DNA from: Hominibacterium faecale
Lineage (GTDB): Bacteria > Bacillota > Clostridia > Peptostreptococcales > Anaerovoracaceae
DNA: 64,000 bases
Assembly: GCF_020734085.1 (NCBI RefSeq)
Contig: NZ_JAJAGH010000008.1
Coordinates: 5,743 to 69,742, forward strand
Reading direction: 5' to 3'
Shown: positions 1 to 64,000 of the stretch, piece after piece
Position numbering within the stretch: position 1 is the stretch's first letter
How the letters are laid out: every line of letters starts with the position of its first letter
Translations under genes and position numbers: made by a program
The notes under the pieces: model-generated
What the model saw: only the letters and a program-made list of their open reading frames with translations
What the model was told of the DNA's origin: nothing
Databases searched by the model: none

Positions 1-443
1 TGGTAAGAGATGCAACCAGCGTTCCCACCATCTATGCCCTCAGCCGAGCGAGAAAATATCTGGATGAAGTTGGCGCGGACATAGAACTGGTGATTACCGG
101 CGGCCTGCGGGTATCCTCTGACTTTGCCAAAGCACTGGCTATGGGGGCCGACGCTGTGGCCATTGCTTCAGCGGCGCTGATCGCTGCGGCCTGTCAGCAG
201 TACCGCATCTGCGGAAGCGGTAAATGTCCGGTGGGCGTGGCTACCCAGGACCCGGAACTGCGATCCAGACTCAAAGAAGAAGCCGCGGCTCAACGAGTGG
301 CCAATTTCCTGAGCTGTACCTGCAGAGAGCTGGAGACCTTTGCCAGAATTACAGGACATGAACGCCTTCAGGATTTATCCCTGGAAGACCTGTGCACGAT
401 CAACAGAGAAATTTCAGAGTTTACCGACATACCACATGCATAG
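1..443 (+). CDS. FMN-binding glutamate synthase family protein, C-terminal fragment (5' end outside window)
   Basis: The reading frame enters from the left edge and stops at 443. The product carries a GltS FMN-domain-like Cys-rich tail (CQQYRICGSGKCPVGVATQDPELR). Confidence 0.6.
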   Translation, partial: VRDATSVPTIYALSRARKYLDEVGADIELVITGGLRVSSDFAKALAMGADAVAIASAALIAAACQQYRICGSGKCPVGVATQDPELRSRLKEEAAAQRVANFLSCTCRELETFARITGHERLQDLSLEDLCTINREISEFTDIPHA

Positions 444-452
444 GAGTAATCA

Positions 453-1001
453 ATGATTGAAGAAATACTGGAATACAACCGAAAATTTGTAGAAGAGGAA
501 AGCTATAAGGCCTACGTCACCAGCAAATACCCGGATAAAAAGCTGGCTATACTCTCTTGTATGGATGCCAGACTGACCGAGCTTCTGCCTTCGGCAATGG
601 GCCTGAAAAACGGTGATGTAAAGATCATAAAAAACGCCGGCGGCGTGATCGCGAACCCTTTTGGAAGTGTCGTAAGGAGTTTGTTGATTGCCATTTATGA
701 ATTGGGCGTGGAAACCATTCTGGTGGTCGGACACACCGACTGCGGCGTCCAGCACATGGACAGCAAGGCCATGATTGCGCATATGAAGGAGCGGGGCGTA
801 TCTCAGAAATCGCTGGATATGATGGGCTATTGTGGAATCGATTTTGAACGCTGGCTAAGCGGGTTTGACGATGTGAATACTTCAGTCAGAGAAACGGTTG
901 ATTTGCTGAAACATCATCCATTGATTCCTGAGGATATTCAGATCGGCGGATTTGTCATGGACTCTACGACTGGAGAATTGATGCCAGTATCGGAAAAATA
1001 G
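453..1001 (+). CDS. beta-class carbonic anhydrase
   Basis: 182 aa with the CMDARL and HTDCG zinc-ligand motifs typical of beta-CA. GGAG RBS upstream. Confidence 0.8.
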   Translation: MIEEILEYNRKFVEEESYKAYVTSKYPDKKLAILSCMDARLTELLPSAMGLKNGDVKIIKNAGGVIANPFGSVVRSLLIAIYELGVETILVVGHTDCGVQHMDSKAMIAHMKERGVSQKSLDMMGYCGIDFERWLSGFDDVNTSVRETVDLLKHHPLIPEDIQIGGFVMDSTTGELMPVSEK

Positions 1002-1068
1002 AAGGGCTGTATGGCAGAAAGCGGTAAGAGGCCTGTACCCTTTCCCGCATTAAAAGCATAGTTTGAAT

Positions 1069-1104
1069 CACCGCCCAATATACTTGACTGGGTGGTGATT
1101 TTTT
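1069..1104 (+). terminator. intrinsic terminator hairpin (tcaccgccca / tgggtggtga) plus T6, abutting the next start codon
   Basis: 10-bp stem with one G-U pair, followed by TTTTTT and then immediately ATG at 1105. The 3' arm (GGTGGTGA) doubles as the likely Shine-Dalgarno of the downstream gene. Confidence 0.5.
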
Positions 1105-1920
1105 ATGATTATAATGATTCGAAAAAAAAGACTGCTGCGTGTAACGGCAGTAGTGGCCCTTTTCGCAGTAGCATTTGTTGGTGTCGGTCTGGCAGCCGGC
1201 GTCTTTAAAAAGGATGCTGTCTCCACATCGGCAGACGGAAACTGGGGCCTGAGCTTCCAGCAGGCGGGGCAGCCTCCGGTTGCCAATGCGACGGCGGAAT
1301 ACCTGAAAAAGTATAATGCCTATTATGCGGAAAAAACCCAGGAGAAGGTCCTGTATCTGACCTTTGATGCGGGATACGAAAACGGGCATACGGCCAAAAT
1401 CCTCGATGCTTTGAAAAAGCATAAGGTCCCCGCGGCGTTCTTTGTGGTGGGTAATTATTTGCAGACTAATCCCGAGCTGGTGAAACGAATGGTGAAAGAA
1501 GGGCATATTGTAGGAAACCACACCTTCCATCACCCGGATATGTCTCAGATATCCACCATGGAGGATTTTTCAAAAGAAATTAAGGACCTGGAAGCACTGT
1601 ACAAAAAAACCACAGGGAAGGAAATGAAGAAGTTTTATCGCCCGCCCCAGGGAAAGTACAGCGAGTCCAATTTGGAAATGGCTAAGGAGCTGGGCTACCA
1701 TACCATTTTCTGGAGCCTGGCCTATGTGGACTGGTATGAGAGCCAGCAGCCATCCAGAGAAGAAGCCTTTAAAAAGCTGATCCCCAGGGTACACCCGGGC
1801 GCCATCGTCCTGCTCCATAGTACTTCCCAGACCAATGCCGAAATTCTCGATGAACTACTGACAAAGTGGGAGGAACTCGGGTATACCTTTAAATCATTAG
1901 ATCAACTAGTGCAGAATTAA
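1105..1920 (+). CDS. polysaccharide deacetylase (PdaA-like, sporulation-type delta-lactam de-N-acetylase family)
   Basis: N-terminal TM/signal segment. NodB-domain motifs TFDAGYENGHT and HIVGNHTFHHPDMS. Confidence 0.75.
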   Translation: MIIMIRKKRLLRVTAVVALFAVAFVGVGLAAGVFKKDAVSTSADGNWGLSFQQAGQPPVANATAEYLKKYNAYYAEKTQEKVLYLTFDAGYENGHTAKILDALKKHKVPAAFFVVGNYLQTNPELVKRMVKEGHIVGNHTFHHPDMSQISTMEDFSKEIKDLEALYKKTTGKEMKKFYRPPQGKYSESNLEMAKELGYHTIFWSLAYVDWYESQQPSREEAFKKLIPRVHPGAIVLLHSTSQTNAEILDELLTKWEELGYTFKSLDQLVQN

Positions 1921-2557
1921 TCAGCGCATGTCCTTTTTCGTTGGGATGCATGCCGTCCAAACAGAGCAGCTCGCCGTAATGACGGTTTTCAAGGAAAATC
2001 CGACGAATATCGATCAGAGGGGCATTTTGCTCCTGGGCCAATTGAAAGACCATGAGATTATAGGCTTCGTGCCAGCGATAGATATAATCGATATCGCCGA
2101 GCCAGTTTAAAATATTCTCTTTGTTCAGCCCCTTGCAGACCCAGTCGAAAAAACGCTGCGGGTTCAGAGGGGGCAGTGAAAGAAGGATCGGCTGACTTCC
2201 GCAGGCTCTGACCTGCTTCAGGATTGTAGTGTAAGTATCCTTAAAAACAGATGAGGGGACCGCAGGCATGTGGTCCTTTTCCGGTGTCCGTGATATTTCT
2301 TCCCAGTTATAGTTGCAATCGTTTCCCCCGAACTCCAGAATGGTATAATCGTATAGAGACAGCTGGGTTTTATGCTTTTCAAGGATTTCCCGTCCTTTGG
2401 TGGTCGTGCAGCCGAAGCGGGCCAAGTTTTTTACCGGAATCTGCCTCACACTGGAAAACAGATTGATAAAACTGTTTTTCAAAAACGTATATTTGTTCCT
2501 CGCCTCATCGTAGATGACCCCTTTGGCAACGGAATCTCCGAGAACACAGATTTGCAT
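1889..2557 (-). CDS. SGNH/GDSL-family hydrolase
   Basis: N-terminal CVLGDSVAKG block (GDS motif). GGGGGA RBS. Its 3' end overlaps the convergent upstream CDS by 32 nt. Confidence 0.65.
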   Translation of the reverse strand: MQICVLGDSVAKGVIYDEARNKYTFLKNSFINLFSSVRQIPVKNLARFGCTTTKGREILEKHKTQLSLYDYTILEFGGNDCNYNWEEISRTPEKDHMPAVPSSVFKDTYTTILKQVRACGSQPILLSLPPLNPQRFFDWVCKGLNKENILNWLGDIDYIYRWHEAYNLMVFQLAQEQNAPLIDIRRIFLENRHYGELLCLDGMHPNEKGHALINSALVDLMI

Positions 2558-2826
2558 GGTGAATCCCCCTTTCTTGAAACTTGGAATCTATCAGTAAGTC
2601 CAGCTCTTTTATGAGTTCTTAAACATTACTTGATACTACGGGATAATAAAAATTGTTTAATGTAATATTTAATATTATATTATGTAATTGTAATGAGGTC
2701 AAGACTATTTACAATTATTTATATATGATATATACTATTGGTGCAGCCAATAAAGCTCCAATATGGAGTCCTTGTATATAGAATGGCATAATAAGGAATT
2801 ATTTATACAGAAAAGAGGTATAAAGG

Positions 2827-3348
2827 ATGGAAACAATTAAGAAGGTATTGGAAGAAAAAAGGCCAAATAAATGGGATGATATTCCGGACATCGATTTATA
2901 TATGGATCAGGTGCTCAGCTACATGCCCAGGCAGCATGCCGGACTGGAGCTGGACGAGAATCTGACGGCGGCGATGGTCAACAATTATATTAAAAAAGGG
3001 CTGCTGCCGAGAGCCAAGGGGAAAAAGTACAATCGAGAGCATATCGCTTATCTGACGGCAATCTGTCTTTTAAAGCAGGTTCTGTCTGTGACGGATACGG
3101 GAGAGCTGTTAAAAGCCAGGATTGAAGACGGTGAAGTTCGGGATTTTTATGAACGATATATCCAAGTGATGGATGAAGAGTTTAAAAAGGTGTCGGCGTC
3201 GCTGGAAGAGACCAAGGACAAAGCTCAGCTGTCGGAAGCGGCCCTCCGGCTGGCGGTTTCCAGCTATGCCCAGAAACTGGCCTGCGAGCAGATGCTGAAG
3301 GAACTGGGGGAATCGTTCAAGGAGGAAGCTGAGGAGGAAACGGAGTAA
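2827..3348 (+). CDS. DUF1836-family protein
   Basis: Motif NLT..MVNNYIKKGLLP typical of DUF1836. AGAGG RBS. Confidence 0.55.
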   Translation: METIKKVLEEKRPNKWDDIPDIDLYMDQVLSYMPRQHAGLELDENLTAAMVNNYIKKGLLPRAKGKKYNREHIAYLTAICLLKQVLSVTDTGELLKARIEDGEVRDFYERYIQVMDEEFKKVSASLEETKDKAQLSEAALRLAVSSYAQKLACEQMLKELGESFKEEAEEETE

Positions 3349-3353
3349 GCCGC

Positions 3354-3379
3354 CGGACACCCTCAATAAAGGGTGTCCG
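3354..3379. terminator. bidirectional terminator hairpin between convergent genes
   Basis: 9-bp stem (cggacaccc / gggtgtccg) with an 8-nt loop. The ansA stop codon lies in the loop. Confidence 0.5.
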
Positions 3380-4364
3380 AATTGATGCACTTGTAGAATT
3401 TGCGGCAAATTTCCGGCCAGGAAATTCCATCCTCCGCCATAATCCACATCATCTTGGTCAGAACGGCTTCCAGGGTCATATCCTTGGCTTCCAAGATGCT
3501 GAAGGTTTCGTTGAGCCTGCGGCCCACCTCGTAAGTCTCCACATTGCTGCCTTCATAAGTAACCTGGGTGGTCATCACCAGCACCTTTTCCTGGGGAGCA
3601 TATTTGCTCAACTGGGAAAAAAGTTCGCTTTCCAGCGTGTCGGGAATGCCGCCCACGCCGAAACTCTCGATAATGATGCAATCGTAAAGGCGAAAGATTT
3701 CGCCAAGAAGGACCGGGGAAATTCCGGGCGTCAGCTTGAGCAGGAAGACCTTGGGATTGAGCCGGTCGTAAAAGACTACCGGATTTTTTTCGATGCTGGG
3801 CGGCAGATAGCGGATGATCCGGCCATCCTGAATAGTAGCCAGGTAGGGGTAGTTTATGCTGGAAAAGGCCGCGAAGCTCAAAGTCTTGGTCTTTTTCGCC
3901 CTCGTGCCCAGGATCACTTTGCCGTCAAAGACGATCTGAACGCCCCGGGAATGGGGATCGGCCGCATAGAGAATGCTGTCCCGCAGGTTTGCTTTGGCAT
4001 CGGTGATCTCAGAGCCGATGGGCTTTTGCGCCCCGGTGAGAACGATGGGTTTGGACGAATGCTGGATCAGATAGGAAAGAGCGGCGGCCGTATAGGCCAT
4101 GGTATCCGTTCCGTGGCAGATGACAAATCCGTCGTAATTATGATATTCTTCCCGGATGGAGCCTGCCAGCAGCAGCCAATGCTCCGGCGTGATATCGGTG
4201 CTGTCCAGATTGCAGACTGCTTTTGTTTTTAAAAGAAAATCGCTGCCGATTTCGGGAAGGTAAGAAAGCAGTTCCTCGGAAGTCAGAGCAGGGATCAGCC
4301 CATGGGGCGTCTTTACAGAGGCGATGGTGCCTCCTGTAGTTAAAATAAGTAATTTTTTCGTCAT
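3363..4364 (-). CDS. ansA: type I L-asparaginase
   Basis: Start reassigned to the internal Met (MTKKLLILTTGGTIAS, the asparaginase N-terminal threonine motif). The 116-codon upstream extension in the ORF track runs through the folE promoter/riboswitch region and is rejected. Confidence 0.8.
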   Translation of the reverse strand: MTKKLLILTTGGTIASVKTPHGLIPALTSEELLSYLPEIGSDFLLKTKAVCNLDSTDITPEHWLLLAGSIREEYHNYDGFVICHGTDTMAYTAAALSYLIQHSSKPIVLTGAQKPIGSEITDAKANLRDSILYAADPHSRGVQIVFDGKVILGTRAKKTKTLSFAAFSSINYPYLATIQDGRIIRYLPPSIEKNPVVFYDRLNPKVFLLKLTPGISPVLLGEIFRLYDCIIIESFGVGGIPDTLESELFSQLSKYAPQEKVLVMTTQVTYEGSNVETYEVGRRLNETFSILEAKDMTLEAVLTKMMWIMAEDGISWPEICRKFYKCINSDTLY

Positions 4365-4438
4365 ATGTTGATTCACTTTCTGTTTCAAATTGCTGAAAAC
4401 AGGATAGCACACGGTTGATGATTTTCCAAGTACAATCC

Positions 4439-4466
4439 TTGTAATTTCCTGAATTTGTACTATAAT
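4439..4466 (+). promoter_or_regulatory. sigma-70 promoter TTGTAA-16-TATAAT
   Basis: -35 at 4439-4444 and -10 at 4461-4466 with a 16-nt spacer, positioned about 30 nt upstream of the riboswitch-like element. Confidence 0.45.
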
Positions 4467-4492
4467 AGAGTATAGCGTAATAACATGCAAAA

Positions 4493-4580
4493 TAGGAACG
4501 TACGCGTCAAGTGTTCGGCGGATGGGGAGTTGCCGCTGAAACGAAAAGCACGGACAAGCTGCTTGCGGTGTATGTTCCGC
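4493..4580 (+). promoter_or_regulatory. THF (tetrahydrofolate) riboswitch-like aptamer in the folE operon leader
   Basis: GGAACGTACGCGTCAAGTG...GGATGGGGAGTTGCCGC...ACGAAAAGCACGG...GGTGTATGTTCC resembles the THF riboswitch consensus (CGCGUUAAGUG...ACGAAGCGAGAGCGCGG) as recalled. P1 closes by GGAACGUAC / GUAUGUUCC. It sits upstream of folE as THF riboswitches do in Firmicutes. Confidence 0.6.
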
Positions 4581-4595
4581 ACCCGTTGCAACAGA

Positions 4596-4663
4596 AGCTC
4601 TGGCATTATGTATGTGAAGGGAGAAGTTTTTCACCGGCATCATGATAGATGGAGAGCTTTTTT
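4596..4663 (+). terminator. candidate expression-platform terminator of the riboswitch
   Basis: GAAGCTCT (4595-4602) pairs with AGAGCTTT (4652-4659), followed by TTTTTTGTTTT. The loop is long and structured. Low-to-moderate confidence. Confidence 0.35.
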
Positions 4664-4703
4664 GTTTTCTGTCAATGGGAAAAAAAGAAGGAGACAGAAC
4701 AAC

Positions 4704-5255
4704 ATGGATCAAAAGAAAATCAAAGAAGGCGTCCGGCTCATACTGGAAGGGATCGGAGAGGACCCTCAGAGGGAGGGCCTTTTAGAGACCCCGGACAGGG
4801 TGGCCCGGATGTGCGAAGAGATATACGCAGGAATGGCCCAGGACGCAGAGGCACATCTTTCCAAGCAATTTCACGTGGAAAACAACAATATGGTGTTGGA
4901 AAAAGACATCGTCTTTTATTCCACCTGTGAACATCACCTGCTGCCCTTTTACGGGAAAGCGCATGTGGCCTATATACCGGACGGTACAGTGGCGGGACTG
5001 TCCAAGCTGGCCAGAACTGTGGAAGTTTACGCCAGAAGACCTCAGCTGCAAGAGCAGATGACCGCCCAGATCGCCGATGCTCTGGAAACCCACCTTCACC
5101 CCAAAGGAGTCATGGTTATGATTGAGGCAGAGCACATGTGCATGACCATGCGAGGCGTGCAAAAACCAGGAACAAAGACTGTGACCACCATGGTCAGAGG
5201 AGATTTTGCACAGGACTATTCGCTGCAGCAGACTTTTTTACAAATGGTGAAATAA
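4704..5255 (+). CDS. folE: GTP cyclohydrolase I (FolE, zinc-dependent type)
   Basis: 183 aa from MDQKKIKEG with GGAG RBS. Conserved [10 protein letters not shown] motif. The ORF-track start at 4485 is rejected because it overlaps the riboswitch. Confidence 0.9.
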
Positions 5256-5256
5256 T

Positions 5257-5739
5257 ATGGAAAGAGTAAATCGAATTTTTAACCATCCGGCATACCAGGA
5301 AGCGATGGAGGCCATTGAAGAAGCAGAAACCGATCGGATTTTCTGCAAACATGATATGGAACATTTCTTGAGTGTGGCAAGGCTGGCCTATATCTACAAT
5401 TTGGAAGAACAGGCAGGCATTGCCCGGGAAATCATCTACAGCGCGGCCCTGCTGCACGATATCGGCAGAGGGCTCCAATATACAAAGGACATTCCCCATC
5501 ACGAAGCGGGGGTAGGCATGGCGGAGAAAATTCTGCCAGAGTGCGGCTTTTCCGACGAGGAGCAGGCCCAGATCATCGATGCTATCCTGTTTCACAGGCG
5601 GGAGGGCGTAAAAAAGGGCGGACCTCTGCGGACGTTCCTTAACAAAGCGGACAAGCGGTCGCGGAATTGTTTTATCTGCCGGGCCAGGGATGCCTGCAAG
5701 TGGCATAAAGAAAATATGAATTTAAAAATCGACTACTAA
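5257..5739 (+). CDS. HD-domain phosphohydrolase
   Basis: H..HD motif (LLHDIGR). Begins 1 nt after the folE stop, suggesting translational coupling within the folate operon. Confidence 0.6.
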   Translation: MERVNRIFNHPAYQEAMEAIEEAETDRIFCKHDMEHFLSVARLAYIYNLEEQAGIAREIIYSAALLHDIGRGLQYTKDIPHHEAGVGMAEKILPECGFSDEEQAQIIDAILFHRREGVKKGGPLRTFLNKADKRSRNCFICRARDACKWHKENMNLKIDY

Positions 5740-5750
5740 GGAGAGCATAT

Positions 5751-6557
5751 ATGAAAATCGGCAATCGAGAATTTGACGCTGCGAATCGAACTTACATTAT
5801 GGGGATCCTCAATGTGACCCCGGACTCCTTTTCCGACGGGGGAACGTTCAATCGACTGGATGCCGCTCTTTTTCGTGCGGAAGAAATGATCCGGGAAGGG
5901 GCTGACATCATCGATGTGGGCGGAGAATCCACCAGGCCGGGGCATACGGTCATTACGCCTGAGGAAGAAATGGAACGGGTTGTGCCGGTCATCGAGCAGA
6001 TCGATAAAAATTTTGACATCCCCATTTCCATTGACACGTATAAAAGCAGCGTGGCCCGTGCTGCGCTGGAAGGGGGCGCCCATCTGGTGAACGATATCTG
6101 GGGACTGAAAAAGGATCCGCAGATGGCGGCTCTGATCGGAGAAAAAAAGGCGGCCTGCTGCCTGATGCACAATCGGGAGCAGCCCGTTTATGAAGATTTC
6201 CTCAACGACATGCTGGAGGATCTGAAGGAATGCGTCCGCCTTGCAAAGGACGGCGGCATTGCAGATGATAAAATCATCCTCGACCCGGGCATTGGTTTTG
6301 GCAAGACTTATGAAATGAACCTGACGGCTATCAACCGGGTGGAGCTTTTGGGCCATTTGGGTTATCCGGTGCTCCTGGCAACATCCAGAAAATCGGTGAT
6401 CGGACTGACGCTGGATCTGCCGGCGGATCAGCGCCTGGAAGGCACCCTGGCGACGACAGTCCTGGGCGTGATGAAGGGCTGCGCCTTTGTGCGGGTTCAC
6501 GATATTAAAGAAAATAAACGGGTCATACGTATGACAGAGGCCATTTTAGGCAAATAA
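5751..6557 (+). CDS. folP: dihydropteroate synthase
   Basis: GILNVTPDSFSDGG pterin-binding motif. AGGAG RBS. Confidence 0.9.
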   Translation: MKIGNREFDAANRTYIMGILNVTPDSFSDGGTFNRLDAALFRAEEMIREGADIIDVGGESTRPGHTVITPEEEMERVVPVIEQIDKNFDIPISIDTYKSSVARAALEGGAHLVNDIWGLKKDPQMAALIGEKKAACCLMHNREQPVYEDFLNDMLEDLKECVRLAKDGGIADDKIILDPGIGFGKTYEMNLTAINRVELLGHLGYPVLLATSRKSVIGLTLDLPADQRLEGTLATTVLGVMKGCAFVRVHDIKENKRVIRMTEAILGK

Positions 6558-6571
6558 CAGTTAGGAGAACC

Positions 6572-7390
6572 ATGGACAAAATCTATATCAAGAATCTGGA
6601 AGTTTTCGCCCGCCACGGCGTTTTTCCGGAAGAAAACGCACTGGGACAAAAATTTCTCATCTCTGCGGTTCTATATACGGATACGAGGAAGGCGGGAATG
6701 ACCGACGATCTGACCGCATCCATCCACTACGGCGAAGTCAGCCAGATGATGAAAGCGTTCATTGAAGAGAATACCTTCAAGCTGCTGGAGACCGCAGCGG
6801 AAAGGCTGGCTTTTAAAATGCTGATGGAGATCTCCAATCTGGAGCAGGTCAAATTGGAAATCAAAAAGCCCTGGGCGCCGATCGGCATTCCGCTGGAGAC
6901 CGTATCGGTGGAAATCCTTCGCGGGTGGCATCGGGCCTATATCGCTTTGGGGTCTAATATGGGCGATAAAGAGGCATACTTGAAACAGGCGGTGGCTGCC
7001 CTAGATGAGGAAGAAGGCTGCTGGGTGAAGCAAGTATCGAATTTTTTGACGACAGAGCCCTATGGATATCTGGACCAGGATGAGTTTCTCAACGGCTGCC
7101 TTGAACTGCACACGCTGCTGACGCCGCAGGAACTGCTGGAACTGATCCACAGGATCGAAGCAGATGCGGAGCGCAAGCGGGAAATACGCTGGGGCCCTAG
7201 AACCCTGGATCTGGATATTCTGCTCTATGATGATTTGATTCTGGATACTGAGGATCTGACCATCCCCCATATTGAAATGGAAAAAAGGGATTTTGTTCTG
7301 CGGCCTCTGGCCCAGATCGCGCCCTTGGTGCGGCACCCGCTCACAAGAAAGCGGGTAAGTGAAATGCTGGCCGATTTGGAATCTGAATAA
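6572..7390 (+). CDS. folBK: bifunctional dihydroneopterin aldolase / HPPK (FolB-FolK fusion)
   Basis: N-terminal half MDKIYIKNLEVFARHGV is FolB-like. C-terminal half AYIALGSNMGD...RWGPRTLDLDILLYDD is FolK-like. Confidence 0.85.
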   Translation: MDKIYIKNLEVFARHGVFPEENALGQKFLISAVLYTDTRKAGMTDDLTASIHYGEVSQMMKAFIEENTFKLLETAAERLAFKMLMEISNLEQVKLEIKKPWAPIGIPLETVSVEILRGWHRAYIALGSNMGDKEAYLKQAVAALDEEEGCWVKQVSNFLTTEPYGYLDQDEFLNGCLELHTLLTPQELLELIHRIEADAERKREIRWGPRTLDLDILLYDDLILDTEDLTIPHIEMEKRDFVLRPLAQIAPLVRHPLTRKRVSEMLADLESE

Positions 7391-7408
7391 AAGAGGTGAA
7401 GAAAGAAG

Positions 7409-7702
7409 ATGCATAGCATAAAACTGGTTTGCGACAAGCCGTTTCACAATAACTGCGATGTCACCGTATACGATGTGACTGACGGGAAAGAAAAGAAACG
7501 CTGCAAGATCATGGTAGATTACGCTGAGAGCGATATCCGTCAGCTGCAAAAACAGGGATACGATTATGAAGCTGCTGCAGCTTATTTTCAAGAGTGGATT
7601 TATAAAACCGTAAAACGATACATTGCCGATGACTGGGAATGTACGGAAGGCCTGGATGAAATCATGCAGATCGTAAGAGAACATATTGAACCATACTTCT
7701 AA
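7409..7702 (+). CDS. hypothetical protein (97 aa) inside the folate operon
   Basis: Tight spacing to neighbours and an RBS. No recognisable motif. Confidence 0.4.
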   Translation: MHSIKLVCDKPFHNNCDVTVYDVTDGKEKKRCKIMVDYAESDIRQLQKQGYDYEAAAAYFQEWIYKTVKRYIADDWECTEGLDEIMQIVREHIEPYF

Positions 7703-7714
7703 GGAGAAATGACG

Positions 7715-8557
7715 ATGATACAGGATATAGCGCCGCACAAGCTGGACAATTCTTATGCACGCCAGCAAGCAGAGAAAGAACATATGGCCTTTACATTCAA
7801 AGACGGCAAGATATTGCTGCACAAGGATAAAGAGGGAAACCTGACGCTGCCGGTTCTGGGGCAGTTGCCGGGGTCCTTTGAAACATATGAAGAAAAGGCC
7901 CTCTATGCCTTTTCCGTGGATCAGGAGCCCATGTTCCTCATTTTACCCCATGATTTGGAAGAAGGGCAGACAGACCTGGAATACCACGATCTACGGGATT
8001 TATACGGGGTTTCACCTGTCTGGGCCGCCCTGGCCGGGGTGACAGCCAGCCATTTGAATCACTGGTATCTGGAGCACCTGTTCTGCGGTTGCTGCGGAAG
8101 TCCGGCAAAGCTGGGAAAATGGGAGCGGGCCATGGTCTGTCCCCAGTGCAAGAACATCCAATATCCCAGAATTTCGCCGGTAATCATGGCCGCCGTTACA
8201 GACGGCGACCGGCTGCTGGTCACCAGATACGCGGGCAGGCCTTACAAAGGACTGGCTCTGATCGCGGGATTTGTTGAGATCGGCGAGTCGCTGGAAGGCG
8301 CGCTGCGGCGTGAAGTAATGGAAGAAGTGGGACTGGAAGTGGAAAACCTTCAGTATTTTGGAAGTCAGCCCTGGGGATTTTCCGATTCGGTGATCTCAGG
8401 CTTTTTCGCCGATCTTTCAGGAAGCAGCCAAGTCCGGCTGGATCGGGAGGAGCTGTCGGAAGCCGTTTGGCTCCATAGAGATGAAATACCGAAGCAAAAC
8501 AATGGCATCAGTATCACAGCGGCCATGATCGAAGCCTTCCGCACTGGGAAGTTTTAA
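7715..8557 (+). CDS. NudC-like Nudix hydrolase (NADH pyrophosphatase family) with zinc ribbon
   Basis: CGCCG...CPQC zinc ribbon followed by Nudix box GFVEIGESLEGALRREVMEEVGL. Start placed at the second ATG for better SD spacing. Confidence 0.75.
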   Translation: MIQDIAPHKLDNSYARQQAEKEHMAFTFKDGKILLHKDKEGNLTLPVLGQLPGSFETYEEKALYAFSVDQEPMFLILPHDLEEGQTDLEYHDLRDLYGVSPVWAALAGVTASHLNHWYLEHLFCGCCGSPAKLGKWERAMVCPQCKNIQYPRISPVIMAAVTDGDRLLVTRYAGRPYKGLALIAGFVEIGESLEGALRREVMEEVGLEVENLQYFGSQPWGFSDSVISGFFADLSGSSQVRLDREELSEAVWLHRDEIPKQNNGISITAAMIEAFRTGKF

Positions 8558-8577
8558 GTTGAAAGGGGAATGAAACG

Positions 8578-9612
8578 ATGACAAAGGTAGATCTGATATC
8601 CGGCTTTCTAGGCGCCGGAAAAACGACGTTTATTAAAGAGCTGATTGCAAAAGTTTGGAAGGATGAAAAGATCGTTCTTATTGAAAACGAATTCGGTGAG
8701 ATCGGCATTGACAGCCGGTTTATGCAGGACTGCGGCATTGAAGTTACAGAAATGAATTCTGGCTGCATTTGCTGCACCTTGGTAGGCGACTTTGCAAGAG
8801 CCCTCAAACAGGTGGTGGAAGAATTCCAGCCTGACCGGGTGATCATCGAGCCTTCCGGCGTGGGCAAGCTGTCCGATGTGGCCGCCGCCGTCAAGGAGAT
8901 GGAGGAAAGCGCCCAGGTAGAGATCGACTGCAAAATTACAGTTGTGGATGGGAAAAAGGCAAAGCTCTATATCAAGAATTTCGGAGAATTCTATAACAAT
9001 CAGCTGGAAAACGCGGACACGATCGTTGTCAGCCGTACCCAGGACATGACCGAGGAAAAACTCAAGGAATGCCTGGCTTTGATCCAGGAGCATAATGAGG
9101 ATGCGGCCATCATTACCACGCCCTGGCAGCAGCTTTCCGGCGAAATGATTCTGGACGCCCTGCACCACGCCCATGATCTGGAAGCGGAGCTGGCCAGGGA
9201 GCATGACCACGATCACCACCATGGAGCCTGCCACCATGAAGATCACCATCATGAACATCACCACCACCACGATGAAAGCTGCGGCTGCGGCCATGAACAT
9301 CATCATGACCACGATCACGAAGGCCACCATCATGCGGATGAAGTGTTCACAAGCTGGGGGATCGAAACGGTCCACAAATTCAATGAATCCGAGCTTGCGG
9401 ATACGCTGAAAATGCTCAGCATGACCGATGAATTCGGCACGGTTCTGCGGGCTAAAGGCATCGTGGAAGGTGAGGACGGACAGTGGCTCGAGTTTGACAT
9501 GGTCCCCGAAGAGACAGAGATCCGCAGGTGCCGCCCTGACTATACGGGCAGAATCTGTGTGATCGGGACCGAGCTCAAAACGGACGATCTAAAGCGGGTC
9601 TTTGGTAAATAG
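8578..9612 (+). CDS. COG0523 (CobW/ZigA/YciC-type) metallochaperone GTPase with His-rich tract
   Basis: P-loop GFLGAGKTT, CICC metal-binding motif, and a long His/Asp/Glu-rich stretch (HDHDHHHGACHHEDHHHEHHHHH...). Confidence 0.8.
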   Translation: MTKVDLISGFLGAGKTTFIKELIAKVWKDEKIVLIENEFGEIGIDSRFMQDCGIEVTEMNSGCICCTLVGDFARALKQVVEEFQPDRVIIEPSGVGKLSDVAAAVKEMEESAQVEIDCKITVVDGKKAKLYIKNFGEFYNNQLENADTIVVSRTQDMTEEKLKECLALIQEHNEDAAIITTPWQQLSGEMILDALHHAHDLEAELAREHDHDHHHGACHHEDHHHEHHHHHDESCGCGHEHHHDHDHEGHHHADEVFTSWGIETVHKFNESELADTLKMLSMTDEFGTVLRAKGIVEGEDGQWLEFDMVPEETEIRRCRPDYTGRICVIGTELKTDDLKRVFGK

Positions 9613-9641
9613 AGGGCCGGAGCAATAAGGAGGCAGAGATT

Positions 9642-10583
9642 ATGGAAATTCCTGTTTATTTGTTTACAGGACTTTTGGACAGCGGAAAGACGACCCTGAT
9701 TCAGGAGGTCGCTGGTGAAGAAGACTTTCTGGAGCCGGGGACGACGCTGCTGATTCAGTGTGAAGAGGGGGAAACCTCATTCAGCGATGCATTTTTGGAA
9801 CAATATCAAATAAAAAAGATCGACGTGGAGGATCCGGAAGAACTCAATGAGCTTTTTTGGAGACGTTGTGAAAAAACGTACCGGCCGGCTCAAATTATAA
9901 TCGAATACAATGGGATGTGGGAGCTGAGTACGCTGTTTGAGAGCGGAATTCCCGAAGACTGGTTCATCGGCGGCATCTATTCCACCGTCGATGCCGGGTC
10001 TGCAGAAATGTATATTGCCAACATGCGCAAGGTTTTTATGGAGCCGCTGAAGGAGTCCAATCTGATCATATTCAACCGCTGCGGCGATGATACGGATCGG
10101 CTCAAATTCCGAAGAAGCCTGAAAGCCCTTAATCCTCAGGTCCAAGTGGCTTTTGAGCGCACCGACGGCACCATGTTTGAAAACGAAATCGAAGAAATGC
10201 CCTTTGATTACAGCGGACAGACAGTGGTCATTGAGGATATGGATTACGGGCTTTGGTATCTGGATGCAATGGACCATCCCGACCGCTATATGGGAAAAGA
10301 GGTTATGTTTACAGCAAGATACTGCGCCAGCGCCAAAGCCTCTCAGAAATACTTTGTCCCCGGCCGCCATATCATGACCTGCTGCGAAGATGATATTCAA
10401 TTTCTGGGGTTTATCTGTGACTTCGAGGGTGAAATGCCCTTTGAACATGGAGACTGGGTACGGGTTACGGCTCAATTTGATTATGGTTTCAGCAAAATGT
10501 ACGGAGAAGAAGGCCCCCTGCTGCATTTGATTCATATTGAGGAAGGAAACAAACCGGAACAGGAACTGGTCGCCTTTACGTGA
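9642..10583 (+). CDS. COG0523-like paralog lacking the canonical CxCC motif
   Basis: P-loop-like GLLDSGKTT. The metal-site position reads IQCEEGE instead of CxCC. Co-oriented 30 nt downstream of the first paralog. Confidence 0.55.
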   Translation: MEIPVYLFTGLLDSGKTTLIQEVAGEEDFLEPGTTLLIQCEEGETSFSDAFLEQYQIKKIDVEDPEELNELFWRRCEKTYRPAQIIIEYNGMWELSTLFESGIPEDWFIGGIYSTVDAGSAEMYIANMRKVFMEPLKESNLIIFNRCGDDTDRLKFRRSLKALNPQVQVAFERTDGTMFENEIEEMPFDYSGQTVVIEDMDYGLWYLDAMDHPDRYMGKEVMFTARYCASAKASQKYFVPGRHIMTCCEDDIQFLGFICDFEGEMPFEHGDWVRVTAQFDYGFSKMYGEEGPLLHLIHIEEGNKPEQELVAFT

Positions 10584-10601
10584 TAAAAAACACAAGATTA
10601 A

Positions 10602-10640
10602 AAGGAGAGGCACAGCCGGCCCTGTGTCTCTTTCTTTTTG
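10602..10640 (+). terminator. intrinsic terminator after the folate/COG0523 operon
   Basis: agaggcacag...ctgtgtctct stem followed by a T-run. Confidence 0.5.
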
Positions 10641-11201
10641 CAAAAAGTAAACATGCAGGATGGACGCCCGCATTTTTGACTTGCACTTTTACACTCACTT
10701 CGGTTTATATTTATGAAGTTGAGGAGACAAAGCTTCTTTTCGGACAACTTTCCTTGTCCCAGCGTCTACACTATAACATTTACTCGGAAACATGGGAACT
10801 ATAACAAAGTCGGCTTTGCCGATTCTTAAAAGAAGTAGACTTTGTTGATACTCCGGAAATATCGCTGACGATATTTCCTACGTAATAAAAAAGATATAGG
10901 CCTATATGGCTGATTGCATAGCAGACGTATCCACAGGATCTGTCTGATTTTGTCGAAAAGAAAATTGCTTATTTGGCGCAATTAATTGTAAAATCATGTT
11001 ATGTTAGGAGTTAATTTACTAAAATGTTATCATATTTAGGAAAAAAGAGGGTATAATGGAAATAAGAGTATATGATGAGCGCGAAAATATCCGAAGGATT
11101 CAGGGAAAGAAAACAACAATTTCCGCAGCTGTGTATCGGGCAGAACCGGGAATGTTTGCGGCGATCTGCATTACTGCGGTAAAAGAAAAGAGGTTAGAGA
11201 A

Positions 11202-12794
11202 ATGTTGAGGAGGAAGAAAGAGCAAGAGTCGGCTCTTGGATACGAGTGTATGGATGAAATCTTTGACAGTCCGGAAGATGTTCTGATCGTTGCCGACCGC
11301 CTGAGTCTTAATATTGAATATATCAGCACAGGCGGAAATGCGCTGCTGGGCATACAAAATGCAGATACTGAAGGATGCGTTTTTACGCTGCTGGATCGGG
11401 TGGGAGTTTCGCAGGAAATCCTTGAAGCCATGCGGTTAGGCTCAGAGCCTTTTGAATCAGAGTGCTGTCTGACCAATCTGCGTACAGGTCAGGCCGTTTG
11501 GTGCAAATGCAGATGGCGCCTTGCATTTCTTTTTGACAGCAGCGAAGAAAAACTGATTTTTCATGTTTTGGATTATTCCAAGGAAAGGGCGCTGTTAGAT
11601 AAGACCAGGCAGGAACTTTTGGAAGCAAACCGGTCCAACGATGCAAAGAGCCGCTTTCTTTCCACCGTATCACACGATATCCGTGCACCTCTAAATGCAA
11701 TCATCGGCTTAGCGGATCTGGCGATTGAGCATAAAGAAGACGGGGAAAAGGTACAAGGATACATACATAAGATTTTCCGCTCCTCCAATTATCTATTGAG
11801 TCTCTTAAACGATGTGCTGGATATGTCAAGAATTGAAAGCGAAAGAATGTCCTTGGATTATGAGAGCTTTCAAATGTCGACGCTGCTGGAGTCGGTTACG
11901 GATATTATACAAACCCAAGCAGAAGACAAAAATCAGGAACTGGAAACAGAATGGATCATTGTTCATGATCATGTCAACGGAGATGCTGTACGGATCAAAC
12001 AAATTTTGATCAACTTATTATCCAATGCAGTTAAGTATACGCCCGAGGGCGGGAAACTCTTTTTTCAGGCCGTGGAAACTGTGGCAAAAACCGGCGAGGA
12101 TGATATGTACGTGACCTATCAGATGAAAGTATTTGATAATGGTTATGGAATGTCAGAGGAATTCTTGAAGGTTATCTTTGAGCCTTTTGAAAAGGAACGG
12201 AACGGTGTTTATGGAGGCGTAGAGGGAACTGGCCTTGGAATGGCCATCACCAAAAGTCTGGTAGAATTGATGGACGGAAAGATTTTCGTTGAAAGCAAGC
12301 TGGGAGAAGGAACGATATTCACTGTCAACCTGCCGTTGCAGCTCCAATTGCAGGAAACGGCGGATATGGGCAGAACCAGCCTGGCATCGTCGGAAAAGGA
12401 TGATCTTGCAGGATTGCGAATTTTACTTGTTGAGGATAATGAACTGACCGCTGAAGTACTCAAGGATATTTTAGAACTGACCGGATGCAAGGTAGAATGG
12501 GCGGGCAACGGGCTGGAAGCTGTCACTTCATTCCGGCTTAAAGGAGAACAATTCGATGCTGTTCTCATGGACGTACAGATGCCGGGAATGAACGGTTATG
12601 AGGCAACAAAACAGATCCGCAGCATGTCGGATGCGGGTGCCAGCGTGCCGATCATCGCGCTCACGGGAAATGCCTTCACAGAGGATATCCAGGCATCAAA
12701 GAAAGCCGGTATGGATCGCCACATTTCCAAACCAGTGCAGAGGCGGGAGCTTGCCAAGGTGCTGCGGGAAGTGCGCGGCATTGACAGAAAATAA
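11202..12794 (+). CDS. hybrid sensor histidine kinase / response regulator
   Basis: HisKA H-box VSHDIRAPLNAIIGLADL, HATPase G-boxes, and a C-terminal REC domain (ILLVEDNE...DAVLMDVQMPGMNG...K). Confidence 0.8.
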   Translation: MLRRKKEQESALGYECMDEIFDSPEDVLIVADRLSLNIEYISTGGNALLGIQNADTEGCVFTLLDRVGVSQEILEAMRLGSEPFESECCLTNLRTGQAVWCKCRWRLAFLFDSSEEKLIFHVLDYSKERALLDKTRQELLEANRSNDAKSRFLSTVSHDIRAPLNAIIGLADLAIEHKEDGEKVQGYIHKIFRSSNYLLSLLNDVLDMSRIESERMSLDYESFQMSTLLESVTDIIQTQAEDKNQELETEWIIVHDHVNGDAVRIKQILINLLSNAVKYTPEGGKLFFQAVETVAKTGEDDMYVTYQMKVFDNGYGMSEEFLKVIFEPFEKERNGVYGGVEGTGLGMAITKSLVELMDGKIFVESKLGEGTIFTVNLPLQLQLQETADMGRTSLASSEKDDLAGLRILLVEDNELTAEVLKDILELTGCKVEWAGNGLEAVTSFRLKGEQFDAVLMDVQMPGMNGYEATKQIRSMSDAGASVPIIALTGNAFTEDIQASKKAGMDRHISKPVQRRELAKVLREVRGIDRK

Positions 12795-12852
12795 ACAAGT
12801 ATGTTAAAATACGCCGGAAGCAAACGATAAATTGTAAAAGGAGACTTAGATT

Positions 12853-13242
12853 ATGTTAGAAACAGGAATCAAGGGGATGCAGCAGGTGACCGTTTGTGAA
12901 GAAAACAGCGCTCTGTCCATGGGAAGCGGCACATTAAAGGTATTTGCCACTCCGGCCATGATCGCGCTGATGGAAAAGACAGCCTGGATGAGCGCGGCGC
13001 CTCATCTGGAAGATGGACAGGGAACCGTGGGTACGGCGCTGGATATCAAGCATACGGCCGCTACGCCGCTGGGCATGACTGTGACCTGCGAAAGTGAGCT
13101 GATCGCTGTGGACGGCAGAAAGCTGACCTTTCATGTAACCGCCAGAGATGAAGCCGGTGTCATCGGTGAGGGAAACCATGAACGGTTCATCGTCGATAAT
13201 GAAAAATTTCAGGCAAAGGCAGATAAAAAAGCAGAAAAATAA
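12853..13242 (+). CDS. hotdog-fold thioesterase family protein
   Basis: 129 aa with a thioesterase-superfamily core (GSGTLKVFATPAMIALME...). AAGGAG RBS. Confidence 0.6.
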   Translation: MLETGIKGMQQVTVCEENSALSMGSGTLKVFATPAMIALMEKTAWMSAAPHLEDGQGTVGTALDIKHTAATPLGMTVTCESELIAVDGRKLTFHVTARDEAGVIGEGNHERFIVDNEKFQAKADKKAEK

Positions 13243-13280
13243 TCGGAGGGCAGCCTGATCAAAGGGCAATAAACGAGAAG

Positions 13281-13317
13281 AAGAGCGGAGATACCAGAGG
13301 GCATCCCTGCTCTTTTT
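13281..13317 (+). terminator. weak candidate terminator
   Basis: Imperfect GC-rich stem ending in TGCTCTTTTTC. Confidence 0.3.
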
Positions 13318-13768
13318 CATTATGCAGGAAATATCGATGAAATTGATATTGATCAATTGGGACAGCACTGCCGAGGGTGGTGCCGAAAGTTGTCGAATGA
13401 GAGAATTGGTTCAACAATGCATTAATTTTTTCTTGTTGTTGAGATTTTTCAACGCCTACAGGCTGCAATTTTTGACAAAGGCTTTGATATACAAGTTTTT
13501 TCCATTTAGGCAGCCTGCAAGCCTGTGTTTTAGCTCAACAAATGAGTTGTTTTCCCCGATTGTTGAACCAAACTCTTAATTTTCTCTAGCTTAATCGATC
13601 CAACGAATGTCTACACAAAACAAGGTTCCAAATATCCGTATTTCTATGTCGGCAGTTTTTTTGTTAAATAGCAGGAGAGGAAATTACATAAAATCAGAAA
13701 GCTTTTAATATTTCCCGGTCCGGCTAATATACTTTAAAGAGTATCTTGGCGGAAAGAGGAAATATAAC

Positions 13769-15136
13769 ATGAAGAATACCATTTTTAAGAAGCTGCCCAT
13801 CGGAAAGACCGGCGGGGGAGGGCTGAAGCGGACTTTAGGCGCTTTTGAACTGACCATGATGGGGATCGGCGTCATCATCGGTTCGGGAATTTTTGTGATT
13901 ACGGGGGTGGCTGCCGCGGAACATGCCGGACCGGGACTGGTCTTTTCTTTTCTTCTGGCTGGGATCGCCTGCGGCTGCGCGGCTTTATGCTACGCGGAAC
14001 TGGCATCCTCCATTCCCGCCTCCGGGGGTGCGTATACCTTCGCTTACGCGGGGCTGGGGGAAATCTTCGGCTGGTTCATAGGATGGTGCCTGACGCTGGA
14101 ATACGTGGTGGCTATGTCGGCAGTAGCGGTGGGCTGGTCGGCGTATATTTCCAATGTTCTGCCGGTCCTGGGGCTGGAGCTTCCCCAGGCCATTCTTGCC
14201 GACCCATCCAGCGGAGGAGCGATCAATCTTCCGGCGGCGGCCATTATTACGATCATGGCCCTTTTGCAGCTGAAAGGATCGAAAGAAAGCGCCAGACTGA
14301 ACAATCTTCTGGTTGCCATTAAGCTGACGGTCATCCTGCTGTTCATCGTTCTGGTTGCCGGCCGCATCGACCCGGCCAATTACGATCCCTTCCTGCCTTT
14401 TGGATGGGAAGGTGTCTGCTCAGGCGCTGCGGTGGTATTCTTTGCCTATCTGGGGTTTGATGCCATTGCCAATTCCGCGGAAGAGGTGATCGACCCGCAG
14501 CGGAACATGCCCAAGGGAATCATCGGTTCTCTGGTGATGGCTACGGTTTTGTATATTGTCGTAACCTTTATGCTGACAGGCGTGACCCGTTACTCTTCCT
14601 ACGCTGGTGTTGCCGCCCCGGTGGCCTTTGCCCTCAACGAAGCTGGCATTCGATGGGGAGCGGCTATGGTATCGGCGGGAGCCATCGCAGGACTGACTAC
14701 CGGGGTGCTGGTGTTTTTAGGAAGTGAATCCAGGCTGATCTACTCCATGTCCCGGGATGGGCTGCTGCCTCCGGCTTTTTCCAGAGTGAGCAAAAACGGG
14801 GTGCCGACAAAAGCAGTGGCCTGCGTATGGCTGATGGGCTGCGTTTTAGGCGGTTTTCTTCCCATCGGGACCATTGCCGAGCTATGCAACATGGGAACCT
14901 TGTGGGCCTTTTCTTTGGTATCAGTGACCGTAATAGTGCTGCGGGTGTCCCGCCCGGAATTGCGCCGTGGCTTTCGCGTTCCGGTAGTCCCTCTTGTGCC
15001 TCTGATTGCCATGGTGATGTGCGCCTTTCTTGCCCTGCAGCTGAGTGCGGTAACCTGGAAGGTATTCTTCATCTGGACCGCTGTCGGTATGTCCATCTAT
15101 TTTCTTTATGGCAGAAGGCACAGCTTTCTCAGATAA
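13769..15136 (+). CDS. APC-family amino acid permease
   Basis: 12 predicted TM segments. N-terminal GAFELTMMGIGVIIGSGIFV signature. Confidence 0.8.
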   Translation: MKNTIFKKLPIGKTGGGGLKRTLGAFELTMMGIGVIIGSGIFVITGVAAAEHAGPGLVFSFLLAGIACGCAALCYAELASSIPASGGAYTFAYAGLGEIFGWFIGWCLTLEYVVAMSAVAVGWSAYISNVLPVLGLELPQAILADPSSGGAINLPAAAIITIMALLQLKGSKESARLNNLLVAIKLTVILLFIVLVAGRIDPANYDPFLPFGWEGVCSGAAVVFFAYLGFDAIANSAEEVIDPQRNMPKGIIGSLVMATVLYIVVTFMLTGVTRYSSYAGVAAPVAFALNEAGIRWGAAMVSAGAIAGLTTGVLVFLGSESRLIYSMSRDGLLPPAFSRVSKNGVPTKAVACVWLMGCVLGGFLPIGTIAELCNMGTLWAFSLVSVTVIVLRVSRPELRRGFRVPVVPLVPLIAMVMCAFLALQLSAVTWKVFFIWTAVGMSIYFLYGRRHSFLR

Positions 15137-16439
15137 TCGTATAGCTGCCGTCCTGTCTGCAGCGGATTTCCGTCTGGTAAAATTCCTTGATGGCCTGAAT
15201 CAGAAAGGCGGTATCCTTTGAACCGGCTGTTTCATATGGAGTATGCATCGCCAGCTGGGCCAGGCCGATATCCACCGTATTCATGGGCACCTGGGTGTTG
15301 GAAATATTGCCCAGGGTGGAGCCGCCGGCCATGTCCGACCGGTTGAGGAAGGTTTGACAGGGAACATCCGCTTTCTCACAGATAGATTTGAATATGGCAG
15401 CCGATACGCCGTCGGTGGTGTATTTTTGGTTGGCGTTATACTTGATCACCACGCCGTGATTCATGTAAGGCCGGTTGGTGGGATCGGTTTTGTCCGTGTG
15501 GCTGGGGTGAACGGCATGGGCGTTGTCCGCCGAAAGCATAAAGCTGTTTGCCAGCATGGTATGGTAGGCCTCCAGATCTGCACCCAGGCCCATTAAAATC
15601 CGCTTCAGCGTATCCTTGAGGAAGGTGGACGCTGCTCCCTGCTTGGTGCCGCTTCCCGTCTCTTCATTATCCAGCGTACAGTGAACCGAGATGGCAGCAG
15701 GGCTTTCCGCTGCCAGAAAGCCTTTGAGGGAGGCAAAGGCGCATTGAAGGTCATCCAATCTGGGACAGGAAATAAATTCGTCGTCCGCGCCCCAAAGGCT
15801 GCCTTTCATGCGCAGATATAAAAAGAGATCATTGCCTAAGATGGCATCTTCTTCCGTATCCGCGGCCTCTGCGATCAGTTTCATAAAGCTGCCGCGGGCG
15901 TTTTCGCTGCCGTATAAGGGTAGAAGATCGGTCTGGGCATTGAATTTATAGCCGTCGTTCACTTCCTTATTCATATGAATGGCCAGGCTGGGGATCAGCA
16001 GCAAATCCCGATCAATGGACACGAGCCGGGTTTGAACGGATGAGCCGTCCTTCACCAGAACCCGCCCGGCTGCGGACAGCGGCCGGTCAAGCCAGGGGGC
16101 CATGGACATGCCGCCGTATTTTTCCACGTTGAGCTGGATATAATGCTGCTCTTTTTCTATTTCACAGTTTTCTTTAATCTTAAAAGTCGGCGAGTCGCTG
16201 TGGCTGGCCGTGATATGAAATCCGACTCCTTCCTCTTTTGGGATATGAAAGGCGATCAAGGAAGAAAGATTTCGTGTTACAAAATAGCGCCCTCCCCGGA
16301 CCAGCTTCCAGGAATCGGCCTCACTCAGTTCCTCAAATCCATGTTCAGTCAATTCCCTTTTCATATTGTCAATAGCGTGAAAACAGCTGGGACTTTTTTC
16401 GATAAAGTCAAAGAGCTGTTTGTTGATATCCGTTGTCAT
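15129..16439 (-). CDS. M18-family aminopeptidase
   Basis: 436 aa. N-terminal FIEKSPSCFHA and H..D metal-site blocks typical of M18/aspartyl aminopeptidase. GGAGG RBS. Confidence 0.7.
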   Translation of the reverse strand: MTTDINKQLFDFIEKSPSCFHAIDNMKRELTEHGFEELSEADSWKLVRGGRYFVTRNLSSLIAFHIPKEEGVGFHITASHSDSPTFKIKENCEIEKEQHYIQLNVEKYGGMSMAPWLDRPLSAAGRVLVKDGSSVQTRLVSIDRDLLLIPSLAIHMNKEVNDGYKFNAQTDLLPLYGSENARGSFMKLIAEAADTEEDAILGNDLFLYLRMKGSLWGADDEFISCPRLDDLQCAFASLKGFLAAESPAAISVHCTLDNEETGSGTKQGAASTFLKDTLKRILMGLGADLEAYHTMLANSFMLSADNAHAVHPSHTDKTDPTNRPYMNHGVVIKYNANQKYTTDGVSAAIFKSICEKADVPCQTFLNRSDMAGGSTLGNISNTQVPMNTVDIGLAQLAMHTPYETAGSKDTAFLIQAIKEFYQTEIRCRQDGSYTII

Positions 16440-16511
16440 AATTCATCCTCCGTTGTTTGATGGTTCCTCTATTTTATAATAACCAAAATTGGGATGCAAG
16501 ATGTTTGAAAT

Positions 16512-16569
16512 TTGACATTGACAATAGTACTAATCCGTACTATAATAAATATGGTACGAATCAGTACTA
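16512..16569 (+). promoter_or_regulatory. marR promoter (TTGACA-17-TATAAT) overlapped by a 19-bp inverted-repeat operator
   Basis: TTGACA at 16518-23 and TATAAT at 16541-46. TAGTACTAATCCGTACTAT (16525-43) pairs with ATGGTACGAATCAGTACTA (16551-69) as an inverted repeat. Confidence 0.5.
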
Positions 16570-16583
16570 TTTTGTGGAGGTGA

Positions 16584-17024
16584 ATGATGAATATTCGTGA
16601 ACAGATCAAGCTGGTAAATCGTGCGCTGAGCGGCACTCTGGACTTGTACGGAGTATGGGCGAAAAAGCACGGACTCAACTATAATGCTCTCGTCATTTTA
16701 TATACGCTGGACGATTGTCAGACTTGTACGCAAAAACAAATTTGCCAATGGTGGGCGCTGCCCAAGCAGACCGTCCATGGCATTTTGCTGGATTTTGAGA
16801 AGAAAGGCTATCTTACAATAACAGCAAATACAGAGAATAAGCGTGAACGGCTCGTCGCATTTACAGAAAAGGGAAAAGCATTTGCAGCTTCCATACTGGA
16901 GCCCCTTTATAAGATGGAAGAGAAGGCTATGAAAAAGATGGGACAAGAGCAGCGAGCTCAGCTGATTGCCTGCAATACAAACTACTATGAATTATTAAAG
17001 GAGGAAATGGAACATGGAGAATAA
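16584..17024 (+). CDS. MarR-family transcriptional regulator
   Basis: wHTH region. Overlaps the downstream MATE gene by 11 nt. Confidence 0.8.
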   Translation: MMNIREQIKLVNRALSGTLDLYGVWAKKHGLNYNALVILYTLDDCQTCTQKQICQWWALPKQTVHGILLDFEKKGYLTITANTENKRERLVAFTEKGKAFAASILEPLYKMEEKAMKKMGQEQRAQLIACNTNYYELLKEEMEHGE

Positions 17025-18345
17025 ACTGGCCGGGAAGTTTACATTTGCTTCCTTGCTGTCCTTTGCCATTCCCAATGTAATTATGATGATTACCTTGTCC
17101 ATGTATATAATTGTTGACGGCATGTTTGTATCCCGTCTGGCGGGAACGACAGCGCTTTCGGCTGTAAACATGATTTACCCGGCAATCTGCTTTGAAATGG
17201 CCATTGGAATCATGATCGCTACCGGAGGAAGCGCCATTGCAGCCAGAAAACTGGGAGAAGGGAAGCAAAGAGAGGCACAGAAAATTTTAAGCTTTCTAAT
17301 TGTCGTGGAGCTGGTGATTGGCATTGTATTTGCCGTTGCAGGCAACTTGTTTCTGGAGGAAATCGTTCTGTTGCTGGGAGCAAGCGAAAGACAGCTTCCC
17401 ATGTCTCTTGCATACGGCAGAATTATATTTGCCTTTGCCCCTGCCTTTTTCCTGCAGACGGCCTTCCAGACCTTTTTGGTTACTGCGGGAAAACCTGCTC
17501 TCGGCTTGATGGTTACTGTGTCCGCTGGTATTGTGAACATTGTATTGGACTTTATTTTCATGGCGCCGCTGGATATGGGCGTGTCTGGCGCGGCTCTGGC
17601 TACCGGATTGGGATATTGCGTTCCTGCTGTTGTCGGATCGGTCTTTTTTCTGAAGAAAAAAGAGAATCCGCTTCATTTGGTCAGACCGGCAGTGGACTGG
17701 AAGGTTCTTCGGCAGTCATGTGCAAATGGTTCTTCAGAGATGGTGGTGAATTTAGCCAATGCTGCAACGACCTTTTTGTTCAACTATATCTTACTGGATT
17801 TTTACGGAGAAGACGGCGTTGCTTCAATAACGATCCTGCTATATTTCCAATATCTATTTACCGCCCTCTATTTTGGCTACTCCAACGGGATCGCGCCGAT
17901 CATCAGCTTTAAGTACGGAAGTGGAGATCAAGAGCAATTAAAAAAAATCTTTAAATGCAGTATCTTATTCTTGATCATAAGCTCCGTCCTGGCAAATATC
18001 CTGATCCAGTTGACCGTAACCCATGCCCTTACAATTTTTACGCCCGCAGACAGCAGGGTTTATGATATCGCCCTAAACGGGTTCTGGCTGTATTCGCCGG
18101 CGTTCCTGATCATGGGTCTGGGCATCTTTGCTTCTTCCATGTTTACGGCCTTTTCCGACGGGAAGATATCGGCTGTCATATCCTTTTCCAGAACCTTTAT
18201 TTTCATTGTGGGAGCGATTCTTATTCTGCCTTATTTACTGGGCGGCGCTGGGATTTGGATCGCTGTGCCGCTAGCAGAAATTCTTGGGTTTTTTGTGGCA
18301 ATTATCTTTCTCATTTCCAGAAAAGATCGATATGCATACGCCTGA
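17014..18345 (+). CDS. MATE-family efflux transporter
   Basis: 12 TM. MATE signature regions. Confidence 0.8.
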   Translation: MENKLAGKFTFASLLSFAIPNVIMMITLSMYIIVDGMFVSRLAGTTALSAVNMIYPAICFEMAIGIMIATGGSAIAARKLGEGKQREAQKILSFLIVVELVIGIVFAVAGNLFLEEIVLLLGASERQLPMSLAYGRIIFAFAPAFFLQTAFQTFLVTAGKPALGLMVTVSAGIVNIVLDFIFMAPLDMGVSGAALATGLGYCVPAVVGSVFFLKKKENPLHLVRPAVDWKVLRQSCANGSSEMVVNLANAATTFLFNYILLDFYGEDGVASITILLYFQYLFTALYFGYSNGIAPIISFKYGSGDQEQLKKIFKCSILFLIISSVLANILIQLTVTHALTIFTPADSRVYDIALNGFWLYSPAFLIMGLGIFASSMFTAFSDGKISAVISFSRTFIFIVGAILILPYLLGGAGIWIAVPLAEILGFFVAIIFLISRKDRYAYA

Positions 18346-18480
18346 AATGCTGAGGGCTTTTTCGGGCTGATGCCCGCCAATGGTATCCTTTTGGTGCCTA
18401 TCCCACTTTAAAGTGCCGTCTTTACAAGCTGAAAACATGCGGTCATAATAGACTTAACATGAATAGAGGAGGCCGCGGCC

Positions 18481-19353
18481 ATGGAAGATAGGAAACGGGA
18501 CAGCAATAAAGAGAAACTGAGGAGCATGGCTCTTATTTTAAACCGGGCCGATGCCCTTGTCATTGGGGCCGGTGCCGGTCTTTCTGCGTCAGCAGGCTTT
18601 ACTTACGACGGACCCCGTTTTACCGACAATTTTTCCGAGTTCATCGAGCGGTATGGGATGACGGATATGTACTCGGCAGGTTTTTATCCGTTTAAAACCC
18701 CGGAGGAAAAGTGGGCCTATTGGAGCAGGCATATTTATGTCAACCGCTACGATATGGAAGCGGGCCGGGCATACAAGGATTTATTTCAGCTGGTGAACGA
18801 CAGGAATTATTTTGTCATCACCACCAATGTGGACCATCAATTTCAGCTGGCGGGATTTGACGATGATCGGATTTTTGCGACTCAGGGGGATTACGGGCTT
18901 TTCCAGTGCAAGCGGGCTTGCCACAAAAGGCTGTATGAGAATGAAGATCAGATCCGGGAAATGGTGAAGCACCAGAAAAACTGCCGCATTCCCTCCTCGC
19001 TGGTACCGAAATGCCCGGTATGCGGCGGTGAGATGGAGGTCAATCTCCGCGCAGACGGTTTTTTTGTGGAAGATGGAAGCTGGCACCGGGCTGCCCGGCG
19101 ATATGAGGCATTTTTAAACGAGAACATGGAAAAAAGCATCGTGTTCCTGGAGCTGGGTGTGGGCATGAATACCCCCGGCATCATTAAATATCCCTTCTGG
19201 AAGATGACAAAGGGCATGAGCCGCGCTTTTTACATTTGCATCAATCGGGGAGAAGCCTGGGCGCCGGGTGAAATTGAGGATCGATCCATCTGTGTGGATG
19301 GGGATATCGGGGAACTACTCAACCAATTATTGCTGTACGAATCGAGGCTTTGA
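18481..19353 (+). CDS. Sir2-family protein (macrodomain-linked sirtuin, SirTM-like)
   Basis: GAGAGLSASAG NAD-binding loop, TTNVD, and CxxC...CPVCGG zinc motif. GAGGAGG RBS. Confidence 0.65.
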   Translation: MEDRKRDSNKEKLRSMALILNRADALVIGAGAGLSASAGFTYDGPRFTDNFSEFIERYGMTDMYSAGFYPFKTPEEKWAYWSRHIYVNRYDMEAGRAYKDLFQLVNDRNYFVITTNVDHQFQLAGFDDDRIFATQGDYGLFQCKRACHKRLYENEDQIREMVKHQKNCRIPSSLVPKCPVCGGEMEVNLRADGFFVEDGSWHRAARRYEAFLNENMEKSIVFLELGVGMNTPGIIKYPFWKMTKGMSRAFYICINRGEAWAPGEIEDRSICVDGDIGELLNQLLLYESRL

Positions 19354-19361
19354 AAAAGGAG

Positions 19362-20216
19362 ATGGGACGGATGAGTCAGTTTGATACACAAGAAGAACAG
19401 CTGGAATATCTGGTAAGGGAGCTGAAAAGAGACAGCGGCCGCTATAAGGATTTGGTCATTCCCAAAGGGAAACTCGAAAAAAGAAGGCTGATGCGATCCT
19501 TTATGAATATCCGTATGCCGGAACCGATGGATGAGGATTTTCTGAAAGTCCAAGATCAGTTCCTACAGCAGGAGGCCCGGGAAAAGGGCATTGTCTCTAT
19601 TTCACGCCTTGCATCTGTGAAAGAGGAATTGGGGTGCGCTATGGAACATGGGGAGCGGATGGTTCTTTGGCGGGGAGATATCACTACCCTGGCGGCGGAT
19701 GCCATTGTCAATGCGGCCAATTCACAGCTTCTGGGATGTTTTGTACCCTGTCACGGATGCATCGATAACGCAATTCACTCGGCTGCGGGGGTGCAGCTGC
19801 GGGAGGAATGCAGCAGGATCATGAAAGCCCAGGGACATAGCGAACCTGCGGGAACTGCCAAGATCACCAGCGGATATAACCTTCCCTGCAGATATGTGAT
19901 TCATACAGTAGGTCCTATCGTTGCAGATACGTTGACAGATGAGGACTGCCGGCTGCTGGCCGGCTGCTATGAATCCTGCCTTCGATTGGCGGCAGAAAAG
20001 GGACTAAAGAGCATCGCCTTTTGCTGTATTTCCACCGGAGAATTCCACTTTCCCCAGGAGATTGCTGCAGAGATCGCAGTGAAAACTGTCCGCGATTTTC
20101 TGAGGGAAAACGGGGAGCTGGATACGGTGATTTTCAATGTATTCAAAGAAAGGGACTATGAGATTTACCGGGAAATTTTCTGCGGCGGCTCGTCATCTGT
20201 AAGCTGCTCTTTATAA
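19362..20216 (+). CDS. macro-domain protein (ADP-ribose-processing hydrolase) with N-terminal extension
   Basis: GDITTLAADAIVNAANSQLLG and IHTVGP macro motifs. About 95-aa N-terminal extension. Start ambiguous (TTG 19350, ATG 19362 or 19371). Overlaps the sirtuin stop. Confidence 0.7.
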   Translation: MGRMSQFDTQEEQLEYLVRELKRDSGRYKDLVIPKGKLEKRRLMRSFMNIRMPEPMDEDFLKVQDQFLQQEAREKGIVSISRLASVKEELGCAMEHGERMVLWRGDITTLAADAIVNAANSQLLGCFVPCHGCIDNAIHSAAGVQLREECSRIMKAQGHSEPAGTAKITSGYNLPCRYVIHTVGPIVADTLTDEDCRLLAGCYESCLRLAAEKGLKSIAFCCISTGEFHFPQEIAAEIAVKTVRDFLRENGELDTVIFNVFKERDYEIYREIFCGGSSSVSCSL

Positions 20217-20515
20217 GCGGTTCCCCAATCGATCATGGATTTTAGGACTGGCTGCAGGCTGAGTCCTGTTTCGGTAAGAGAATATTCCACTCTGGGCGGA
20301 ACTTCCGGGTAAACGGTGCGATTTAGAAGACCGGCCTTTTCCATATCGCGAAGATTGCTGGTCAGCACCTTTTGGGTGATGCCGCTCAGGGAACGCATCA
20401 GTTCGTTGAAACGTTTCGTCCCGGAGAGCAGGTCGCGGATAATCAGGACCTTCCACTTGTTTCCAATGAGCTGAAGGGTCATTTCCACCGGACATTTTGG
20501 AATTTTTTCTTGCAT
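20165..20515 (-). CDS. HxlR-family transcriptional regulator
   Basis: CPVEMTLQLIGNKWK HxlR signature. The 3' end overlaps the macro gene by 52 nt (convergent). Confidence 0.75.
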   Translation of the reverse strand: MQEKIPKCPVEMTLQLIGNKWKVLIIRDLLSGTKRFNELMRSLSGITQKVLTSNLRDMEKAGLLNRTVYPEVPPRVEYSLTETGLSLQPVLKSMIDWGTAYKEQLTDDEPPQKISR

Positions 20516-20604
20516 GTGGATCGGCTCCTTTCTATAAACAGGTTGTATTACGGCAGATAAACTAATTCCTATTATAATAAAAGAAAAAGAAGAGGTAAAG
20601 GATA

Positions 20605-21213
20605 ATGAATGAGAAAGCGAGAAAATATGTGGATTTGTTTCGTCAGGTCAAGATCGCATCGGCGGCCACTGTGGATGAAAAGGGGCGTCCCCAGAGCAGG
20701 ATTATCAATGTGATGATCGCTGCAGACGAAGGCATGTATATCGTAACTTCCAAAGGCAAGCCCTTTTACAAACAGCTGATTGATACGGGACGGGTCGCCC
20801 TCAGCGCCATGTGTCCGGATTGTCAATCGCTGAAATTCAGCGGCAAGGTGCGGCAAGTGGACAAACAATGGGTAGACCGGGTCTTTGAAGCCAATCCGGG
20901 GATGAACGAGGTATATCCCGGCAAGACGAGGGATGCTTTGGAGGCTTTTCTGATTTATGAAGGCAGCGGCGAATGGTTCGATCTTCTCAGCTATCCTATC
21001 AATCGGGAGACCTTTGCATACAACACAGAGGAAGAAGCGGCCGGGTTTGAGATTACGGACGATTGCATCGGATGCGGGCTTTGTCTTCCGGTTTGTCCTC
21101 AAAAATGTATTGTGAAGGGACAAGCCTATGGTATAATGAAGAGTCATTGCCTGCAATGCGGCGCATGTCTGGCGGCGTGCCCGCAGGGAGCGATTCGCAG
21201 GCTGCATCCATGA
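20605..21213 (+). CDS. PNPOx-like FMN-binding domain fused to a 2x[4Fe-4S] ferredoxin domain
   Basis: N-terminal pyridoxamine-phosphate-oxidase-like split barrel. C-terminal CIGCGLCLPVCP and CLQCGACLAACP motifs. Confidence 0.6.
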   Translation: MNEKARKYVDLFRQVKIASAATVDEKGRPQSRIINVMIAADEGMYIVTSKGKPFYKQLIDTGRVALSAMCPDCQSLKFSGKVRQVDKQWVDRVFEANPGMNEVYPGKTRDALEAFLIYEGSGEWFDLLSYPINRETFAYNTEEEAAGFEITDDCIGCGLCLPVCPQKCIVKGQAYGIMKSHCLQCGACLAACPQGAIRRLHP

Positions 21214-21229
21214 TAAGGAGGAGCGCGCT

Positions 21230-21874
21230 TTGGAGTTTGTGAAAGAAGTTATCAGCCTGTATATTGAAAGAAAAGATTGGTTTCTCCAGCTGATCGCAGA
21301 GCATATTGGTTTATCTTTGATCGCCATTGTCTTTGCAGGGGTGATCGGTCTGCTGCTGGGGATTTGGATTGCGGAGCACGAGAAGGCGGCGCCGCCTGTT
21401 TTGGGCATTGCCAATGTTTTTTACACTATCCCTTCCATCTCCCTTTTGGGAATGTTGATTCCCCTATTAGGGATCGGAAACACAACGGCGGTGGTGGCAC
21501 TGATCATTTACGGAATCATGCCCATGGTGCGAAATACTTATGCGGGCATCAAGGGTGTGAGTGAGGATGTGGTCACGGCGGCCCGGGGCATGGGCAGCAC
21601 CAACTTTCAGATTATGACCAGAATCAAGCTGCCTCTGGCGCTGGGGGTCATTATTGCCGGTCTGCGCAATATGGTGGTGATGACTATATCCGTAGCAGCC
21701 ATCGCCTCCTTCATCGGAGCGGGCGGTCTGGGGGTAGCCATTTATCGGGGCATTACCATCTACGACACAGCCCTGACCTTTGGCGGCAGCTTCTTGATCG
21801 CACTGATCGCGCTGATCAGCGACCTTCTTTTGGGGCATATGGAAAAACGTATTAAGAAAAAGAGAGGGAACTAA
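21230..21874 (+). CDS. glycine betaine/choline-type ABC transporter permease
   Basis: EAA loop (ARGMGSTNFQIMTRIKLPLA). 5-6 TM. Confidence 0.75.
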   Translation: MEFVKEVISLYIERKDWFLQLIAEHIGLSLIAIVFAGVIGLLLGIWIAEHEKAAPPVLGIANVFYTIPSISLLGMLIPLLGIGNTTAVVALIIYGIMPMVRNTYAGIKGVSEDVVTAARGMGSTNFQIMTRIKLPLALGVIIAGLRNMVVMTISVAAIASFIGAGGLGVAIYRGITIYDTALTFGGSFLIALIALISDLLLGHMEKRIKKKRGN

Positions 21875-21875
21875 A

Positions 21876-22790
21876 ATGAGAACATGGAAGAAAATCACAG
21901 CATTTATACTGGTATTATTGATGACGCTGGCTTTCGCAGGCTGCGGCAGCGGCGGCGGGGCGGACAGCGAGCCTATCAAGATCGCCACCAAACCGATGAC
22001 CGAGCAGTACATTTTGGGTGAAATGATCAAGCAGCTGATCGAAAGCAAAACCGATTATAAAGCGGAGATCACTAAAGGCGTTGGCGGCGGCACCAGCAAC
22101 ATTCAGCCGGCTATGGAAAAAGGGGATTTTGATCTTTATCCGGAATATACTTCTTCCGGATGGTCCATGGTGCTGGGCCATGAGTCCAAAGGTGTCAGCG
22201 ATGATGAGATGCTGAAAAAACTCCGGGAAGAATACCATGAAAACTACGGCATGACCTGGACCAATCTTTACGGCTTTAATAATACCTTTGCCGTAGCGGT
22301 GCGCAAGGAGGTTGCTGACAAGTATAAGCTGGAAACTTGCTCCGATCTAACCAAAGTGGCGGATAAGCTGGTGTTCGGCGGCAACCCGGATTATTTTGAA
22401 AAAGAAGAAGGCTTCGATGCGCTGAAGGCGGCGTATCAGTACGAGTTCAAACAGGTGAAGGACGTGGATATCGGCCTTAAATACGAAGCTATGAAAAAAG
22501 GCGATATCGATGCGACCAATGCTTTTACTACCGACGCACAGCTGAGCAAAGATTTCGTGAAAGTGCTGAAGGATGACAAGCATCTCCAGTATAACTACTA
22601 TTGTGCTACCGTCGTGCGGGAGGATGCTTTGGAAAAATATCCTGACCTGGAAAAGACGCTGGCTCTGATGGACAATCTTCTGACCGATCAGGAAATGGCG
22701 GAGCTGAATTATCAGGTGGAGATTGATGGCAAAAATGAAGGGGATGTGGCTAAGGCATTCCTGGTTTCTAAGGGTTTGATCGAGGAGTAA
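21876..22790 (+). CDS. osmoprotectant (OpuC-like) substrate-binding lipoprotein
   Basis: Lipobox LAFAGCGS. OpuAC-like fold motifs. Confidence 0.7.
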   Translation: MRTWKKITAFILVLLMTLAFAGCGSGGGADSEPIKIATKPMTEQYILGEMIKQLIESKTDYKAEITKGVGGGTSNIQPAMEKGDFDLYPEYTSSGWSMVLGHESKGVSDDEMLKKLREEYHENYGMTWTNLYGFNNTFAVAVRKEVADKYKLETCSDLTKVADKLVFGGNPDYFEKEEGFDALKAAYQYEFKQVKDVDIGLKYEAMKKGDIDATNAFTTDAQLSKDFVKVLKDDKHLQYNYYCATVVREDALEKYPDLEKTLALMDNLLTDQEMAELNYQVEIDGKNEGDVAKAFLVSKGLIEE

Positions 22791-22794
22791 GCTG

Positions 22795-23520
22795 ATGGAT
22801 ATGATCCGATTAGAGCATCTGTCAAAGAGCTTCGGCGGCCGGAAAATCCTTGATGATTTTTCCCTTGCCGTCAAGGAAGGGGAGTTTTTGACGGTGATCG
22901 GCCGCTCTGGATGCGGCAAGACGACCATGCTGAAGATGATCAATGGCTTGCATCAGCCGGACAGCGGCAAGGTCTTCGTCCAGGGACAGGATATCGGCGA
23001 GACGGATATTATTGAGCTGCGGCGGAGCATCGGCTATGTGATTCAGAATAAGGGCCTTTTCCCCCATATGACGGTGGAAAAGAACATCACCTATGTGCCG
23101 GTGATCAGCGGCAGGAAAAACAAGGCGGAAAATCTTCAGCTGGCCCGCCGCCTGATCGAGACTGTCGGTTTGGAGGAGGATATGCTGGAGCGCTATCCGT
23201 CCGAGCTTTCCGGCGGCCAGCAGCAGCGGGTGGGCATCGCAAGGGCCCTGGCATCTGACGCCAGGATTCTGCTCATGGACGAGCCTTTTGGGGCGCTGGA
23301 TGAAATCACCAAGCGGGCCATGCAGGATGAAATTTTATCGCTGCATCGCAGTTTGGGGATTACCATTGTCTTTATCACCCATGATATCCGTGAGGCCATG
23401 AAGCTGGGGGATCGGGTTCTGGTCATGGAGCAGGGGAAAATTGTTCAGCTGGATGAACCGCAGCAGATTCAGGAACATCCTGCCGATTCTTTTGTGGCTC
23501 AGCTGATCGGGGCTGTGTAG
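22795..23520 (+). CDS. ABC transporter ATP-binding protein
   Basis: Walker A GRSGCGKTT, signature LSGGQQQR, Walker B LLMDEP. Confidence 0.85.
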   Translation: MDMIRLEHLSKSFGGRKILDDFSLAVKEGEFLTVIGRSGCGKTTMLKMINGLHQPDSGKVFVQGQDIGETDIIELRRSIGYVIQNKGLFPHMTVEKNITYVPVISGRKNKAENLQLARRLIETVGLEEDMLERYPSELSGGQQQRVGIARALASDARILLMDEPFGALDEITKRAMQDEILSLHRSLGITIVFITHDIREAMKLGDRVLVMEQGKIVQLDEPQQIQEHPADSFVAQLIGAV

Positions 23521-23884
23521 GAAAGGGCGGGAGCCAGCCGGTTGAGCGTTTTATCGAAGCCTGGGCGCTGGGGGAAAGGGCCGGGCTGTTGGTTTGGCGT
23601 GAAGGCGGAAAAAAGGTGGGGTTCATTGAGAATAATGTGGGCCCCTCCAAAAAAGGGGAAGTGTAGGGTAAAAAATGCGTAGATTTTTTGGAATTTACGC
23701 TTTTTTTAACGATTGAGGCTCCTCAAATTTGCTTGTTTGGCGTCAGGAGCCCTTTTTCCCAATATGAAGACCCGCAAACCCACAACTTTGCGTAAATATC
23801 ACGAAAATTTTTTGAAATTTTCCCGATGACGAGCCCGGAGGAGGTAAAATCTATGGGATGCCCAGTCCGGCGGTAAACATAGAA

Positions 23885-23975
23885 AAGGGGCGGCTGCATG
23901 AAGCAATTTGCTTTTCATACAGCCGCCCCTTTTTCATAACACAGGAAATATCGGTTGCGTAGCATTTCCTGTGTT
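23885..23975. terminator. tandem hairpins forming a bidirectional terminator between convergent ABC operons
   Basis: ggggcggct...agccgcccc + T5 (23887-23934), then cacaggaaat...atttcctgtg (23940-23973). Confidence 0.55.
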
Positions 23976-24039
23976 TCAAAAAAGTTCACCTTGTGAAAGT
24001 GAGTGCGAAGCGCGATTAACGTCTCCCAAGAAAACTTTT

Positions 24040-24804
24040 TTATTTCAGCATGGAGCTGAGAAAATCTTTTAAACGTTCGCTCTTTGGATTTTTAAAGATC
24101 TCTTCTGGCGTTCCTTGTTCCACGATTTTGCCCTGATCCATGAATACCACCCGATCGGCAACCTCTCTGGCAAAGCCCATTTCGTGGGTAACGACAACCA
24201 TGGTGATCCGTTCTTCTGCCAGCTTTTTAATGACGTTGAGTACCTCGCCGGTGATTTCCGGATCCAGGGCTGAGGTTGGCTCGTCGAAGAGCATGATCTC
24301 CGGGTTCATGGCCAGTCCTCTGGCAATGGCGATTCGCTGCTTTTGTCCGCCGGACAACTGGGCCGTATAGACACCGGCTTTGGTTTCCAATCCTACCAGC
24401 TTGAGCAGATCGTGTCCCCGGGCCTCCGCTTTCTTTTTATCCTCTTTTTTCACTTTGATCGGCGCATAACAGATGTTTTGCAGACAGGTCATATGAGGAA
24501 AAAGGTTGAAATGCTGAAACACCATTCCCGTTTCCGCGCAGATGCGGCGCAGTTCCTTATCGGGAATATACTCGGCCTTGCCGCTCTCAGGCGTGTCCAC
24601 GAAGGTTTCTCCGTTGAGGGTGATGGTGCCGGAGGTAATGCGATTCAGGCAGTTGACGCACCGCAACAAGGTGCTTTTGCCAGATCCGGAAGGCCCGATA
24701 ATGGCCACCGTTTCGCCTTTGGCAATGGAAAAATCAACATGATCCAGCGCCCGGCAGTTGGCAAAATCCTTTACGATCTGTTTCATTTCTAATATCTGTT
24801 CCAT
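24040..24804 (-). CDS. polar amino acid ABC transporter ATP-binding protein
   Basis: Start moved to MEQILEMK (ATG immediately after the permease stop, AGGAGG RBS). Walker [18 protein letters not shown] signature. Confidence 0.85.
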
Positions 24805-24805
24805 G

Positions 24806-25498
24806 TTACCATTCCTCCTTCGCGTCATAGACTGAGAACCTTCTTTCCAGATAATTGGACAGAAGGGTGAGCAGGAAGGTGAAGATCAGATAGATGATGG
24901 CCGCCAGCAAAAAGGCCAACGGGTTTACATCCCGATTTACCGCCGAAGAGGAAGCTTTCATCAATTCCAGTACGCCGATGGTGGAAACCAGGGCCGTATC
25001 TTTGATGAGTATGATGGCTTCGTTGGAAACCGGCGGCAGCACGCATTTCATGGTCTGAGGCAAAATGATGCCAAAGGTGGTCTGGGTCCTGGAAAGGCCC
25101 AGCGAATGGGCGGCCTCATACTGTCCCTTGTCGATGCTGTTGATCCCCCCGCGATAGATTTCAGCAAAGTAAGCGGCGTAGTTGAGTACGAAGGTCAAGG
25201 TTGCCGTTGTAAATGCCGAGAACCGAATGTCAAAAGCAATGGGGAGAAAAAAGTAAAAGAAGAACAGCTGCAACAGTAGAGGAGTGCCTCTGAATATCCA
25301 AATATATAGTTTTGCAAGTACCCGGAAAATCCCGATGCGGCTGTTGCTGCCCAGTGCGAAGGGCAGTCCCAGCGGCAATGAGAGAACCAGGGTCACAACA
25401 AATAGTTTTAGCGAACACCAGGCTCCTGTCAGGAGCGAGGGCATCAGGACCACCATATATTCCAGGGTGTCCTGAAGACTTGCGATAAAATCACTCAT
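24806..25498 (-). CDS. polar amino acid ABC transporter permease
   Basis: HisM/GlnP-like EAA motif. 5 TM. Confidence 0.8.
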
Positions 25499-25525
25499 AG
25501 AAGCAACTCCTCCAAGTATGTTTAT

Positions 25526-26362
25526 TTATTTATCCAGTTCTTCAAAAATTACGATGTTCTTTCCAAACCATTTATCGCTGATCTTTTCAGCTTCACCGCT
25601 GTCGATGGTGGCTTTGATGGCTTCGTTTACTTTGGCTGTCAAAGCTTTGTCATCTTTTCTAAAGCCGATGGCATAGAAGTCATCGCCGAAGTTAAAGTCG
25701 CATACGGTCATTTTCTTGTCCAATTTGGAGTTCTTGTATTCTCCCAGTACCTGGTCAACGACGATGCAGTCAACTCTGCCGGCCTGCATGTCCATCAGCG
25801 CTTCATCATATGTTTTGTATTCGGTGATGTTGTCTTTGAATGAATCATAGGCTTCGTTCTTTTTCATGGTTTCCAGAGCAGCAGAATCTACCTGGGTTCC
25901 GATTTTGTATTTTGCCATATCTTCAGCAGCTGCCACTTTTACATCCTTCTCCAGTGTCATAACGATGATCTTGTTGTTGAGATATTTGTTGGACAGGGAC
26001 ATGCCTTCTATTCTTTCAGGAGTGATGGACATGCCGTTCCAGATGCAGTCGATGTTTTTGGATGTCAGTTCCATGTCTTTGGAATCCCAGTTGATGGGCT
26101 GGAATTTGACCTTCACGCCCAGTTCTTTGCAGACAGCTGTCGCCAGGTCGATATCGAATCCAACCAGATTGTTGCTTTCATCGCGGAAGCCCATTGGAGC
26201 GAAGGTATCGTCCAGGCCTACGATCAGTTCACCTTTTTCCTGTACATATTCCCAAGAAGAATCGTCAGCAGTTTCCTTGTCGCTGCCGCCGCATCCGGTG
26301 AGAGCCAGTGAGCCGACAACCAGTACCAGCACAGCTGCCAGTAATAATAGTTTCTTTTTCAT
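25526..26362 (-). CDS. amino acid ABC transporter substrate-binding lipoprotein
   Basis: Lipobox LALTGCGGS. PBP type-2 fold motifs. Confidence 0.8.
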   Translation of the reverse strand: MKKKLLLLAAVLVLVVGSLALTGCGGSDKETADDSSWEYVQEKGELIVGLDDTFAPMGFRDESNNLVGFDIDLATAVCKELGVKVKFQPINWDSKDMELTSKNIDCIWNGMSITPERIEGMSLSNKYLNNKIIVMTLEKDVKVAAAEDMAKYKIGTQVDSAALETMKKNEAYDSFKDNITEYKTYDEALMDMQAGRVDCIVVDQVLGEYKNSKLDKKMTVCDFNFGDDFYAIGFRKDDKALTAKVNEAIKATIDSGEAEKISDKWFGKNIVIFEELDK

Positions 26363-26951
26363 GATGTGTTTCCTCCATAACTTAATGAGTAATAAGTAAG
26401 AATAAGTTCGCTTTATTCCTATGCGACATCTTTGCGTTATTGGAATAAAGCGATACTATATTAAAAATGGTACCATAAATATGGACGAAAATCAATGGTT
26501 TTTGGGAAAGGTTGTGAAGGTTGGCGGCTGGGGTGAGTTGATGGGCTTGCAGGGTTCGCCTGTGAAGGAGGCAGACTCCATGGCGACTTTTATACTGCCG
26601 CTTCACTGCTCTGCGAACTTGGGTGCTTTGGCCTACACTATAATTTTGAGTTGGTGATGGGTTGTATCAGGTCATTGGGAGTCGGCATACGGAAGGAAAT
26701 ATCAAAAAGTGAATTTTTTTAAGAAAGCACGACAGTCTGGCAGGCTTGTTATCCTGATATGAGAAGCAGCTTCAAGCGAAACTATCAGGATACGAGATCG
26801 CACATATCAATCTTGATACTTTTTGCCGCGCAGCCTGAAATATAACCAATGCAAAACAAAAGGACGGAGAAATCCAGCTATACATATAACAGCACAGATG
26901 ATAAAATAACGGTAACGGAGGAAAAGCCAAATCTGAAGTATGGAGGAACGA

Positions 26952-27515
26952 ATGTATACAACAAAACGACACTGTATGTCAGTTGGGATAGAGGAATATC
27001 TGGATGGTTACGTCAACATAGAGGAGTTTCTTACGTATTGCCAAACCTGTCCGAACTACCAGACATTCTGGGCATGCCCGCCCTTTGATTTCTCCCCGAT
27101 CGATTATTGGAAACAGTTTGAAACCCTGGACCTTTATGCGGAAGAAATTATCTTTGATGAAGCCCATGCAGGAAAGAAATTTGATCAGGAGGAAATGGAC
27201 CGTATCATCGACGATTCTCTCAAACAGGTCAAAAAGCAGTTGACAGAGGAGCTTTATGAGATTGAGCAGCAGACTCCGGGAAGCGTCAGCCTCTCCGCCG
27301 GCAGCTGTGAGCTTTGCCAGGACGATTGCACCAGAAAAGATAAAGAGGCTTGCAGGTTTCCCGAAAAAATGCGATACTCCATTGAAGCATTGGGAGGCAA
27401 TGTAGGACTGACCATTAACAAACTCATGGGTATAGAGCTGGAGTGGATCCGGGAAGGCGTACTTCCGGGTCGCTTTGTACTGGTCTGCGGGCTTTTGAAA
27501 AAGCCTCAGATTTAG
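26952..27515 (+). CDS. DUF2284-family predicted metal-binding protein
   Basis: CQTCPNYQTFWACPP motif. Start at 26952 is preferred (GGAGG 5 nt upstream) over 26940. Confidence 0.5.
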   Translation: MYTTKRHCMSVGIEEYLDGYVNIEEFLTYCQTCPNYQTFWACPPFDFSPIDYWKQFETLDLYAEEIIFDEAHAGKKFDQEEMDRIIDDSLKQVKKQLTEELYEIEQQTPGSVSLSAGSCELCQDDCTRKDKEACRFPEKMRYSIEALGGNVGLTINKLMGIELEWIREGVLPGRFVLVCGLLKKPQI

Positions 27516-27581
27516 AATGAACCGAAACCCAAAATGCAGCCATTTGAAAAGATTCTAAGTAATTAAGGAGGTATCGATCTT

Positions 27582-27983
27582 ATGAATAAAAACAACATCC
27601 CTTCCATGGACGCTTGGTTAAAGGAAGCCAAGCAGCACGAAAGCGCTAAAAAAATCGGCATGTACCTGACGCACAACGGCGTTGTCCGGGAAAGCGCCAA
27701 GGCAAAAGTGCGGCAGGGCGCAGAGAATACCCGGCCGGTTGTGGGTATGGAATTTTCCTATGATCAGGAAAAAGTAAACGCCATCATTGACGAAACTTAT
27801 AAGATGGACGGCATCTATTATATCAGAACCTGGCTGGCACAGGGCCAGCTGCAGGTGGGGGACGATATCATGTACGTACTCATCGGCGGAGACATCCGGC
27901 CGCATATCATCGAGGCGCTGCAATATCTGGTGGGCCGTATCAAGAACGAGTGCGTAGTGGAAACGGAACTTTACGGGGATTGA
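27582..27983 (+). CDS. MoaE-like protein (molybdopterin synthase catalytic-subunit fold)
   Basis: Aligns by eye to E. coli MoaE blocks (HNGVVRE ~ FTGKVRN; GQLQVGDDIMYVLIGGDIRPH ~ GELWPGDEIVFVGVTSAHR). No moaD or other moa genes nearby. Confidence 0.45.
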   Translation: MNKNNIPSMDAWLKEAKQHESAKKIGMYLTHNGVVRESAKAKVRQGAENTRPVVGMEFSYDQEKVNAIIDETYKMDGIYYIRTWLAQGQLQVGDDIMYVLIGGDIRPHIIEALQYLVGRIKNECVVETELYGD

Positions 27984-28774
27984 TGCGACCTATGGTTAAA
28001 AAACTGTGCGAACACTGCCTTGAAGATAATGACATTTATTTTGTAAAGACCGAACATGATAAGATTTTTATCAACGATAACTACCAGGGCCTTTTCGTAC
28101 TTGACATGAAATTCAACTGCATCGACCATATGCAAATGGACGACGAACTTTTTATATATGAAGGTTTTGTCCATGATGAAGAAGTCTTTTTGCATTGTGC
28201 GGAGAATAACTGCATCATATATGTTAGTTTTAAAAAGAGGTCAAAAAAGATCGTCAATTTGCCCAATGGTTTTATGACCTCTTTTAATGAGGTGGTGCGA
28301 TGGACAGACAAGCGTGTTGATTTGATTTGTGGAAACGGTCGTTTCTATCGAGTCGATTTTATGGATAATAAGATACACAAGGTGTCTTGCCCGGATAACA
28401 GCCTGCCTTACTATGAGGCCCTTTGCAAAGCAATGGAGCAAGGAGGGATTGACCATGTTATTAATTGGAAATCCGGTTATGGATACAAAAAACGATCAGA
28501 TCGATTCGACCTTTATTCCGTGAGAGACGGGTTTACAGGGGAATTAGATAAGAGCGCATATCACATCTATGAAAAAGACGGCGTGCTGGCAGGTGTCGGA
28601 GAAGAAAAGATAGAGGTCCTTTATAGAGCCCAGAAAACGGTTCTTACTCCAAAGCGCGGGTATTATTTCATTGGGTTTGATGGTACAACCGTTGATGAAG
28701 AAAAAATCTTAATCACGATCCAATCTGACAAAGAGAATTGTAAAAAGAACTGGATGATATTATATAAAATATAA
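27983..28774 (+). CDS. hypothetical protein (263 aa), AT-rich ORFan translationally coupled to the MoaE-like gene
   Basis: TGATG stop/start overlap with the upstream gene. Markedly lower GC than flanks. No recognisable motif. Confidence 0.45.
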   Translation: MRPMVKKLCEHCLEDNDIYFVKTEHDKIFINDNYQGLFVLDMKFNCIDHMQMDDELFIYEGFVHDEEVFLHCAENNCIIYVSFKKRSKKIVNLPNGFMTSFNEVVRWTDKRVDLICGNGRFYRVDFMDNKIHKVSCPDNSLPYYEALCKAMEQGGIDHVINWKSGYGYKKRSDRFDLYSVRDGFTGELDKSAYHIYEKDGVLAGVGEEKIEVLYRAQKTVLTPKRGYYFIGFDGTTVDEEKILITIQSDKENCKKNWMILYKI

Positions 28775-28858
28775 GAAGATGCCGTTTTCTCAGGGATCGC
28801 ACGGCCGCAACAACCACCAGAGCCCCCCCCGATCAGGAATTTACCCAGGAGCAGATCA

Positions 28859-30100
28859 ATGGCATACACCGAATTAATCAAAAACTTTGAACGTATCCGC
28901 AGCTACATGCGGGATTTTTACGTCTACGGCTTTAAGAGCCGGGACAACTTCAAACAAAAGAGCGCCCGCTCTTATGACAATGAGCGCCGGCGGATCGAAA
29001 GCTATCTGGGCGAATATATGAAGTTTCACCAGACGGCGACGGGTAAAAACGTTTTTCTATCCATCGACAGCCGCAGGACAAGGCAAAACCCTCTCTATAA
29101 AGCATGGAAGGCCAAAAGCTTTACGGACAGGGATATTACCCTGCATTTTTTGATTCTCGATATCCTCCACCAACCCGAAGAATGGCTGTCCTTGACTGAA
29201 ATTATGGAAAAACTGGAAAGCGAGTACCTATCCCGCTTTCGGGAACCGATGATCCTGGATGAATCCACCGTTCGCAAGAAACTGAAGGAATATATCGGAC
29301 TGGGCATTCTTGCAGATCGGAAACAAGGCAGACAGATGTATTACAGCAGGAGCGGGGAGCTGGCGATTGAGCCGATGAGGGAGGCCATCGCCTTTTTTTC
29401 AGAAACCGCGCCGGCGGGCGTGATCGGCAGCTTTCTGCTGGATCAGCCGGGAATGGAAAGCTCCGTGTTCACCTTTAAGCACCACTACATTGCCTGCACA
29501 CTGGACGATGAAATTTTGTGCCGCCTGCTTTCCGCAATTTCTGACGAAAAAGAGATCGCTCTGCAGCTGACAACAAAGAATCCGCACACCAACTCCACGA
29601 GGCGGGCGGTGCCTTTAAAAATCTTTGCCAGCACACAAAACGGCAGGCGGTATTTGATGGGCTACGACCGGAAGCAGCGAAAAATCACAGCTTACCGCCT
29701 GGATCGAATCGTAAAGATAGACGAAGGAGAGGTTTCACCGGATTTTGCCAGGCTGAGGGAAAAACTTGAGACCATCCGGCCGCAGATATGGGGTGTTGTC
29801 TGCGAGAGCAGAAGCACCGCCCTGGAACATGTGGAGTTCACCATACAGATCGGGGAGGGAGAGGAGCACATCTATCAAAGATTGATACGGGAAAAGCGGT
29901 GCGGCACGGTGGAGCGCCTGGACAGCAGCACCTGCAGGTTTACCGCAGACGTCTACGACAGCGGAGAAATGATCCCCTGGATCAGAACCTTTATCGGGAG
30001 GATCCTTTCCATGAACTTTTCCAATCGGACCATTGAAAATCAATTCCGGCAGGATATTGAAGAAATGTGCCGGCTCTATGGCATAGGAGGTGAAGGGTAA
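28859..30100 (+). CDS. WYL-domain transcriptional regulator (PafB/PafC-like), subunit 1
   Basis: N-terminal wHTH-like region. WYL core RRYLMGYDRKQRKITAYRLDRI. Confidence 0.55.
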   Translation: MAYTELIKNFERIRSYMRDFYVYGFKSRDNFKQKSARSYDNERRRIESYLGEYMKFHQTATGKNVFLSIDSRRTRQNPLYKAWKAKSFTDRDITLHFLILDILHQPEEWLSLTEIMEKLESEYLSRFREPMILDESTVRKKLKEYIGLGILADRKQGRQMYYSRSGELAIEPMREAIAFFSETAPAGVIGSFLLDQPGMESSVFTFKHHYIACTLDDEILCRLLSAISDEKEIALQLTTKNPHTNSTRRAVPLKIFASTQNGRRYLMGYDRKQRKITAYRLDRIVKIDEGEVSPDFARLREKLETIRPQIWGVVCESRSTALEHVEFTIQIGEGEEHIYQRLIREKRCGTVERLDSSTCRFTADVYDSGEMIPWIRTFIGRILSMNFSNRTIENQFRQDIEEMCRLYGIGGEG

Positions 30101-31008
30101 TGCTGTTTCATGAAATCTACGGCTGTTACTACAATACGGTCGCCAGGATCCTCAAAGAAGCGCGGAAGGGAACCGTCGATTGGGATGCGATGAGGCAGAT
30201 CGTTTCGGAAAATGCCTTTTCGGAGAGTTTTCTGACAATCGAGCCGGCACTGAAAAAACAAGAATGGAAGCTGATCGATGAAAAGGGGCTCACGCCGCTG
30301 AAGCACGACCCTTCCCTGCCGGTGAGCCTGCTTCAAAAGCGCTGGTTGAAAGCGATCAGCCTGGATCCGAGGATACAGCTCTTCGACGTGAATTTTGAAG
30401 GGCTGGAGGGCATAGAGCCTTTGTTCACACCCCAGGACTATGTGGTCTTTGATCAATATGACGACGGGGATCCATATGATGACCAAGCGTACCGCGAAAA
30501 CTTCCGGATGATCCTCGATGCCATAAAAAATCAGAAGCAAGTTCACGTGCTCTATGAAAACCGCAAGGGGTCGGCGCGGGAGTTTGTTTGTGTGCCCTAT
30601 CAGATGGAATACTCGGAAAAAGACGACAAGTTCAGAGCCCTGGTGGCGGGTACCAGATATGCGGATATTGTCAATATCGCCAGGATAAAAGAGTGCCGCC
30701 CGGTGGGACAAAGCGATGGGCAGATAAAAGAGCCTGCGGTAAAAAAATCGGATTATTTTGTTTTAGAACTGACCGATGAAAGAAACGCTTTGGAACGGGT
30801 GATGCTCCATTTTGCCCATTTCCAAAAGGAAGCGGAGCAGCTTTCGGATCATCGATATCGGCTGCGAATTGATTACCAGCGGGATGATGAAACGGAACTG
30901 GTGATCCGGGTGCTTTCTTTCGGCCCCATGGTAAAGGTCACCGAACCGGCAGGCTTTTTAGAACGGATCAAAGAAAGACTGATGATGCAAAAAGATTGCG
31001 GACTTTAA
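30100..31008 (+). CDS. WYL-domain protein, subunit 2 (overlaps upstream by TAATG)
   Basis: WYL-like block VHVLYENRKGSAREFVCVPYQMEY. 1-nt stop/start overlap suggests a co-translated heteromeric pair. Confidence 0.5.
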   Translation: MLFHEIYGCYYNTVARILKEARKGTVDWDAMRQIVSENAFSESFLTIEPALKKQEWKLIDEKGLTPLKHDPSLPVSLLQKRWLKAISLDPRIQLFDVNFEGLEGIEPLFTPQDYVVFDQYDDGDPYDDQAYRENFRMILDAIKNQKQVHVLYENRKGSAREFVCVPYQMEYSEKDDKFRALVAGTRYADIVNIARIKECRPVGQSDGQIKEPAVKKSDYFVLELTDERNALERVMLHFAHFQKEAEQLSDHRYRLRIDYQRDDETELVIRVLSFGPMVKVTEPAGFLERIKERLMMQKDCGL

Positions 31009-31181
31009 TAAGGTTCGCAACTTTTTTTCCATGATATAGGAAACCATTCCCAGTATACTAAAAACTGCAAGAATGCTTAAGCATGTGTCTGCGGCCGTAC
31101 ATGGGCCGGGCACTGCGGTGCGCCAGGTGTACCGGGGCGTATGTCAAAGCATGAACTGCACATGGATGGCAATCGCAAAAG

Positions 31182-31250
31182 CGATGGGGTTCGACTCCCC
31201 AGATCGCAGGTTCGATTCCTGCCTGAGTTTATCTGACTCAGCCAAGCGGT
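31182..31250 (+). other. tandem tRNA T-arm-like hairpins (GGGGTTCGACTCCCC and GCAGGTTCGATTCCTGC) plus a third hairpin, inside a 525-bp noncoding leader
   Basis: Two GGTTCGAnTCC T-loop-like motifs, each followed by a 7-nt acceptor-like segment. No D-arm or anticodon arm can be fitted, so this is not an intact tRNA. Confidence 0.35.
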
Positions 31251-31534
31251 TTTGGTAAGTAAAATTGTGTTTTGTCTGAAAGACGAAAACAGATGACATC
31301 CGTCATCTCAAGTAAGGCAATAGGCCACGTCAAGTCGTCCTTGATCAGATATGCGTCTGGTGAAGGAGCAGGCTGACAATGAGCATTGTACCCTGCCGGA
31401 AAGAGGATACCGTTTTGTGCGCCCCAGCCGGCCAGAGCATCTGCTTCCGCCGCTGCGGCAGCAAACTGAATGTTTCCGCCGTACCATGTTCATGGCAGAT
31501 TGCCAAACGAATTTCAACTGGGAGGTTTATTTAT

Positions 31535-32623
31535 ATGAAGAAAATTATCAATGAAAATCAAAGGGGGCTCCTGTTTAAAAAAGGCCGGTTTATCAGACTG
31601 GTGGAGCCGGGAGGCTGCTATTTGTTCGGCGGCGCGCAAGTGGAAATTGTTGAACTGGATGAGCCTTTGGAGCCGGTGACCTGTTCTTTGGATGTGCTTT
31701 TGAGAAATGAGGCTGTTCAGGAGCAGGTGGAGGTAGTCAATGTGGGAGATGAGGAACTGGTCCTCCACTTTGTCAACGGGCGTTTTGACCAATGCCTGGA
31801 TACGGGAAGATATGCCTTTTGGTCCCTTTATGATCGGCATGAATTCATTTCCGCAGGGATTGACCGCCCGGAAGTGGCGCAGGAGATTCCCGCTCACATC
31901 TTCGACAAGATTCCCGCCAGCTATTACATAAAAACAGAGGTTGCTGAATACGAAAAGGGCGTGCTGTTCTATGATCAGAAATTCGTCGGCGTACTGGATG
32001 CAGGCACCTATTATTTCTGGAGGGGCAAGACAAAGGTGAACGTTAAGCTGGTGGATACCCGTCTGACGAGGATGGAGATCAGCGGCCAGGAGATTCTTTC
32101 CAAAGATAAAGTGACTCTGCGTATCAATTTTGTGTGCAACTATCAGGTTGTGGATTGGGTAAAAGCGATCATCAAGCTGGATAATTACCAAGAACAGCTG
32201 CACGTAGCTGCTCAGCTGATCCTCCGCGAGTATGCGGGAAATTATCGCATCGACGAGATTTTGGAAAACAAGGAAGAACTGGCGGAGAAAGTGTTTCAGA
32301 AGTTGAAAGAAAAGGAAGCGGATCTGTACGTGCAGATCAAAGAAGCGGGTATCAAAGATATTATCCTGCCCGGAGAAATACGGGAAATTATGAACACGGT
32401 CCTTATCGCGGAAAAACGCGCTCAGGCCAACGTGATCACCAGGAGGGAGGAAGTGGCGTCCACCCGTTCCCTTCTGAACACAGCCAAGCTGATGGATGAA
32501 AACAAGACCCTTTACAAACTGAAAGAGCTGGAATATGTGGAGAAAATATGCGAAAATGTAGGAGAGATTTCGGTGGCGGGAGGCGATTTGCTGGGACAGC
32601 TGCGTGAGATCGTCGGCCGTTAG
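31535..32623 (+). CDS. SPFH/band-7 domain protein
   Basis: Start set at MKKIINENQRG (GGAGG RBS at 31521-25). C-terminal SPFH core plus coiled coil. The N-terminal G-LF-KG-F motif occurs twice (internal duplication). Confidence 0.7.
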   Translation: MKKIINENQRGLLFKKGRFIRLVEPGGCYLFGGAQVEIVELDEPLEPVTCSLDVLLRNEAVQEQVEVVNVGDEELVLHFVNGRFDQCLDTGRYAFWSLYDRHEFISAGIDRPEVAQEIPAHIFDKIPASYYIKTEVAEYEKGVLFYDQKFVGVLDAGTYYFWRGKTKVNVKLVDTRLTRMEISGQEILSKDKVTLRINFVCNYQVVDWVKAIIKLDNYQEQLHVAAQLILREYAGNYRIDEILENKEELAEKVFQKLKEKEADLYVQIKEAGIKDIILPGEIREIMNTVLIAEKRAQANVITRREEVASTRSLLNTAKLMDENKTLYKLKELEYVEKICENVGEISVAGGDLLGQLREIVGR

Positions 32624-32649
32624 CGGGATTGCGGCAAGGAGGTCCTGTA

Positions 32650-32931
32650 ATGCAAATTCTATATCTTACAATAAAACTTTATGCTCCCTGGGTTCACTCT
32701 CTGAAAGAAAAGCGGATGATCGTCAAGAGTCTGTGCGCCAGGCTCCGCAATAAATTCAACATAGCAATCGCAGAGACGGCAGAGCAGGATACCCACCAGA
32801 CGGTCGTCGTTGGTATAGCTGCTCTGGCAGCGCATCAGGCTCAGGCTGACAGCATGATGGAGAAAATCGTTCATTTTATCGAAGAGACAGTAGAGACAGA
32901 GGTTCAGTCTGTGGAGTATGAGATGAGGTGA
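32650..32931 (+). CDS. DUF503 (YlxP-like) protein
   Basis: MQILYLTIKLYAPWVHSLKEKR...FNIAIAETAEQDTHQ matches the DUF503 pattern. AAGGAGG RBS. Confidence 0.55.
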   Translation: MQILYLTIKLYAPWVHSLKEKRMIVKSLCARLRNKFNIAIAETAEQDTHQTVVVGIAALAAHQAQADSMMEKIVHFIEETVETEVQSVEYEMR

Positions 32932-33015
32932 AAGCCCTCCGCTTGCCTTTTTTCCCAGTTCAGATTAAAATAGAATTGCAGTTAATTTCTGATAAGGGGA
33001 CGAGGAGGTACTTCA

Positions 33016-34425
33016 ATGAAAAGCCATAATCTCGATAAAGACACCAGGGCGGAATTGTTTGATGTGCTGCTGGAAAACTCCTTTATAGGAATAACGATAA
33101 CAGATGAAAAGGGCGAAATCGTAGTTGTAAACGAGGCTCAATCAAGGATAACCAATATACCAATCGTGGAATCAATCGGGGCAAATATGGAAAGCTATGT
33201 GGAAAGCAACTATATTTCCCAGTCCGCATCCATGCAGGTAATTCAGGATAAAAAACGAGTGGTGATTAACCAGAAATTATCTGCGGGCAAGTCCCATGTC
33301 GTTGAAGGTATTCCTGTGATGGATGATGCTGATCATATAAAATATACGGTCAATTTTTTATTGGATGAATCGGAACTGGAGGAAGCAAGGCAGGAAATCG
33401 AAACGGTTTCATCTGACAAAGAAAAACTTTTCAACAAGTATCAAGAATTGCTGGAAATCCTGAACGAACAGGAAGACATCATCTATCAGAGCAAGGTTAT
33501 GCGGGATATCGTGTATCTTGCGAGCCGAGTAGCTGATCGGGATGTAGCAGTGCTGATCACAGGGCCGTCCGGTTCGGGAAAGGAATTGATCGCCAATCTG
33601 CTTCATGAAAAGAGCAGGCGAAAAACGCGACCGTTCGTAAAAATAAATTGTTCGGCAATACCGGAGCAGCTGTTGGAATCAGAGCTGTTCGGATACGAGC
33701 CGGGCGCTTTTACCGGAGGAGCGCCAAAGGGTAAGGCAGGGCTGCTCGAGTATGCGGACGGAGGGTCTATACTGCTGGACGAAATCGGCGAAATGCCGAT
33801 GCAGCTGCAGGCCAAGCTCTTGCGGGTGCTGCAGGACCAGCAGGTACGCAGGATAGGCAGCACGAAAGATATTAAGGTTGATGTACGGATTATTGCTTCT
33901 ACAAATGCAGATTTGAAAAAGCTCATTGCAGAAAAAAAGTTCAGGGAAGACTTGTATTACAGGATCAATATCGTAGATATCAAAATGCCCGGACTGGATA
34001 AGCGCAGAGAAGACATACCGCTTTTGATCGCTCATTTTGAAAAACGTTTTAATCAAAAATATGATTTCAATAAAAAATTCAGCATTGATGCCATCAATTA
34101 TCTGATGGGTTTGGACTATTGCGGAAATGTTCGAGAATTGCAAAACATCGTCGAGCGGCTCATTGTCCAAAGTTCGAATGATGTTATTACTTTGGAGGAA
34201 GCCTTTGCTGCCATGGGTATCCTCACCATCGAGGAGGATGGGGAAGGAGGAAGGGAACTTATCAAAGTAGAAGAAGAGATGTCACTGAAAAAGATTATGG
34301 AACAATATGAAAGAAAGATCCTTCTTCATTATAAAAAAGTATATGGCAAAGGCACAGTGATGGCAGAAAAACTAAAGACTGACCAAGCCACAATCTCTAG
34401 GAAGCTAAAAAAATACGGTTTATAG
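33016..34425 (+). CDS. sigma-54-dependent transcriptional activator (PAS, AAA+, HTH)
   Basis: Walker A GPSGSGKE, GAFTGG sigma-54 contact motif, ESELFGYEPGAFTGG, and C-terminal HTH. Confidence 0.85.
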   Translation: MKSHNLDKDTRAELFDVLLENSFIGITITDEKGEIVVVNEAQSRITNIPIVESIGANMESYVESNYISQSASMQVIQDKKRVVINQKLSAGKSHVVEGIPVMDDADHIKYTVNFLLDESELEEARQEIETVSSDKEKLFNKYQELLEILNEQEDIIYQSKVMRDIVYLASRVADRDVAVLITGPSGSGKELIANLLHEKSRRKTRPFVKINCSAIPEQLLESELFGYEPGAFTGGAPKGKAGLLEYADGGSILLDEIGEMPMQLQAKLLRVLQDQQVRRIGSTKDIKVDVRIIASTNADLKKLIAEKKFREDLYYRINIVDIKMPGLDKRREDIPLLIAHFEKRFNQKYDFNKKFSIDAINYLMGLDYCGNVRELQNIVERLIVQSSNDVITLEEAFAAMGILTIEEDGEGGRELIKVEEEMSLKKIMEQYERKILLHYKKVYGKGTVMAEKLKTDQATISRKLKKYGL

Positions 34426-34426
34426 A

Positions 34427-34470
34427 AAATATGCAGGAATACAATATTTGCGTTCCTGCATATTTTATGT
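34427..34470 (+). terminator. intrinsic terminator
   Basis: 13-bp stem aaatatgcaggaa / ttcctgcatattt with T-rich tail. Confidence 0.5.
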
Positions 34471-34518
34471 TTAAGGCTGGATATTTAGAGCTTTTCGGTG
34501 GTAATACGGCCCATAATA

Positions 34519-34530
34519 TGCAAAATTGCA
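34519..34530. promoter_or_regulatory. perfect palindrome TGCAAAATTGCA, candidate UAS for the adjacent sigma-54 activator
   Basis: 12-bp palindrome about 110 bp upstream of the -24/-12 promoter. Confidence 0.35.
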
Positions 34531-34640
34531 AGAATCCCTTTTGGAGCAGCAAAGGCAGAAGAACATAAAAGAGACCCCACTTTGCTTAAAAAACCTTTTA
34601 TATTTACAAATATTAAGAAAATTCTGCGCAGCGGCAGCGT

Positions 34641-34656
34641 TGGCATCATAGTTGCG
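34641..34656 (+). promoter_or_regulatory. sigma-54 promoter TGGCATcatagTTGCG (-24 GG / -12 GC)
   Basis: GG and GC dinucleotides at canonical spacing, about 65 nt upstream of the amidohydrolase start. Confidence 0.6.
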
Positions 34657-34717
34657 CTGTAAATAAGAAATTTGTAAATAAGAGGTTTTTTGTTTTGCAG
34701 AAGAAAAGGAGGGTGTT

Positions 34718-36337
34718 ATGTTTCACACAAAAACAATAGCGGATATTGTCATAAAAAATGGCAATGTCGTGACGGTCAACAATGGCAATGAAATACAGGA
34801 GGCCATCGCCATTAAGGAAGAAAAAATCATTTTTGTCGGCAGGACAAACGATGCAGAAGAACTGATCGGTAAGAGGACAAAGGTAATCGACGCTCAGGGA
34901 AAAACAGTCATGCCGGGATTTGTCGATGCTCATCTTCACTTGGGAATGTTTGGTTTGCTCGGCCATGGAGTCATAGATATCAGCTATCCAAAGGTTAAGT
35001 CCATCGAAGATATCAAAAGGCTGATCCGGGAGGCTGCCAAAAAGAGTGCACCGGGACGCTGGATCAAACTGCAGGGATATGATCACAACAAGCTGGAGGA
35101 AAAGAGACATCCCTCCAAAGAGGATTTGGATGAGGCCGCTCCAGAGAACCCAGTCCAGTGTATGAGATGCTGCGCCCATCTGAGCGTTTATAATTCACCG
35201 GCGCTGAAGCTGGCAGGCATTCGAGATGATACAGGCTATGCGCCGGGAGAAGTGGTGATGAATGATAAACATGAACCCCATGGATTGTTAAAGGAAACGG
35301 CTCATTGGAATGCCTGCGAGATCGTAGAATTTTACGATGAAGAGCTGAGGGGCGGCTACAAGAACGCAGATCAAATCCTGACATCTTACGGAATAACATC
35401 AGCCCATGACGCAGGAGGGTATGGCAGCAGCTATTACAGGATCATGCAGGATATGTGTAATAACAGTGAGCTGAATACTAAAATGTACTCAATGCTGTTT
35501 AATTTATTTGGAAAGGAATCCGCCCGTAATTTTTTAAAGCTTTTCGTGGGAACAGGCATACATACAGGGTGTGGAAATGAACGATTCAAATTGGGGCCTG
35601 CGAAAATCATGCTGGACGGCAGCTCCAGCGGACCTTCATCGGCGATGATCGAGCCTTATTGCCATTTGCCTTCAAAGGGGATCCTAGTATGGACCCAAGA
35701 AGAAGCGGACAAAATGGTAGCTGATCTCCACAGAAAAGGCTATCAGGTCACAGCGCATGCAGTAGGGGACCAGGCAGTGACGATCATTGTAAATGCAATC
35801 GAAAAGGCTATGAACGAATATCCAAGGGAGGATTGCAGACACAGAATCGAACACTGTGGCATTGTAAACTCCCAATTGCTCGATCAAATAGCGGAGCTGA
35901 ACATAATTCCAATCGCAAACCCCGCTTTTATAGCGATAAACGGTGCCGATTACAATCGCTTTTACGGTATGCGGACAGAATACATGTTTCCTCTTAAAAG
36001 CTATTTGGAAAAAGGGATCGTGGCTGCTCTGGGGTCAGACGCTCCGGTTTCTTATCCAAACCCCATGTACAGTTTTTTCGGTGCCCTCAACAGAAAAGAT
36101 CTGAAAACAGGAGAGCCGGTAGGGGCGGGCCAGAAGGTGGAACTGATGGAAGTCATACGAATGTTTACCTACAACGGGGCGTATGCCTCCTTTGATGAGG
36201 ATATGAAAGGAAGTCTGGAAGAGGGGAAGCTGGCAGATGTGATTATTCTCAGTGAAAATATTTTTGATTGCCCGAAGGAAGAGATCATGAGAATCACAGT
36301 GGAGACCGTCATATCAGGCGGCGAAATCGCAGGTTAA
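34718..36337 (+). CDS. amidohydrolase-family metal-dependent hydrolase (Amidohydro_3-like)
   Basis: VMPGFVDAHLHLG metal-binding motif. 539 aa. Confidence 0.7.
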   Translation: MFHTKTIADIVIKNGNVVTVNNGNEIQEAIAIKEEKIIFVGRTNDAEELIGKRTKVIDAQGKTVMPGFVDAHLHLGMFGLLGHGVIDISYPKVKSIEDIKRLIREAAKKSAPGRWIKLQGYDHNKLEEKRHPSKEDLDEAAPENPVQCMRCCAHLSVYNSPALKLAGIRDDTGYAPGEVVMNDKHEPHGLLKETAHWNACEIVEFYDEELRGGYKNADQILTSYGITSAHDAGGYGSSYYRIMQDMCNNSELNTKMYSMLFNLFGKESARNFLKLFVGTGIHTGCGNERFKLGPAKIMLDGSSSGPSSAMIEPYCHLPSKGILVWTQEEADKMVADLHRKGYQVTAHAVGDQAVTIIVNAIEKAMNEYPREDCRHRIEHCGIVNSQLLDQIAELNIIPIANPAFIAINGADYNRFYGMRTEYMFPLKSYLEKGIVAALGSDAPVSYPNPMYSFFGALNRKDLKTGEPVGAGQKVELMEVIRMFTYNGAYASFDEDMKGSLEEGKLADVIILSENIFDCPKEEIMRITVETVISGGEIAG

Positions 36338-36354
36338 ATGGGAGGAGGATTTAA

Positions 36355-37491
36355 ATGGATATAAATTTAGTTAAGAAAAGCAGAAGGCGCGCCTGGCTGG
36401 TTGTAACTGCGGGATTTTTTACTTATTTCTTTATTTATGGTTCGGCATTCAACTGTTTTGGTCTGTTTCTTACACCAATGACTGAAACGCTAGGGGTATC
36501 GAGGACAATCATATCCAGTCTTTTTACCATAGAGCTGCTGGTAGCTATACCGGGCGCTTTGATCTTTGGCAGAATCGCCGACAAAAGGGATCTGAAATGG
36601 CCAATGGCAATATGCTGTGCGCTGGTGGGCATAGGATATATCATGTATGCTACTGTAACTTCGGTGGCGCTGCTTTATATAGCAGCCGGACTGATCGGTA
36701 TTGGAATTGCAGGAACCATACAAATACCGGCGGCGATTTTCATTGATGGCTGGTTCATCAAAAGAAAAGGATTTGCTATGGGCGTCACCATGGTTGGAAG
36801 CGGTGTGGGTGGAACGATACTATCGCAGGTCCTCACACGCGTCATTCAGTCATCTGGATGGGAAGCCGCCTATTTTGGCCTGGGCGCAGCAATCATTGTC
36901 ATTACGGTTCCGCTCACTTTGGCCTTCGTTACAAAAACGCCGCATACTAAAAATATGCTCCGATATGGCGAAGAAGATGAGGCGTATATTGAGAAACTGA
37001 AAGCATCTGAATATGCGGCTTCAGAAAAAGAAGGCGATATAAGAGAGATCATGCGTAAACCAGAATTCTGGGTGCTGTTCATAGGTGTATTCTGTTTTAT
37101 GCTGCCGATGGGAGCCATCAAAGGCCATGTAGTAGCTTATTTAGGCGACCTGGGATATTCACCTCAGCTTGCGGCAAATATCCTAACCATTATGGTGTTT
37201 ACCGTGATACCGGGAAAGCCGTGTACAGGCATATTTTACGATAAGCTGGATTCCAGGATCGCCACTGCCATATGCGGAGTATGCATGGCAGGCGGACTGT
37301 TCTTCTCTTTGGGGGCAGGAGCCGGGATTATATTCGCGATCGCCTTTGCTGCAATTTATGGATTCGGATCAGCACTGGCATTGCTTTTGTCGGCGATCAT
37401 CATCGCCATAGGATATCTGGCATGTATCATCGCATTGACAATGAGCAAAAGAAGGAAAAGGCAGAGCAGGAAACATAATTTCTGTAATTAA
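36355..37491 (+). CDS. MFS transporter
   Basis: 12 TM. GAGGAGG RBS. Confidence 0.8.
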   Translation: MDINLVKKSRRRAWLVVTAGFFTYFFIYGSAFNCFGLFLTPMTETLGVSRTIISSLFTIELLVAIPGALIFGRIADKRDLKWPMAICCALVGIGYIMYATVTSVALLYIAAGLIGIGIAGTIQIPAAIFIDGWFIKRKGFAMGVTMVGSGVGGTILSQVLTRVIQSSGWEAAYFGLGAAIIVITVPLTLAFVTKTPHTKNMLRYGEEDEAYIEKLKASEYAASEKEGDIREIMRKPEFWVLFIGVFCFMLPMGAIKGHVVAYLGDLGYSPQLAANILTIMVFTVIPGKPCTGIFYDKLDSRIATAICGVCMAGGLFFSLGAGAGIIFAIAFAAIYGFGSALALLLSAIIIAIGYLACIIALTMSKRRKRQSRKHNFCN

Positions 37492-37531
37492 GGAACGTCC
37501 GATAATCGGCTCCGAACAGGGCGGCGTCAGG
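37482..37531. repeat. 50-bp composite junction: 21 nt identical to nnr (56273-56293) fused directly to 29 nt identical to mazF (57161-57189)
   Basis: ctgtaattaaggaacgtccga + taatcggctccgaacagggcggcgtcagg. In the full copy the two pieces lie 870 bp apart. GTCCG microhomology sits at the junction. Confidence 0.6.
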
Positions 37532-37583
37532 ACAAGCGGTACAAAACATCTGATTTACAGGCCGCATAGATAAAAAGCAGAAA

Positions 37584-37623
37584 TAAGTCAAAAACGACTA
37601 TGTGAATAGTCGTTTTTGACTAT
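37584..37623. promoter_or_regulatory. perfect 16-bp inverted repeat AGTCAAAAACGACTAT-gtga-ATAGTCGTTTTTGACT (candidate EBP UAS)
   Basis: Lies about 170 bp upstream of the sigma-54 promoter at 37783. The same motif family recurs at 37670-37687 and at 54193-54315. Confidence 0.45.
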
Positions 37624-37782
37624 AAAAATAACGTTGTTTGGGATGAATTCCTTCCTATTTTAAGAGCGGATAGTCAATTTTAGCTAGCAATAAAAATGCC
37701 TGGCTAAAATGAAATTGAAGAAAAACCTTTTGTTTCAAGGAAATAGAAGGTTTTTTGTGCGTTTCTTGAAACTAAATGTATT

Positions 37783-37798
37783 TGGCATACAATTTGCA
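37783..37798 (+). promoter_or_regulatory. sigma-54 promoter TGGCATacaatTTGCA
   Basis: Canonical -24 GG / -12 GC spacing, about 127 nt upstream of the GAPDH start. Confidence 0.55.
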
Positions 37799-37924
37799 AT
37801 ATATTAAGGTCAGTATATTATCAACAAGGACTCGGAGGCGCCGTTAATGCAGCTTGCAGATCATGCCATCTGCGGAGCTTTAAAAAAGGTGATTCCGGAA
37901 ATGAGTGAACGAGGAGGAGAAACA

Positions 37925-38947
37925 ATGACGAATGTATTAGTGGTGGGTTATGGAACAATTGGACAGAGGCTTGCCGACGGGGTTAGTCTGCAGGACGATA
38001 TGAATCTGATTGGAGTTGTGGACGCGGCAATGAGTCTGTCGATCAGGGCCCTGAAAGAAAAAGGCATGCCATATGATCTTTATGCAGTAAACGAAACGTG
38101 CCGGGCCGAGCTTGCAGCAAACGGGATTCCAGTCCGCGGACTTTTGGAGGAAGCACTTGAGAAAACAGACATTGTATTGGATGCGACATCCGCAGGTGTT
38201 GGTGCGAAAAATAAAGAGCAATATAAAAAATATGGGGTTAAAGCGGTCTTCCAGGGCGGCGAGAAAAATGATGTGGCAGATGTGTTTTTTCACGGATATG
38301 CCAACTATGAAAAAGGCCTCCATGCGGATTTCCTAAAGCTGACATCCTGCAACACAACCGGATTGATCCGGGCAGTAGACTGCCTCGATAAAAAATGCGG
38401 GATTGAGAAGGTCGCGATTACCATTGTACGGAGAGTTGCGGACCCGGGAGATTACCACAGAGGATTGACCAATGCGCTGCAGGTTGACAAAGCGCCCAAT
38501 CATCAGGCACTGGATCTGATGACGATTTTGCCGGAAATTAAAGCGACCGGAATCCTGGTGCACGCACCGGTAACCCATGGACACTTTATTACCGTAGTGG
38601 CAACACCGAAGAGAGATATATCAGTGAAGGAGGCAATCGATACATTCAAAGAGCACAACCGTATTCGCATGGTCAGACTGGATGAAGGATTTCAGGGCAA
38701 TGCTTCAATCTTCAAATACGCAAGAGATCTTGGAAGGCCAAGAGGCGATCTGTATGAAATCTGCATCTGGGAGGACACCATCGTAAAATCTGGTAAGGAT
38801 ATTATGTTTGGAATACATATTCCACAGGAATCGGTAACCATTCCTGAGACGATTGATGCGATTCGTGCGGCAATGGCCATGGATACAGACGGAAAAACAG
38901 CGGTGGAAAAGACCAACAAGAATCTTGGCCTGGGAGGATGGAAATGA
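37925..38947 (+). CDS. type II (archaeal-type) glyceraldehyde-3-phosphate dehydrogenase family protein
   Basis: Start at MTNVLVVGYGTIGQR (GAGGAGGAG RBS). SCNTTGL catalytic-Cys motif and overall collinearity with archaeal GAPDH (for example Methanothermus) rather than bacterial GapA. Confidence 0.75.
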   Translation: MTNVLVVGYGTIGQRLADGVSLQDDMNLIGVVDAAMSLSIRALKEKGMPYDLYAVNETCRAELAANGIPVRGLLEEALEKTDIVLDATSAGVGAKNKEQYKKYGVKAVFQGGEKNDVADVFFHGYANYEKGLHADFLKLTSCNTTGLIRAVDCLDKKCGIEKVAITIVRRVADPGDYHRGLTNALQVDKAPNHQALDLMTILPEIKATGILVHAPVTHGHFITVVATPKRDISVKEAIDTFKEHNRIRMVRLDEGFQGNASIFKYARDLGRPRGDLYEICIWEDTIVKSGKDIMFGIHIPQESVTIPETIDAIRAAMAMDTDGKTAVEKTNKNLGLGGWK

Positions 38948-40188
38948 TTAAATGGAAAACAGTGGACGATTATGATTATCGGAACAAAGTGACCTTGCTG
39001 CGAGTGGACATCAACTCTCCAATCCACCCAGGTACGAAGAAAATTGTAAACGAAAACAGGATTCATAAAAGCGCGCCAACCATCCAGAAGCTGTTAGATA
39101 AAGGTACGAAGCTGGTGATCATCGCGCACCAGGGGGATACGCTGGATTACGAAAACCTGATCCCTATGGAAGAACATGCTCAAAAGTTGAATCAATATAT
39201 AAACGGGAGTATCCGCTATATTGATGATCCCTGCGGTCCGGCAGCACAGGAAGAAATCCGAAAGCTGAAGGCTGGAGAAGGACTTTTACTGGGAAACTTG
39301 CGCTATCTTACTGAAGAGACTTCAACCTTTGAGAATGTGGTAAAGCTAAAGCCAGAATTGATGGAACAGACCTACCTGGTACGATCCCTGCTTCCTTTAT
39401 GTGATTATTATGTCAACGACGCCTTTTCCGCAGCCCATAGAAATGCACCTTCCATGGCTGCATTCCAGAGGCTTCTTCCTACGGCAGCAGGCGAGCTGAT
39501 GTGCCGGGAAGTTGAAGCGCTGGATCAGATTATTGAATCTCCGGACCACCCATGTCTGTTTGTGTTAGGAGGTGCAAAGATTTCCGATGCCTTTGGCATG
39601 ATGAAGCAAGTTCTGGAAACAGGCAAAGCGGATAAAATTCTTACTTGCGGAGTTACAGGTGAAATTATGCTGATGGCGAAAGGCTATTCATTGGGAGAAA
39701 AAAAGGAATTATTTATCCGCGAGCGGGGACTGGACCGTTTCGTACAGGAGGCAAGGCAATATCTTGATAAATACCCACAAAAGATCGATTATCCAGTTGA
39801 TGTGGTGTATGAAAGAAGCGGGGAACGCTGTACGCTGGACATTGACGAATTGCCCAAGTCAGAACTGTTTATGGACATTGGAGAAAAAACGATTGAGCAC
39901 TATCGACGAGAAATCATACAAGCAAAAACCATTTTTGTAAACGGACCTGCAGGCGCTTATGAAAATCCGCTTTTTGAAAGAGGAACGAAAGAAGTCTGGG
40001 AAGCGATTGCAGCTGCAAAAGGCTATTCTGTCATCGGAGGCGGCGACACCGTCAGTGCGGCGCAGCGCTATATTAATCTGGATGATATTGGTTATGTCTG
40101 CACTGCAGGAGGTGCGATGGTGAGGTATGTATCCGGGACAAAACTGCCTTTAATCGAGGCCATGGACGGTGCACAATCAAAAGGTTAA
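38944..40188 (+). CDS. phosphoglycerate kinase family protein (archaeal-type)
   Basis: RVDINSPI, VNDAFSAAHR and GGAKISDAFGM / GGGDT PGK motifs. The ATGA start overlaps the GAPDH stop. Confidence 0.75.
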   Translation: MIKWKTVDDYDYRNKVTLLRVDINSPIHPGTKKIVNENRIHKSAPTIQKLLDKGTKLVIIAHQGDTLDYENLIPMEEHAQKLNQYINGSIRYIDDPCGPAAQEEIRKLKAGEGLLLGNLRYLTEETSTFENVVKLKPELMEQTYLVRSLLPLCDYYVNDAFSAAHRNAPSMAAFQRLLPTAAGELMCREVEALDQIIESPDHPCLFVLGGAKISDAFGMMKQVLETGKADKILTCGVTGEIMLMAKGYSLGEKKELFIRERGLDRFVQEARQYLDKYPQKIDYPVDVVYERSGERCTLDIDELPKSELFMDIGEKTIEHYRREIIQAKTIFVNGPAGAYENPLFERGTKEVWEAIAAAKGYSVIGGGDTVSAAQRYINLDDIGYVCTAGGAMVRYVSGTKLPLIEAMDGAQSKG

Positions 40189-40219
40189 AAGAACAGAGAT
40201 TCTGGGAAAGGAAAACAAA

Positions 40220-41287
40220 ATGAATACATATAAAATTGCAGTAATCGGCGGAGACGGCGTAGGACCGGAAGTTTGCAGGGAAGGAAAAAAGGTTCTGCAT
40301 AAAATTGCAGAGCTGGATAAGGGCATCGGATTTGAATTTGAGGATTTCCCCTGGGGATGTGAATATTATCTGGAGCATGGTGAAATGATGCCGCAGGATG
40401 CCCTGGAGACTCTAAAAAAATTTGATGCCGTTTACTTGGGAGCAGTTGGATTTCCGGGGGTACCGGACCATATTTCTTTGTGGGATATTCTGCTGAAAAT
40501 CAGAAAAGGGTTTGATCAATATATCAACCTGCGGCCGATCAAGCTGCTGAAAGGAGCCCCATGTCCGCTTGCAGGTGTAAAGCGCGAGCAGATTGACATG
40601 CTGGTTGTGCGGGAAAACAGCGAAGGCGAATATGCAGGAAGCGGAAGCTGGATGTACAAGGGAAAAATCAACGAAGTGGTGATACAGGACAGTGTTTTTT
40701 CCAGACTGGGATGTGAAAGGGTGATTCGCTATGCGTATGAATTAGCAAAAAAAGAGAAGAAAACATTGACAAGCATTAGCAAAGCCAATGCACTTAATTA
40801 CTCCATGGTATTTTGGGATCAGATTTTTGAAGAGGTCGGACGGGAATACCCGGATGTGGAAACCTACTCCTATCTGGTGGATGCGGCAAGCATGTTTTTT
40901 GTAAAAGAACCTGAGCGGTTTCAGATCGTAGTAACGTCCAATTTGTTCGGAGATATTCTCACCGATTTAGGGGCAGCGATTGCGGGAGGTATGGGACTTG
41001 CCGCAGGGGCAAATATCAATCCGGAAAGGCTCTATCCGTCCATGTTTGAGCCGATCCACGGATCTGCGCCCGACATTGCGGGAACCGGGCAGGCAAATCC
41101 CCTTGCAGCGGTCTGGTCAGTCAGCCAGATGATGGACTTTTTCGGTTATGAGGAATGGGGAAAACGCATATTGGATGCCATTGAACAGCTTCTTACAGAA
41201 AAAAAGAGCCTGCCACGCGACTTAGGAGGGAGTTCGACAACAGAAGCTGTCGGAAATGAAATTGTGCGGCTGCTGGAACGGGCGTAA
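40220..41287 (+). CDS. tartrate dehydrogenase / D-malate / 3-isopropylmalate dehydrogenase-family decarboxylating dehydrogenase
   Basis: Start at MNTYKIAVIGGDGVGPEV. NLFGDILTDLGA signature. 355 aa. Confidence 0.7.
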   Translation: MNTYKIAVIGGDGVGPEVCREGKKVLHKIAELDKGIGFEFEDFPWGCEYYLEHGEMMPQDALETLKKFDAVYLGAVGFPGVPDHISLWDILLKIRKGFDQYINLRPIKLLKGAPCPLAGVKREQIDMLVVRENSEGEYAGSGSWMYKGKINEVVIQDSVFSRLGCERVIRYAYELAKKEKKTLTSISKANALNYSMVFWDQIFEEVGREYPDVETYSYLVDAASMFFVKEPERFQIVVTSNLFGDILTDLGAAIAGGMGLAAGANINPERLYPSMFEPIHGSAPDIAGTGQANPLAAVWSVSQMMDFFGYEEWGKRILDAIEQLLTEKKSLPRDLGGSSTTEAVGNEIVRLLERA

Positions 41288-41342
41288 AGGGTAAAGGGAT
41301 AAAATGCGGCAACGCCGCATTCAATGGGGAAAATCGTATACC

Positions 41343-42425
41343 CTAAGAATAAAAGACCCGCTGAAAAAGCTGATGTCTTCCGCTGATATCCAATTTCTGA
41401 TAGATATTGGATACATGCTTTTTTACGGTAGGCATACTGATTTGACATTGCTCCATGATTTCCGTATTGCTGAGGCCGTTTACCAGATACTGGAGCACTT
41501 CGTATTCCCGGAGGGTCAGGTGATTGGTCTCTTTGATGGAAAGAAGGATATTGTCGATGATGGTGGAATAGTCGTAAACACAGCAGGAGAAGGTCTGGTC
41601 AGAATCGTTGTAGCTGACGTTGACGTAATAGGACTTATCTTCCAGGTTGATTTTACTGTGGGTTTTCAAAGTTTCAGACACTTTGGAAGCGCCTCGGGCC
41701 GAGATTTCCTGCTTTAGCGTCTCGCACATGGCAGTAAACATATTCCGGATCGTATCCAGAGAGAGCTGAGAATGCAGGCCGGTGGTAATATTGGAATGCA
41801 TGATGTTCAGATCCCGGTCGTAAACCATGTACACCAGAATATTATCGTGAGAAAACATAGTATATTTGCTTTTATCCAGATTATGCTTTGCCTCACAAAC
41901 ATCCTGAACGATTCTGGACAAGTGCAGTTTGAACATTTTGATCAATTCCAGATCCTGCGCGGTAAAATCCTCAGATTGCTTTGACCGATGCAGCCCAATG
42001 CCGCAGACATATCCACTGGGGGAATTTTCCACAAAGAGATTGCCCTCGATGGAATAATACATATTGCAGGGCTTGAGGCATTCTTTAAAATAGCGGGTTT
42101 TCTCCCGCTCAGAGCGGGTAAAAATCTCCGAGCTTTTGAAGATGATGGGCTGTTTCAAAGAAACGATAGGCAGAGCATCGTCCATGTCACAGACCTTGAA
42201 ATAATAGTTCAGATCCTTTCCCCATCCGGCAAAGATAAAATTTTCAAATCGAATGCTGTTCTGCCCTTTTTTAAAAATATAAATATCGCCTTTTTCAAAG
42301 AAGCAAAGTTTCTTTAGTTCTTCAAGAAAGTGCTGCAAAGCGTCGATTTTATTGTATGCAACATATAAATCCGAAATCATTTTGTTAAACGTATAAAATT
42401 CATTTTCATTAAAGGTAAATGCCAT
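41343..42425 (-). CDS. LuxR-family transcriptional regulator with large N-terminal sensor domain
   Basis: C-terminal GerE/LuxR HTH (LTLREYEVLQYLVNGLSNTEI...). Start at MAFTF (AGGAAA RBS). Divergent from the GRE operon. Confidence 0.7.
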   Translation of the reverse strand: MAFTFNENEFYTFNKMISDLYVAYNKIDALQHFLEELKKLCFFEKGDIYIFKKGQNSIRFENFIFAGWGKDLNYYFKVCDMDDALPIVSLKQPIIFKSSEIFTRSEREKTRYFKECLKPCNMYYSIEGNLFVENSPSGYVCGIGLHRSKQSEDFTAQDLELIKMFKLHLSRIVQDVCEAKHNLDKSKYTMFSHDNILVYMVYDRDLNIMHSNITTGLHSQLSLDTIRNMFTAMCETLKQEISARGASKVSETLKTHSKINLEDKSYYVNVSYNDSDQTFSCCVYDYSTIIDNILLSIKETNHLTLREYEVLQYLVNGLSNTEIMEQCQISMPTVKKHVSNIYQKLDISGRHQLFQRVFYS

Positions 42426-42643
42426 AATATTTCCTCTGCATAACATTTAGCAAAAACAGACTGTATATTTATTATATTTGATTGTATTTGAAAAGTAAAT
42501 GTTCAATTCGGCAAGGTATACCAACGGCTACCATGGAAAAAATCCTACTGCAGAACAATTGTCAGAAAACTTGATCGGGTATATAGTTAATCTATACTTG
42601 GAAAAGACAAGACAACGGATAAAATGACGAAGGAAGGGAGTGA

Positions 42644-42916
42644 AAGAAAACGAATATAAAATTTAGAGCAGCCAGCCCGGCGATTACAGACGGCAGGCTG
42701 GCTGACAGATATGGGAGCTGGTCCAGAGAAGCTGAAATCGCCTATGGTATCCCGCTTACATCTTTTCCCCTCCGGTGGGAAGGGGTACCTGCGGGCACAA
42801 AGAGCTATGCGGTCATCTTTATGGATAACGACAACGCAAAAGGGGAAGGATTTCCTTTTATACATTGGCTGGCCTGCAACATTCCGGGGGAAATGACCGA
42901 GCTTTACTACGGATAG
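42644..42916 (+). pseudogene. truncated PEBP/YbhB-family gene remnant (no start codon, premature stop)
   Basis: Frame encodes ...PLRWEGVPAGTKSYAVIFMDNDNAKGEGFPFIHWLACNIPG, which matches the N-terminal half of YbhB. It ends 9 codons later, 21 nt before the GRE start. No ATG/GTG/TTG upstream in frame. Confidence 0.45.
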
Positions 42917-42937
42917 AAAGAGAAGGGAGCAAATCAC

Positions 42938-45343
42938 ATGAACACAGAAAACAGAACTTTTTCTTTAGAAGGGGAAAACCATTTCCCCAGAATTGAAAAG
43001 CTGATCGAAGACTACAGAAAAGCCCGGCCCAGCGTAGATATCGAGCGGGCCAGAATCTATACCGAGTCTTTCAAAGAAACAGAAGGGGAAGACATCATTA
43101 CCAGACGGGCCCAGGCCTTCAAGGATTACTGCGAGAAAAGAGAGATACGGATTGCAGACCACCAGCTGATTGCAGGCGATGTCGCCAGAATCCCCAGGGC
43201 TGGAGTTGTAGACCCGGTGTTTCACTGCGGCTGGCTCAGCGAAGAACTGGACACCATTTCCACAAGAAAACAGGATCCCTATTTCATTTCGGAAGAGGAT
43301 AAAAAAGAACTGCGGGAAACCATTTTTCCATATTGGAAAGGCAAAATTGTCAGCGAACTCTGGCTCCGCCAAATCCCGCCTTATGTAAGAGAAATGGCCG
43401 TCAAGACCGGCATCATCGACGTGGAGATCAAAACTCAGAGCGCGGCCGGAGAGACAGCTCCTTACTGGGAAAAGGCCATGAATACCGGCCTGGGACAGAT
43501 GGAAAAGGAGCTTGCGGAGGCCATCGACGCTCTGGATCCGATTGATCCGGAAAGCTATGAAAAAATTACGTTTTATAAAGCCTGTAAGATGACCTTAGAA
43601 GGCTTAAAGCATTATATCCTGCGGTTTGCCGGTCTGGCTGAAGAGCAGGCCGATCAGGCGGCAGGCAAAAGAAAGGAGGAGCTGGAACGCATTGCTGCCA
43701 ACTGCCGCTATCTTTCAGATAACAAACCAAAAACCTTCTGGCAGGGGCTGCAGCTTACTTACTTCATCCTGGCAGGCTGCATGATGGAAGGCAACGGCCC
43801 TTCCTATTCGCCGGGAAGAATGGACCAGTATCTGTATCCTCTGTACGCAAAGGATATGGAAGAAGGAAGACTGACGGATGCACAGACGCTGGAGCTGATC
43901 GAGGCATTCTATGTAAAGACAGCGGAATCCACTTGGTTTCTCAGTGCAAATGCGGCCATGTACTTTGCGGGATATCAGCCGTTTCACAGCATTATCGTAG
44001 GCGGGATTGACAAGAGGGGAAAGGATGCGACCAACCAGCTGTCCTACCTGTTTATCACAGCTAAAATGGATGTACAGCTTCACAGCCCCTCTCTGTGCGC
44101 CCGGGTACACCAGCAGTCGCCAGAGGAGCTGATTGCCCACATCGCCAAACTGGCCAGACTGGGAACCGGATTTCCGGCTATCTATAACGATGAAGTCGCC
44201 ATTAAGATGATGCTGCTGTCCGGAGGAACGATGGAAGAGGCCAGAGACTATCAGATGGTTGGGTGTGTTGAGCCGTTTATGGGCGGCAAGATGGCCAAAT
44301 GGTCAGACGGCGGCCACTACAACTATGCGGCGGCCATGGAATTCGTTCTCCATAACGGAAGAAGCATTATCAATGAGAACAAGCTGCTGGGTTTGGAAAC
44401 AGGTGATCCACAGGACATGACTTACGATGAAATCAAAGATGCGGTGAAACAGCAGCTCAAATATATGATCGAGTCCATCAGCATCTGCGCCAATGTCAAT
44501 GAGAAGGTCTGCGCAGAGCTGACACCGTACCCGTTTATTTCCACATTCCTGGAAGGGACGTTACATACAGGAAAAGATCTGACCCGGGGTGGTGTGAAAT
44601 ATACCATCGGACCGGCGCTGATCGGCACAGGCATTGCAGATCTGGTTAACTCGCTTTCCGCAATTAAGAAGCACGTCTTTGATGATAAGACGATTACTAT
44701 GGGTGAGTTGATCCAGGCACTGAAAGCAAATTTTGATGGTTATGAAAAAATCCGTCTCATGCTGCAGAATACAACGCCGATGTACGGAAATGACATTGAA
44801 GAGGTGGATGCGCTGGCAGGAGAAATGACTGATTACGCCTACAGTGTGATTTCCCAGTGCAAATCCTGGAGAGGTCCGCACTTTATTTCCGGTCTGTACC
44901 CGGTATCCTCACATGTTCCCCACGGACTGGTGGTAGGCGCTCTGCCTTATGGGCGGCTTTCAGGAAAGGCCCTTGCGGACGGATGCTTCCCAAATGGCGG
45001 AACCGACCACGAAGGACCAACTTCCGTATTAAAATCGGTTTCCAGAATCAATCACGAAGTCCATACCTCGGGCACCCTGCTGAATATGAAACTGGACCCT
45101 CAAAGTGTTTCGGGAGATTTGGGAATCAAGCGGATTTCCGACATCATCCGTACATTTGTAGACTTGAATATCTATCACATTCAGTTCAATGTAGTGAGCC
45201 GTGAGCTGCTGCGAGCAGCGCAGGACAAACCGGAAGAACACAAATCACTGATCGTGCGAGTAGCCGGATATAGCGCCTACTTCACGGAACTTTGTGAAGA
45301 AATGCAGGACGACATCATCAACAGAACCATACATCAGGCTTAA
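42938..45343 (+). CDS. glycyl radical enzyme, glycerol/diol-dehydratase-like clade (substrate unknown)
   Basis: 801 aa. VGCVEP Cys-loop. C-terminal glycine radical motif RVAGYSAYF. Block-by-block similarity to C. butyricum glycerol dehydratase as recalled, but the NGHS active-site stretch reads NGPS here. Confidence 0.85.
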   Translation: MNTENRTFSLEGENHFPRIEKLIEDYRKARPSVDIERARIYTESFKETEGEDIITRRAQAFKDYCEKREIRIADHQLIAGDVARIPRAGVVDPVFHCGWLSEELDTISTRKQDPYFISEEDKKELRETIFPYWKGKIVSELWLRQIPPYVREMAVKTGIIDVEIKTQSAAGETAPYWEKAMNTGLGQMEKELAEAIDALDPIDPESYEKITFYKACKMTLEGLKHYILRFAGLAEEQADQAAGKRKEELERIAANCRYLSDNKPKTFWQGLQLTYFILAGCMMEGNGPSYSPGRMDQYLYPLYAKDMEEGRLTDAQTLELIEAFYVKTAESTWFLSANAAMYFAGYQPFHSIIVGGIDKRGKDATNQLSYLFITAKMDVQLHSPSLCARVHQQSPEELIAHIAKLARLGTGFPAIYNDEVAIKMMLLSGGTMEEARDYQMVGCVEPFMGGKMAKWSDGGHYNYAAAMEFVLHNGRSIINENKLLGLETGDPQDMTYDEIKDAVKQQLKYMIESISICANVNEKVCAELTPYPFISTFLEGTLHTGKDLTRGGVKYTIGPALIGTGIADLVNSLSAIKKHVFDDKTITMGELIQALKANFDGYEKIRLMLQNTTPMYGNDIEEVDALAGEMTDYAYSVISQCKSWRGPHFISGLYPVSSHVPHGLVVGALPYGRLSGKALADGCFPNGGTDHEGPTSVLKSVSRINHEVHTSGTLLNMKLDPQSVSGDLGIKRISDIIRTFVDLNIYHIQFNVVSRELLRAAQDKPEEHKSLIVRVAGYSAYFTELCEEMQDDIINRTIHQA

Positions 45344-45360
45344 ATACAGGAGATTTGTCA

Positions 45361-46269
45361 ATGAAGGAAAAACGGACAGGGATTATCTTTAATACGCAGA
45401 AATTTTCCATACATGACGGCGGCGGGATACGGACCCTGATTTTTATGAAGGGCTGCCCGCTGCGGTGTATCTGGTGCAGCAATCCGGAATCCCAGAGGCC
45501 GGAGCCGGAGATCACAGATGTAAAAACCAATTGTATTGGCTGCGGAGACTGCGTTTGTGTATGTCCGAAGGAGGCAGTCAATCCGTTGACCTTTCAGATT
45601 GACCGGGGCAAGTGCGATGCCTGCGGCCTGTGCGCGAAAAGCTGCTACGCACAGGCTAAAAAGCTGACCGGTCAGGTAGTGACTGTGGAGGAGCTGGTGA
45701 ATATCGCTGTAAAGGATCAGGTCATATACCGGAATTCAGGCGGCGGTGTGACGGTCGGAGGCGGCGAGCCTCTGACCCAGCCGGACTTCGTTTACGAGTT
45801 TCTCCGTGCCTGCAGCATGCGCAACATCCATACGGCCATTGAAACCTGCGGCTTTGGAGACTGGTCTGAGGTGGAAAAGGTTTTTCACCAGGCCGATCAG
45901 ATTTTATTTGATTTGAAATGCATGGATGAGGAAAAGCATCGGGCGTATACTGGCGTAAGTAATAAAAGCATCCTGCTCAACGCAGAAAAGGCGGCGGCCT
46001 CAGGCAAAGAGATCCGCTTTCGGGTCCCGGTGATCCCAGGGGTAAACGACGGGGAGAATATACGGCAAACCGGAGCGTTTGTCCGTGGGCTGCAGAGGCA
46101 AAACAGTCAGGTGAAGGTTGAACTGCTGCCTTATCATAATTTTGGAAAAGACAAGTATAAATGGCTCGGCAGAAAGTATGATCTGGAGCCTTTAGAGCGT
46201 ATGGAAAAAGAGGAGTTGGGCCGATATTACAAGGTGTTGGAAGAATTGGACTGTAATGTCGTATATTAA
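45361..46269 (+). CDS. glycyl radical enzyme activating protein (radical SAM, with two extra ferredoxin-like clusters)
   Basis: CPLRCIWCSNPES radical-SAM motif. CIGCGDCVCVCP and CDACGLCAKSC motifs. AGGAG RBS. ATG at 45361. Confidence 0.85.
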   Translation: MKEKRTGIIFNTQKFSIHDGGGIRTLIFMKGCPLRCIWCSNPESQRPEPEITDVKTNCIGCGDCVCVCPKEAVNPLTFQIDRGKCDACGLCAKSCYAQAKKLTGQVVTVEELVNIAVKDQVIYRNSGGGVTVGGGEPLTQPDFVYEFLRACSMRNIHTAIETCGFGDWSEVEKVFHQADQILFDLKCMDEEKHRAYTGVSNKSILLNAEKAAASGKEIRFRVPVIPGVNDGENIRQTGAFVRGLQRQNSQVKVELLPYHNFGKDKYKWLGRKYDLEPLERMEKEELGRYYKVLEELDCNVVY

Positions 46270-46272
46270 AAA

Positions 46273-46312
46273 AGGAGCCGGTCGCTGTGCATTCAGTGGC
46301 CGGCTCCTTTTG
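46273..46312. terminator. bidirectional terminator
   Basis: ggagccggtc...ggccggctcc stem with T-run, between convergent operons. Confidence 0.55.
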
Positions 46313-46401
46313 TTGGGCTTCCGCATAGATTGGAAAAATGTCGCTTCGCGATCTTTCCTCATTGATGCGACAGCCCAACTCGATTAATTTATATGAAATG
46401 G

Positions 46402-47478
46402 CTATTTCACATAGGTCTCCATTGGGCGGATCATATAGTTGAGAGGGCCCATCTTATCGGTCGTAACATAGCCTGGCTCGGAGTTCATGACATCCGGTAT
46501 CCGGTTAACAACGGAAGCACAGGTAATGGCTACGGTGTCCGGTTTCTTTAATACGAAGTCCTGGGTCGGTTCTCCGTAAAGGGTCCATTTGATCAAATCC
46601 TCTTCGCCGGGAGCATATACTTTTCCCACACACTCGGTTTCCAGCGTGATGCCTTCTTCTGTAGTGGTAATCACCGTAGCGGAGAGCCCGACTGCATGGC
46701 CGGCGGGGATTTCTGTCTGCAGAACATCGGACCATAACGGCTGATCGCAGGTCTGAGGGATGAATTTCTGTTCCTGTGTCTTTACAGTCAATCCCAGCAG
46801 GGAACAGATCCAGCCGTTGGCATTCCACATGTAGCATGGAAGGAAATCTTCTGTTTCCAGTACTTCCTGTCTCTTTTCCTCAGAAATATTATTAACAGCG
46901 GCAATGGTCTTTTCAAATTCATCCAGCGACAGGTTGACGCCATGAACCTTGGCCAGGGCAACTCCGTAATCTTCCGAATTATATACAACAGAGCCTTTAA
47001 TTTTGGTGACTTTATTGGATGCCCCGGCGATGGTGGAAATAATGTATCCCCAGCCCATGTCCTGTGCTCCGGTCCCGCAGATGGTACAGTTGTTCTTTTT
47101 TGCAAGCTCATCGATTTCCTTTGTCATCTTATAGCGGGAGTTCCATGGATAAAAGGCCTCTTCACATGTGGAGATGGCATTAATGCCCAATTCCGCGCAG
47201 AGAAGGAAGATGTCCTGACAGTCGGGGAGAAGGGCCATGGTTTCAACAATGCATACATCCGGCTTAGTCTGGGTGAGGATCTGGCGGGCATCCTTGGCGT
47301 AGCTGACTTTAACGCCCTTGTTTTCTGTGCCCATGATCTCGCCAATATCTTTGCCAAAGGCGCGGTCGGATTTACCAAAAGCGCAGACCACCTCGCCACC
47401 ATGGTCATAGACATACTTCATAGTTGGACCAGCCATTTTTCCACTTCCATACTGAGCAACTTTTACTTTACGATTCAT
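46402..47478 (-). CDS. DapB-fold NAD(P)-dependent oxidoreductase, probable amine dehydrogenase (2,4-diaminopentanoate dehydrogenase-like family)
   Basis: N-terminal Rossmann motif KVAQYGSGKMAG. Architecture recalls native amine dehydrogenases. AGGAGG RBS. Last gene of the dehydratase operon. Confidence 0.5.
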   Translation of the reverse strand: MNRKVKVAQYGSGKMAGPTMKYVYDHGGEVVCAFGKSDRAFGKDIGEIMGTENKGVKVSYAKDARQILTQTKPDVCIVETMALLPDCQDIFLLCAELGINAISTCEEAFYPWNSRYKMTKEIDELAKKNNCTICGTGAQDMGWGYIISTIAGASNKVTKIKGSVVYNSEDYGVALAKVHGVNLSLDEFEKTIAAVNNISEEKRQEVLETEDFLPCYMWNANGWICSLLGLTVKTQEQKFIPQTCDQPLWSDVLQTEIPAGHAVGLSATVITTTEEGITLETECVGKVYAPGEEDLIKWTLYGEPTQDFVLKKPDTVAITCASVVNRIPDVMNSEPGYVTTDKMGPLNYMIRPMETYVK

Positions 47479-47552
47479 TTTTTACCTCCTAAAATTTTCA
47501 CAATGATTGATATGTTGATACGGCAAAATCAGCCGATCTGGATAAACACAAG

Positions 47553-47897
47553 TTATAACGGATATAAGGGCAGCCCTTTCACGAGGCGGGCTGCATTTTG
47601 ACCAAAGATTCGCCCTTCCTTTTTCGTCAGAGCAGGCGGCCTCTTTTCCAGGATACAGGTCCCGGGCCCAGCCTTCTGATGCATGAGAAACACCTTCTCT
47701 TTTGATATTCCGATTGCAATGCCCACCTTGGAAGCCTGAGCTGAGCCAAAGGTGTGCTCGTTCAGAGCAGAGGCGGGCGCAAGGGTGCGGGTGCTGAACA
47801 AGCCTTCCTCCTCGATTCCGTACTCGATCTGCGTCACATAGCAGGATAGGGAGTCCTCGGTATAAAGCAGGTGGATTGCCGGGTATCGGTTATTCAT
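47553..47897 (-). CDS. diol/glycerol dehydratase reactivase small (beta) subunit
   Basis: Start at MNNRYPAIHLLY. EEEG and NAARLVKGLP blocks match DdrB/DhaG. Overlaps the alpha subunit stop by 8 nt. Confidence 0.7.
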   Translation of the reverse strand: MNNRYPAIHLLYTEDSLSCYVTQIEYGIEEEGLFSTRTLAPASALNEHTFGSAQASKVGIAIGISKEKVFLMHQKAGPGTCILEKRPPALTKKEGRIFGQNAARLVKGLPLYPL

Positions 47898-49782
47898 GGC
47901 CCCCTCCTTTTTGCGCTTTTGCTGCGCCATCTGGTTGGGGTGAAGACTTGCGGTCAAAGGCTTCTTCTTTCTGAAGGAATGCATAAAGCAGGCCGCTAGC
48001 AACCGCATTCCGCGGCCCCATGCACCCGCGAATATTGCCTTTCCCGCTGGTGATGCCATAGTAGGCCAAAACATCCGTCAGCATATTTGGGAGTTCAAAG
48101 TCCAGTGAAGAGCCACCGACCAGCACCACATGCTCGAATTCATGAAGGGTGCCTGTAGCAGAAACCTTCAACAATGCCCGAAGCACATTGTTGACAAAGA
48201 CCTTTCGTTTGATCTCTCTGCGGACGGAACGAACCTTTTCCAAAGAATGCCTGGTATTGATCGGCAGATATCCGTCCGGTTGAATGGACAAAAGTTTGGC
48301 GAAAAAGTCACTGTGGAGCGGCTCTTTGAAAAACTCCACACTTCCGTCTTCGTGGCGCAGGTGAAACAGGGACTCGGCTCTTGCCAGAGGATATTTTTTG
48401 ATGGCTTCCGCTTCTTCTCTGGAAGAAAGGCCCAGCTCTGCCTGGATCAGCTCGGTCACCATGTTGCCCGCGCCAGCCAGGTGGATGGTCTTTTTCTGGC
48501 CATCACTGTGAAGATAACAGGAATCCGTAGATCCGGCGCCAATATCAACAACCAGGATGGGCGTTCCGCTTCCCGGCGTCGTGAGGGTTCCAAGGACTGC
48601 CATATCTCCCTCGACACCGCCGATCTCCGTGGGGCAGCCGACTGTTTCCTCCAGTAGAGCCGCCAGGTGCTGCATGTGCAGCTTTTGGGTCTTTACCATG
48701 GCCGCGATGCCGACGGATTTTTCCATATAAAACTCATTGGCCAAGGAGCCGATCACATTTTGCGGCACCAAAGTGTCTACGGCCATCAGATCCTGAATAA
48801 AGATGGAATCTTCCGGCGTATCGGTGACTTGAGCCATCTTTTTGCGAACCGACTCCAGCATACCGCCGACATTCGTACCGCTGCTGCCGTGGACATCACG
48901 AATCGAACCGGCACGTTTCACCTGATCCATAATTTTTTGGGCACCGTCGTCCACGTTGACCCGGTACTGCTGCCTCTGTCCGTCGATGATGATTTCGCCC
49001 GCCGGGATGATCCGTTCATGGATGCTGCCGGAAGGCGTTTTGATGACAACGGCAGAGCGGTTGCCGATCAGCGCTTTGGCAATATGGATTACATGCTTTG
49101 TCTCCGCAGAAGAGAGAGAAAAGGCGGTCGCAATGCCATAGGGGTTGGTGAGAAAGTCGATCGACGCACCCGGCCTTGCCACCTCTACGGCACACAGATA
49201 ATCCACCGGAACCTTATCGATGAGGGAGACCTCATCCACGATGGGAAGGGTTTCCGAAAGCCGATTGCAGATCAGCACCCCGTCATCATTTTGGACGATC
49301 AGTCCTTTGATGGAATAACCATCTTCAATGGCCAGATTAACCTCCCTGGCTGCGGTAATAAAGTCGTGCTCCTCTGAAATAATAACGATATGCGGCTTTT
49401 GTTTATCTGCTGCGGGAAGATCCTCCAAAAATACGGTGTAGCCGATGCCAAGACCAAGGCCACCGGGAGTGTCCGGGTTGTGGCCAATCATGGCAGATTC
49501 GGTAATGACCGTCTGAGTGATCGTTTCCATGGCAAAATCACCGATCACAGGAGTTGCCTCGTTAATACGGATCAGATCCAGAGAAGACAGCGGGATATCC
49601 ATATCCGCACAGGCTTCTTTTAGAGAATTGATCATTCCGTAAAGGTTGTCTTTTGTACCTTTGATACCGGTTGTTTTTGTTATTCCGCTGGTGCAGCGAA
49701 GCAGCCGCCCATCCTGGATCTTGCCCAGAGCAGTTTCGGTGGTAGCATTTCCGATATCGATACCAGCTACATAAGTGATCAT
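47890..49782 (-). CDS. diol/glycerol dehydratase reactivase large (alpha) subunit
   Basis: MITYVAGIDIGNATTE N-terminus typical of DdrA/DhaF. 630 aa. Confidence 0.8.
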   Translation of the reverse strand: MITYVAGIDIGNATTETALGKIQDGRLLRCTSGITKTTGIKGTKDNLYGMINSLKEACADMDIPLSSLDLIRINEATPVIGDFAMETITQTVITESAMIGHNPDTPGGLGLGIGYTVFLEDLPAADKQKPHIVIISEEHDFITAAREVNLAIEDGYSIKGLIVQNDDGVLICNRLSETLPIVDEVSLIDKVPVDYLCAVEVARPGASIDFLTNPYGIATAFSLSSAETKHVIHIAKALIGNRSAVVIKTPSGSIHERIIPAGEIIIDGQRQQYRVNVDDGAQKIMDQVKRAGSIRDVHGSSGTNVGGMLESVRKKMAQVTDTPEDSIFIQDLMAVDTLVPQNVIGSLANEFYMEKSVGIAAMVKTQKLHMQHLAALLEETVGCPTEIGGVEGDMAVLGTLTTPGSGTPILVVDIGAGSTDSCYLHSDGQKKTIHLAGAGNMVTELIQAELGLSSREEAEAIKKYPLARAESLFHLRHEDGSVEFFKEPLHSDFFAKLLSIQPDGYLPINTRHSLEKVRSVRREIKRKVFVNNVLRALLKVSATGTLHEFEHVVLVGGSSLDFELPNMLTDVLAYYGITSGKGNIRGCMGPRNAVASGLLYAFLQKEEAFDRKSSPQPDGAAKAQKGGGHE

Positions 49783-49794
49783 AGGCTGCTCCTT

Positions 49795-50217
49795 TTACCG
49801 GTTGTGCTTGAGGCGGTTGCTGTCTTGCAGGATTTCGCCTGCCTCCCGGACGAACTGAGCGGTCTCAGCGGCTCCGTATTTGTTTTCCAAAGCATCGGCA
49901 ACCGCTAAAATGTCTTCCATTTCACTACGGAAAGGGCGAATAGTGTTATAGACTTCCAAAATATAGTCATCGGGAACATTGGTCAGCTCCGCCGCGCGCC
50001 GCAGATTGGCCGCAATCTGAATATCGCCTGCCGACTGGGCGATTTCGGCCTGCATCAGCAAGGTGTCCTTGTGGATCTTTCCGTCCTCCATTTTGACCGT
50101 CCCTGCCAGAACGTTTTCCATGGTCAGTTGGCCTATGGGTCTTCCGGACATGGCTTTCAGTTTGTCAGGGTGCTTTTCCAGGAGTGGATAATCGGTTTTG
50201 TAATTTAAGGTATTCAT
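49795..50217 (-). CDS. B12-dependent diol/glycerol dehydratase small (gamma) subunit
   Basis: DYPLLEKHPD and RRAAELTNVPDDYILEVYNTIRPFRS match PddC/DhaB3. Confidence 0.8.
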   Translation of the reverse strand: MNTLNYKTDYPLLEKHPDKLKAMSGRPIGQLTMENVLAGTVKMEDGKIHKDTLLMQAEIAQSAGDIQIAANLRRAAELTNVPDDYILEVYNTIRPFRSEMEDILAVADALENKYGAAETAQFVREAGEILQDSNRLKHNR

Positions 50218-50241
50218 GGGTTTTGCCGTTCCTTTCTGTAA

Positions 50242-52467
50242 TTATATAAAAGAGACTTCAAGCTCTACCGGTTTGATGTTTTTGATCTGAGCTGTTTCGT
50301 GGTTGTGAAGAAGGGTTGTTTTCAACATATAAAATCTCGTGCTGCTGTCGATATCGCCGGGAAGCGGTTCAGGGCTTTCCCCTTTTGCGTATTTGGCCGC
50401 ATTTTTTCCGATAGCCCGGTAGGTTTTTTTGTCATAAAGCGGCGACTGAGGGAAAAGCTCCAGATTGTCCAAAGGTACCAGATCTTTTTGATGGATCACC
50501 GTAGTCCCTCTTGACTGGATACCGATGCTGATGCCTGAGCCGCTCAGCCTGGAACCTGCGCTGCTGATTACAGCCAGATCAGAGGAGCTGTAGCATTTGA
50601 TAAAGCGCGGTTTCATGCCTTCCTCTTCGATGCCGGCAGCAAGCTCGCGGAGCACGATTTCATGGGGGAGGTCTACGATGGTCTTTCGCTGCTGCTGCCC
50701 AAAGCTTGGAGAAACTGCAATAACAACTTCATCTGGATTTGTACCAGGAGCGGCAGGGCCGCATTCGGTGATGCCATTGATGTAGGATTCATCCCTGGAG
50801 TCGATAAAGTCATCTGTGGAAACAGCGCCCATGTGCTGCTGCATCTGATCCCACCGCGCATCCGAGATCTGATAGCCGGTCGTCGGTCCGGCATAGTCGT
50901 TTTCGTTATTGATCGCGCTTATCACGTGGAAGTTTTCGTCAAAGATTGCAGAGGTGTGCAGATAGTCTCCTGCCACGCGCTGCTTGAGCATGGTCAGGAT
51001 GTTTTCTGCAAGCTCCTCGTATCCGGCCTGGTACAAAACCTTCACAATATCAAAACCATTAAAATCGCTTTCCATAATGTGGGTAGCCGCTTTTATGTCT
51101 TCTGCAACGTTTCTCTTTGGCATATCGGAAGATTTGTAGGCGTAAACAGCAGCCTCTACTTCTTCATCGGTGATCTCAGGAAAATCCATCGCGTAGAACA
51201 GTGCCTGCATAGCCTGGGCTGCTTTGCGGCGATGAGCAATTACCTCCTCATTGCTGACTGGATGCAGTGCTCCATCTACCTTCATATCGCGCTGAACCAT
51301 ATAATAGTTGGCGTAGTTATCGCAGTCCATGGTGCTGGCGGAGAAGGTGTTGTCGCAGTTGGGAATAGAGGCATACCCGGAGGTGACCAGATCGGTGCCG
51401 GGCAGCATCTGCATCAGTAGCTTGGACATGCTGCGAGCCAGAGAGTGGGAAAAATAGGTGTCGTTACCAGAGGCTACTTCCAGTCCCAGCATAGAGGTCA
51501 GCAGATTTTCTGCGGCAACAGCCCGAAGCCCTGAGGGCATGGACGAGGATAGGGGCAGTCCGTCGATAGAACCGTTCTGCGTGCCCTGGGAGCCGCCAGC
51601 TTTTACCATCCAGACACAGCGCGCTTCCAGATACAGCATGGATTTTCCTTCCGCATAGCCCATCATGACCTCAGAGCCGGTACCAGAGGAAAAACGCATT
51701 TTCATACCCCGGGCGGCGTAGGCGGATGCCAGGAAAGATTTTGACCAGGGAGTATCATCTCCGTCAGACATGACCGCCTCGGTACCATATACGGAAACGG
51801 TTTCTGCGTAAGAGGTGAAGCCCTTCATGCCGATCTTCAATTCGGTGGCTTCCTCCAGGGAACACTGGGTGATAACGCCTGGGCGGCCGACCTGGCTTCC
51901 GATCATCAGCGCAATCGCGTTGAGCGGTGCGCAGCGAGTCACACTGCAGGTAGTCTCCAGTTCGGCAAAACCGCGGAGGGCAGCTTCGGCGGCATCGGCA
52001 GCCATCAGTACCGGATTGTCCAGCAGGTTGGTCACATGGGCCTGATTGGCCGGACTTTTTCTGGCTCGCATTTTCATTTGTGCCATCATGATTTCCACAA
52101 CGTTCATTTTGCTGACCACATCGACCAGTTTGGCAGGAGTCAGGCCGGAGGCAATCTTCAAAAGGTCACGTCTTGAAACGTTGATATCTACCAGCATCTT
52201 TGCGATTTCCGCGGAATCAAGGGCCATAGAGGTTTCCGCCTCAGAGACATTGATTCCATATTTAACAATAAATTTGTCGATAAAGTCAAATTCATCCCTG
52301 GTTTTTCCATCCATCTCCACAATCTGGCCATCTATGATTTTAATGCTGGGGCGAGGGTCGTTGGGGCTGTCCAGTGCGACTAAACCGACTGCAGGATCCT
52401 CCCACGCGATAACATCTTGGGTTACAGGGGCCTGCTCATATTTTTGTCTTCGTTTTGTTGATTTCAT
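50242..52467 (-). CDS. B12-dependent diol/glycerol dehydratase, fused large+medium (alpha-beta) subunit
   Basis: 741 aa. SPNDPRPSIKI, QCSLEEATELKIGM, TSYAETVSVYGTE and GDDTPWSK are collinear with Klebsiella PddA. The C-terminal 190 aa (EVVIAVSPSFG...) is beta-subunit-like. Confidence 0.85.
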   Translation of the reverse strand: MKSTKRRQKYEQAPVTQDVIAWEDPAVGLVALDSPNDPRPSIKIIDGQIVEMDGKTRDEFDFIDKFIVKYGINVSEAETSMALDSAEIAKMLVDINVSRRDLLKIASGLTPAKLVDVVSKMNVVEIMMAQMKMRARKSPANQAHVTNLLDNPVLMAADAAEAALRGFAELETTCSVTRCAPLNAIALMIGSQVGRPGVITQCSLEEATELKIGMKGFTSYAETVSVYGTEAVMSDGDDTPWSKSFLASAYAARGMKMRFSSGTGSEVMMGYAEGKSMLYLEARCVWMVKAGGSQGTQNGSIDGLPLSSSMPSGLRAVAAENLLTSMLGLEVASGNDTYFSHSLARSMSKLLMQMLPGTDLVTSGYASIPNCDNTFSASTMDCDNYANYYMVQRDMKVDGALHPVSNEEVIAHRRKAAQAMQALFYAMDFPEITDEEVEAAVYAYKSSDMPKRNVAEDIKAATHIMESDFNGFDIVKVLYQAGYEELAENILTMLKQRVAGDYLHTSAIFDENFHVISAINNENDYAGPTTGYQISDARWDQMQQHMGAVSTDDFIDSRDESYINGITECGPAAPGTNPDEVVIAVSPSFGQQQRKTIVDLPHEIVLRELAAGIEEEGMKPRFIKCYSSSDLAVISSAGSRLSGSGISIGIQSRGTTVIHQKDLVPLDNLELFPQSPLYDKKTYRAIGKNAAKYAKGESPEPLPGDIDSSTRFYMLKTTLLHNHETAQIKNIKPVELEVSFI

Positions 52468-52620
52468 TTCCTACTCCTTTTCTACTTTGGTTTCTTTAAG
52501 AATCCCTGTGAGGACCATAAAAGTTTCCTCGTAACCTTATTTTAACATAAAGATTGCTCAATATTCTGAAAATTCTCCTGAGAAACGATGGGGACGAAAA
52601 TCTTTATGCTATTTAATAAA

Positions 52621-52635
52621 GCAAATTTTATGCCA
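52621..52635 (-). promoter_or_regulatory. sigma-54 promoter (minus strand: TGGCATaaaatTTGC)
   Basis: Plus strand reads GCAAattttaTGCCA. Lies about 155 nt upstream of the dehydratase start. Confidence 0.55.
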
Positions 52636-52758
52636 AAGATAATCGGCCCTAAAGAATAATGATAAAACTATACTGGCGGCTACTGTTGGAATGGGGCGTT
52701 TTCTGCTATAATAAGAATGTAGAAAAAGCGGAGGCAAGTGGAAGGAGGATAGAGCATT

Positions 52759-54195
52759 ATGGAAAAAAAACATTCAGAGAAAAGCAGTTCGCCATGTGAA
52801 ACATGCCGCCATTATGAAGAAAAACGAATGGATATCTTGTTCGAAGTTATGGATAATGAGAATGATGTGACCTTAGCGGACGGGAAGGGCGTTGTGCTGA
52901 GAGTCAGCGATTCCTACGAAGACCATTTCGGTCTGAAGAAAGAGGAAATTATAGGTAAAACCGTGTGGGAGCTGGAGGATATGGGGGTCTTTAAGCCGTC
53001 GGTAACTGCTGCTGTTTTGGAAAAGAAGAAAAACACCACCATTATGCAGAAGAACAAACAGGGGCGGGATGTACTGACTACTGGTGTTCCTGTTTTCGGA
53101 AAAGATGGAGAAATCGCATATGTAGTCAGCTTTAATTCGATTCATATTGCAGGCGTTACGAGCCTGCAGAGCCAATATGAACAGTTAAACACAATGATGC
53201 AAGCGTATAATCAGGAAATCAATAAGCTTCGATTAAGAGATTTGAGAGAAAAGAAATTTATCAAAAAGAGTAAGAGTATGGAAAATATCAGCGAATTGAT
53301 TTCGCAGATTGCGGATACAAACGCGTCCGTATTGATTACAGGAGAAACGGGTGTGGGAAAAAGTATGGTTGCCAAGCTCATTCATGAAAACAGCAACCGT
53401 TCAGAAGGCCCTTTTGTGGAGATCAACTGCGGGACAATTCCTGAAAATTTAATCGAATCCGAACTGTTCGGCTATGAAAAAGGATCCTTTACAGGAGCCA
53501 ACAGCAAAGGGAAAATAGGAAAAATAGAGCTGGCAAAAGGAGGAACTTTGTTCCTGGACGAAATCGGCGAAATCTCGCTCAATCTGCAAATTAAATTTCT
53601 GCAGGTCATACAGGAAAAATTGATAACAAGAGTAGGTGGACTTAGTAAAATCGAGGTGGATTTCCGTCTGATCACCGCGACGAACCGCGACCTGGAAGAC
53701 GATATTCATCGGGGGCTCTTTCGGGAGGATTTGTTTTATCGTCTGAATGTAATACCAATTCATATTCCGCCTCTGCGCGAACGCAGGGAAGATGTCCTGC
53801 CGTTGATTTTGAATGCTTTGGAACGGTTTAATTCTCAATATGGAAGACATATAAAATTGTCGGCAGATGCCCTTCAGATATTGGAACGGCAGACGTGGCC
53901 CGGGAACATCCGCCAGATAGAAAATCTGGTTGAACGGATGGTCGTTACTTCCAGGGGCGAGCTAATAAGGATAGAAGACCTGCCTGCTGACTTGGAATGG
54001 GAGACCATGCAGCAGACGCCGGAAACAACGGGACAGCTGAAAGAACGGCTAGAAAATTATGAACGCAACATCTTTATCGATGCCTTTAAGGAACATCAGT
54101 CAAGCGTAGCAGTGGGAAAAGCCTTGGGAATCAGTCAGACAACGGCTGCGAGAAAGCTGCGTAAGTATATTCCGGGATATGCAAATTTGAACTAG
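52759..54195 (+). CDS. sigma-54-dependent transcriptional activator (PAS, AAA+, HTH)
   Basis: GETGVGKS Walker A, GSFTGA, ESELFGYEKGSFTGA, C-terminal HTH. AGGAGG RBS. Confidence 0.85.
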   Translation: MEKKHSEKSSSPCETCRHYEEKRMDILFEVMDNENDVTLADGKGVVLRVSDSYEDHFGLKKEEIIGKTVWELEDMGVFKPSVTAAVLEKKKNTTIMQKNKQGRDVLTTGVPVFGKDGEIAYVVSFNSIHIAGVTSLQSQYEQLNTMMQAYNQEINKLRLRDLREKKFIKKSKSMENISELISQIADTNASVLITGETGVGKSMVAKLIHENSNRSEGPFVEINCGTIPENLIESELFGYEKGSFTGANSKGKIGKIELAKGGTLFLDEIGEISLNLQIKFLQVIQEKLITRVGGLSKIEVDFRLITATNRDLEDDIHRGLFREDLFYRLNVIPIHIPPLRERREDVLPLILNALERFNSQYGRHIKLSADALQILERQTWPGNIRQIENLVERMVVTSRGELIRIEDLPADLEWETMQQTPETTGQLKERLENYERNIFIDAFKEHQSSVAVGKALGISQTTAARKLRKYIPGYANLN

Positions 54196-54228
54196 TCAAA
54201 AATAGCTATTATAGTCAAAAATGGCTAT
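54193..54228. repeat. tandem direct repeats TAGTCAAAAATAGCTAT / TAGTCAAAAATGGCTAT (candidate UAS), with a third degenerate copy at 54294-54315
   Basis: Same 16-17-bp motif family as the palindrome at 37584-37623. Confidence 0.4.
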
Positions 54229-54477
54229 GGTATGAAAAAGTGCTGTTATATTCAGATTTAGGCACGAGGAAGAGGAAAAAGGAGGTTTAAAAGTATAGCC
54301 AAAAATGCCTAGTCCTGCAACAGGCCCATGGTTGAAACCCTGGGATGAATCGAAATCTTTTGATCAAATTCCAGCAGGATAAAGGACTTGATTTTTTTAG
54401 TGCAAATCCGTAAATTCTCCTAAAATCCGTAACGCCCGAAAATTTTTTTGTCCTGCAGTTCAGTGATTTCTTAGTTT

Positions 54478-54493
54478 TGGCGCGAACCTTGCA
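54478..54493 (+). promoter_or_regulatory. sigma-54 promoter TGGCGCgaaccTTGCA
   Basis: Canonical GG/GC spacing, about 60 nt upstream of the permease start. Confidence 0.55.
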
Positions 54494-54551
54494 CTTTGAT
54501 TAATTTCGTAAAATCAAATTCATTATTCATATGTATTAAGGAGGTATCGCT

Positions 54552-55925
54552 ATGAACGAACACGACAGGGCTGTACAAGCCAGTGAACCCAAGCTAAAGA
54601 GGGTGCTTGGAACTCCCGGCCTGGTCTTTTTTGGTTTGGCATTTATGAACATTACATCGATTATACTGGGTTATGCAATCGTTGATCAAATGACACATGG
54701 AATGGTGCCGCTCTCCATCCTGATCTCATTTGTGGTCATGCTGATCACAAGCTTCAGCTATAAACAGATGTCCATGCAATATCCGATGTCCGGATCCGCC
54801 TACACCTACACTTCTAAGGCAATCAATCCATATGTAGGTTTTTTTACCGGCTGGGCGATTCTTTCCACCTATCTGATCCTTCCCGGATATAACTTCTTGT
54901 TGTTCGCATTGTACATGAATGTTTTAATTCCCGGTGTCCCTATGTGGGTTTGGATCGTAGCCTCAATCGTCATCGTTGGCGTGATTAACTTTTTAGGAAT
55001 CAAGCTGCTTTCTATTGTAGATGCAATTTTTGTAGTTATTTTTGCTGTATTGCTTACTGCGATTGCGATTTCTGCTATCGTTCATCTGTCCGGAAATCCA
55101 ACTGCTCCCGGGTTCTTCGATGGTCTGGCGAATCTGTATAAGCCGGAAGCGGCAAGTGAAGTTGGAGGAATGGGCATTTTACAGGGTGCGGCATATATCT
55201 GTTTTTGCTATTTGGGTTTTGATGCCATTTCAACGCTTGCTGAGGAAACGATTGATCCTACCAAAAAAGTTGGACGTTCTATGGTTCTTTCTGTTGCCAT
55301 AGGCGGTGCGATTTTATTGCTGTTTTCGTTCCTGTTTGATCTGTGCTGGTCTGATAAATGGAATATGTATGATAACCCGGATACAGGGGCAATCGAGATT
55401 ATCCGCTCTGTAGGCGGCGATACCCTTGGTTATATAACAAGCGCAATTTTGGTTGTTGGTGTCTTTGCTTCCGTATTGTCCATTGAGACTTCTGCGACAA
55501 GGCTGCTGTACGGAATGAGTTGTGATAAAGTAATGCCAAAATTCTTTTCCAAACTGCACCCGAAATTTAAAACTCCGGGTTATGGAATTATATTTGTGTC
55601 TGTTTTAGGCCTTTTGGCGCTTCTGCGGGATCTGGAGGTCATTGTTTCCCTGCTCAATGTTGGTGCGCTGATTGCCTTTATTCTTGTAAATATAGCGGTA
55701 ATCGCCCAGTTCTGGATCAAGAAAAAAGACAGGGCAGGCTTTATGAACAAGTTGAAATATTTAATCGCCCCGGTTATTGGTACGTTAAGCCTGGCGGTTG
55801 TACTGATCAATGTCGGAATATACGGCCTGGTTTTGGGATTTGTCTGGTTGCTGGCCGGCTTTATTTTTCTCGCGTACAGGACAAAGATGTTTAAAGAACT
55901 GCCGCCTACCTTGAAGGGGTTCTAA
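54552..55925 (+). CDS. APC-family amino acid/amine permease
   Basis: 12 TM. AGGAGG RBS. Confidence 0.8.
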   Translation: MNEHDRAVQASEPKLKRVLGTPGLVFFGLAFMNITSIILGYAIVDQMTHGMVPLSILISFVVMLITSFSYKQMSMQYPMSGSAYTYTSKAINPYVGFFTGWAILSTYLILPGYNFLLFALYMNVLIPGVPMWVWIVASIVIVGVINFLGIKLLSIVDAIFVVIFAVLLTAIAISAIVHLSGNPTAPGFFDGLANLYKPEAASEVGGMGILQGAAYICFCYLGFDAISTLAEETIDPTKKVGRSMVLSVAIGGAILLLFSFLFDLCWSDKWNMYDNPDTGAIEIIRSVGGDTLGYITSAILVVGVFASVLSIETSATRLLYGMSCDKVMPKFFSKLHPKFKTPGYGIIFVSVLGLLALLRDLEVIVSLLNVGALIAFILVNIAVIAQFWIKKKDRAGFMNKLKYLIAPVIGTLSLAVVLINVGIYGLVLGFVWLLAGFIFLAYRTKMFKELPPTLKGF

Positions 55926-55978
55926 TGGCCTTGGATACTGACAGTTTTGGGCCTTTGATCCGGGCCGGACGTCAGAGA

Positions 55979-56025
55979 AAGTATCGGAATTGATTTTAAA
56001 ACGCTTCAATTCCGATACTTTTTTC
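55979..56025 (+). terminator. intrinsic terminator
   Basis: 14-bp stem agtatcggaattga / tcaattccgatact followed by T6. Confidence 0.65.
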
Positions 56026-56232
56026 GTTTTTGCCGGAAGAAACAGTAACTTCTATCTTTTTTCCATCAGACACCTTGCGCCGTGACCGCATTGTGATATA
56101 ATTATTTAATCTGGGATTTTAGTATCTGATTCAGGCAGGTCAAGCTGAGTCAGCGGCTGGATTTCAGAATCTGAACCAAGAACAAGAAAAAGCCGGTAAA
56201 TCATTTGAATCATCGCCAGGCAGGAAATTTTT

Positions 56233-57087
56233 ATGAAAAAAACAGGTTTAATAAATTTGGAATATGTAAATACTGTAATTAAGGAACGTCCGAGGGACAT
56301 ACATAAAGGTGACTGCGGAAAGGTTCTTGTGATTGCAGGCTCAGTTGGCATGGCAGGCGCGGCCGTGCTTTGCGCGCGGGGAGCGCTGCGATCCGGAGCA
56401 GGACTCGTACGGATATCTGCTCCCAGAGAACTATATCCCATTCTGCAGGTGGGCGTACCGGAAGCCACATGTGTCCCGAGAGAGCTTTCCTTACCGGAAC
56501 TGATGGACAGCGATGCCATCGCAGTTGGTCCGGGGTTAGGAGATGATGGGCAGAACGCCAAGCTTATCCGTACAATCTTAAAGGAATATAAAAAGACCGT
56601 CGTCCTCGATGCCGATGGGATCAATACCATCAGCCGGGCGGATCTGCTGGATGAACTGCGGGAAACGAAGGCCCAAGTGATCATGACACCCCATCCTGGA
56701 GAGGCTGCAAGACTTCTCAGTTATTGCGGGATTGAAACTTCCCGGATGGACAGGCCCAAGACGGCCCAGCTGCTGGTGGAACAGACCCGGGCTACCTGCG
56801 TGCTCAAAGGCAGCGGAACCCAGGTGGCAACAAAAGACGGCGAATCATATACTAATACTACAGGAAACCCGGGAATGGCTGCCGGCGGCAGCGGAGATGT
56901 TCTGACAGGCATCATCGCAGCGCTGGCCGGACAGAAGCTTTCTCCGGCGGACTGTGCAAAGGCGGGAGTGTTCATCCACGGGATGGCAGGGGACCTGTGC
57001 GCCCAATCTCTTGGAGAGACGGGTATGACGTCCCTGGACCTGGCAAACATGGTTGCTCTTGCTTTCAAACAAATCATAGGAAAATAA
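56233..57087 (+). CDS. nnr: NAD(P)H-hydrate dehydratase (YjeF C-terminal domain type)
   Basis: HKGDCGKVLVIAGSVGMAGAAVLCARGALRSGAGLV is the YjeF_C signature. Confidence 0.75.
   Translation: MKKTGLINLEYVNTVIKERPRDIHKGDCGKVLVIAGSVGMAGAAVLCARGALRSGAGLVRISAPRELYPILQVGVPEATCVPRELSLPELMDSDAIAVGPGLGDDGQNAKLIRTILKEYKKTVVLDADGINTISRADLLDELRETKAQVIMTPHPGEAARLLSYCGIETSRMDRPKTAQLLVEQTRATCVLKGSGTQVATKDGESYTNTTGNPGMAAGGSGDVLTGIIAALAGQKLSPADCAKAGVFIHGMAGDLCAQSLGETGMTSLDLANMVALAFKQIIGK
56273..56293 (+). repeat. right-hand copy of the 21-nt segment (inside nnr)
   Basis: Identical to 37482-37502. Confidence 0.6.
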
Positions 57088-57114
57088 AACTTGAATAGAT
57101 AAGGAGTGAAGGAC

Positions 57115-64000: not shown

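Follow-up and report, generated by a model that had tools for sequence, protein, structure and literature searches.

Class M sirtuins (SirTM) and zinc-dependent macrodomain proteins (Zn-Macro) are encoded together in the extended operon of Staphylococcus aureus and Streptococcus pyogenes, which also carries genes for GcvH-L, LplA2, OYE and a luciferase-like monooxygenase (LLM). Lipoyl-GcvH-L is the sole known substrate of SirTM, and its prior lipoylation is needed (PMC4518038, PMC12440151). The class is defined on the S. pyogenes enzyme, SpySirTM, by a QG motif (Gln137) in place of the catalytic HG motif and by GVGx[NT]TP as the class-specific pyrophosphate-binding motif; mutation of Asn118, Gln137 or Arg192 abolishes the activity of SpySirTM, the Q137H exchange kills it, and deacylase activity is missing in the SirTMs tested to date (PMC4518038). 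In the Zn-Macros, a Cx(4)HxC zinc loop replaces the catalytic loop, with the NAAN motif and the Asp/His dyad kept (PMC11490716). The SirTM systems of S. aureus and fungi are induced by oxidative stress (PMC4518038, PMC11490716).

SirTM and Zn-Macro also occur as lone pairs, termed the “minimal operon”, in Lachnospiraceae and Clostridiaceae (Rack 2015, PMC4518038; Ariza 2024, PMC11490716). The minimal operons in Table S3 of Ariza 2024 include those of [Clostridium] asparagiforme, Clostridium sp. CAG:149 and Dorea formicigenerans, and the structurally characterized MorMacro of Methanobrevibacter oralis (PDB 8RSI-K) comes from a minimal operon as well (PMC11490716). In fungi and amoebae, both domains are found in Mfs1 fusions such as Foc1Mfs1 (PDB 8RSN), which was crystallized without zinc (PMC11490716). 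Both papers state that the target of the lone pair is an open question, as did a reading of the present DNA made from its letters alone (hereafter the sequence-only reading).

Here, we analysed a stretch of 64,000 nucleotides from Hominibacterium faecale (the window) that carries such a pair, and compared it with 80 related loci from as many species (81 when the window is counted).

Results

The sirtuin and macrodomain genes

The open reading frame at 18481-19353 on the forward strand encodes a class M sirtuin of 290 amino acids, preceded by the ribosome-binding site GAGGAGG at 18466-18472, which was read from the sequence. Its top match among solved structures is S. pyogenes SirTM (5a3a, E 4.7e-72), followed by the SirTM half of the fungal fusion Foc1Mfs1 (8rsn, E 4.7e-30), and no canonical sirtuin chain matched at E ≤ 1 in the same search. 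The Pfam SIR2 model gives 21.7 bits, under its cutoff of 24, and the NCBIfam models for CobB stay far below theirs (NF040867, 30.9 bits against 320; NF001753, 34.6 against 243). Gln occupies the position of the catalytic His in Q135-G136, matching the QG motif of SpySirTM, and this motif, N116 (TTNVD), R190 (NLRAD) and GVGMNTP at 226-232 are all invariant in our alignment (A1). Residues N116, Q135 and R190 correspond to the three positions essential in SpySirTM, and the zinc cysteines are C143/C147/C178/C181. By homology to SpySirTM, the protein is predicted to be an NAD+-dependent protein mono-ADP-ribosyltransferase. The SirTM of the nearest related genome (L007) is 74% identical to that of the window, and that of [Clostridium] asparagiforme, which is also among the related loci (L030), is 66% identical.

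The second gene of the pair, at 19371-20216 on the same strand, encodes a Zn-Macro of 281 amino acids. The Pfam Macro domain covers residues 120-243 of the 288-aa open reading frame (E 2e-40), and the NCBIfam model NF003163 (“protein-ADP-ribose hydrolase”) is matched with 346.1 bits, over its cutoff of 272; the YmdB/MacroD-type NCBIfam models remain under their cutoffs, and O-acetyl-ADP-ribose deacetylase models match as well (E 8e-51). The top structure match is MorMacro (8rsi, E 6e-85), nearly full length over residues 14-279, followed by SauMacro (5e-67), SpyMacro (6e-56) and the macro half of Foc1Mfs1 (6e-47). In the 281-aa numbering, the protein has NAAN at 114-117, the Cx4HxC loop CFVPCHGC at 123-130 and CIDNAIH at 130-136. 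Since the MorMacro alignment spans residues 14-279, it covers the N-terminal extension: the roughly 110 residues before the Pfam Macro domain align with MorMacro from chain residue 5, which points to the presence of the N-terminal three-helix bundle. By homology to MorMacro, the protein is predicted to be an ADP-ribosyl hydrolase that would reverse the SirTM mark.

The sequence-only reading had assigned the sirtuin to the SirTM rather than the CobB type and the macro protein, with its long N-terminal extension, to the SirTM-linked rather than the stand-alone MacroD/YmdB type, and the motifs together with the structure and model matches bear out all of this. Both open reading frames lie where it had placed them, but the translational overlap that it had described between them is doubtful. 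A 4-nt overlap of the genes needs a start at TTG 19350, back to which the frame is open (288 aa) and which lacks a usable ribosome-binding site, and the ATG at 19371 is preceded at a distance of 9 nt by AAAGGAG (19355-19361) and is the start in all public gene calls for the Zn-Macro (281 aa). The overlap is thus probably an artefact of calling open reading frames. With a gap of 17 nt between the SirTM stop and ATG 19371 on the same strand, the two genes are still clearly operonic.

Partners of lipoylation-linked operons

No match to E. coli GcvH or LplA was found by tblastn in the 64-kb window (best E-value 0.19), and the Pfam families GCV_H and BPL_LplA_LipB were not found in the genes around the pair or in 20 further window open reading frames of suitable size. 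The Pfam results weigh more, because a GcvH-L may have diverged too far from E. coli GcvH to be detected by tblastn. The 80 related loci likewise gave no match to these E. coli queries within 10 kb of the pair, and OYE and LLM families were absent from the genes between about 13.8 and 29.4 kb of the window. The claim of the sequence-only reading that GcvH-L and LplA2 are missing here thus holds for the range searched. GcvH-L, LplA2, OYE and LLM are all absent at the locus, and a lipoyl carrier encoded in the operon is excluded as the SirTM substrate.

A conserved promoter/operator region upstream of SirTM

With the window left out, 33 hxlR-proximal intergenic regions from other species were combined into an nhmmer profile; these 33 sequences come from related organisms, whose mutual similarity overstates the independent support that they give. 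Searched on both strands, the whole window contains a single match to the profile, on the forward strand at 18377-18451 just upstream of SirTM (E 1.3e-6), which places a conserved promoter/operator region of about 75 nt at the start of the SirTM-Macro transcription unit. The motif heads the pair-bearing operon in 53 of the 80 related loci (54/81 with the window). It is always on the operon strand and stands directly at the operon head in almost every locus (further upstream in L019 and L038), also where hxlR is not adjacent. In most relatives, the conserved region separates the operon from a divergent gene for a one-cysteine HxlR/DUF24-type regulator. A scan with Rfam returned no family for 18377-18451.

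Several candidate elements can be recognized within the motif. The site TTTACA, 17 nt, CATAAT at 18421-18449 on the forward strand, which agrees with the promoter consensus at 10 of 12 positions in a consensus scan, coincides with the conserved TTACTTTAC...TATTATAAT part. Beside its -35 element, a perfect 12-bp palindrome read from the sequence, CACTTTAAAGTG (18404-18415), aligns to the motif core, which in the relatives is a conserved GCAC-AATAAA-GTGC element. Farther upstream, a degenerate 5-6-5 inverted repeat at 18383-18398 (GTATC-CTTTTG-GTGCC) resembles the box of the B. subtilis regulator HypR, GTATCAAAATTGATAC, with half-sites GTATC-N6-GATAC (PMC3351151), from which it differs by three mismatches; taken on its own, it is a weak candidate for a copy of that box. 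Among the relatives, a clean GTWWY-N6-RWWAC occurs in 30 of 54 hxlR-proximal regions, against a mean of 1.2 in shuffled sequences. Simple repeat detection at seed 6 gave no inverted repeats in two intergenic regions of the window, and its operator-like elements came to light only through comparison with the relatives. The motif could also be conserved as a promoter alone and be read by a different regulator.

The HxlR regulator and the PNPOx-ferredoxin gene

The thiol-based sensors of the MarR/DUF24 (HxlR) family include YodB, QsrR and HxlR, and we know of no characterized MarR/DUF24 regulon that includes an ADP-ribosylation writer/eraser pair. In the window, a member of this family is encoded on the reverse strand at 20165-20515 (116 aa; PF01638, E 6.8e-35), downstream of the pair and convergent with it, not divergent from the SirTM-Macro unit, and overlapping the 3’ end of the macro gene by 52 nt. 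Its top structure matches are B. subtilis HxlR (7bze, 2e-29) and HypR (4a5m, 3.6e-28). The one cysteine of the protein, Cys8, belongs to a CPVE motif and is aligned with Cys14, the sensing residue of HypR (PMC3351151).

Divergent from hxlR, the gene at 20605-21213 on the forward strand encodes a fusion of a PNPOx-like domain with a 2x[4Fe-4S] ferredoxin (202 aa; PNPOx_N 2.8e-8, Fer4 1.3e-11), with PDB matches to 2hhz and to NimC/NimA 2ig6. The intergenic region between the two genes contains a HypR-box-like inverted repeat, GTATT-ACGGCA-GATAA at 20545-20560, with two mismatches to GTATC-N6-GATAC and just upstream of a TATAAT at 20573-20578. Like B. subtilis HypR, which is paired with HypO, the window regulator belongs to PF01638, has a counterpart of Cys14 and is divergent from an oxidoreductase gene, and the operator-like repeats of the window resemble the HypR box; unlike HypR, it has no equivalent of Cys49, and unlike the formaldehyde-sensing HxlR it has no Cys-x-Lys. 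In the literature on Enterococcus faecalis, EF0647 is a crystallized HxlR-family protein and EF0648 a nitroreductase.

Gene neighbourhood in related loci

The search for relatives matched at least 584 species-level genomes, and the protein clusters with a match numbered more than 8000; the genomes with lone pairs are mostly those of gut Clostridia. Within the comparison set, Macro adjoins SirTM on the same strand in 73 of the 80 loci, and an HxlR/DUF24-type regulator with one cysteine is encoded within 3 kb of the pair in 52. The density of HxlR hits falls from 0.131 per kb within 3 kb of the pair to 0.0027 per kb at 3-10 kb. The homologues adjoining the pair in these 52 loci are 57-85% identical, with CPVE kept in 55 of 59.

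Small PNPOx-like or NmrA-like oxidoreductases accompany the pair in 48/80 loci. A PNPOx-type gene lies in or beside the pair’s operon in 30 of the 80, two archaeal Methanomassiliicoccus loci included; an NmrA-like partner is found in 22 loci and an unannotated family of 263-aa open reading frames in six. Clustering of the same-strand open reading frames within 3.6 kb of the pair yielded no universal third gene, as the partners vary, which argues against any one partner as the obligatory substrate. Nine of the 80 loci have none of the three features (HxlR, oxidoreductase or motif).

Discussion

The lone-pair layout was already described by Rack 2015 and Ariza 2024, so that the finding of the sequence-only reading is correct but not new: the window pair is a stand-alone SirTM/Zn-Macro module of a known layout and no new kind of system. 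New here are the linkage to HxlR, the oxidoreductase partners and the conserved promoter/operator at the operon head, and our literature search found no paper naming both SirTM and HxlR.

We consider it likely that the pair is a stand-alone writer/eraser module of protein mono-ADP-ribosylation that is controlled by thiol stress and has a substrate other than a dedicated GcvH-L lipoyl carrier. In this reading, one particular protein would receive ADP-ribose from NAD+ through SirTM, most probably on an acidic side chain; the exchange of the catalytic His for Gln goes with the loss of deacylation in the SirTMs studied so far, and the window protein has it at Gln135. The Zn-Macro would hydrolyse the mark through its Cx4HxC zinc site. 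Both genes would be transcribed as a bicistronic unit of their own from the promoter at about 18421-18449. Because this promoter lies in a conserved region that in most relatives is bordered by a divergent gene for a one-cysteine HxlR regulator, we infer induction by thiol-reactive stress, such as oxidants, electrophiles, quinones and nitro compounds, which would switch on small flavin/NAD(P)H oxidoreductases together with the module. Control of the pair by HxlR and the nature of the inducing signal are suggested indirectly by the homology of the motif, the degenerate repeats and the gene linkage. The convergent, downstream position of hxlR in the window, the two or three mismatches of its HypR-box-like repeats and the nine loci with none of the three features speak against such control.

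A different position of the pair in the transcriptional map was also considered, in which it belongs to the 3’ end of the MarR-MATE efflux operon that precedes it (16584-18345) and shares its regulation with drug efflux. That operon is on the same strand, ends just 135 nt before the pair and is preceded by a perfect sigma-70-like promoter (16518-16546), but the gap contains a terminator-like hairpin (18369-18387, 3’ of the MATE gene), the promoter-like site 18421-18449 and the conserved operator motif, and neither MarR nor MATE precedes the pair in the nearest relative or in any other locus, which makes this arrangement very improbable. Still more remote is a classical deacylase couple, in which a CobB-like sirtuin is followed by a MacroD/YmdB-type macrodomain that clears O-acyl-ADP-ribose. 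The weak SIR2 and CobB matches and the O-acetyl-ADP-ribose deacetylase matches of the macro protein could be read in this sense; with Gln135 for the catalytic His, CobB scores of 31-35 bits against cutoffs of 243-320, no canonical sirtuin structure at E ≤ 1, YmdB-type models below and NF003163 above cutoff, and the published inactivity of SirTMs as deacylases and of the Q137H variant (PMC4518038), it comes close to being refuted by the sequence.

Other roles keep the writer and the eraser and change what they act on. The writer/eraser logic recalls DarT/DarG, and Sir2 domains are frequent in defence systems, so that a DarTG-like toxin-antitoxin or anti-phage module or a Sir2-type NAD+-depleting effector might be thought of. 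Neither protein matches a PADLOC model at E ≤ 0.01, however, and the pair is surrounded by transporters and metabolic genes with no mobile or defence-island context, is part, in dozens of species, of a conserved operon with a regulator and oxidoreductases and belongs to a family characterized biochemically as protein-modifying; we give a defence function hardly any credence. The most serious competitor, though in our judgement an unlikely one, is that the module is still linked to lipoylation and targets a lipoylated carrier encoded elsewhere in the genome (GcvH, GcvH-L or an E2 lipoyl domain) that would receive its lipoyl group from a housekeeping LplA. It gains from lipoyl-GcvH-L being the only known SirTM substrate and from the genome search having covered the 64-kb window. 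Against it, GcvH and LplA are lacking within 10 kb of the pair throughout the 80 related loci, and the conserved neighbours are a redox regulator and oxidoreductases. Moreover, the Zn-Macros of minimal operons and of fusions do not remove the modification from SpyGcvH-L, and lone-pair Zn-Macros obtain poor scores when modelled in complex with GcvH-L by AlphaFold 3 (PMC11490716).

The window pair shares with the published minimal operons the restriction to two genes, without GcvH-L or LplA, and all defining motifs. The gene order differs, with Macro before SirTM in the published schemes and SirTM before Macro in the window and 32 of the 80 relatives, and the HxlR regulator, the PNPOx/NmrA-like genes and the conserved operator are absent from the descriptions in those papers. 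[quoted passage not shown] The Mfs1 fusions have both domains in homologous form and likewise no GcvH-L partner, but they are single eukaryotic polypeptides in the order macro-SirTM, whereas the window has two genes in the opposite order.

More speculatively, and with considerable doubt on our part, the lone pairs of gut anaerobes may form the invariable part of a thiol-stress regulon of the HxlR type and ADP-ribosylate a non-lipoylated target, for which the co-regulated PNPOx-ferredoxin, the NmrA-like reductase and the one-cysteine HxlR sensor itself are candidates. Few signalling pathways based on reversible ADP-ribosylation are known from bacteria, SirTM/Zn-Macro systems being one of them, and the substrate of these systems is known only for the lipoyl-carrier branch of staphylococci and streptococci, while lone pairs are far more numerous. 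The comparative data narrow the experiments to one regulator, one DNA site and a few co-operonic oxidoreductases as substrates or partners. If the reading is true, the lone pairs would represent a lipoylation-independent, redox-triggered and reversible ADP-ribosylation switch, and with a conserved operator and a small number of partners to start from, the target of the lone pair would become directly testable.

Identity and arrangement of the two genes

The open reading frame at 18481–19353 (+ strand, 290 amino acids) encodes a sirtuin that falls, by sequence, in class M (SirTM), the class linked to macrodomains, and not with CobB, in agreement with the sequence-only reading. Pfam SIR2 matched weakly (21.7 bits, with a gathering cutoff of 24) and the CobB NCBIfam models scored far under every cutoff. 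Residues 11–281 matched the Streptococcus pyogenes SirTM structure (5a3a, E 4.7e-72), and the fungal fusion protein Foc1Mfs1 was also recovered through its SirTM half (8rsn, E 4.7e-30), while no classical sirtuin chain in the PDB was found at E ≤ 1. Class M has been defined by replacement of the catalytic His-Gly of other sirtuins by Gln-Gly, a GVGx[NT]TP motif and genetic association with a macrodomain (Rack et al. 2015, PMC4518038). The protein has Q135-G136 at the His-Gly position, the loop GVGMNTP at 226–232, N116 within TTNVD, R190, and the four zinc cysteines C143, C147, C178 and C181. In the S. pyogenes enzyme, mutation of Asn118, Gln137 or Arg192 abolished ADP-ribosylation, and the Q137H variant was likewise dead (PMC4518038).

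The second open reading frame, 19350–20216 on the same strand (288 amino acids counted from a TTG), has the sequence hallmarks of a zinc-dependent macrodomain (Zn-Macro). Zn-Macros are defined by a Cx(4)HxC loop, an NAAN motif and a three-helix N-terminal bundle (Ariza et al. 2024, PMC11490716), and both the loop (CFVPCHGC) and NAAN were found. The Pfam Macro domain covers residues 120–243 (E 2e-40), and the curated model NF003163 ("protein-ADP-ribose hydrolase") scored 346 bits against a cutoff of 272, whereas YmdB/MacroD-type models stayed under theirs. Among solved structures, MorMacro of Methanobrevibacter oralis is the closest (8rsi, E 6e-85), followed by SauMacro (5e-67) and SpyMacro (6e-56); the MorMacro alignment begins at residue 14 and thus includes the long N-terminal extension that had been noted from the sequence.

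The translational overlap of the two genes, also read from the sequence, is doubtful. It depends on the TTG at 19350, chosen by the ORF finder, which gives a 4-nt overlap with the SirTM gene (stop TGA at 19351–19353) and has no usable ribosome-binding site. Since AAAGGAG (19355–19361) lies 9 nt ahead of an ATG at 19371, and every public gene call on identical contigs uses this ATG as the start (281 amino acids), the genes are most likely 17 nt apart and operonic without overlapping translation. Apart from this point, the original observation and classification were right.

Absence of lipoylation partners

The pair had been described as lacking the partners GcvH-L and LplA2, and our searches of the 64-kb window and of related loci bear this out. 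Escherichia coli GcvH and LplA gave no tblastn match over the 64 kb (best E 0.19). The precomputed Pfam families of genes at ~13.8–29.4 kb comprise, besides the pair, an amino-acid permease, M18 peptidase, MarR, MatE, HxlR, PNPOx-ferredoxin, two ABC transporters, DUF2284, MoaE and WYL; GCV_H, BPL_LplA_LipB, OYE and luciferase-like monooxygenase are not among them, nor do these families occur in another 20 ORFs of the window whose sizes would suit a GcvH or an LplA. Likewise, none of 80 related loci encodes GcvH or LplA within 10 kb of the pair.

Gene neighbourhood in relatives

The family is very large, with at least 8000 scored protein matches (all E ≤ 1e-5) and at least 584 relatives confirmed in a genome scan, of which the best 80 (one genome per species, nearly all Clostridia) were compared with up to 10 kb of flank per side. 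An adjacent macro gene on the same strand is present in 73 of the 80 loci; SirTM precedes Macro in 32, including all nearest relatives of the window, and follows it in 41. In 52 loci the pair has an HxlR-family regulator (PF01638) no more than 3 kb away, and the density of this regulator near the pair (0.131 matches per kb) compares with a ~48-fold lower value at 3–10 kb (0.0027 per kb). Usually, hxlR is divergent from an operon in which the pair comes after at least one small oxidoreductase gene. The oxidoreductase is an NmrA-like NAD(P)H-binding protein in 22/80 loci and a PNPOx-like protein, in some cases extended by a 2x[4Fe-4S] domain, in 30/80; FMN reductase (FMN_red) genes occur near the pair in four loci, once adjoining a second hxlR copy. 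At least one of regulator, oxidoreductase and the promoter motif described below was found in 71/80 loci, and no third gene is universal. In the window the parts are rearranged to SirTM, Macro, a convergent hxlR (20165–20515) and a PNPOx-ferredoxin gene divergent from it (20605–21213), a layout shared by L007, the locus of the nearest genome. The coding 3' ends of hxlR and the macro gene share 52 nt (20165–20216) with no terminator between, and their transcription could interfere mutually.

Several loci depart from these layouts. Two archaeal genomes of Methanomassiliicoccus (loci L061:8500-10800 and L076:8500-10800) carry PNPOx-ferredoxin, Macro and SirTM genes consecutively, with SirTM proteins ~58–59% identical to that of the window and neither the bacterial hxlR nor the promoter motif. 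This suggests that the three genes moved as a cassette between archaea and gut Clostridia, and that the PNPOx-ferredoxin gene is functionally linked to the pair. At L036:8700-10800 and L053:8800-10850, SirTM is accompanied by hxlR, the motif and an NmrA-like gene, but no macrodomain match was found anywhere in the fetched flanks; these SirTM genes would then have no eraser beside them, which would be unusual for the family. The macro gene is missing from L046 and L084 because the contigs end. At L012:10900-12800, L016:3300-4400 and L085:4000-5500 it appears as two tblastn pieces, or as a partial and then a full copy, possibly reflecting frameshifts, pseudogenes or assembly errors.

A conserved promoter region and an HxlR-type regulator

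The hxlR-proximal intergenic regions of relatives have a strongly conserved stretch of ~75 nt in common, consisting of an inverted repeat TAGTTTC-N5-GGTAACTA, a second inverted repeat GCAC-AATAAA-GTGC, a -35-like element TTACTTTAC, a spacer and TATTATAAT. A search of both strands of the whole window with a profile of 33 such regions, the window's own being left out, gave a single match, at 18377–18451 (+; E 1.3e-6), ending 30 nt before the SirTM start. The match coincides with a promoter-like site (TTTACA-17-CATAAT, 18421–18449) and comes after a terminator-like hairpin that follows the MATE gene upstream. As the source loci share 57–68% protein identity with the window, a distance at which neutral intergenic DNA should be unalignable, the match indicates selection. 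The motif lies on the operon strand at every locus carrying it, directly heads the operon of the pair in almost every one (further upstream in L019 and L038), and also occurs at loci without an adjacent hxlR. No Rfam family matched the motif region. Extra copies lie downstream of SirTM at two loci (L054:4400-9000 and L056:10800-12200), beside a second hxlR/FMN-reductase unit; one adjoins an additional HxlR paralogue of greater distance (44% identical), divergent in L056 from an FMN reductase gene; from these, the motif seems to mark a small regulon and not the operon of the pair alone.

The closest structures to the window HxlR are Bacillus subtilis HxlR (7bze, 2e-29) and HypR/YybR (4a5m, 3.6e-28). 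Its single cysteine, Cys8 in CPVE, aligns to HypR Cys14, the conserved low-pKa sensing thiol of DUF24 regulators (Palm et al. 2012, PMC3351151). It lacks an equivalent of HypR Cys49 and, unlike the formaldehyde-sensing HxlR, has no Cys-x-Lys, with Val at that position. Of 59 pair-linked HxlR sequences, 55 contain CPVE and most have a single cysteine; five clear paralogues aside, they are 57–85% identical to the window protein and thus form one family.

HypR activates hypO through a 7-2-7 repeat, GTATCAAAATTGATAC, upstream of the promoter (PMC3351151). The pattern GTWWY-N6-RWWAC was found in 30 of the 54 hxlR-proximal regions, compared with 1.2 on average after shuffling, although these sequences are mutually related and do not give an independent count. 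Both window copies are degenerate: GTATCCTTTTGGTGCC at 18383 has three mismatches to the HypR-type repeat and GTATTACGGCAGATAA at 20545 has two. Control of the pair by HxlR is therefore something we infer, mainly from linkage and from homology of the whole promoter region. The position of the repeats, ~50–70 nt upstream of the predicted transcription start, would fit an activator, as in HypR.

Other genes in the window

The region 45355–52467 resembles a cluster for a diol/glycerol dehydratase, with a possible glycyl-radical enzyme next to it: a radical-SAM activase-like gene (45355–46269) adjoins an 801-aa ORF, and on the opposite strand a dehydratase small-subunit gene (49795–50217) lies between large ORFs (741 and 630 aa). 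Two tandem CobW/G3E-family GTPase genes (8578–10583), the second with a C-terminal DUF1980 domain, may encode metal chaperones. Both regions are unrelated to the pair.

Discussion

The pair is a stand-alone unit whose members belong to the SirTM and Zn-Macro families and keep every catalytic motif; across species it is linked to small oxidoreductases, a conserved promoter region and an HxlR with one cysteine. Other readings fit less well. A couple of CobB and O-acyl-ADP-ribose deacetylase is at odds with Gln135 and with the scores of the models, and a toxin-antitoxin or defence role finds no support in the negative PADLOC scan and the housekeeping context. Modification of a lipoyl carrier encoded elsewhere in the genome we consider improbable, as Zn-Macros of minimal operons fail on GcvH-L in published work (PMC11490716) and linkage to the pair is completely lacking at the loci compared.

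Co-transcription with the upstream MarR-family (16584–17024) and MATE efflux (17014–18345) genes is also unlikely. These overlap by 11 nt and follow a perfect sigma-70-like promoter (TTGACA-17-TATAAT, 16518–16546, 12/12 matches), but the hairpin, the promoter-like site and the conserved motif intervene. The MarR-MATE neighbourhood is, moreover, not conserved; its absence upstream of the pair in L007 looks like a lineage-specific insertion or deletion.

The stand-alone arrangement is an already catalogued variant, and the question of its target has been raised in print. Clostridiaceae and Lachnospiraceae were named among the carriers by Rack et al. (2015, PMC4518038); Ariza et al. (2024, PMC11490716) found Zn-Macro sequences to cluster according to genomic context, named the pair-only form the minimal operon and listed [Clostridium] asparagiforme, Clostridium sp. 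CAG:149, Dorea formicigenerans and others under the "operon" type (Table S3). The SirTM of [Clostridium] asparagiforme, included here as L030, is 66% identical to that of the window. The sole modestly new element is the proposed link to an HxlR regulon with a conserved operator, which is drawn from comparative genomics and was not found in the searchable literature.

In the regulated stand-alone unit that we favour, thiol-reactive stress would, from the genomic context, elicit a transcriptional response through the HxlR-type regulator. By analogy with its homologues, SirTM would use NAD+ to mono-ADP-ribosylate a specific protein, probably on Asp or Glu, and the Zn-Macro would remove the mark. 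Induction of the staphylococcal operon and of fungal fusions by oxidative stress (PMC4518038, PMC11490716) is consistent with this proposal, as is the shielding of lipoate from oxidation by ADP-ribosylation of GcvH-L in S. aureus (PMC12440151). The accompanying enzymes vary among loci, which argues against any single one as the obligatory target; what stays constant is the pair together with its putative regulator.

Follow-up and report, generated by a model that had tools for sequence, protein, structure and literature searches.

What is encoded in the 526-nt intergenic region that separates a pair of WYL-domain regulator genes from an SPFH/Band-7 'slipin' gene, and in which two hairpins look like the T arm of a tRNA? 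The first-pass annotation of the window (the whole 64-kb stretch of DNA analyzed here) had offered three answers: stacked tRNA 3'-ends left behind by integrases, which it favored, a tRNA-like element in the SPFH leader, or an unrecognized non-coding RNA. The last two turned out to be essentially right. A conserved, covarying RNA structure of ~440 bases exists at this position, with a defined anatomy and gene context, and no part of it belongs to an Rfam 15 family at threshold. We consider it likely that the region is a 5' leader of ~470 nt which belongs to the SPFH gene of an RtcB-type RNA-repair module and forms a two-domain structured RNA, with a permuted tRNA mimic (Domain 1) opening the SPFH transcript. 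The intergenic region folds more strongly than its shuffled versions (z = -5.05); covariation and conservation in more than 70 orthologous loci are stronger evidence than this folding score.

Gene neighborhood and promoter of the leader

The leader is part of a conserved unit, traced through loci from 80 GTDB species, with the order WYL-WYL / promoter / RNA / SPFH - RtcB (PF01139) - sometimes RlaP (PF10127). Of the 80 loci, 57 have a WYL-A orthologue upstream of the RNA and 52 have a WYL-B orthologue, which always sits directly 5' of the RNA region; on the other side, the RNA-repair ligase RtcB is found 3' of SPFH in 45 loci and RlaP in 6. The neighbor families that recur are these five (SPFH, WYL-A, WYL-B, RtcB and RlaP) and two small ones. 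Neither RtcB nor RlaP was found within the 64-kb window, so that of the three downstream genes of the conserved unit only SPFH goes with the RNA here. That the unit is tied to RtcB/RlaP RNA repair had escaped the first-pass annotation. Relatives of the SPFH protein are encoded by at least 563 GTDB species, many of which are gut Clostridia.

The call for the SPFH gene had been over-extended, and its start is now corrected to the ATG at 31535, which gives a protein of 362 aa compared with 363-371 aa in the orthologues; an in-frame stop codon is located less than 100 nt upstream of the SPFH start in 77% of the loci. Kyte-Doolittle hydropathy of 19-residue segments peaks at 0.91, so that no transmembrane helix is predicted, and the SPFH protein is, judging from its sequence, soluble.

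A sigma-70-type promoter lies immediately 5' of helix P1 of the RNA, with a predicted transcription start at ~31064-31067; in the orthologous promoters, the extended -10 element reads TGGTAAAAT (Table 1). In nearly all of the 71 aligned promoter regions, a near-invariant 22-nt box precedes the -10 element by 17-18 nt, and it is kept even where no complementary 5' arm stands before it. This box is probably the operator of the WYL pair. The WYL genes, which had been taken as a hint of a mobile locus, are of interest as probable regulators of the SPFH-leader promoter rather than as markers of a mobile element. WYL-A has weak similarity (E = 0.024) to chains of PDB 7p5x/9fnd named 'Transcriptional regulator-like protein', entries that we take to be PafBC-RNA polymerase complexes.

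Table 1 Positions of genes, promoter elements and RNA structural elements in the window
Feature	Position	Strand	Description
WYL-domain regulator A (WYL-A)	28859-30100	+	413 aa; Pfam WYL
WYL-domain regulator B (WYL-B)	30100-31008	+	302 aa; Pfam WYL + WCX
Intrinsic-terminator-like hairpin and T run ending the WYL pair	30996-31028	+	Terminator scan: 11-bp stem, stop codon in loop, then seven T
Near-invariant 22-nt box	31013-31034	+	GTTCGCAaCTTTTTTTCCaTGA; overlaps terminator 3' arm and -35 region
Sigma-70-type promoter	31031-31059	+	-35-like ATGATA, 17-nt spacer, -10 TATACT; promoter scan and 71 aligned promoter regions
Domain 1, overall	31062-31255	+	Three-way junction, optional T-arm #1 insertion, T arm #2, closed hairpin, D-arm-like hairpin
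Domain 1, 5' module (three-way junction)	31062-31166	+	Covariance model R1
P1a	31066-69 / 31157-60	+	Three-way junction helix, TGCA / TGCA
P1b	31073-78 / 31147-52	+	Three-way junction helix, ATGCTT / AAGCAT
P2	31081-31116	+	Tip CGGCC..GGCCG, 31092-31108
P3	31117-31145	+	Contains invariant GUAUG
Optional insertion at variable-arm position	31167-31201	+	UGGCA, hairpin ATCGC-AAAA-GCGAT (31172-85), abutting T-arm #1 (31185-31201)
Variable-loop-like linker and universal T arm #2	31202-31222	+	Linker GATC; T arm #2 GCAGG-TTCGATT-CCTGC (31206-31222)
Closed acceptor-stem-like hairpin (AS)	31223-31241	+	CTGAGTT-TATCT-GACTCAG; abuts T arm #2 directly
D-arm-like hairpin	31242-31255	+	CCAA-GCGGU-UUUGG, GG in loop; parser recovers 48/57 unique loci
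Two stable hairpins	31269-31308	+	GTTTTGTC-TGAAA-GACGAAAAC (31269-90); AGATGAC-ATCC-GTCATCT (31291-308)
Domain 2, long irregular hairpin	31371-31504	+	Closing stem 31377-91 / 31481-95
SPFH/Band-7 'slipin' gene	31521-32623	+	RBS GGGAGG 31521-26; Pfam Band_7; stomatin-like PDB matches

Anatomy of the two RNA domains

Both T-arm-like motifs of the first-pass annotation are present, although the coordinates given for them were 1 nt too high: GGGGTTCGACTCCCC occupies 31186-31200 (31185-31201 with the closing T-A pair) and GCAGGTTCGATTCCTGC occupies 31206-31222. The T-loop core GGTTCGANTCC has two exact copies in the 64-kb window, both in the leader; dinucleotide shuffles gave a mean of 0.04 copies, and none of 100 shuffles contained two or more. 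In most orthologous loci, a T-loop motif is found ~250-390 nt upstream of the SPFH start. The 7-nt 'acceptor-like segment' that had been described after each arm holds up only for arm #2, where it is the 5' strand of the AS hairpin, whereas the corresponding nucleotides after arm #1 (GATCGCA) are simply the linker and the beginning of arm #2. The AS hairpin is also what had been listed as a third hairpin (ctgagt..actcag), and the GC-rich stem noted upstream corresponds to the tip of the conserved three-way-junction helix P2.

The three-way junction itself, to which the tRNA-like part of Domain 1 is fused, had not been recognized in the first-pass annotation. The covariance model R1 built for it scores 44.2 bits on the window (E = 9e-10) and yields a single + strand match per locus in 71 other loci. 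Within this 5' module, 93.7% of the cells are paired, compared with 33-55% in slid controls, and 24 of the 28 pairs show compensatory changes. A subfamily that includes the window carries a second T-loop module, T-arm #1, between the junction and T arm #2. It occurs in 17 of 57 loci, always in the form ..GGCAAUCGn-(hairpin)-nCGAU-GGGGUUCRAnUCCCC, and the stem flanking it covaries (ATCGC/GCGAT, ATCTG/CAGAT, GCTC/GAGC, TCAC/GTGA).

The universal part of Domain 1 consists of T arm #2, the AS hairpin and the D-arm-like hairpin. Compensatory changes affect three of five pairs in the stem of T arm #2 and eight of nine in the AS hairpin, which in the family is a closed stem of 6-8 bp. In 74% of the 57 loci, the T arm is directly joined to a hairpin with 6 or more perfectly matched bp, compared with 11% of shuffles. 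In the D-like hairpin, which has a short loop, the third pair covaries through A-U, U-A, G-C and C-G. By analogy with tRNA and YrlA, the GG of this loop may contact the T loop. The T-AS-D order is present in 57 unique loci and is conserved and covarying in 42-57 of them; pairs and compensatory changes in T-AS-D were counted on an N-padded hand alignment, the MAFFT registers of the seed sequences being inconsistent. As the padded alignment was fitted to the structure, its 100% pairing is uninformative, and only the covariation and the shuffle test of the abutting hairpin count.

Most orthologues have a tetraloop hairpin (GCCG-GAAA-CGGC or GUCC-UUCG-GGAC) 2-6 nt after the D hairpin. In the window, the spacer between the D hairpin and the candidate anticodon-arm hairpin is 13 nt, longer than in the orthologues, and the assignment of the hairpin at 31269-90 as an anticodon-arm analogue is therefore tentative. 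From this order of elements and from the likeness of each to its tRNA counterpart, we infer that Domain 1 is a circularly permuted tRNA mimic that runs from a variable loop through the T arm, a closed acceptor-like stem and a D-like hairpin to, usually, a tetraloop hairpin. The logic of this permutation (T arm - closed acceptor - D arm) is absent from the first-pass annotation.

Two alternative pairings of this part of the leader were discarded. In the long-range UGGC/GCCA helix proposed by the minimum-free-energy fold of the window, changes in the D-hairpin strand (loci L038, L057 and L069) are compensated downstream and not upstream; the closing stem AAAACUGC/GCGGUUUU of the first minimum-free-energy fold is not conserved.

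Domain 2 is a second structured domain, which the first-pass annotation had not noticed. RNAalifold gives it 35 pairs, 32 of them with compensatory changes. In total, 89.3% of its cells are paired, compared with 35-43% in slid controls, and its covariation score of 0.676 (at most 0.16 in slid controls) was reached by none of 500 shuffles. Three of its internal loops are invariant: GCCUUGYC/GCCGC, GGAUACC(G) (31405-12)/CUYAA and GCCA/UCCGC. The corresponding covariance model, R2, scores 88.1 bits on the window (E = 2e-21), with a single + strand match per locus in 73 loci. A reading of Domain 2 as coding sequence was rejected.

Competing explanations for the leader

Could the leader be, or derive from, a tRNA gene? 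The earlier statement that no full tRNA can be folded here agrees with the ARAGORN result of zero tRNAs in the 64-kb window, and doubtful ARAGORN calls in the RNA region were limited to 5 of 60 loci. Relaxed Rfam searches returned only sub-threshold matches to the T arm (YrlA, tRNA, mascRNA, tmRNA). The tRNA model itself scored 28.2 bits against a threshold of 29 in a single locus (L021), a sign of tRNA likeness, but by means of a non-conserved pairing. A tRNA gene or pseudogene was rejected, as there is no 5'-to-3' cloverleaf with a 7-nt anticodon loop and an end-paired acceptor stem. A canonical cloverleaf in which the invariant GUAUGC would form the 5' side of the acceptor stem was rejected as well, because the AS hairpin covaries everywhere while GUAUGC can pair only where the AS strand reads CGUAUGC. 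When the Clostridia RNAs were re-permuted in silico to the tRNA order, ARAGORN called 3 of 48; their anticodon-arm analogues carry tetraloops.

The explanation favored at first, in which integrase insertions left stacked 3'-ends of tRNAs behind, and the related reading of the motifs as decayed tRNA pseudogenes have in their favor the spacing of the two T-arm-like hairpins, 5 nt apart with ~7 nt following each, and the frequent presence of WYL regulators in mobile and defense loci. Against them, the element keeps its place and its operon in more than 70 species belonging to several families of Clostridia, and every helix of the leader shows compensatory substitutions; moreover, the 7 nt after arm #2 pair downstream into a conserved hairpin. 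The window contains no repeat copy of the segment and no tRNA gene, no integrase domain was detected among the ten proteins scanned between 25.5 and 37.5 kb, and viral contigs gave no member of the SPFH family. We therefore regard an origin from attachment events as extremely improbable. The leader might instead be purely cis-regulatory, of the riboswitch, T-box or protein-operator type, without any trans-acting RNA product; in that case it would sense a damage signal (for example tRNA fragments, a small molecule or 2',3'-cyclic-phosphate ends) and adjust translation or stability of the SPFH-RtcB mRNA. A canonical terminator between Domain 1 and Domain 2 was seen in none of 54 loci, the 3' end of Domain 2 lies 30-50 nt before the first ORF and stays with that ORF in loci with an inserted extra gene, the invariant internal loops resemble ligand- or protein-binding sites, and both the 5' module and Domain 2 are lineage-specific, all of which would suit such a leader. 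However, the loci showed no terminator/antiterminator pair and no conserved masking of the Shine-Dalgarno sequence, tRNA-like RNAs occupy the same position in loci regulated by RtcR/sigma-54, and the equivalent YrlA of Salmonella is a stable RNA bound by Ro60 (PMC4201824). A leader acting solely in cis thus appears unlikely, and its central element is compatible with the two-domain explanation if Domain 2 acts in cis and Domain 1 is released.

A third possibility is that the RNA is a true YrlA-family Y RNA whose partner Ro60 (Rsr) is encoded elsewhere in the genome. YrlA (RF02553) is indeed the best Rfam match in the window (23.0 bits, E = 0.023), its model places its T and AS elements on T arm #2 and the AS hairpin of the leader, and the published order of T arm, closed AS stem-loop and D arm (PMC4201824) is identical. 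The score is nevertheless far from the gathering threshold of 69, its outer stems are mismatched in the alignment to the window, and the model has no match at E <= 10 in 10 orthologous loci and none in the SPFH leader of Citrobacter. No GNCGAAN0-1G motif was found near the 5' end of the leader RNA in the window, and no Ro60-binding helix of paired 5' and 3' ends encloses the tRNA-like part in the conserved structure. In addition, no TROVE-sized family is conserved in the neighborhoods of the orthologous loci, whereas published YrlA genes are no more than 4 kb away from rsr and on the same strand (PMC4201824). Membership of the YrlA family is accordingly very unlikely.

Proposed function and comparison with known RNA-repair systems

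Bacterial RtcB repair operons are poorly understood with regard to their substrates, the roles of their accessory proteins and the reason why tRNA-like RNAs travel with them. For the two-domain leader with its permuted tRNA mimic, we infer the transcription start, processing, protein partners and function along the following lines. The two WYL proteins, acting at the invariant 22-nt box, would switch the promoter on after RNA or nucleic-acid damage. Having neither an anticodon loop nor a CCA end, the tRNA-like domain could not decode and could not be a substrate for anticodon nucleases. It would instead be the cognate RNA partner of a soluble SPFH oligomer, much as Y RNA is for Ro60, and tRNA-handling enzymes (RtcB, RlaP) or ribotoxins would encounter the SPFH-RNA complex as a surface shaped like tRNA. 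Domain 2 would either influence the first ORF's expression in cis or be the SPFH-binding site. The models R1 and R2 detected nothing significant in the Burkholderia and Citrobacter leaders beyond one hairpin with a 2-bit local resemblance; since the 5' module and Domain 2 thus appear to be absent from proteobacterial leaders, they may be lineage-specific regulators with a role unrelated to SPFH binding.

A bolder version of this proposal, possible in our view but doubtful, is that the leader represents an undescribed class of large non-coding RNA, made up of a permuted tRNA mimic with its own three-way junction and of Domain 2, which would serve as a new sensor or aptamer for an RNA-damage signal (such as tRNA halves or 2',3'-cyclic-phosphate ends) or as a dock for a soluble stomatin cage, the resulting SPFH-RNA particle being the counterpart of Ro60-Y RNA in gut Firmicutes. 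In either version, the leader provides a widespread and strongly covarying candidate RNA partner for the SPFH branch of RtcB systems, together with two covariance models that have no equivalent in Rfam and with parts that can be tested individually: the invariant box at the promoter, the pair of T-loop modules, and Domain 2 with its invariant loops.

[quoted passage not shown] YrlA is a tRNA-like bacterial Y RNA of rsr-yrlBA-rtcBA operons (Chen et al. 2014, PMC4201824; Wang et al. 2018, bioRxiv 10.1101/312249). The leader RNA shares with it, in the orthologous loci that have RtcB, the location inside an RtcB RNA-repair operon and, more generally, the permuted core of variable region, T arm, closed acceptor-like stem-loop and D arm, and the T-loop sequence GGUUCGAnUCC; both are devoid of an anticodon loop and a CCA end. 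Apart from lacking the Ro-binding end helix and the GNCGAA motif, the leader RNA differs from YrlA in that its partner gene is SPFH, with no rsr nearby, that its regulators are the WYL pair and not RtcR, and that it adds the 5' three-way junction, the optional second T-loop module and the separate Domain 2. Furthermore, the chain break of the leader RNA falls after the anticodon-arm analogue and not in the anticodon loop.

As quoted in bioRxiv 10.1101/312249, Burroughs & Aravind (2016) predicted a b7a-tRNA beside Band-7 and RtcB and found YrlA occasionally encoded beside Band-7; the b7a-tRNA is described as 'strongly resembling an authentic tRNA'. Our leader RNA is likewise a tRNA-like non-coding RNA adjoining a Band-7/SPFH gene, which it directly precedes both in the window and in more than 70 loci; RtcB is part of the neighborhood in 45 loci but not in the window. 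In both cases the RNA is a proposed cognate partner of an SPFH scaffold, which for the b7a-tRNA, in the account quoted, has been a prediction only since 2016. The Clostridia RNA departs from that description in its circularly permuted order, in escaping detection by ARAGORN in the window and in having two further conserved modules. Both topologies of the mimic are seen among proteobacteria. The Burkholderia locus (rtcR / two tRNA-like elements / SPFH / rtcB) has an element that forms a normal cloverleaf with the anticodon arm GCCGGC-GAAA-GCCGGC, and the Citrobacter locus (rtcR / T arm and abutting closed hairpin / slipin / nucleotidyltransferase) has the permuted form found in Clostridia. The occurrence of the tRNA mimic in two topologies argues that the tRNA shape itself is selected.

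The logic that we propose is that of Ro60 (Rsr) and its Y RNA, in which a ring- or cage-forming protein and a modular non-coding RNA are encoded with RNA-repair enzymes; here the protein fold is SPFH and not TROVE/HEAT, and the SPFH-RNA binding is putative. The rtcBA operon of E. coli and Salmonella is controlled by RtcR, whose ligand-binding domain senses damaged tRNA (Hughes et al. 2020, PMC7790460). The leader likewise appears to head an inducible RNA-repair module, and a WYL regulator could sense damage in an analogous manner. In contrast to the RtcR systems, the module studied here has two WYL proteins, which may resemble PafBC, in place of a CARF-domain sigma-54 activator, and a sigma-70-type promoter whose -10 element is extended and preceded by the invariant 22-nt box.

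A covarying two-domain RNA in the SPFH leader

The SPFH(-RtcB) transcription unit opens with a conserved, covarying RNA of two domains. This RNA occupies the leader of the SPFH/Band-7 'slipin' gene, downstream of a pair of WYL-domain genes at 28859-30100 and 30100-31008. It was compared across the best 80 of 563 confirmed SPFH relatives in GTDB species genomes (Lachnospiraceae, Oscillospiraceae, Ruminococcaceae, Acutalibacteraceae, Christensenellaceae and Dielma). Most of these loci have a GTTCRANTC motif ~250-390 nt ahead of the SPFH start.

Features of the leader RNA and its surroundings (window positions, except where a locus handle is given; L081 is the Burkholderia cenocepacia locus)
Feature	Position or locus	Strand	Remark
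Terminator-like hairpin	30996-31028		closes the WYL gene pair
Sigma-70-type promoter	31031-31059		promoter scan
Domain 1, 5' module (three-way junction)	31062-31166	+	begins right at predicted start site
P1a	31066-69 / 31157-60
P1b	31073-78 / 31147-52
P2	31081-31116
P3	31117-31145		carries invariant GUAUG
Variable region			in the window, UGGCA, hairpin ATCGC-AAAA-GCGAT (31172-85) and T-arm-like hairpin #1
T arm #2	31206-22		universal
Closed 6-8-bp hairpin (AS, acceptor-stem-like)	31223-41		abuts T arm #2
Hairpin CCNn-nnGGn-nNGG	31242-55
Domain 2 (separate long hairpin)	31371-31504
DUF503 gene	32629-32931		follows SPFH; RtcB has this place in other species
PAS-domain sigma-54 activator (not RtcR)	33016-34425		precedes amidohydrolase and MFS genes
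Extra-gene loci	L014, L015, L027, L038, L041, L063, L073		~640-750 nt before SPFH start
Burkholderia T-arm minihelix	L081 4614-58
Burkholderia complete cloverleaf	L081 4663-4735		GAAA-capped anticodon arm; ARAGORN 'tRNA-???'

The covariance model of the 5' module of Domain 1 (R1, 15 seed sequences) matches the plus strand of the window once, with a score of 44.2 bits and E = 9e-10, and likewise exactly once in each of 71 loci. In the R1 alignment, 93.7% of cells are paired versus 33-55% with slid partners, and compensatory changes occur at 24 of 28 pairs; the observed values were matched by none of 500 shuffles. A GC-rich stem noted in the first-pass annotation corresponds to the tip of helix P2, and its third hairpin is the conserved closed hairpin abutting T arm #2.

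The T-loop core GGTTCGANTCC occurs at two sites in the 64 kb, both in this leader; dinucleotide shuffles yielded a mean of 0.04 copies each, and at least two copies in 0 of 100. The two T-stem-like motifs described earlier are indeed present, with true positions 1 nt lower than reported: GGGGTTCGACTCCCC at 31186-31200 and GCAGGTTCGATTCCTGC at 31206-31222. Hairpin #1 is real and is confined to a subfamily, since the variable region carries this insertion in 17 of 57 loci, where the flanking stem covaries. T arm #2, the closed hairpin and the last hairpin form a tRNA-like core in unbroken sequence. The T arm has a perfect hairpin of 6 bp or more right beside it in 74% of the 57 loci, versus 11% of shuffles. 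The hand-built alignment of this core was fitted to the structure, so that its percentage paired does not count and its covariation is informative: compensatory changes affect 8 of 9 AS pairs and 3 of 5 T-stem pairs, and the third pair of the CCNn-nnGGn-nNGG hairpin covaries. In most loci, a tetraloop hairpin (GCCG-GAAA-CGGC or GUCC-UUCG-GGAC) follows 2-6 nt past the core; the nearest of this type in the window (31269-90) is 13 nt away.

In a subfamily including L002, L004, L010, L017, L021, L030 and other orthologous loci, the 5' strand of AS (CGUAUGC) repeats the GUAUGC of the invariant core GUAUGCC in the P3 flank. Judging from these sequences, the 3' strand could pair with either copy, and the repeat could represent an alternative conformation or the trace of a duplication. 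The window has no such repeat in AS.

Domain 2 has a covariation score of 0.676, versus at most 0.16 for slid partners and reached by 0 of 500 shuffles. The RNAalifold structure has 35 pairs, of which 32 show compensatory changes; 89.3% of cells are paired, compared with 35-43% when slid. Its internal loops (GCCUUGYC/GCCGC, GGAUACC/CUYAA and GCCA/UCCGC) are almost invariant, and its covariance model, R2, matches the window at 88.1 bits and each of 73 loci once. The 3' end lies 30-50 nt ahead of the first start codon, and no canonical terminator separates the two domains in any of 54 loci.

The first-pass annotation had stated that no full tRNA can be folded here, in agreement with ARAGORN, which detects no tRNA genes in the window. 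It had found attractive the reading of the hairpins as stacked tRNA 3'-end fragments from past integrase attachment events. Conservation, covariation and gene context contradict such attachment-site debris, and likewise a tRNA pseudogene.

Promoter, gene neighbourhood and slipin start codon

The promoter has an invariant upstream box and adjoins the two WYL regulators. In 71 aligned promoter regions, a near-invariant 22-nt box (GTTCGCArCTTTTTTTCCGTGA, window 31013-31034) lies 17-18 nt upstream of the extended -10 element TGGTAAAAT. The WYL-B terminator takes both its 3' arm and its T run from this box. Because the 22-nt box is kept even in loci without the complementary 5' hairpin arm, it is probably the operator of the WYL pair.

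Clustering of neighbouring ORFs at the 80 loci revealed a recurrent unit of WYL-A, WYL-B, a 440-700-nt gap, SPFH, RtcB and occasionally RlaP (PF10127), with WYL-A in 57, WYL-B in 52 and RtcB (PF01139) in 45 of these best 80 loci. This gene content marks an RNA-repair neighbourhood. The window retains both WYL genes, the gap and SPFH; neither RtcB nor RlaP was found anywhere in its 64 kb. The DUF503 and PAS-domain activator genes have no evident link to the leader RNA. About nine loci have an additional gene, of ~210 aa and without a Pfam match, between the RNA and SPFH. Both domains precede it there, so that their position follows whichever ORF comes first in the unit.

The NCBI slipin model (414 aa, start 31379) crosses Domain 2. 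The lengths of the orthologues (363-371 aa), the GGGAGG ribosome-binding site ahead of ATG 31535 and an in-frame stop within 100 nt upstream of the SPFH start in 77% of loci favour this ATG (362 aa), making the annotated start a likely over-extension. Five database orthologues of 496-519 aa (P0002, P0010, P0011, P0015 and P0017) may be similarly over-extended through the leader. No membrane helix is predicted in the SPFH protein.

Possible roles of the leader RNA

The WYL match to chains of PDB 7p5x/9fnd, which we take to be PafBC-RNA polymerase complexes, is weak (E = 0.024). RtcR has a role in Proteobacteria comparable to the one we propose for the WYL pair (PMC7790460). Together, these suggest that the pair might switch on the promoter upon nucleic-acid damage. 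The tRNA-shaped domain would neither decode nor be cleaved in an anticodon loop; it may be the RNA partner of an SPFH oligomer, much as Y RNA is for Ro60. In that role it would attract tRNA-recognising proteins, for instance RtcB, RlaP or ribotoxins, or compete for them. Domain 2 would act in cis on the first ORF or provide a protein-docking site. The main rival reading, that the whole leader is a cis-regulator and nothing more, fits with part of this partner-RNA model, and we consider it less likely.

Relationship to YrlA and Band-7-associated tRNA

A search of Rfam, proposed in the earlier annotation, placed no family on the leader at gathering thresholds; the sole match in the window is a THF riboswitch (RF01831, 4486-4590, plus strand, 88.7 bits), unrelated to the leader RNA. 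YrlA (RF02553) is the Y RNA of rsr-yrlBA-rtcBA operons, and its published arm order of T arm, closed acceptor-like stem and D arm agrees with the core described above (PMC4201824). Its model places its T and AS elements on 31206-41, yet scores 23 bits versus a threshold of 69, with mismatched outer stems, and has zero matches in the other loci tested. A Ro-binding helix or motif is missing from the leader RNA, and the clustered neighbourhoods include no conserved TROVE gene. It is not a member of the YrlA family, although we infer by analogy that it may work as a YrlA-type tRNA mimic.

Wang et al. (bioRxiv 10.1101/312249) cite Burroughs & Aravind (2016) for the prediction of a 'band 7-associated tRNA' beside Band-7 and RtcB genes and state that YrlA occasionally adjoins Band-7, both as predictions without validation. 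We examined proteobacterial SPFH homologues from a plasmid/chromid collection. The Burkholderia cenocepacia chromid (L081) encodes, in order, rtcR, a T-arm minihelix, a cloverleaf, SPFH and rtcB. Tandem T arms recur there; the two tRNA-like elements (4614-4735) are presumably the published Band-7-associated tRNA. In the Citrobacter freundii locus (L082 3385-3432), which lacks rtcB, rtcR is followed by a T arm that a closed hairpin adjoins, then by slipin and a nucleotidyltransferase, again with the permuted order of Clostridia; the YrlA model finds nothing in this leader. Its downstream stretch GCTGCC..GATGCCGTGT..GGCAAAAAGG loosely, and not significantly, resembles Domain 2. From these two arrangements, SPFH-associated tRNA mimics occur in both cloverleaf and permuted topologies. 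Circularly permuting the Burkholderia cloverleaf would give the Clostridia form, in which a loop closes the acceptor stem and the chain breaks between anticodon arm and variable loop. Neither R1 nor R2 detects anything in the two proteobacterial leaders. Only the Clostridia version thus appears to carry the three-way junction and Domain 2.

Given the 2016 prediction, tRNA-like RNA beside Band-7 and RtcB is a known, if so far only predicted, kind, for which there is no Rfam family. The leader RNA is a useful and testable representative. Features that appear to be new are its permuted topology in Clostridia, a three-way-junction module of its own, a second T-loop module that is optional, Domain 2 with its strong covariation, and the putatively WYL-controlled promoter box.

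Follow-up and report, generated by a model that had tools for sequence, protein, structure and literature searches.

The question raised by this locus is how two short pieces of neighbouring genes, nnr and mazF, came to stand fused to one another at the end of a transporter gene more than 18 kb away. The window, which is the whole stretch of DNA analysed here, comprises 64,000 nucleotides from Hominibacterium faecale, and all positions refer to it. The features that matter for the argument are as follows.

36355..37491, + strand: MFS transporter gene (Pfam MFS_1), the recipient
37482..37502, + strand: nnr-derived piece, exactly identical to 56273-56293, holding the last codons of the MFS gene and its TAA stop (37489-37491)
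37497..37501, + strand: GTCCG microhomology at the inner joint, also at both donors; likely template-switch point
37503..37531, + strand: mazF-derived piece, exactly identical to 57161-57189
37532..37553, + strand: candidate displaced native MFS tail, reading with TT 37480-37481 as TTA CAA GCG GTA CAA AAC ATC TGA
37586..37621, no strand assigned: hairpin with a 16-bp stem, presumed terminator of the MFS operon (fold z = -4.6, dominated by the hairpin)
56273..56293, + strand: donor site 1, inside intact nnr (56233-57087; Pfam Carb_kinase, E=1e-56)
57161..57189, + strand: donor site 2, inside intact mazF (57115-57477; Pfam PemK_toxin PF02452, E=1.1e-35)

A composite patch at the end of an MFS gene

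Exact string comparison shows that positions 37482-37502 of the + strand (CTGTAATTAAGGAACGTCCGA, 21 nt) are 100% identical to nnr at 56273-56293, and that positions 37503-37531 of the same strand (TAATCGGCTCCGAACAGGGCGGCGTCAGG, 29 nt) are 100% identical to mazF at 57161-57189. The two pieces abut at 37502|37503, forming a patch of 50 nt. In the donors, the first stretch begins at the second base of nnr codon 14 and ends at the first base of codon 21, and the second begins at the second base of mazF codon 16 and takes in the whole of codon 25. Not one base can be added to either match. An earlier note on this DNA had described the same two abutting matches, and they are confirmed to the base; comparison of the window with itself finds them neither shorter nor imperfect, and the gap between the donor segments, put at 870 bp in that note, is 867 nt in the exact comparison. 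Each piece occurs in the window only at the patch and at its donor when both strands are searched, and the 50-mer as a whole occurs once. Both donors are downstream of the patch, at 18.8 kb (nnr) and 19.7 kb (mazF), and the pieces keep the strand and the order of their donors.

It had also been claimed that a composite of this kind does not arise by chance, and this holds. Third-order Markov shuffles of the window (20 in all) gave a mean of 0.15 repeat pairs of at least 18 nt per shuffle and none of at least 19 nt, while the real window has 4 pairs of at least 18 nt, 2 of which are the patch-donor pairs. Chance cannot produce these two matches.

The joint between the two pieces falls on a shared pentamer, GTCCG, found at 56288-56292 in nnr, at 57155-57159 in mazF and at 37497-37501 in the patch, as the earlier note had reported for both donor breakpoints. 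If mismatches are tolerated, the mazF match becomes 34/35 (37497-37531 against 57155-57189) and spans GTCCG, and the nnr match becomes 25/27 (37476-37502 against 56267-56293). The base that follows GTCCG, A37502, is the nnr base and not the mazF base, and the nnr frame passes into the mazF frame across the joint, making the fusion in frame. Since the inner joint lies on GTCCG, and since the composite is non-random and built from the lineage's own nnr and mazF, an origin by illegitimate, microhomology-mediated recombination is supported.

The patch sits in the 3' end of the MFS gene, with the stop codon of that gene inside the 21-mer, and the MFS gene reads the nnr-derived piece in a frame different from that of nnr. 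Every member of the MFS 90% cluster for which a C-terminus is present ends ...RKHNFCN, stopping inside the nnr-derived piece. Once the 50 nt are taken out, the MFS frame reads on for seven codons, LQAVQNI*, to a stop at 37551-37553. The closest homologue from outside the species, P0003 (locus L034), ends ...KAVQEL*, and its tail can be laid against this one in the same frame so that the stop codons coincide, AAGCGGTACAA matching AAGCTGTACAA. The local alignment of the tail with the P0003 DNA is short and, for the DNA alone, has p ~ 0.1 against shuffles, to which the agreement in frame and stop adds weight. The evidence for 37532..37553 as the native tail is weak to moderate, and the reading of the sequence from 37532 onward as the original end of the gene moderately persuasive. 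Given that the tail aligns in frame and stop on stop, both flanks of the patch would derive from one ancestral gene, and the patch would be a pure 50-bp insertion. Positions 37481 and 37532 would then have been adjacent in the ancestor, and the predicted k-mer of the empty site, with the patch excised, is AGGAAACATAATTTACAAGCGGTACAAAAC. The restored stop is 33 nt from the hairpin, which is the only structure found on RNA folding of 37460-37640. The full-length conspecific MFS allele, P0001, is 431 aa long, and homologues range from 423 to 436 aa. The more distant homologues P0003 and P0005 were considered as a source of the ancestral site and rejected, their contexts being non-syntenic, and a scan of a genome collection by way of the MFS protein returned no relatives.

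Two further length changes affect this gene. The MFS allele of the window has an in-frame internal deletion of 159 bp (53 codons) at 37371/37372 relative to the 431-aa conspecific allele, and two imperfect direct repeats, GCAATGGCAT and GCACTGGCAT, lie on either side of it. The junction takes two forms in different strains, ...GSALALL... and ...GSAMALL..., suggesting that slippage has recurred or was resolved differently; the transporter is probably inactivated in many strains. In L021, L027 and L029 there is a 5-bp ACAAA duplication 9 nt 3' of the patch (ACAAAACAAAAC; the equivalent of 37540 in the window), which is a small slippage polymorphism in the displaced tail. The patch itself has no evident physiological effect beyond swapping the last seven residues of the transporter.

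Donor genes and distribution among strains

Look-ups of exact proteins assign the window to Hominibacterium faecale / Ihubacter massiliensis (Anaerovoracaceae). The patch is present in all 19 independent conspecific contigs that cover the site (Hominibacterium faecale / Ihubacter massiliensis; isolate assemblies, MAGs and Logan contigs). The 50-mer is identical in 17 of these, and the other 2 (L023, L025) are one SNP away. An assembly artefact is ruled out by the number of independent contigs, and the patch is real because isolate genomes and MAGs carry it independently. A generic repeat, which the earlier note had named as a possible objection, was likewise rejected: a scan of a metagenome collection with the 22-nt junction found only one contig, from an unrelated soil sample and matching over the 22 nt alone.

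The conspecific contigs fall into 6 haplotypes over 554 bp, with 1 SNP in the 50-nt patch against 4 SNPs and one 5-bp indel in the 504 nt outside it. The SNP in the patch (37508 G>A, in L023/L025) lies in the mazF-derived piece and is missing from the mazF gene of the same assembly (L005). Being no better conserved than its flanks, and having a SNP that is not mirrored in mazF, the patch is best read as drifting neutrally, with no function of its own. The unmirrored SNP also led us to reject gene conversion as a process holding the patch identical to its parents, and stretches of 21-29 nt are very short for RecA-dependent exchange. The patch predates the sampled diversity and, as a clean and rare genomic change, can be used as a lineage marker for H. 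faecale / I. massiliensis.

The earlier note had suggested looking to relatives for an ancestral empty site, and no patch-free allele came to light in the MFS 90% protein cluster, by exact look-up or in the metagenome collection. The reconstructed patch-free MFS protein (435 aa) has no exact match in the protein collection, and neither do hypothetical Nnr(1-20)-MazF(16-120) fusion proteins. The metagenome collection gave 0 matches to the site in either form, patched or patch-free, and the species seems to be absent from it. No remnant of nnr-mazF longer than the patch is found among the 19 conspecific contigs or in the MFS cluster.

Comparison with sister species bears on where the donor DNA came from. 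L038 differs from the patch at 1/21 positions in nnr and 1/29 in mazF, and L041 at 2/21 positions in nnr and at least 2 in the mazF 29-mer. The patch thus carries the species' own alleles, from which the sister species differ, and the donor was therefore intragenomic or conspecific. The order nnr-mazF-tktN-tktC-...-ftsEX-pcsB-recJ-like-ctpB is conserved in the sister species (L038, L041, L128, L129).

The donor mazF encodes a PemK/MazF toxin domain (PF02452), its product being the exact protein WP_148395951.1 of Hominibacterium faecale by exact look-up. Comparison with type II MazEF systems shows the toxin domain to be shared and the adjacent, co-transcribed antitoxin gene to be absent: no + strand ORF lies between the nnr stop at 57087 and the mazF start at 57115, or overlaps this gap, and there is no antitoxin gene beside mazF in L038, L041, L128 or L129 either. 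From its gene context it is apparently an orphan MazF at a synteny breakpoint.

This raises the idea that the patch is functional, acting in the 3' UTR as a sense copy of the nnr/mazF mRNA and hence as a decoy for a regulator of the antitoxin-less mazF. The lack of an adjacent antitoxin gene, both here and in sister species, and the presence of the patch in every sampled strain would suit such a role. It is nevertheless very improbable, in view of the ordinary level of conservation and the unmirrored SNP described above. A permissive-threshold Rfam search of 37000-38200 gave only sub-threshold noise and no match above threshold, and there is no special structure beyond the terminator. Sister species, moreover, keep nnr-mazF, and yet there is no patch in the 859 bp available upstream of gap in L043, the one sister-species contig examined.

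The interval between the patch and its donors

The earlier note had taken the two parts of the 50-nt patch as marking the edges, at about 37532 and about 56272, of an inserted block, brought in for example by a circular element. Neither edge is upheld. In the nnr 5' regions of the sister species L038 and L041, whose Nnr proteins are 79-82% identical, homology runs from the ribosome binding site through codons 1-13 and on into the 21-mer, beginning about 50 nt upstream of the 21-bp repeat. Because the ribosome binding site and codons 1-13 are conserved in this way, nnr is continuous and intact, with no breakpoint at 56272. At the other end, what follows from 37532 is apparently the MFS gene's own end, now displaced, together with its terminator. 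Homology of L043 to the window upstream of gap starts only at about 37722, which leaves 37532-37720 on the MFS side. There is a synteny breakpoint near nnr, but it lies upstream of the ribosome binding site: four lineages have four different upstream neighbours, these being an ECF transporter, a dimethylamine methyltransferase with a B12-binding protein, a SulP transporter and, here, an amino-acid permease.

The contents of the 18.7-kb interval do not resemble those of a mobile element. Pfam matches identify type II GAPDH, PGK, an Iso_dh-like enzyme and a LuxR regulator; a glycyl-radical enzyme with its activase and a DAP-DH-like protein; and a B12-dependent dehydratase with its reactivase, a sigma-54 activator and an amino-acid permease. 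Between 37847 and 55925 the Pfam-annotated ORFs are metabolic enzymes, transporters and regulators only, with no integrase, transposase or other mobility gene among them; the ORF at 41304-41717 has no Pfam match. There is no step in GC at 37.5 or 56.3 kb (GC is 0.42-0.52 throughout), nor in GC skew at either boundary, the skew being mostly positive. In relatives the interval is a mosaic and not a unit: L043 has the part from gap to the reactivase, L044 has gap-pgk-isodh only, and in L047 the dehydratase module stands alone, among other genes than here. The circular or mobile element proposed earlier is therefore not supported.

The same evidence bears on a second reading, in which the perfect 21-bp direct repeats serve as attL and attR for an integrated element of 18.8 kb, its recombinase since lost, and the mazF piece is cargo from an earlier integration site. 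The likeness is in the repeats, which are identical and bound an interval of 18.8 kb. The difference is in everything that should accompany them. There is no recombinase, no tRNA-type target and no GC shift; the interval holds the type II GAPDH-PGK and other sigma-54 operons, and is a mosaic in relatives (L043, L044, L047); the synteny break in sister species lies upstream of the nnr ribosome binding site and not at the repeat; and the left repeat is inside the 3' end of a gene, with both of its sides apparently MFS-native. We regard this reading as largely refuted and give it scarcely any credence. CRISPR-like, integron-like and tRNA-target readings were also rejected, as the site has no flanking repeats, attC-like structures or tRNA genes.

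Several other features of the region deserve mention. Sigma-54-type -24/-12 promoters (TGGCA-N6-TTGC) are found at 34641-34656, 37783-37798, 52620-52635 (-) and 54478-54493, preceding the amidohydrolase-MFS, type II gap-pgk-isodh and B12 dehydratase operons and the amino-acid permease; a sigma-54-driven GAPDH-PGK operon is unusual. The two paralogous sigma-54 activators (33016-34425 and 52759-54195) share an exact stretch of 20 nt. A stem-loop, AAAACCTTTTGTTTCAAGGAAATAGAAGGTTTTTT, at 37721-37755, just 5' of the gap sigma-54 promoter, is kept in two sister species (L043 668-707; L047, reverse complement, 2344-2432) despite the surrounding intergenic DNA not being conserved, and is a candidate for an activator-binding site or a terminator. 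In L043 the DNA upstream of gap, at about 330-560, appears to hold the C-terminal Fis-type HTH of a sigma-54 activator in degraded form (...AKALRIGQSTVARKLRKY...), broken by a stop. It may be, therefore, that in the H. faecale lineage the amidohydrolase-MFS pair was inserted between an activator gene and the gap operon. The large subunit of the B12-dependent dehydratase is fused to a medium-subunit domain, giving 741 aa (50242-52467, -); a second, free-standing medium-subunit-like ORF (47553-47897, -) overlaps the start of the reactivase gene, and the dehydratase cluster adjoins the glycyl-radical enzyme and its activase.

Origin of the patch

The explanation that we favour, and consider somewhat probable, is that the patch is a templated filler insertion (a microindel) made in one step, with a template switch at GTCCG. 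The ancestor shared by the sampled Hominibacterium faecale / Ihubacter massiliensis strains would have suffered a break, or a stalled 3' end, at a point seven codons short of the native MFS stop, between what are now 37481 and 37532. The 3' end at 37481 would have been extended by about 20 nt on nnr, which lies on the same strand 18.8 kb downstream. Synthesis would then have re-primed by way of GTCCG on mazF, 867 nt further on, and copied about 30 nt, after which the new strand would have rejoined at 37532 with no loss of target bases and a net gain of 50. The MFS protein would thereby have received the three-residue end FCN* in place of LQAVQNI*, the old tail now lying in the 3' UTR before the terminator. 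Synthesis would have run from left to right, because GTCCG primes only that way. We infer both the single-event origin and the enzymology, and commit the patch to the general class of templated microindels and not to a particular enzyme.

Some details of the joints are to be set against each other here. A37502 can be read in two ways: as the last base templated by nnr, which would leave the primer mispaired at its end on mazF, or as the product of a G>A change that came with the switch or later. As a terminal mismatch for priming on mazF, unless misincorporated or changed later from G to A, it counts against a filler insertion. The 159-bp deletion, on the other hand, is another microhomology-mediated event in the MFS gene and counts for it. 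At the left outer joint 4/6 of the bases to the left match, and at the right outer joint there is no microhomology.

The main competitor is the reading put forward in the earlier note, a partial duplication followed by deletions, which we think possible but lean against. A second copy of nnr-mazF(1-25) would have come to lie to the left of 37532, creating a 57189|37532 joint, and two deletions would have left only the 21 and 29 nt, one running from the MFS end to nnr codon 14 and the other removing the 867 bp between the GTCCG repeats. The copy would have been made by tandem duplication of 37532-57189, or by homology-facilitated illegitimate (Campbell-like) integration of the block together with nnr-mazF DNA. 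Duplications arise often, and deletions are known to remodel them, as the duplication literature on Salmonella and E. coli describes for the join-points of tandem duplications. The structure of the patch can be derived in this way, the 867-bp step has its 5-nt microhomology, and synteny has broken repeatedly just upstream of nnr, where sister lineages have four different neighbours. The novel end-to-start adjacency (57189|37532) and the deletion between short direct repeats are also what a tandem duplication would give (for join-points see also bioRxiv 10.64898/2026.05.22.727201). The adjacency does exist; a templated insertion explains it equally well.

However, the duplication reading calls for three independent events with coincident breakpoints, and yet the 21- and 29-nt remnants have kept 100% identity to their parents. 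Should the native MFS tail indeed resume at 37532, the boundary of the duplication and the left endpoint of the deletion would fall on adjacent nucleotides. No duplicated material remains beyond the 50 nt: the degraded nnr/mazF homology that the earlier note had expected in 37532-37700 is absent at both the DNA and the protein level (blastn with word size 8, tblastn, and Smith-Waterman against shuffles), and the same methods find no other remnant of a second copy. No sampled strain has a longer remnant or is without the patch, and the interval is not a unit in relatives and is free of mobility genes. What stands from that account is the microhomology joint at GTCCG and the origin from the lineage's own nnr and mazF; the block edges, the element and the further homology do not.

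The one-step filler insertion that we prefer can be compared with several known processes, of which the nearest is SPDIR. Here ectopic single strands are integrated at microhomologies, giving patches of 3 to ~100 bp; this is experimentally documented in bacteria and has been detected retrospectively in natural genomes (bioRxiv 10.1101/2023.11.22.568220; 10.1101/2024.07.02.601687). Both preprints cite Harms et al. 2016. The likeness is that a short ectopic stretch from the same genome, here 50 nt, lies at an unrelated site with a donor that can be traced by identity. The patch differs in having two donor segments 867 nt apart, in having outer joints almost without microhomology, in being apparently a pure insertion and not a substitution, and in belonging to an anaerobic Firmicute and not to Acinetobacter. 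We know of no two-template patch described for SPDIR. With two templates, and with outer joints that show no clear microhomology, the fit to SPDIR proper is imperfect.

Templated (filler) insertions are also made at MMEJ junctions, by eukaryotic Pol theta in TMEJ and by a bacterial group II intron-like RT in MMEJ (bioRxiv 10.1101/2022.03.14.484287; PMC12426944). As here, short stretches are copied in cis, with re-priming at microhomologies of a few nt, and inserted at a repaired break. The donors in MMEJ, however, are within tens or hundreds of nt, while those of the patch are 18.8-19.7 kb away; the break itself is deduced, and no MMEJ-type enzyme was identified in this window. FoSTeS/MMBIR, in which serial switching of replication templates gives complex junctions (PMC5120786, PMC6902434), shares with the patch several switches within tens of kb, microhomology at the joint and short templated segments at the join-point. 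It usually goes with large changes in copy number, whereas here none remains and 50 nt have merely been added.

The patch is thus a further example of a mutation kind already known, the templated microindel, and looks like a neutral, species-wide scar of repair or replication. A more specific proposition is that it represents a naturally fixed two-template microindel, produced by serial template switching or by composite-donor SPDIR over ~19 kb in an anaerobic gut Firmicute. We consider this unlikely; if true, it would be direct genomic evidence that one of these processes operates over that distance, perhaps recurrently in the lineage. Natural microindels with identifiable donors are seldom reported and hard to detect (bioRxiv 10.1101/2024.07.02.601687), and a composite patch with an unambiguous inner microhomology helps to show how events of this kind come about outside laboratory model organisms. 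There is also a caution for genome scans, in that one illegitimate repair event can plant perfect short direct repeats far apart, so that such repeats need not mark a mobile element or the boundary of a duplication.

It is worth adding that the window contains another short match of unusual kind. The 20-nt sequence GGGAGCAGTTGGATTTCCGG occurs at 40438-40457 (+) in the Iso_dh-like gene and, as an exact inverted match, at 55090-55109 (reverse complement) in the amino-acid permease gene. The flanks of the two copies are unrelated, and the chance expectation is ~0.004 per window. In the Iso_dh-like gene it encodes the conserved LGAVGFPG, which is native in sister species. In the permease gene it specifies GNPTAPG; the corresponding residues of the homologue P0291, which is 89% identical, are GDAAAPG. 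The permease copy may be a second short ectopic patch and, taken with the 159-bp MFS deletions and their two junctions, this match raises the possibility that a short-patch process may be recurrent in the lineage.

Follow-up and report, generated by a model that had tools for sequence, protein, structure and literature searches.

Two triplets of 17-bp pseudo-palindromes as predicted enhancer sites linking a sigma-54 activator to a permease gene and a GAPDH-II operon in Hominibacterium faecale

We identified six 17-bp pseudo-palindromic sites in a 64-kb window of the Hominibacterium faecale genome (the window being the whole stretch of DNA analysed), arranged in two triplets that precede the sigma-54 promoters at 37782 and 54477, respectively. 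Judged from sequence, they are probably the upstream activating sequences (UAS) of the PAS-AAA+-HTH sigma-54 activator encoded at 52759–54195. The sites follow the consensus TAGTCAAAwwTrrCTA, a pseudo-palindrome of the form TAG-N10-CTA, with centres about 100–280 bp (104–277 bp) upstream of the two −24/−12 promoters. Scores below refer to a matrix built from these six sites.

37585–37601, plus strand: site G1, AAGTCAAAAACGACTAT, left arm of a perfect inverted pair; 22.2 bits
37606–37622, minus strand: site G2, TAGTCAAAAACGACTAT, centre 21 bp from that of G1; 24.2 bits
37671–37687, plus strand: site G3, TAGTCAATTTTAGCTAG, centre 104 bp upstream of the −24 element; 18.0 bits
54193–54209, plus strand: site P1, TAGTCAAAAATAGCTAT, starting with the activator stop codon; 24.5 bits
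54212–54228, plus strand: site P2, TAGTCAAAAATGGCTAT, centre 19 bp from that of P1; 25.6 bits
54296–54312, plus strand: site P3, TAGCCAAAAATGCCTAG, centre 174 bp upstream of the −24 element; 21.8 bits

All motif copies reported in the first-pass annotation were recovered within 0–2 nt of their original positions. Its perfect inverted pair at 37586–37621 is the core of G1 and G2 (37586–37601 and 37606–37621), 16 nt long, 100% complementary and separated by a 4-nt spacer; its variant at 37670–37687 is G3, its tandem direct copies at 54193–54209 and 54212–54228 are P1 and P2, its degenerate copy at 54294–54315 is P3, and the promoters that it placed at 37783 and 54478 are real matches starting one nucleotide earlier. 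A further shared string, AAAAATGCCTRG, does occur in both regions but is weaker evidence than was supposed, since on the permease side it is just the 3′ portion of P3; on the GAPDH side it follows the third site, within an imperfect inverted copy, and is not conserved at L053 (L-numbers denote loci from other genomes).

The geometry of the two triplets is that of a UAS, for which at least two dyad-symmetric sites of HTH-dimer size are expected upstream (typically 80–300 bp) of a −24 GG/−12 GC promoter: each promoter is preceded by three 17-bp TAG-N10-CTA sites, and a cognate AAA+ activator with a GAFTGA-type loop and C-terminal HTH is encoded at 52759. Per target, two sites abut with centres 17–21 bp apart, the third lies 60–85 bp downstream of the pair, and the −24/−12 promoter follows 100–205 bp past the last site. 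The overall site-to-promoter range of 100–280 bp agrees with the 100–250 bp reported for clostridial activators (PMC6615313). P1 and P2 are direct repeats, unlike the inverted G1 and G2, and G1/G2 read CGAC where P1/P2 read TAGC or TGGC, a difference that could reflect a slightly different original specificity.

Chance is a poor explanation for this arrangement. The pattern from the first-pass annotation, allowing up to 3 mismatches, matched five times in the 64 kb against 0.43 expected, always within the two site regions, and five matches were reached in none of 100 shuffles. A second matrix, derived from relatives, ranked exactly these six sites on top (12–23 bits; next best, 11.9 bits), although its training sites were picked by eye, which makes it partly circular and supporting evidence only. 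Single matches of ~18 bits occur in some shuffles, and the argument therefore rests on clustering and position.

The genes and promoters concerned are as follows; the two target gene sets are ~17 kb apart.

37782–37798, plus strand: sigma-54 promoter of the GAPDH operon, TTGGCATacaatTTGCA, TTGGCAT-N5-TTGCA; conserved in L053
37925–38947, plus strand: type II (archaeal-type) GAPDH homologue; NF003251, 396 bits (cutoff, 185)
38938–40188, plus strand: phosphoglycerate kinase (PGK) homologue; PF00162 on orthologues
40220–41287, plus strand: tartrate/D-malate dehydrogenase (decarboxylating) family; TIGR02089, 487.6 bits (cutoff, 470.4)
52759–54195, plus strand: sigma-54 activator, proposed binder of all six sites; PAS, AAA+ with GSFTGA, C-terminal HTH with helix GISQTTAARKLRKY
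54477–54493, plus strand: sigma-54 promoter of the permease gene, TTGGCGCgaaccTTGCA, TTGGCGC-N5-TTGCA; a conserved block in the alignment
54552–55925, plus strand: APC-family amino acid permease; orthologues 84% identical and in the equivalent position in L049 and L051

The promoter pattern TTGGCRY-N5-TTGC matched five times in the window against 0.31 expected, four matches being intergenic and correctly oriented and the fifth (17318) lying inside a MATE-type transporter gene. Four such well-placed consensus promoters imply that the genome would also carry a sigma-54 gene (rpoN/sigL). The activator itself contains PF00158, PF25601 and PF18024, with GSFTGA present in the translation, and matches NtrC-family structures at E values of about 1e-72, the best solved relatives being NtrC1, FleQ and NtrC.

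In the mechanism we propose, activator dimers would dock on the individual sites by means of their GISQTTAARKLRKY helix, the PAS domain would sense a ligand that permits hexamer assembly, and DNA looping would carry the hexamer to the sigma-54 polymerase, where ATP hydrolysis would open the promoter. One signal would therefore induce the permease together with the GAPDH-II/PGK/D-malate-dehydrogenase-like operon. Coupling an amino-acid-type permease to this operon points to an inducible module for catabolism, not to housekeeping glycolysis, and the 'GAPDH operon' is probably not glycolytic. Either promoter could serve as a reporter in screens for the inducer and substrate.

Relatives of the activator carry the same layout. 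With activators 60–86% identical to 52759, an abutting pair recurs that extends from the activator stop codon, a third site lies 60–85 bp further on, and a −24/−12 promoter follows the third site; overall, the sites start at or just past the stop codon of a 52759-family activator in nine genomes. Between that stop codon and the permease gene, the spacer is otherwise 55% identical across five genomes, with the three sites and the promoter standing out as conserved blocks. As a non-circular test of specificity, we used the window-trained matrix to search for clusters (two or more matches scoring ≥12 bits inside 150 bp), and these were found in 6 of 10 family loci (L001, L006, L049, L051, L137 and L138) and in 0 of 122 control loci spanning 1.34 Mb. 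Every one of the six positive loci has a cluster at the 3′ flank of the activator gene, and L138 has additional, weaker sites (one of three reaching 12 bits) between divergent sigma-54 promoters. The only true relative from a genome scan with the activator was L006; the other 42 matches were distant paralogues and served only as negative controls.

Sites and recognition helix also covary across genomes, as expected of a UAS and its activator. The activators accompanied by these sites have the helix GISQTTAARKLRKY in common, and no sites were found at the locus of a Sinanaerobacter homologue with the helix IGQSSVVRKLQKY. The activator at 33016 in the same window has a different helix, TDQATISRKLKKY, and a similar layout with its own triple repeat, AATATGCArrAwTrCAA, at 34428 (plus), 34448 (minus) and 34515 (plus). 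The TGCAAAATTGCA element at 34519, described earlier as the distinct UAS of that other system, forms part of this repeat and is indeed different. The earlier proposal that 52759, rather than 33016, controls the GAPDH operon is supported by the cluster test, the tracking of sites with the helix, the gene order in L054, L136 and L137, and a pseudogene in L053.

In L054, L136 and L137, GAPDH-II and PGK belong to an operon immediately preceded by the gene for an activator with 60–63% identity to 52759, and in L054 the sequence TAGTCAAAAATGACTAT is found just past the activator stop codon. L053 preserves a frameshifted pseudogene of the 52759 family, followed by sites, hairpin, promoter and GAPDH gene, with the counterparts of G1 and G2 scoring 10.9 and 13.8 bits. 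Comparison of these loci shows, at the level of DNA, a GAPDH-side triplet that evidently descends from a family paralogue once located directly upstream and since lost. Close relatives encode two or three family paralogues (P0003, P0007 and the L053 pseudogene), which shows that operons formerly had, as a rule, one activator each; loss of the GAPDH-side copy left 52759 as the sole family member detected in Hominibacterium faecale. When metagenomes were scanned with the GAPDH protein, 0 of 80 GAPDH-II loci had an activator homologue within 6 kb, and the activator–GAPDH link is therefore specific to this lineage; the scan revealed no additional enhancers on the GAPDH side.

Two further elements were found near the GAPDH promoter.

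37721–37755, plus strand: terminator-like hairpin followed by a U run, between sites and promoter; −19.4 kcal/mol, z = −4.9
37820–37903, plus strand: relic of an ETF-alpha C-terminus, INKDSEAPLMQLADHAICGALKKVIPEM, in the 5′ leader of the GAPDH operon

The hairpin is kept in L053 through compensatory changes (−22.3 kcal/mol in that version). L056 and L061, the two close matches from the metagenome scan with the GAPDH protein, have an ETF-alpha gene upstream in place of the activator, and the relic marks the junction of the promoter cassette with an older, longer operon. The region documents a case of regulatory rewiring, in which a cassette of activator, enhancer, terminator and promoter was inserted into an older operon and the local activator was then lost, with control of the GAPDH operon predicted to have passed to a paralogue 15 kb away.

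Two rival readings concern the GAPDH-side triplet. The sites might be genuine and yet be served by a family paralogue encoded outside the window, which would take the form of a second activator elsewhere in the genome with the same helix and below about 50% overall identity to 52759. Several family paralogues whose helices are nearly the same do exist in relatives (P0003 and P0007 in L001–L005), an ancestral one sat upstream of the GAPDH operon as L053 attests, and G1/G2 differ from P1/P2 at positions 11–13. We nevertheless regard this as unlikely: the L053 copy is a frameshifted pseudogene and no trace of it is left in the window, the family helix in other genomes accompanies both GACTA-type and GCTA-type half-sites, and among the named clusters of the 120 best homologues, only that of 52759 itself was seen in Hominibacterium/Ihubacter, with no further protein from these genera. 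Alternatively, the triplet might be a decaying, non-functional relic of the lost paralogue, leaving the operon silent or otherwise driven, as the missing adjacent activator gene and the rearrangement evident from the ETF-alpha remnant could suggest. Decay would be expected of a relic, but G1 and G2 retain 22–24 bits in a perfect 16-bp inverted pair, are better preserved than their L053 counterparts and precede a promoter that is still a full consensus match, making this account very doubtful.

The identity of the binding protein, and whether a protein binds at all, can be weighed in the same way. A 17-bp pseudo-palindrome fits many helix-turn-helix dimers, and a different transcription factor (a repressor or global regulator) could recognize sites that lie near sigma-54 promoters by coincidence. 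That coincidence would have to recur at the stop codon of a family activator in nine genomes and to disappear where the activator helix differs, and the sites, more than 100 bp upstream, are too distant to block the promoter; we consider such a factor highly improbable. Lastly, the motif might be a dispersed repeat or an RNA hairpin or terminator. G1 and G2 can pair with a folding energy of −22.5 kcal/mol, and on the minus strand this hairpin was picked up as terminator-like. No copy exists outside the two regions in the 64 kb, contrary to what a REP-like intergenic repeat would require, and the control loci, 1.34 Mb in all, contain no cluster. P1 and P2 are direct rather than inverted and orthologues vary in site orientation, so it is the sequence that is conserved and not the hairpin. 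We rejected G1/G2 as an intrinsic terminator given this lack of structural conservation and of a plus-strand U run; no minus-strand gene ends at the pair, and there was no Rfam match between 33000 and 56500. A repeat or hairpin therefore merits almost no credence, and binding by the activator at 52759 is the reading that we retain.

Among known systems, the arrangement resembles the UAS of NtrC- and NifA-type activators, which likewise comprise multiple dyad-symmetric 16–18-bp sites 100–300 bp upstream of a −24/−12 promoter, neighbouring sites being about two helical turns apart, and are bound by AAA+ activators with a C-terminal HTH. The half-sites differ, however, being TAGTC/GACTA here and TGCACC or TGT-N10-ACA there, and 52759 is not a response regulator but a one-component protein that senses through PAS, with a site pair that starts at its own stop codon. 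In Clostridiales, predicted sites for DioR (for example ATTATCAAAAATGATAA) and MopR (for example TAGTCAAAAAACGAACA or TGATCAAAAAGTGAACA) (Nie et al. 2019, PMC6615313, supplement) are similarly AT-rich, 17–19 bp long and built on a TCAAAAA core, and occur in two or three copies 190–300 bp upstream of sigma-54 promoters (PMC6615313). Only that core is common to both: the outer DioR/MopR half-sites are TTATC...GATAA and TGATC...GAACA, against TAGTC...rrCTA here, and their targets are ygeW/ssnA-type and mop/moeA genes as opposed to GAPDH, dehydratase and permease genes. We therefore did not assign 52759 to the DioR or MopR groups, and targets like those found here appear in none of the 39 published Clostridiales groups (PMC6615313). 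The best-scoring named NCBIfam model for 52759 is PrdR, the proline reductase activator of Clostridioides difficile, which is also a one-component PAS-AAA+-HTH protein and acts in amino-acid catabolism; with 392 bits against a cutoff of 795, 52759 is not a PrdR orthologue, and PrdR sites belong to a different class, TGT-N10-12-ACA (PMC6615313). For a family of sigma-54 activators absent from those 39 groups, the present data provide the DNA motif, the recognition helix and a set of targets. The host lineage, Hominibacterium faecale/Ihubacter massiliensis, is a poorly studied one from the human gut, and a search for literature on Ihubacter, Hominibacterium or Emergencia together with sigma-54 or diol dehydratase returned nothing relevant.

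A third sigma-54 promoter, missed by the first-pass annotation, is divergent from the activator gene.

52621–52636, minus strand: sigma-54 promoter, TTGGCATaaaatTTGC, driving the B12 dehydratase operon
46402–52467, minus strand: B12-dependent diol-dehydratase-like operon, kept beside the activator in relatives

The operon encodes a fused large and medium subunit, a small subunit, reactivase alpha and beta, and an Ord-like dehydrogenase. No TAGTC sites other than P1–P3 were found within 1.5 kb of its promoter, and since the nearest promoter thus has no sites of its own, the rule that connects sites to targets is incomplete and the place of this promoter in the regulon uncertain. P1–P3 may also activate it from ~1.6 kb away across the activator gene, a weaker proposal than the catabolic route outlined below. 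A box reading CTATACyG..G..TACTG at 52668–52685 is conserved in L049 and L051, in a single copy and with a geometry unlike that of the TAGTC sites.

Taken together, the targets could, as a tentative suggestion, make up a previously undescribed route of anaerobic catabolism in Anaerovoracaceae of the gut. A variable upper step would yield a C4 hydroxy-aldehyde such as malic semialdehyde, carried out here by the B12 diol-dehydratase-like enzyme and the Ord-like dehydrogenase and elsewhere by an omega-aminotransferase or by a mutase-like B12-binding protein paired with a hydantoinase-like one. The archaeal-type GAPDH and PGK paralogues would oxidize the aldehyde via an acyl phosphate to D-malate, yielding ATP by substrate-level phosphorylation, and D-malate would be converted to pyruvate. 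The carnitine pathway of Acinetobacter baumannii, which runs from malic semialdehyde through D-malate to pyruvate (PMC11353897), may serve as a model for the last operon gene: aldehyde oxidation is followed there by a decarboxylating D-malate dehydrogenase, a member of the tartrate dehydrogenase/DmlA family. The aldehyde dehydrogenase of A. baumannii is non-phosphorylating, whereas we infer that the GAPDH-II/PGK pair would conserve energy as ATP. The main support for the D-malate route comes from a swap in one operon slot, which is occupied by a D-malate/tartrate dehydrogenase in the window and in L139 and by a LarA-type racemase plus malic enzyme in L054, L055, L136 and L140.

Predicted activating sites of one type lie upstream of both the GAPDH operon (region 1) and the permease gene (region 2), and every copy in the first-pass annotation was recovered. 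Region 1 contains a perfect inverted pair of 16-nt copies (37586-37601 and 37606-37621) separated by a 4-nt spacer, and a third copy, TAGTCAATTTTAGCTAG, at 37671-37687; in region 2, two direct copies (54193-54209 and 54212-54228) are accompanied by a degenerate one (54296-54312). When up to three mismatches were allowed, the motif as first described matched five times in the 64-kb window versus 0.43 expected, and all five matches fell inside these two regions. A further sequence reported as shared, AAAAATGCCTRG, does occur in both regions, but the region 2 copy forms the tail end of the third site and the region 1 copy, adjoining the third site, is unconserved. The consensus built from 30 sites is TAGTCAAAwwTrrCTA, with T1, A2, T15 and A16 almost invariant. 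Both associated promoters, at 37782 and 54477, fit the sigma-54 consensus as claimed. Overall, TTGGCRY-N5-TTGC matched the window five times versus 0.31 expected, and four of these matches lie between genes in the correct orientation (34640, 37782 and 54477, and 52621 on the minus strand). The fifth full match (17318-17333) falls inside the coding sequence for a MATE-type transporter (17014-18345) and is probably due to chance.

Genes in the window (coordinate, strand where assigned, product)
33016, +, sigma-54 activator 1
34718, amidohydrolase, after activator 1
36355, MFS transporter, after activator 1 and the amidohydrolase
37925, +, type II GAPDH
38938, +, PGK
40220, +, tartrate/D-malate dehydrogenase family protein
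41343, -, LuxR-type regulator
42938 and 45355, +, glycyl-radical enzyme and its activase
46402-52467, -, B12 diol-dehydratase-like operon: fused large and medium subunit, small subunit, reactivase alpha and beta, Ord-like dehydrogenase
52759, +, sigma-54 activator 2: PAS, AAA+ with GSFTGA, HTH
54552, +, APC-family permease

We fetched the loci of activators 53-86% identical to activator 2. In four of them (L049, L051, L001 and L006, with activators 85%, 82%, 80% and 65% identical to 52759), the spacer that separates the activator stop codon from the following gene shows only 55% identity overall, and its conserved blocks are a pair of abutting sites at the stop codon, a third site after another 60-85 bp, and the -24/-12 element. 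L054, carrying TAGTCAAAAATGACTAT, and L137 share this layout; in L137, a long perfect palindrome (GTAAGCCCTAGGGAC...GTCCCTAGGGCTTAC; 11490-11545) has the third site, TAGTCAATTTTGACTAA, at its centre and in its loop, so that the site is embedded in a terminator-like hairpin. In L138 (labelled Anaerovorax odorimutans), TAATCAAAAATAACTAGcTAGTCAAAAATAGCTAG follows the activator stop codon and a second triplet separates two divergent sigma-54 promoters, one serving a 3-hydroxyacyl-CoA-dehydrogenase operon and the other a TRAP-transporter operon.

A matrix trained solely on the window's six sites and run across all loci revealed clusters (at least two matches of at least 12 bits within 150 bp) in L001, L006, L049, L051, L137 and L138, and in none of 122 control loci, comprising distant-activator and GAPDH-II loci (1.34 Mb in total). 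L053 and L054 each had one strong and one weaker site, L136 a single match and L055 none. Activators with sites have in common the DNA-binding helix LGISQTTAARKLRKYIP, with minor variants (for example, GIGQ and AARRL); for the Sinanaerobacter homologue in L055, with helix IGQSSVVRKLQKY, sites were looked for and none was found. Activator 1 is 37% identical to activator 2, carries the helix TDQATISRKLKKY and has its own triple repeat, AATATGCArrAwTrCAA (34428-34444, +; 34448-34464, -; 34515-34531, +), so the two systems are parallel but distinct. The layout is the same as that of activator 2: two inverted copies at the stop codon, the third copy after a further 87 bp, then a promoter at 34640-34655. 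The different activating sequence previously noted for this system, TGCAAAATTGCA, belongs to the third of these copies. The sites ahead of the GAPDH operon clearly belong to the activator 2 type, which, given the different helix and repeat of activator 1, supports the proposed assignment to 52759 rather than 33016. By exact sequence match, the window belongs to Hominibacterium faecale / Ihubacter massiliensis, an Anaerovoracaceae bacterium of the human gut. Of the best 120 homologues (identity of about 45% or higher), the cluster of 52759 is the only one that occurs in Hominibacterium or Ihubacter assemblies, which is weak but relevant evidence that the species may have no close paralogue.

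Elsewhere, a homologue of activator 2 is found immediately upstream of an operon with GAPDH-II and PGK genes (L054, L136, L137 and L055). In the genome represented by L051, L052 and L053, the GAPDH operon (L053) is preceded by a frameshifted pseudogene of this family (last ~110 codons), two sites, a hairpin and a promoter. The pseudogene counterpart is gone from the window, and the sites there are intact and score above those of L053. A terminator-like hairpin separates the enhancer sites from the sigma-54 promoter (window 37721-37755, L053 667-704, L138 about 11528-11566); it has been kept through compensatory changes between L053 and the window, and probably shields the promoter against read-through from the upstream gene. 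At 37820-37903, the leader retains coding sequence for an ETF-alpha C-terminus, a relic in frame with the GAPDH gene, which is why databases hold a 366-aa 'GAPDH' (P0121) beside the 340-aa form; L056 and L061 have an intact ETF-alpha gene ahead of the GAPDH gene. The likely history is that an older, longer operon received a cassette of activator, enhancer, terminator and promoter, after which the local activator decayed and control passed to the surviving paralogue, 52759. In L139 and L140, the GAPDH-PGK module (83% identical; L139 dehydrogenase, 85%) is wired to an unrelated activator of 702-704 aa, and these loci contain no TAGTC sites. None of 80 metagenomic loci had an activator within 6 kb of GAPDH-II.

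The layout and its conservation are evident from sequence and comparison; the mechanism is drawn from established knowledge of NtrC-family activators. Activator dimers would bind each pseudo-palindrome and, upon ligand sensing by the PAS domain, two sites 17-21 bp apart plus the third would nucleate a hexamer, which DNA looping would carry to the sigma-54 polymerase 100-280 bp away, with ATP hydrolysis opening the promoter. None of the 39 activator groups reconstructed in Clostridiales by Nie et al. 2019 (PMC6615313) has the targets of this regulon. The DioR and MopR sites from that study have a TCAAAAA core in common with our motif, but their half-sites differ. Of the named models, PrdR fits 52759 best, yet the score falls far under its cutoff, and Rfam yielded no match for 33000-56500.

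The third promoter (52621-52636, minus strand), divergent from the activator 2 gene and kept in L049, L051 and L001, drives the diol-dehydratase-like operon, and no TAGTC sites were found near it. In L001, the dehydratase-side activator paralogue has weaker sites at its 3' end without a sigma-54 promoter downstream of them. Because of these two observations, long-range action of the permease-side sites on promoter 52621, ~1.6 kb across the activator gene, is conceivable, if unsupported. A single box, CTATACTGGCGGCTACTG, lies beside this promoter (52668-52685) and is kept in L049 and L051 and absent from L001. L001-L005 (GCA_022794115.1 and related contigs) encode two tandem activator paralogues (P0003 and P0007, each about 81% identical to 52759), one adjoining the dehydratase operon and the other adjoining two 3-hydroxyacyl-CoA-dehydrogenase genes, a DUF3156 gene and a different permease, only 24% identical to that of the window. 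The PduH-like reactivase beta-subunit gene (47553-47897, minus strand; about 114 aa) is concealed in a longer ORF of 173 aa; in L004, L005, L049 and L051 the reactivase gene is followed by a PBP-family gene that the window lacks. The stretch separating the two sigma-54 operons (41343-46269) yielded no TAGTC sites and no sigma-54 promoter, and the order of LuxR-type regulator, glycyl-radical enzyme and activase is identical in L049 and L051. The glycyl-radical enzyme (801 aa) belongs to the generic PFL2/glycerol-dehydratase family and falls under the CutC and HypD cutoffs.

Finally, the operon slot after GAPDH-II and PGK is occupied in some loci by a D-malate/tartrate dehydrogenase and in others by a LarA-type racemase with malic enzyme (window 37925-41287, L054, L055, L136, L139 and L140), and the genes ahead differ between loci, encoding an aminotransferase, a B12-binding protein together with a hydantoinase-like one, or a diol-dehydratase-like enzyme. 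This exchange and variation suggest a modular pathway that may run through D-malate. Where LarA homologues adjoin malic enzyme genes, they have been shown to act as malate racemases (PMC7583248), and in Acinetobacter a DmlA-type enzyme decarboxylates D-malate formed from malic semialdehyde (PMC11353897). Taken together with the slot swap, these findings suggest that the GAPDH-II/PGK pair may oxidize a C4 hydroxy-aldehyde to D-malate, gaining ATP.
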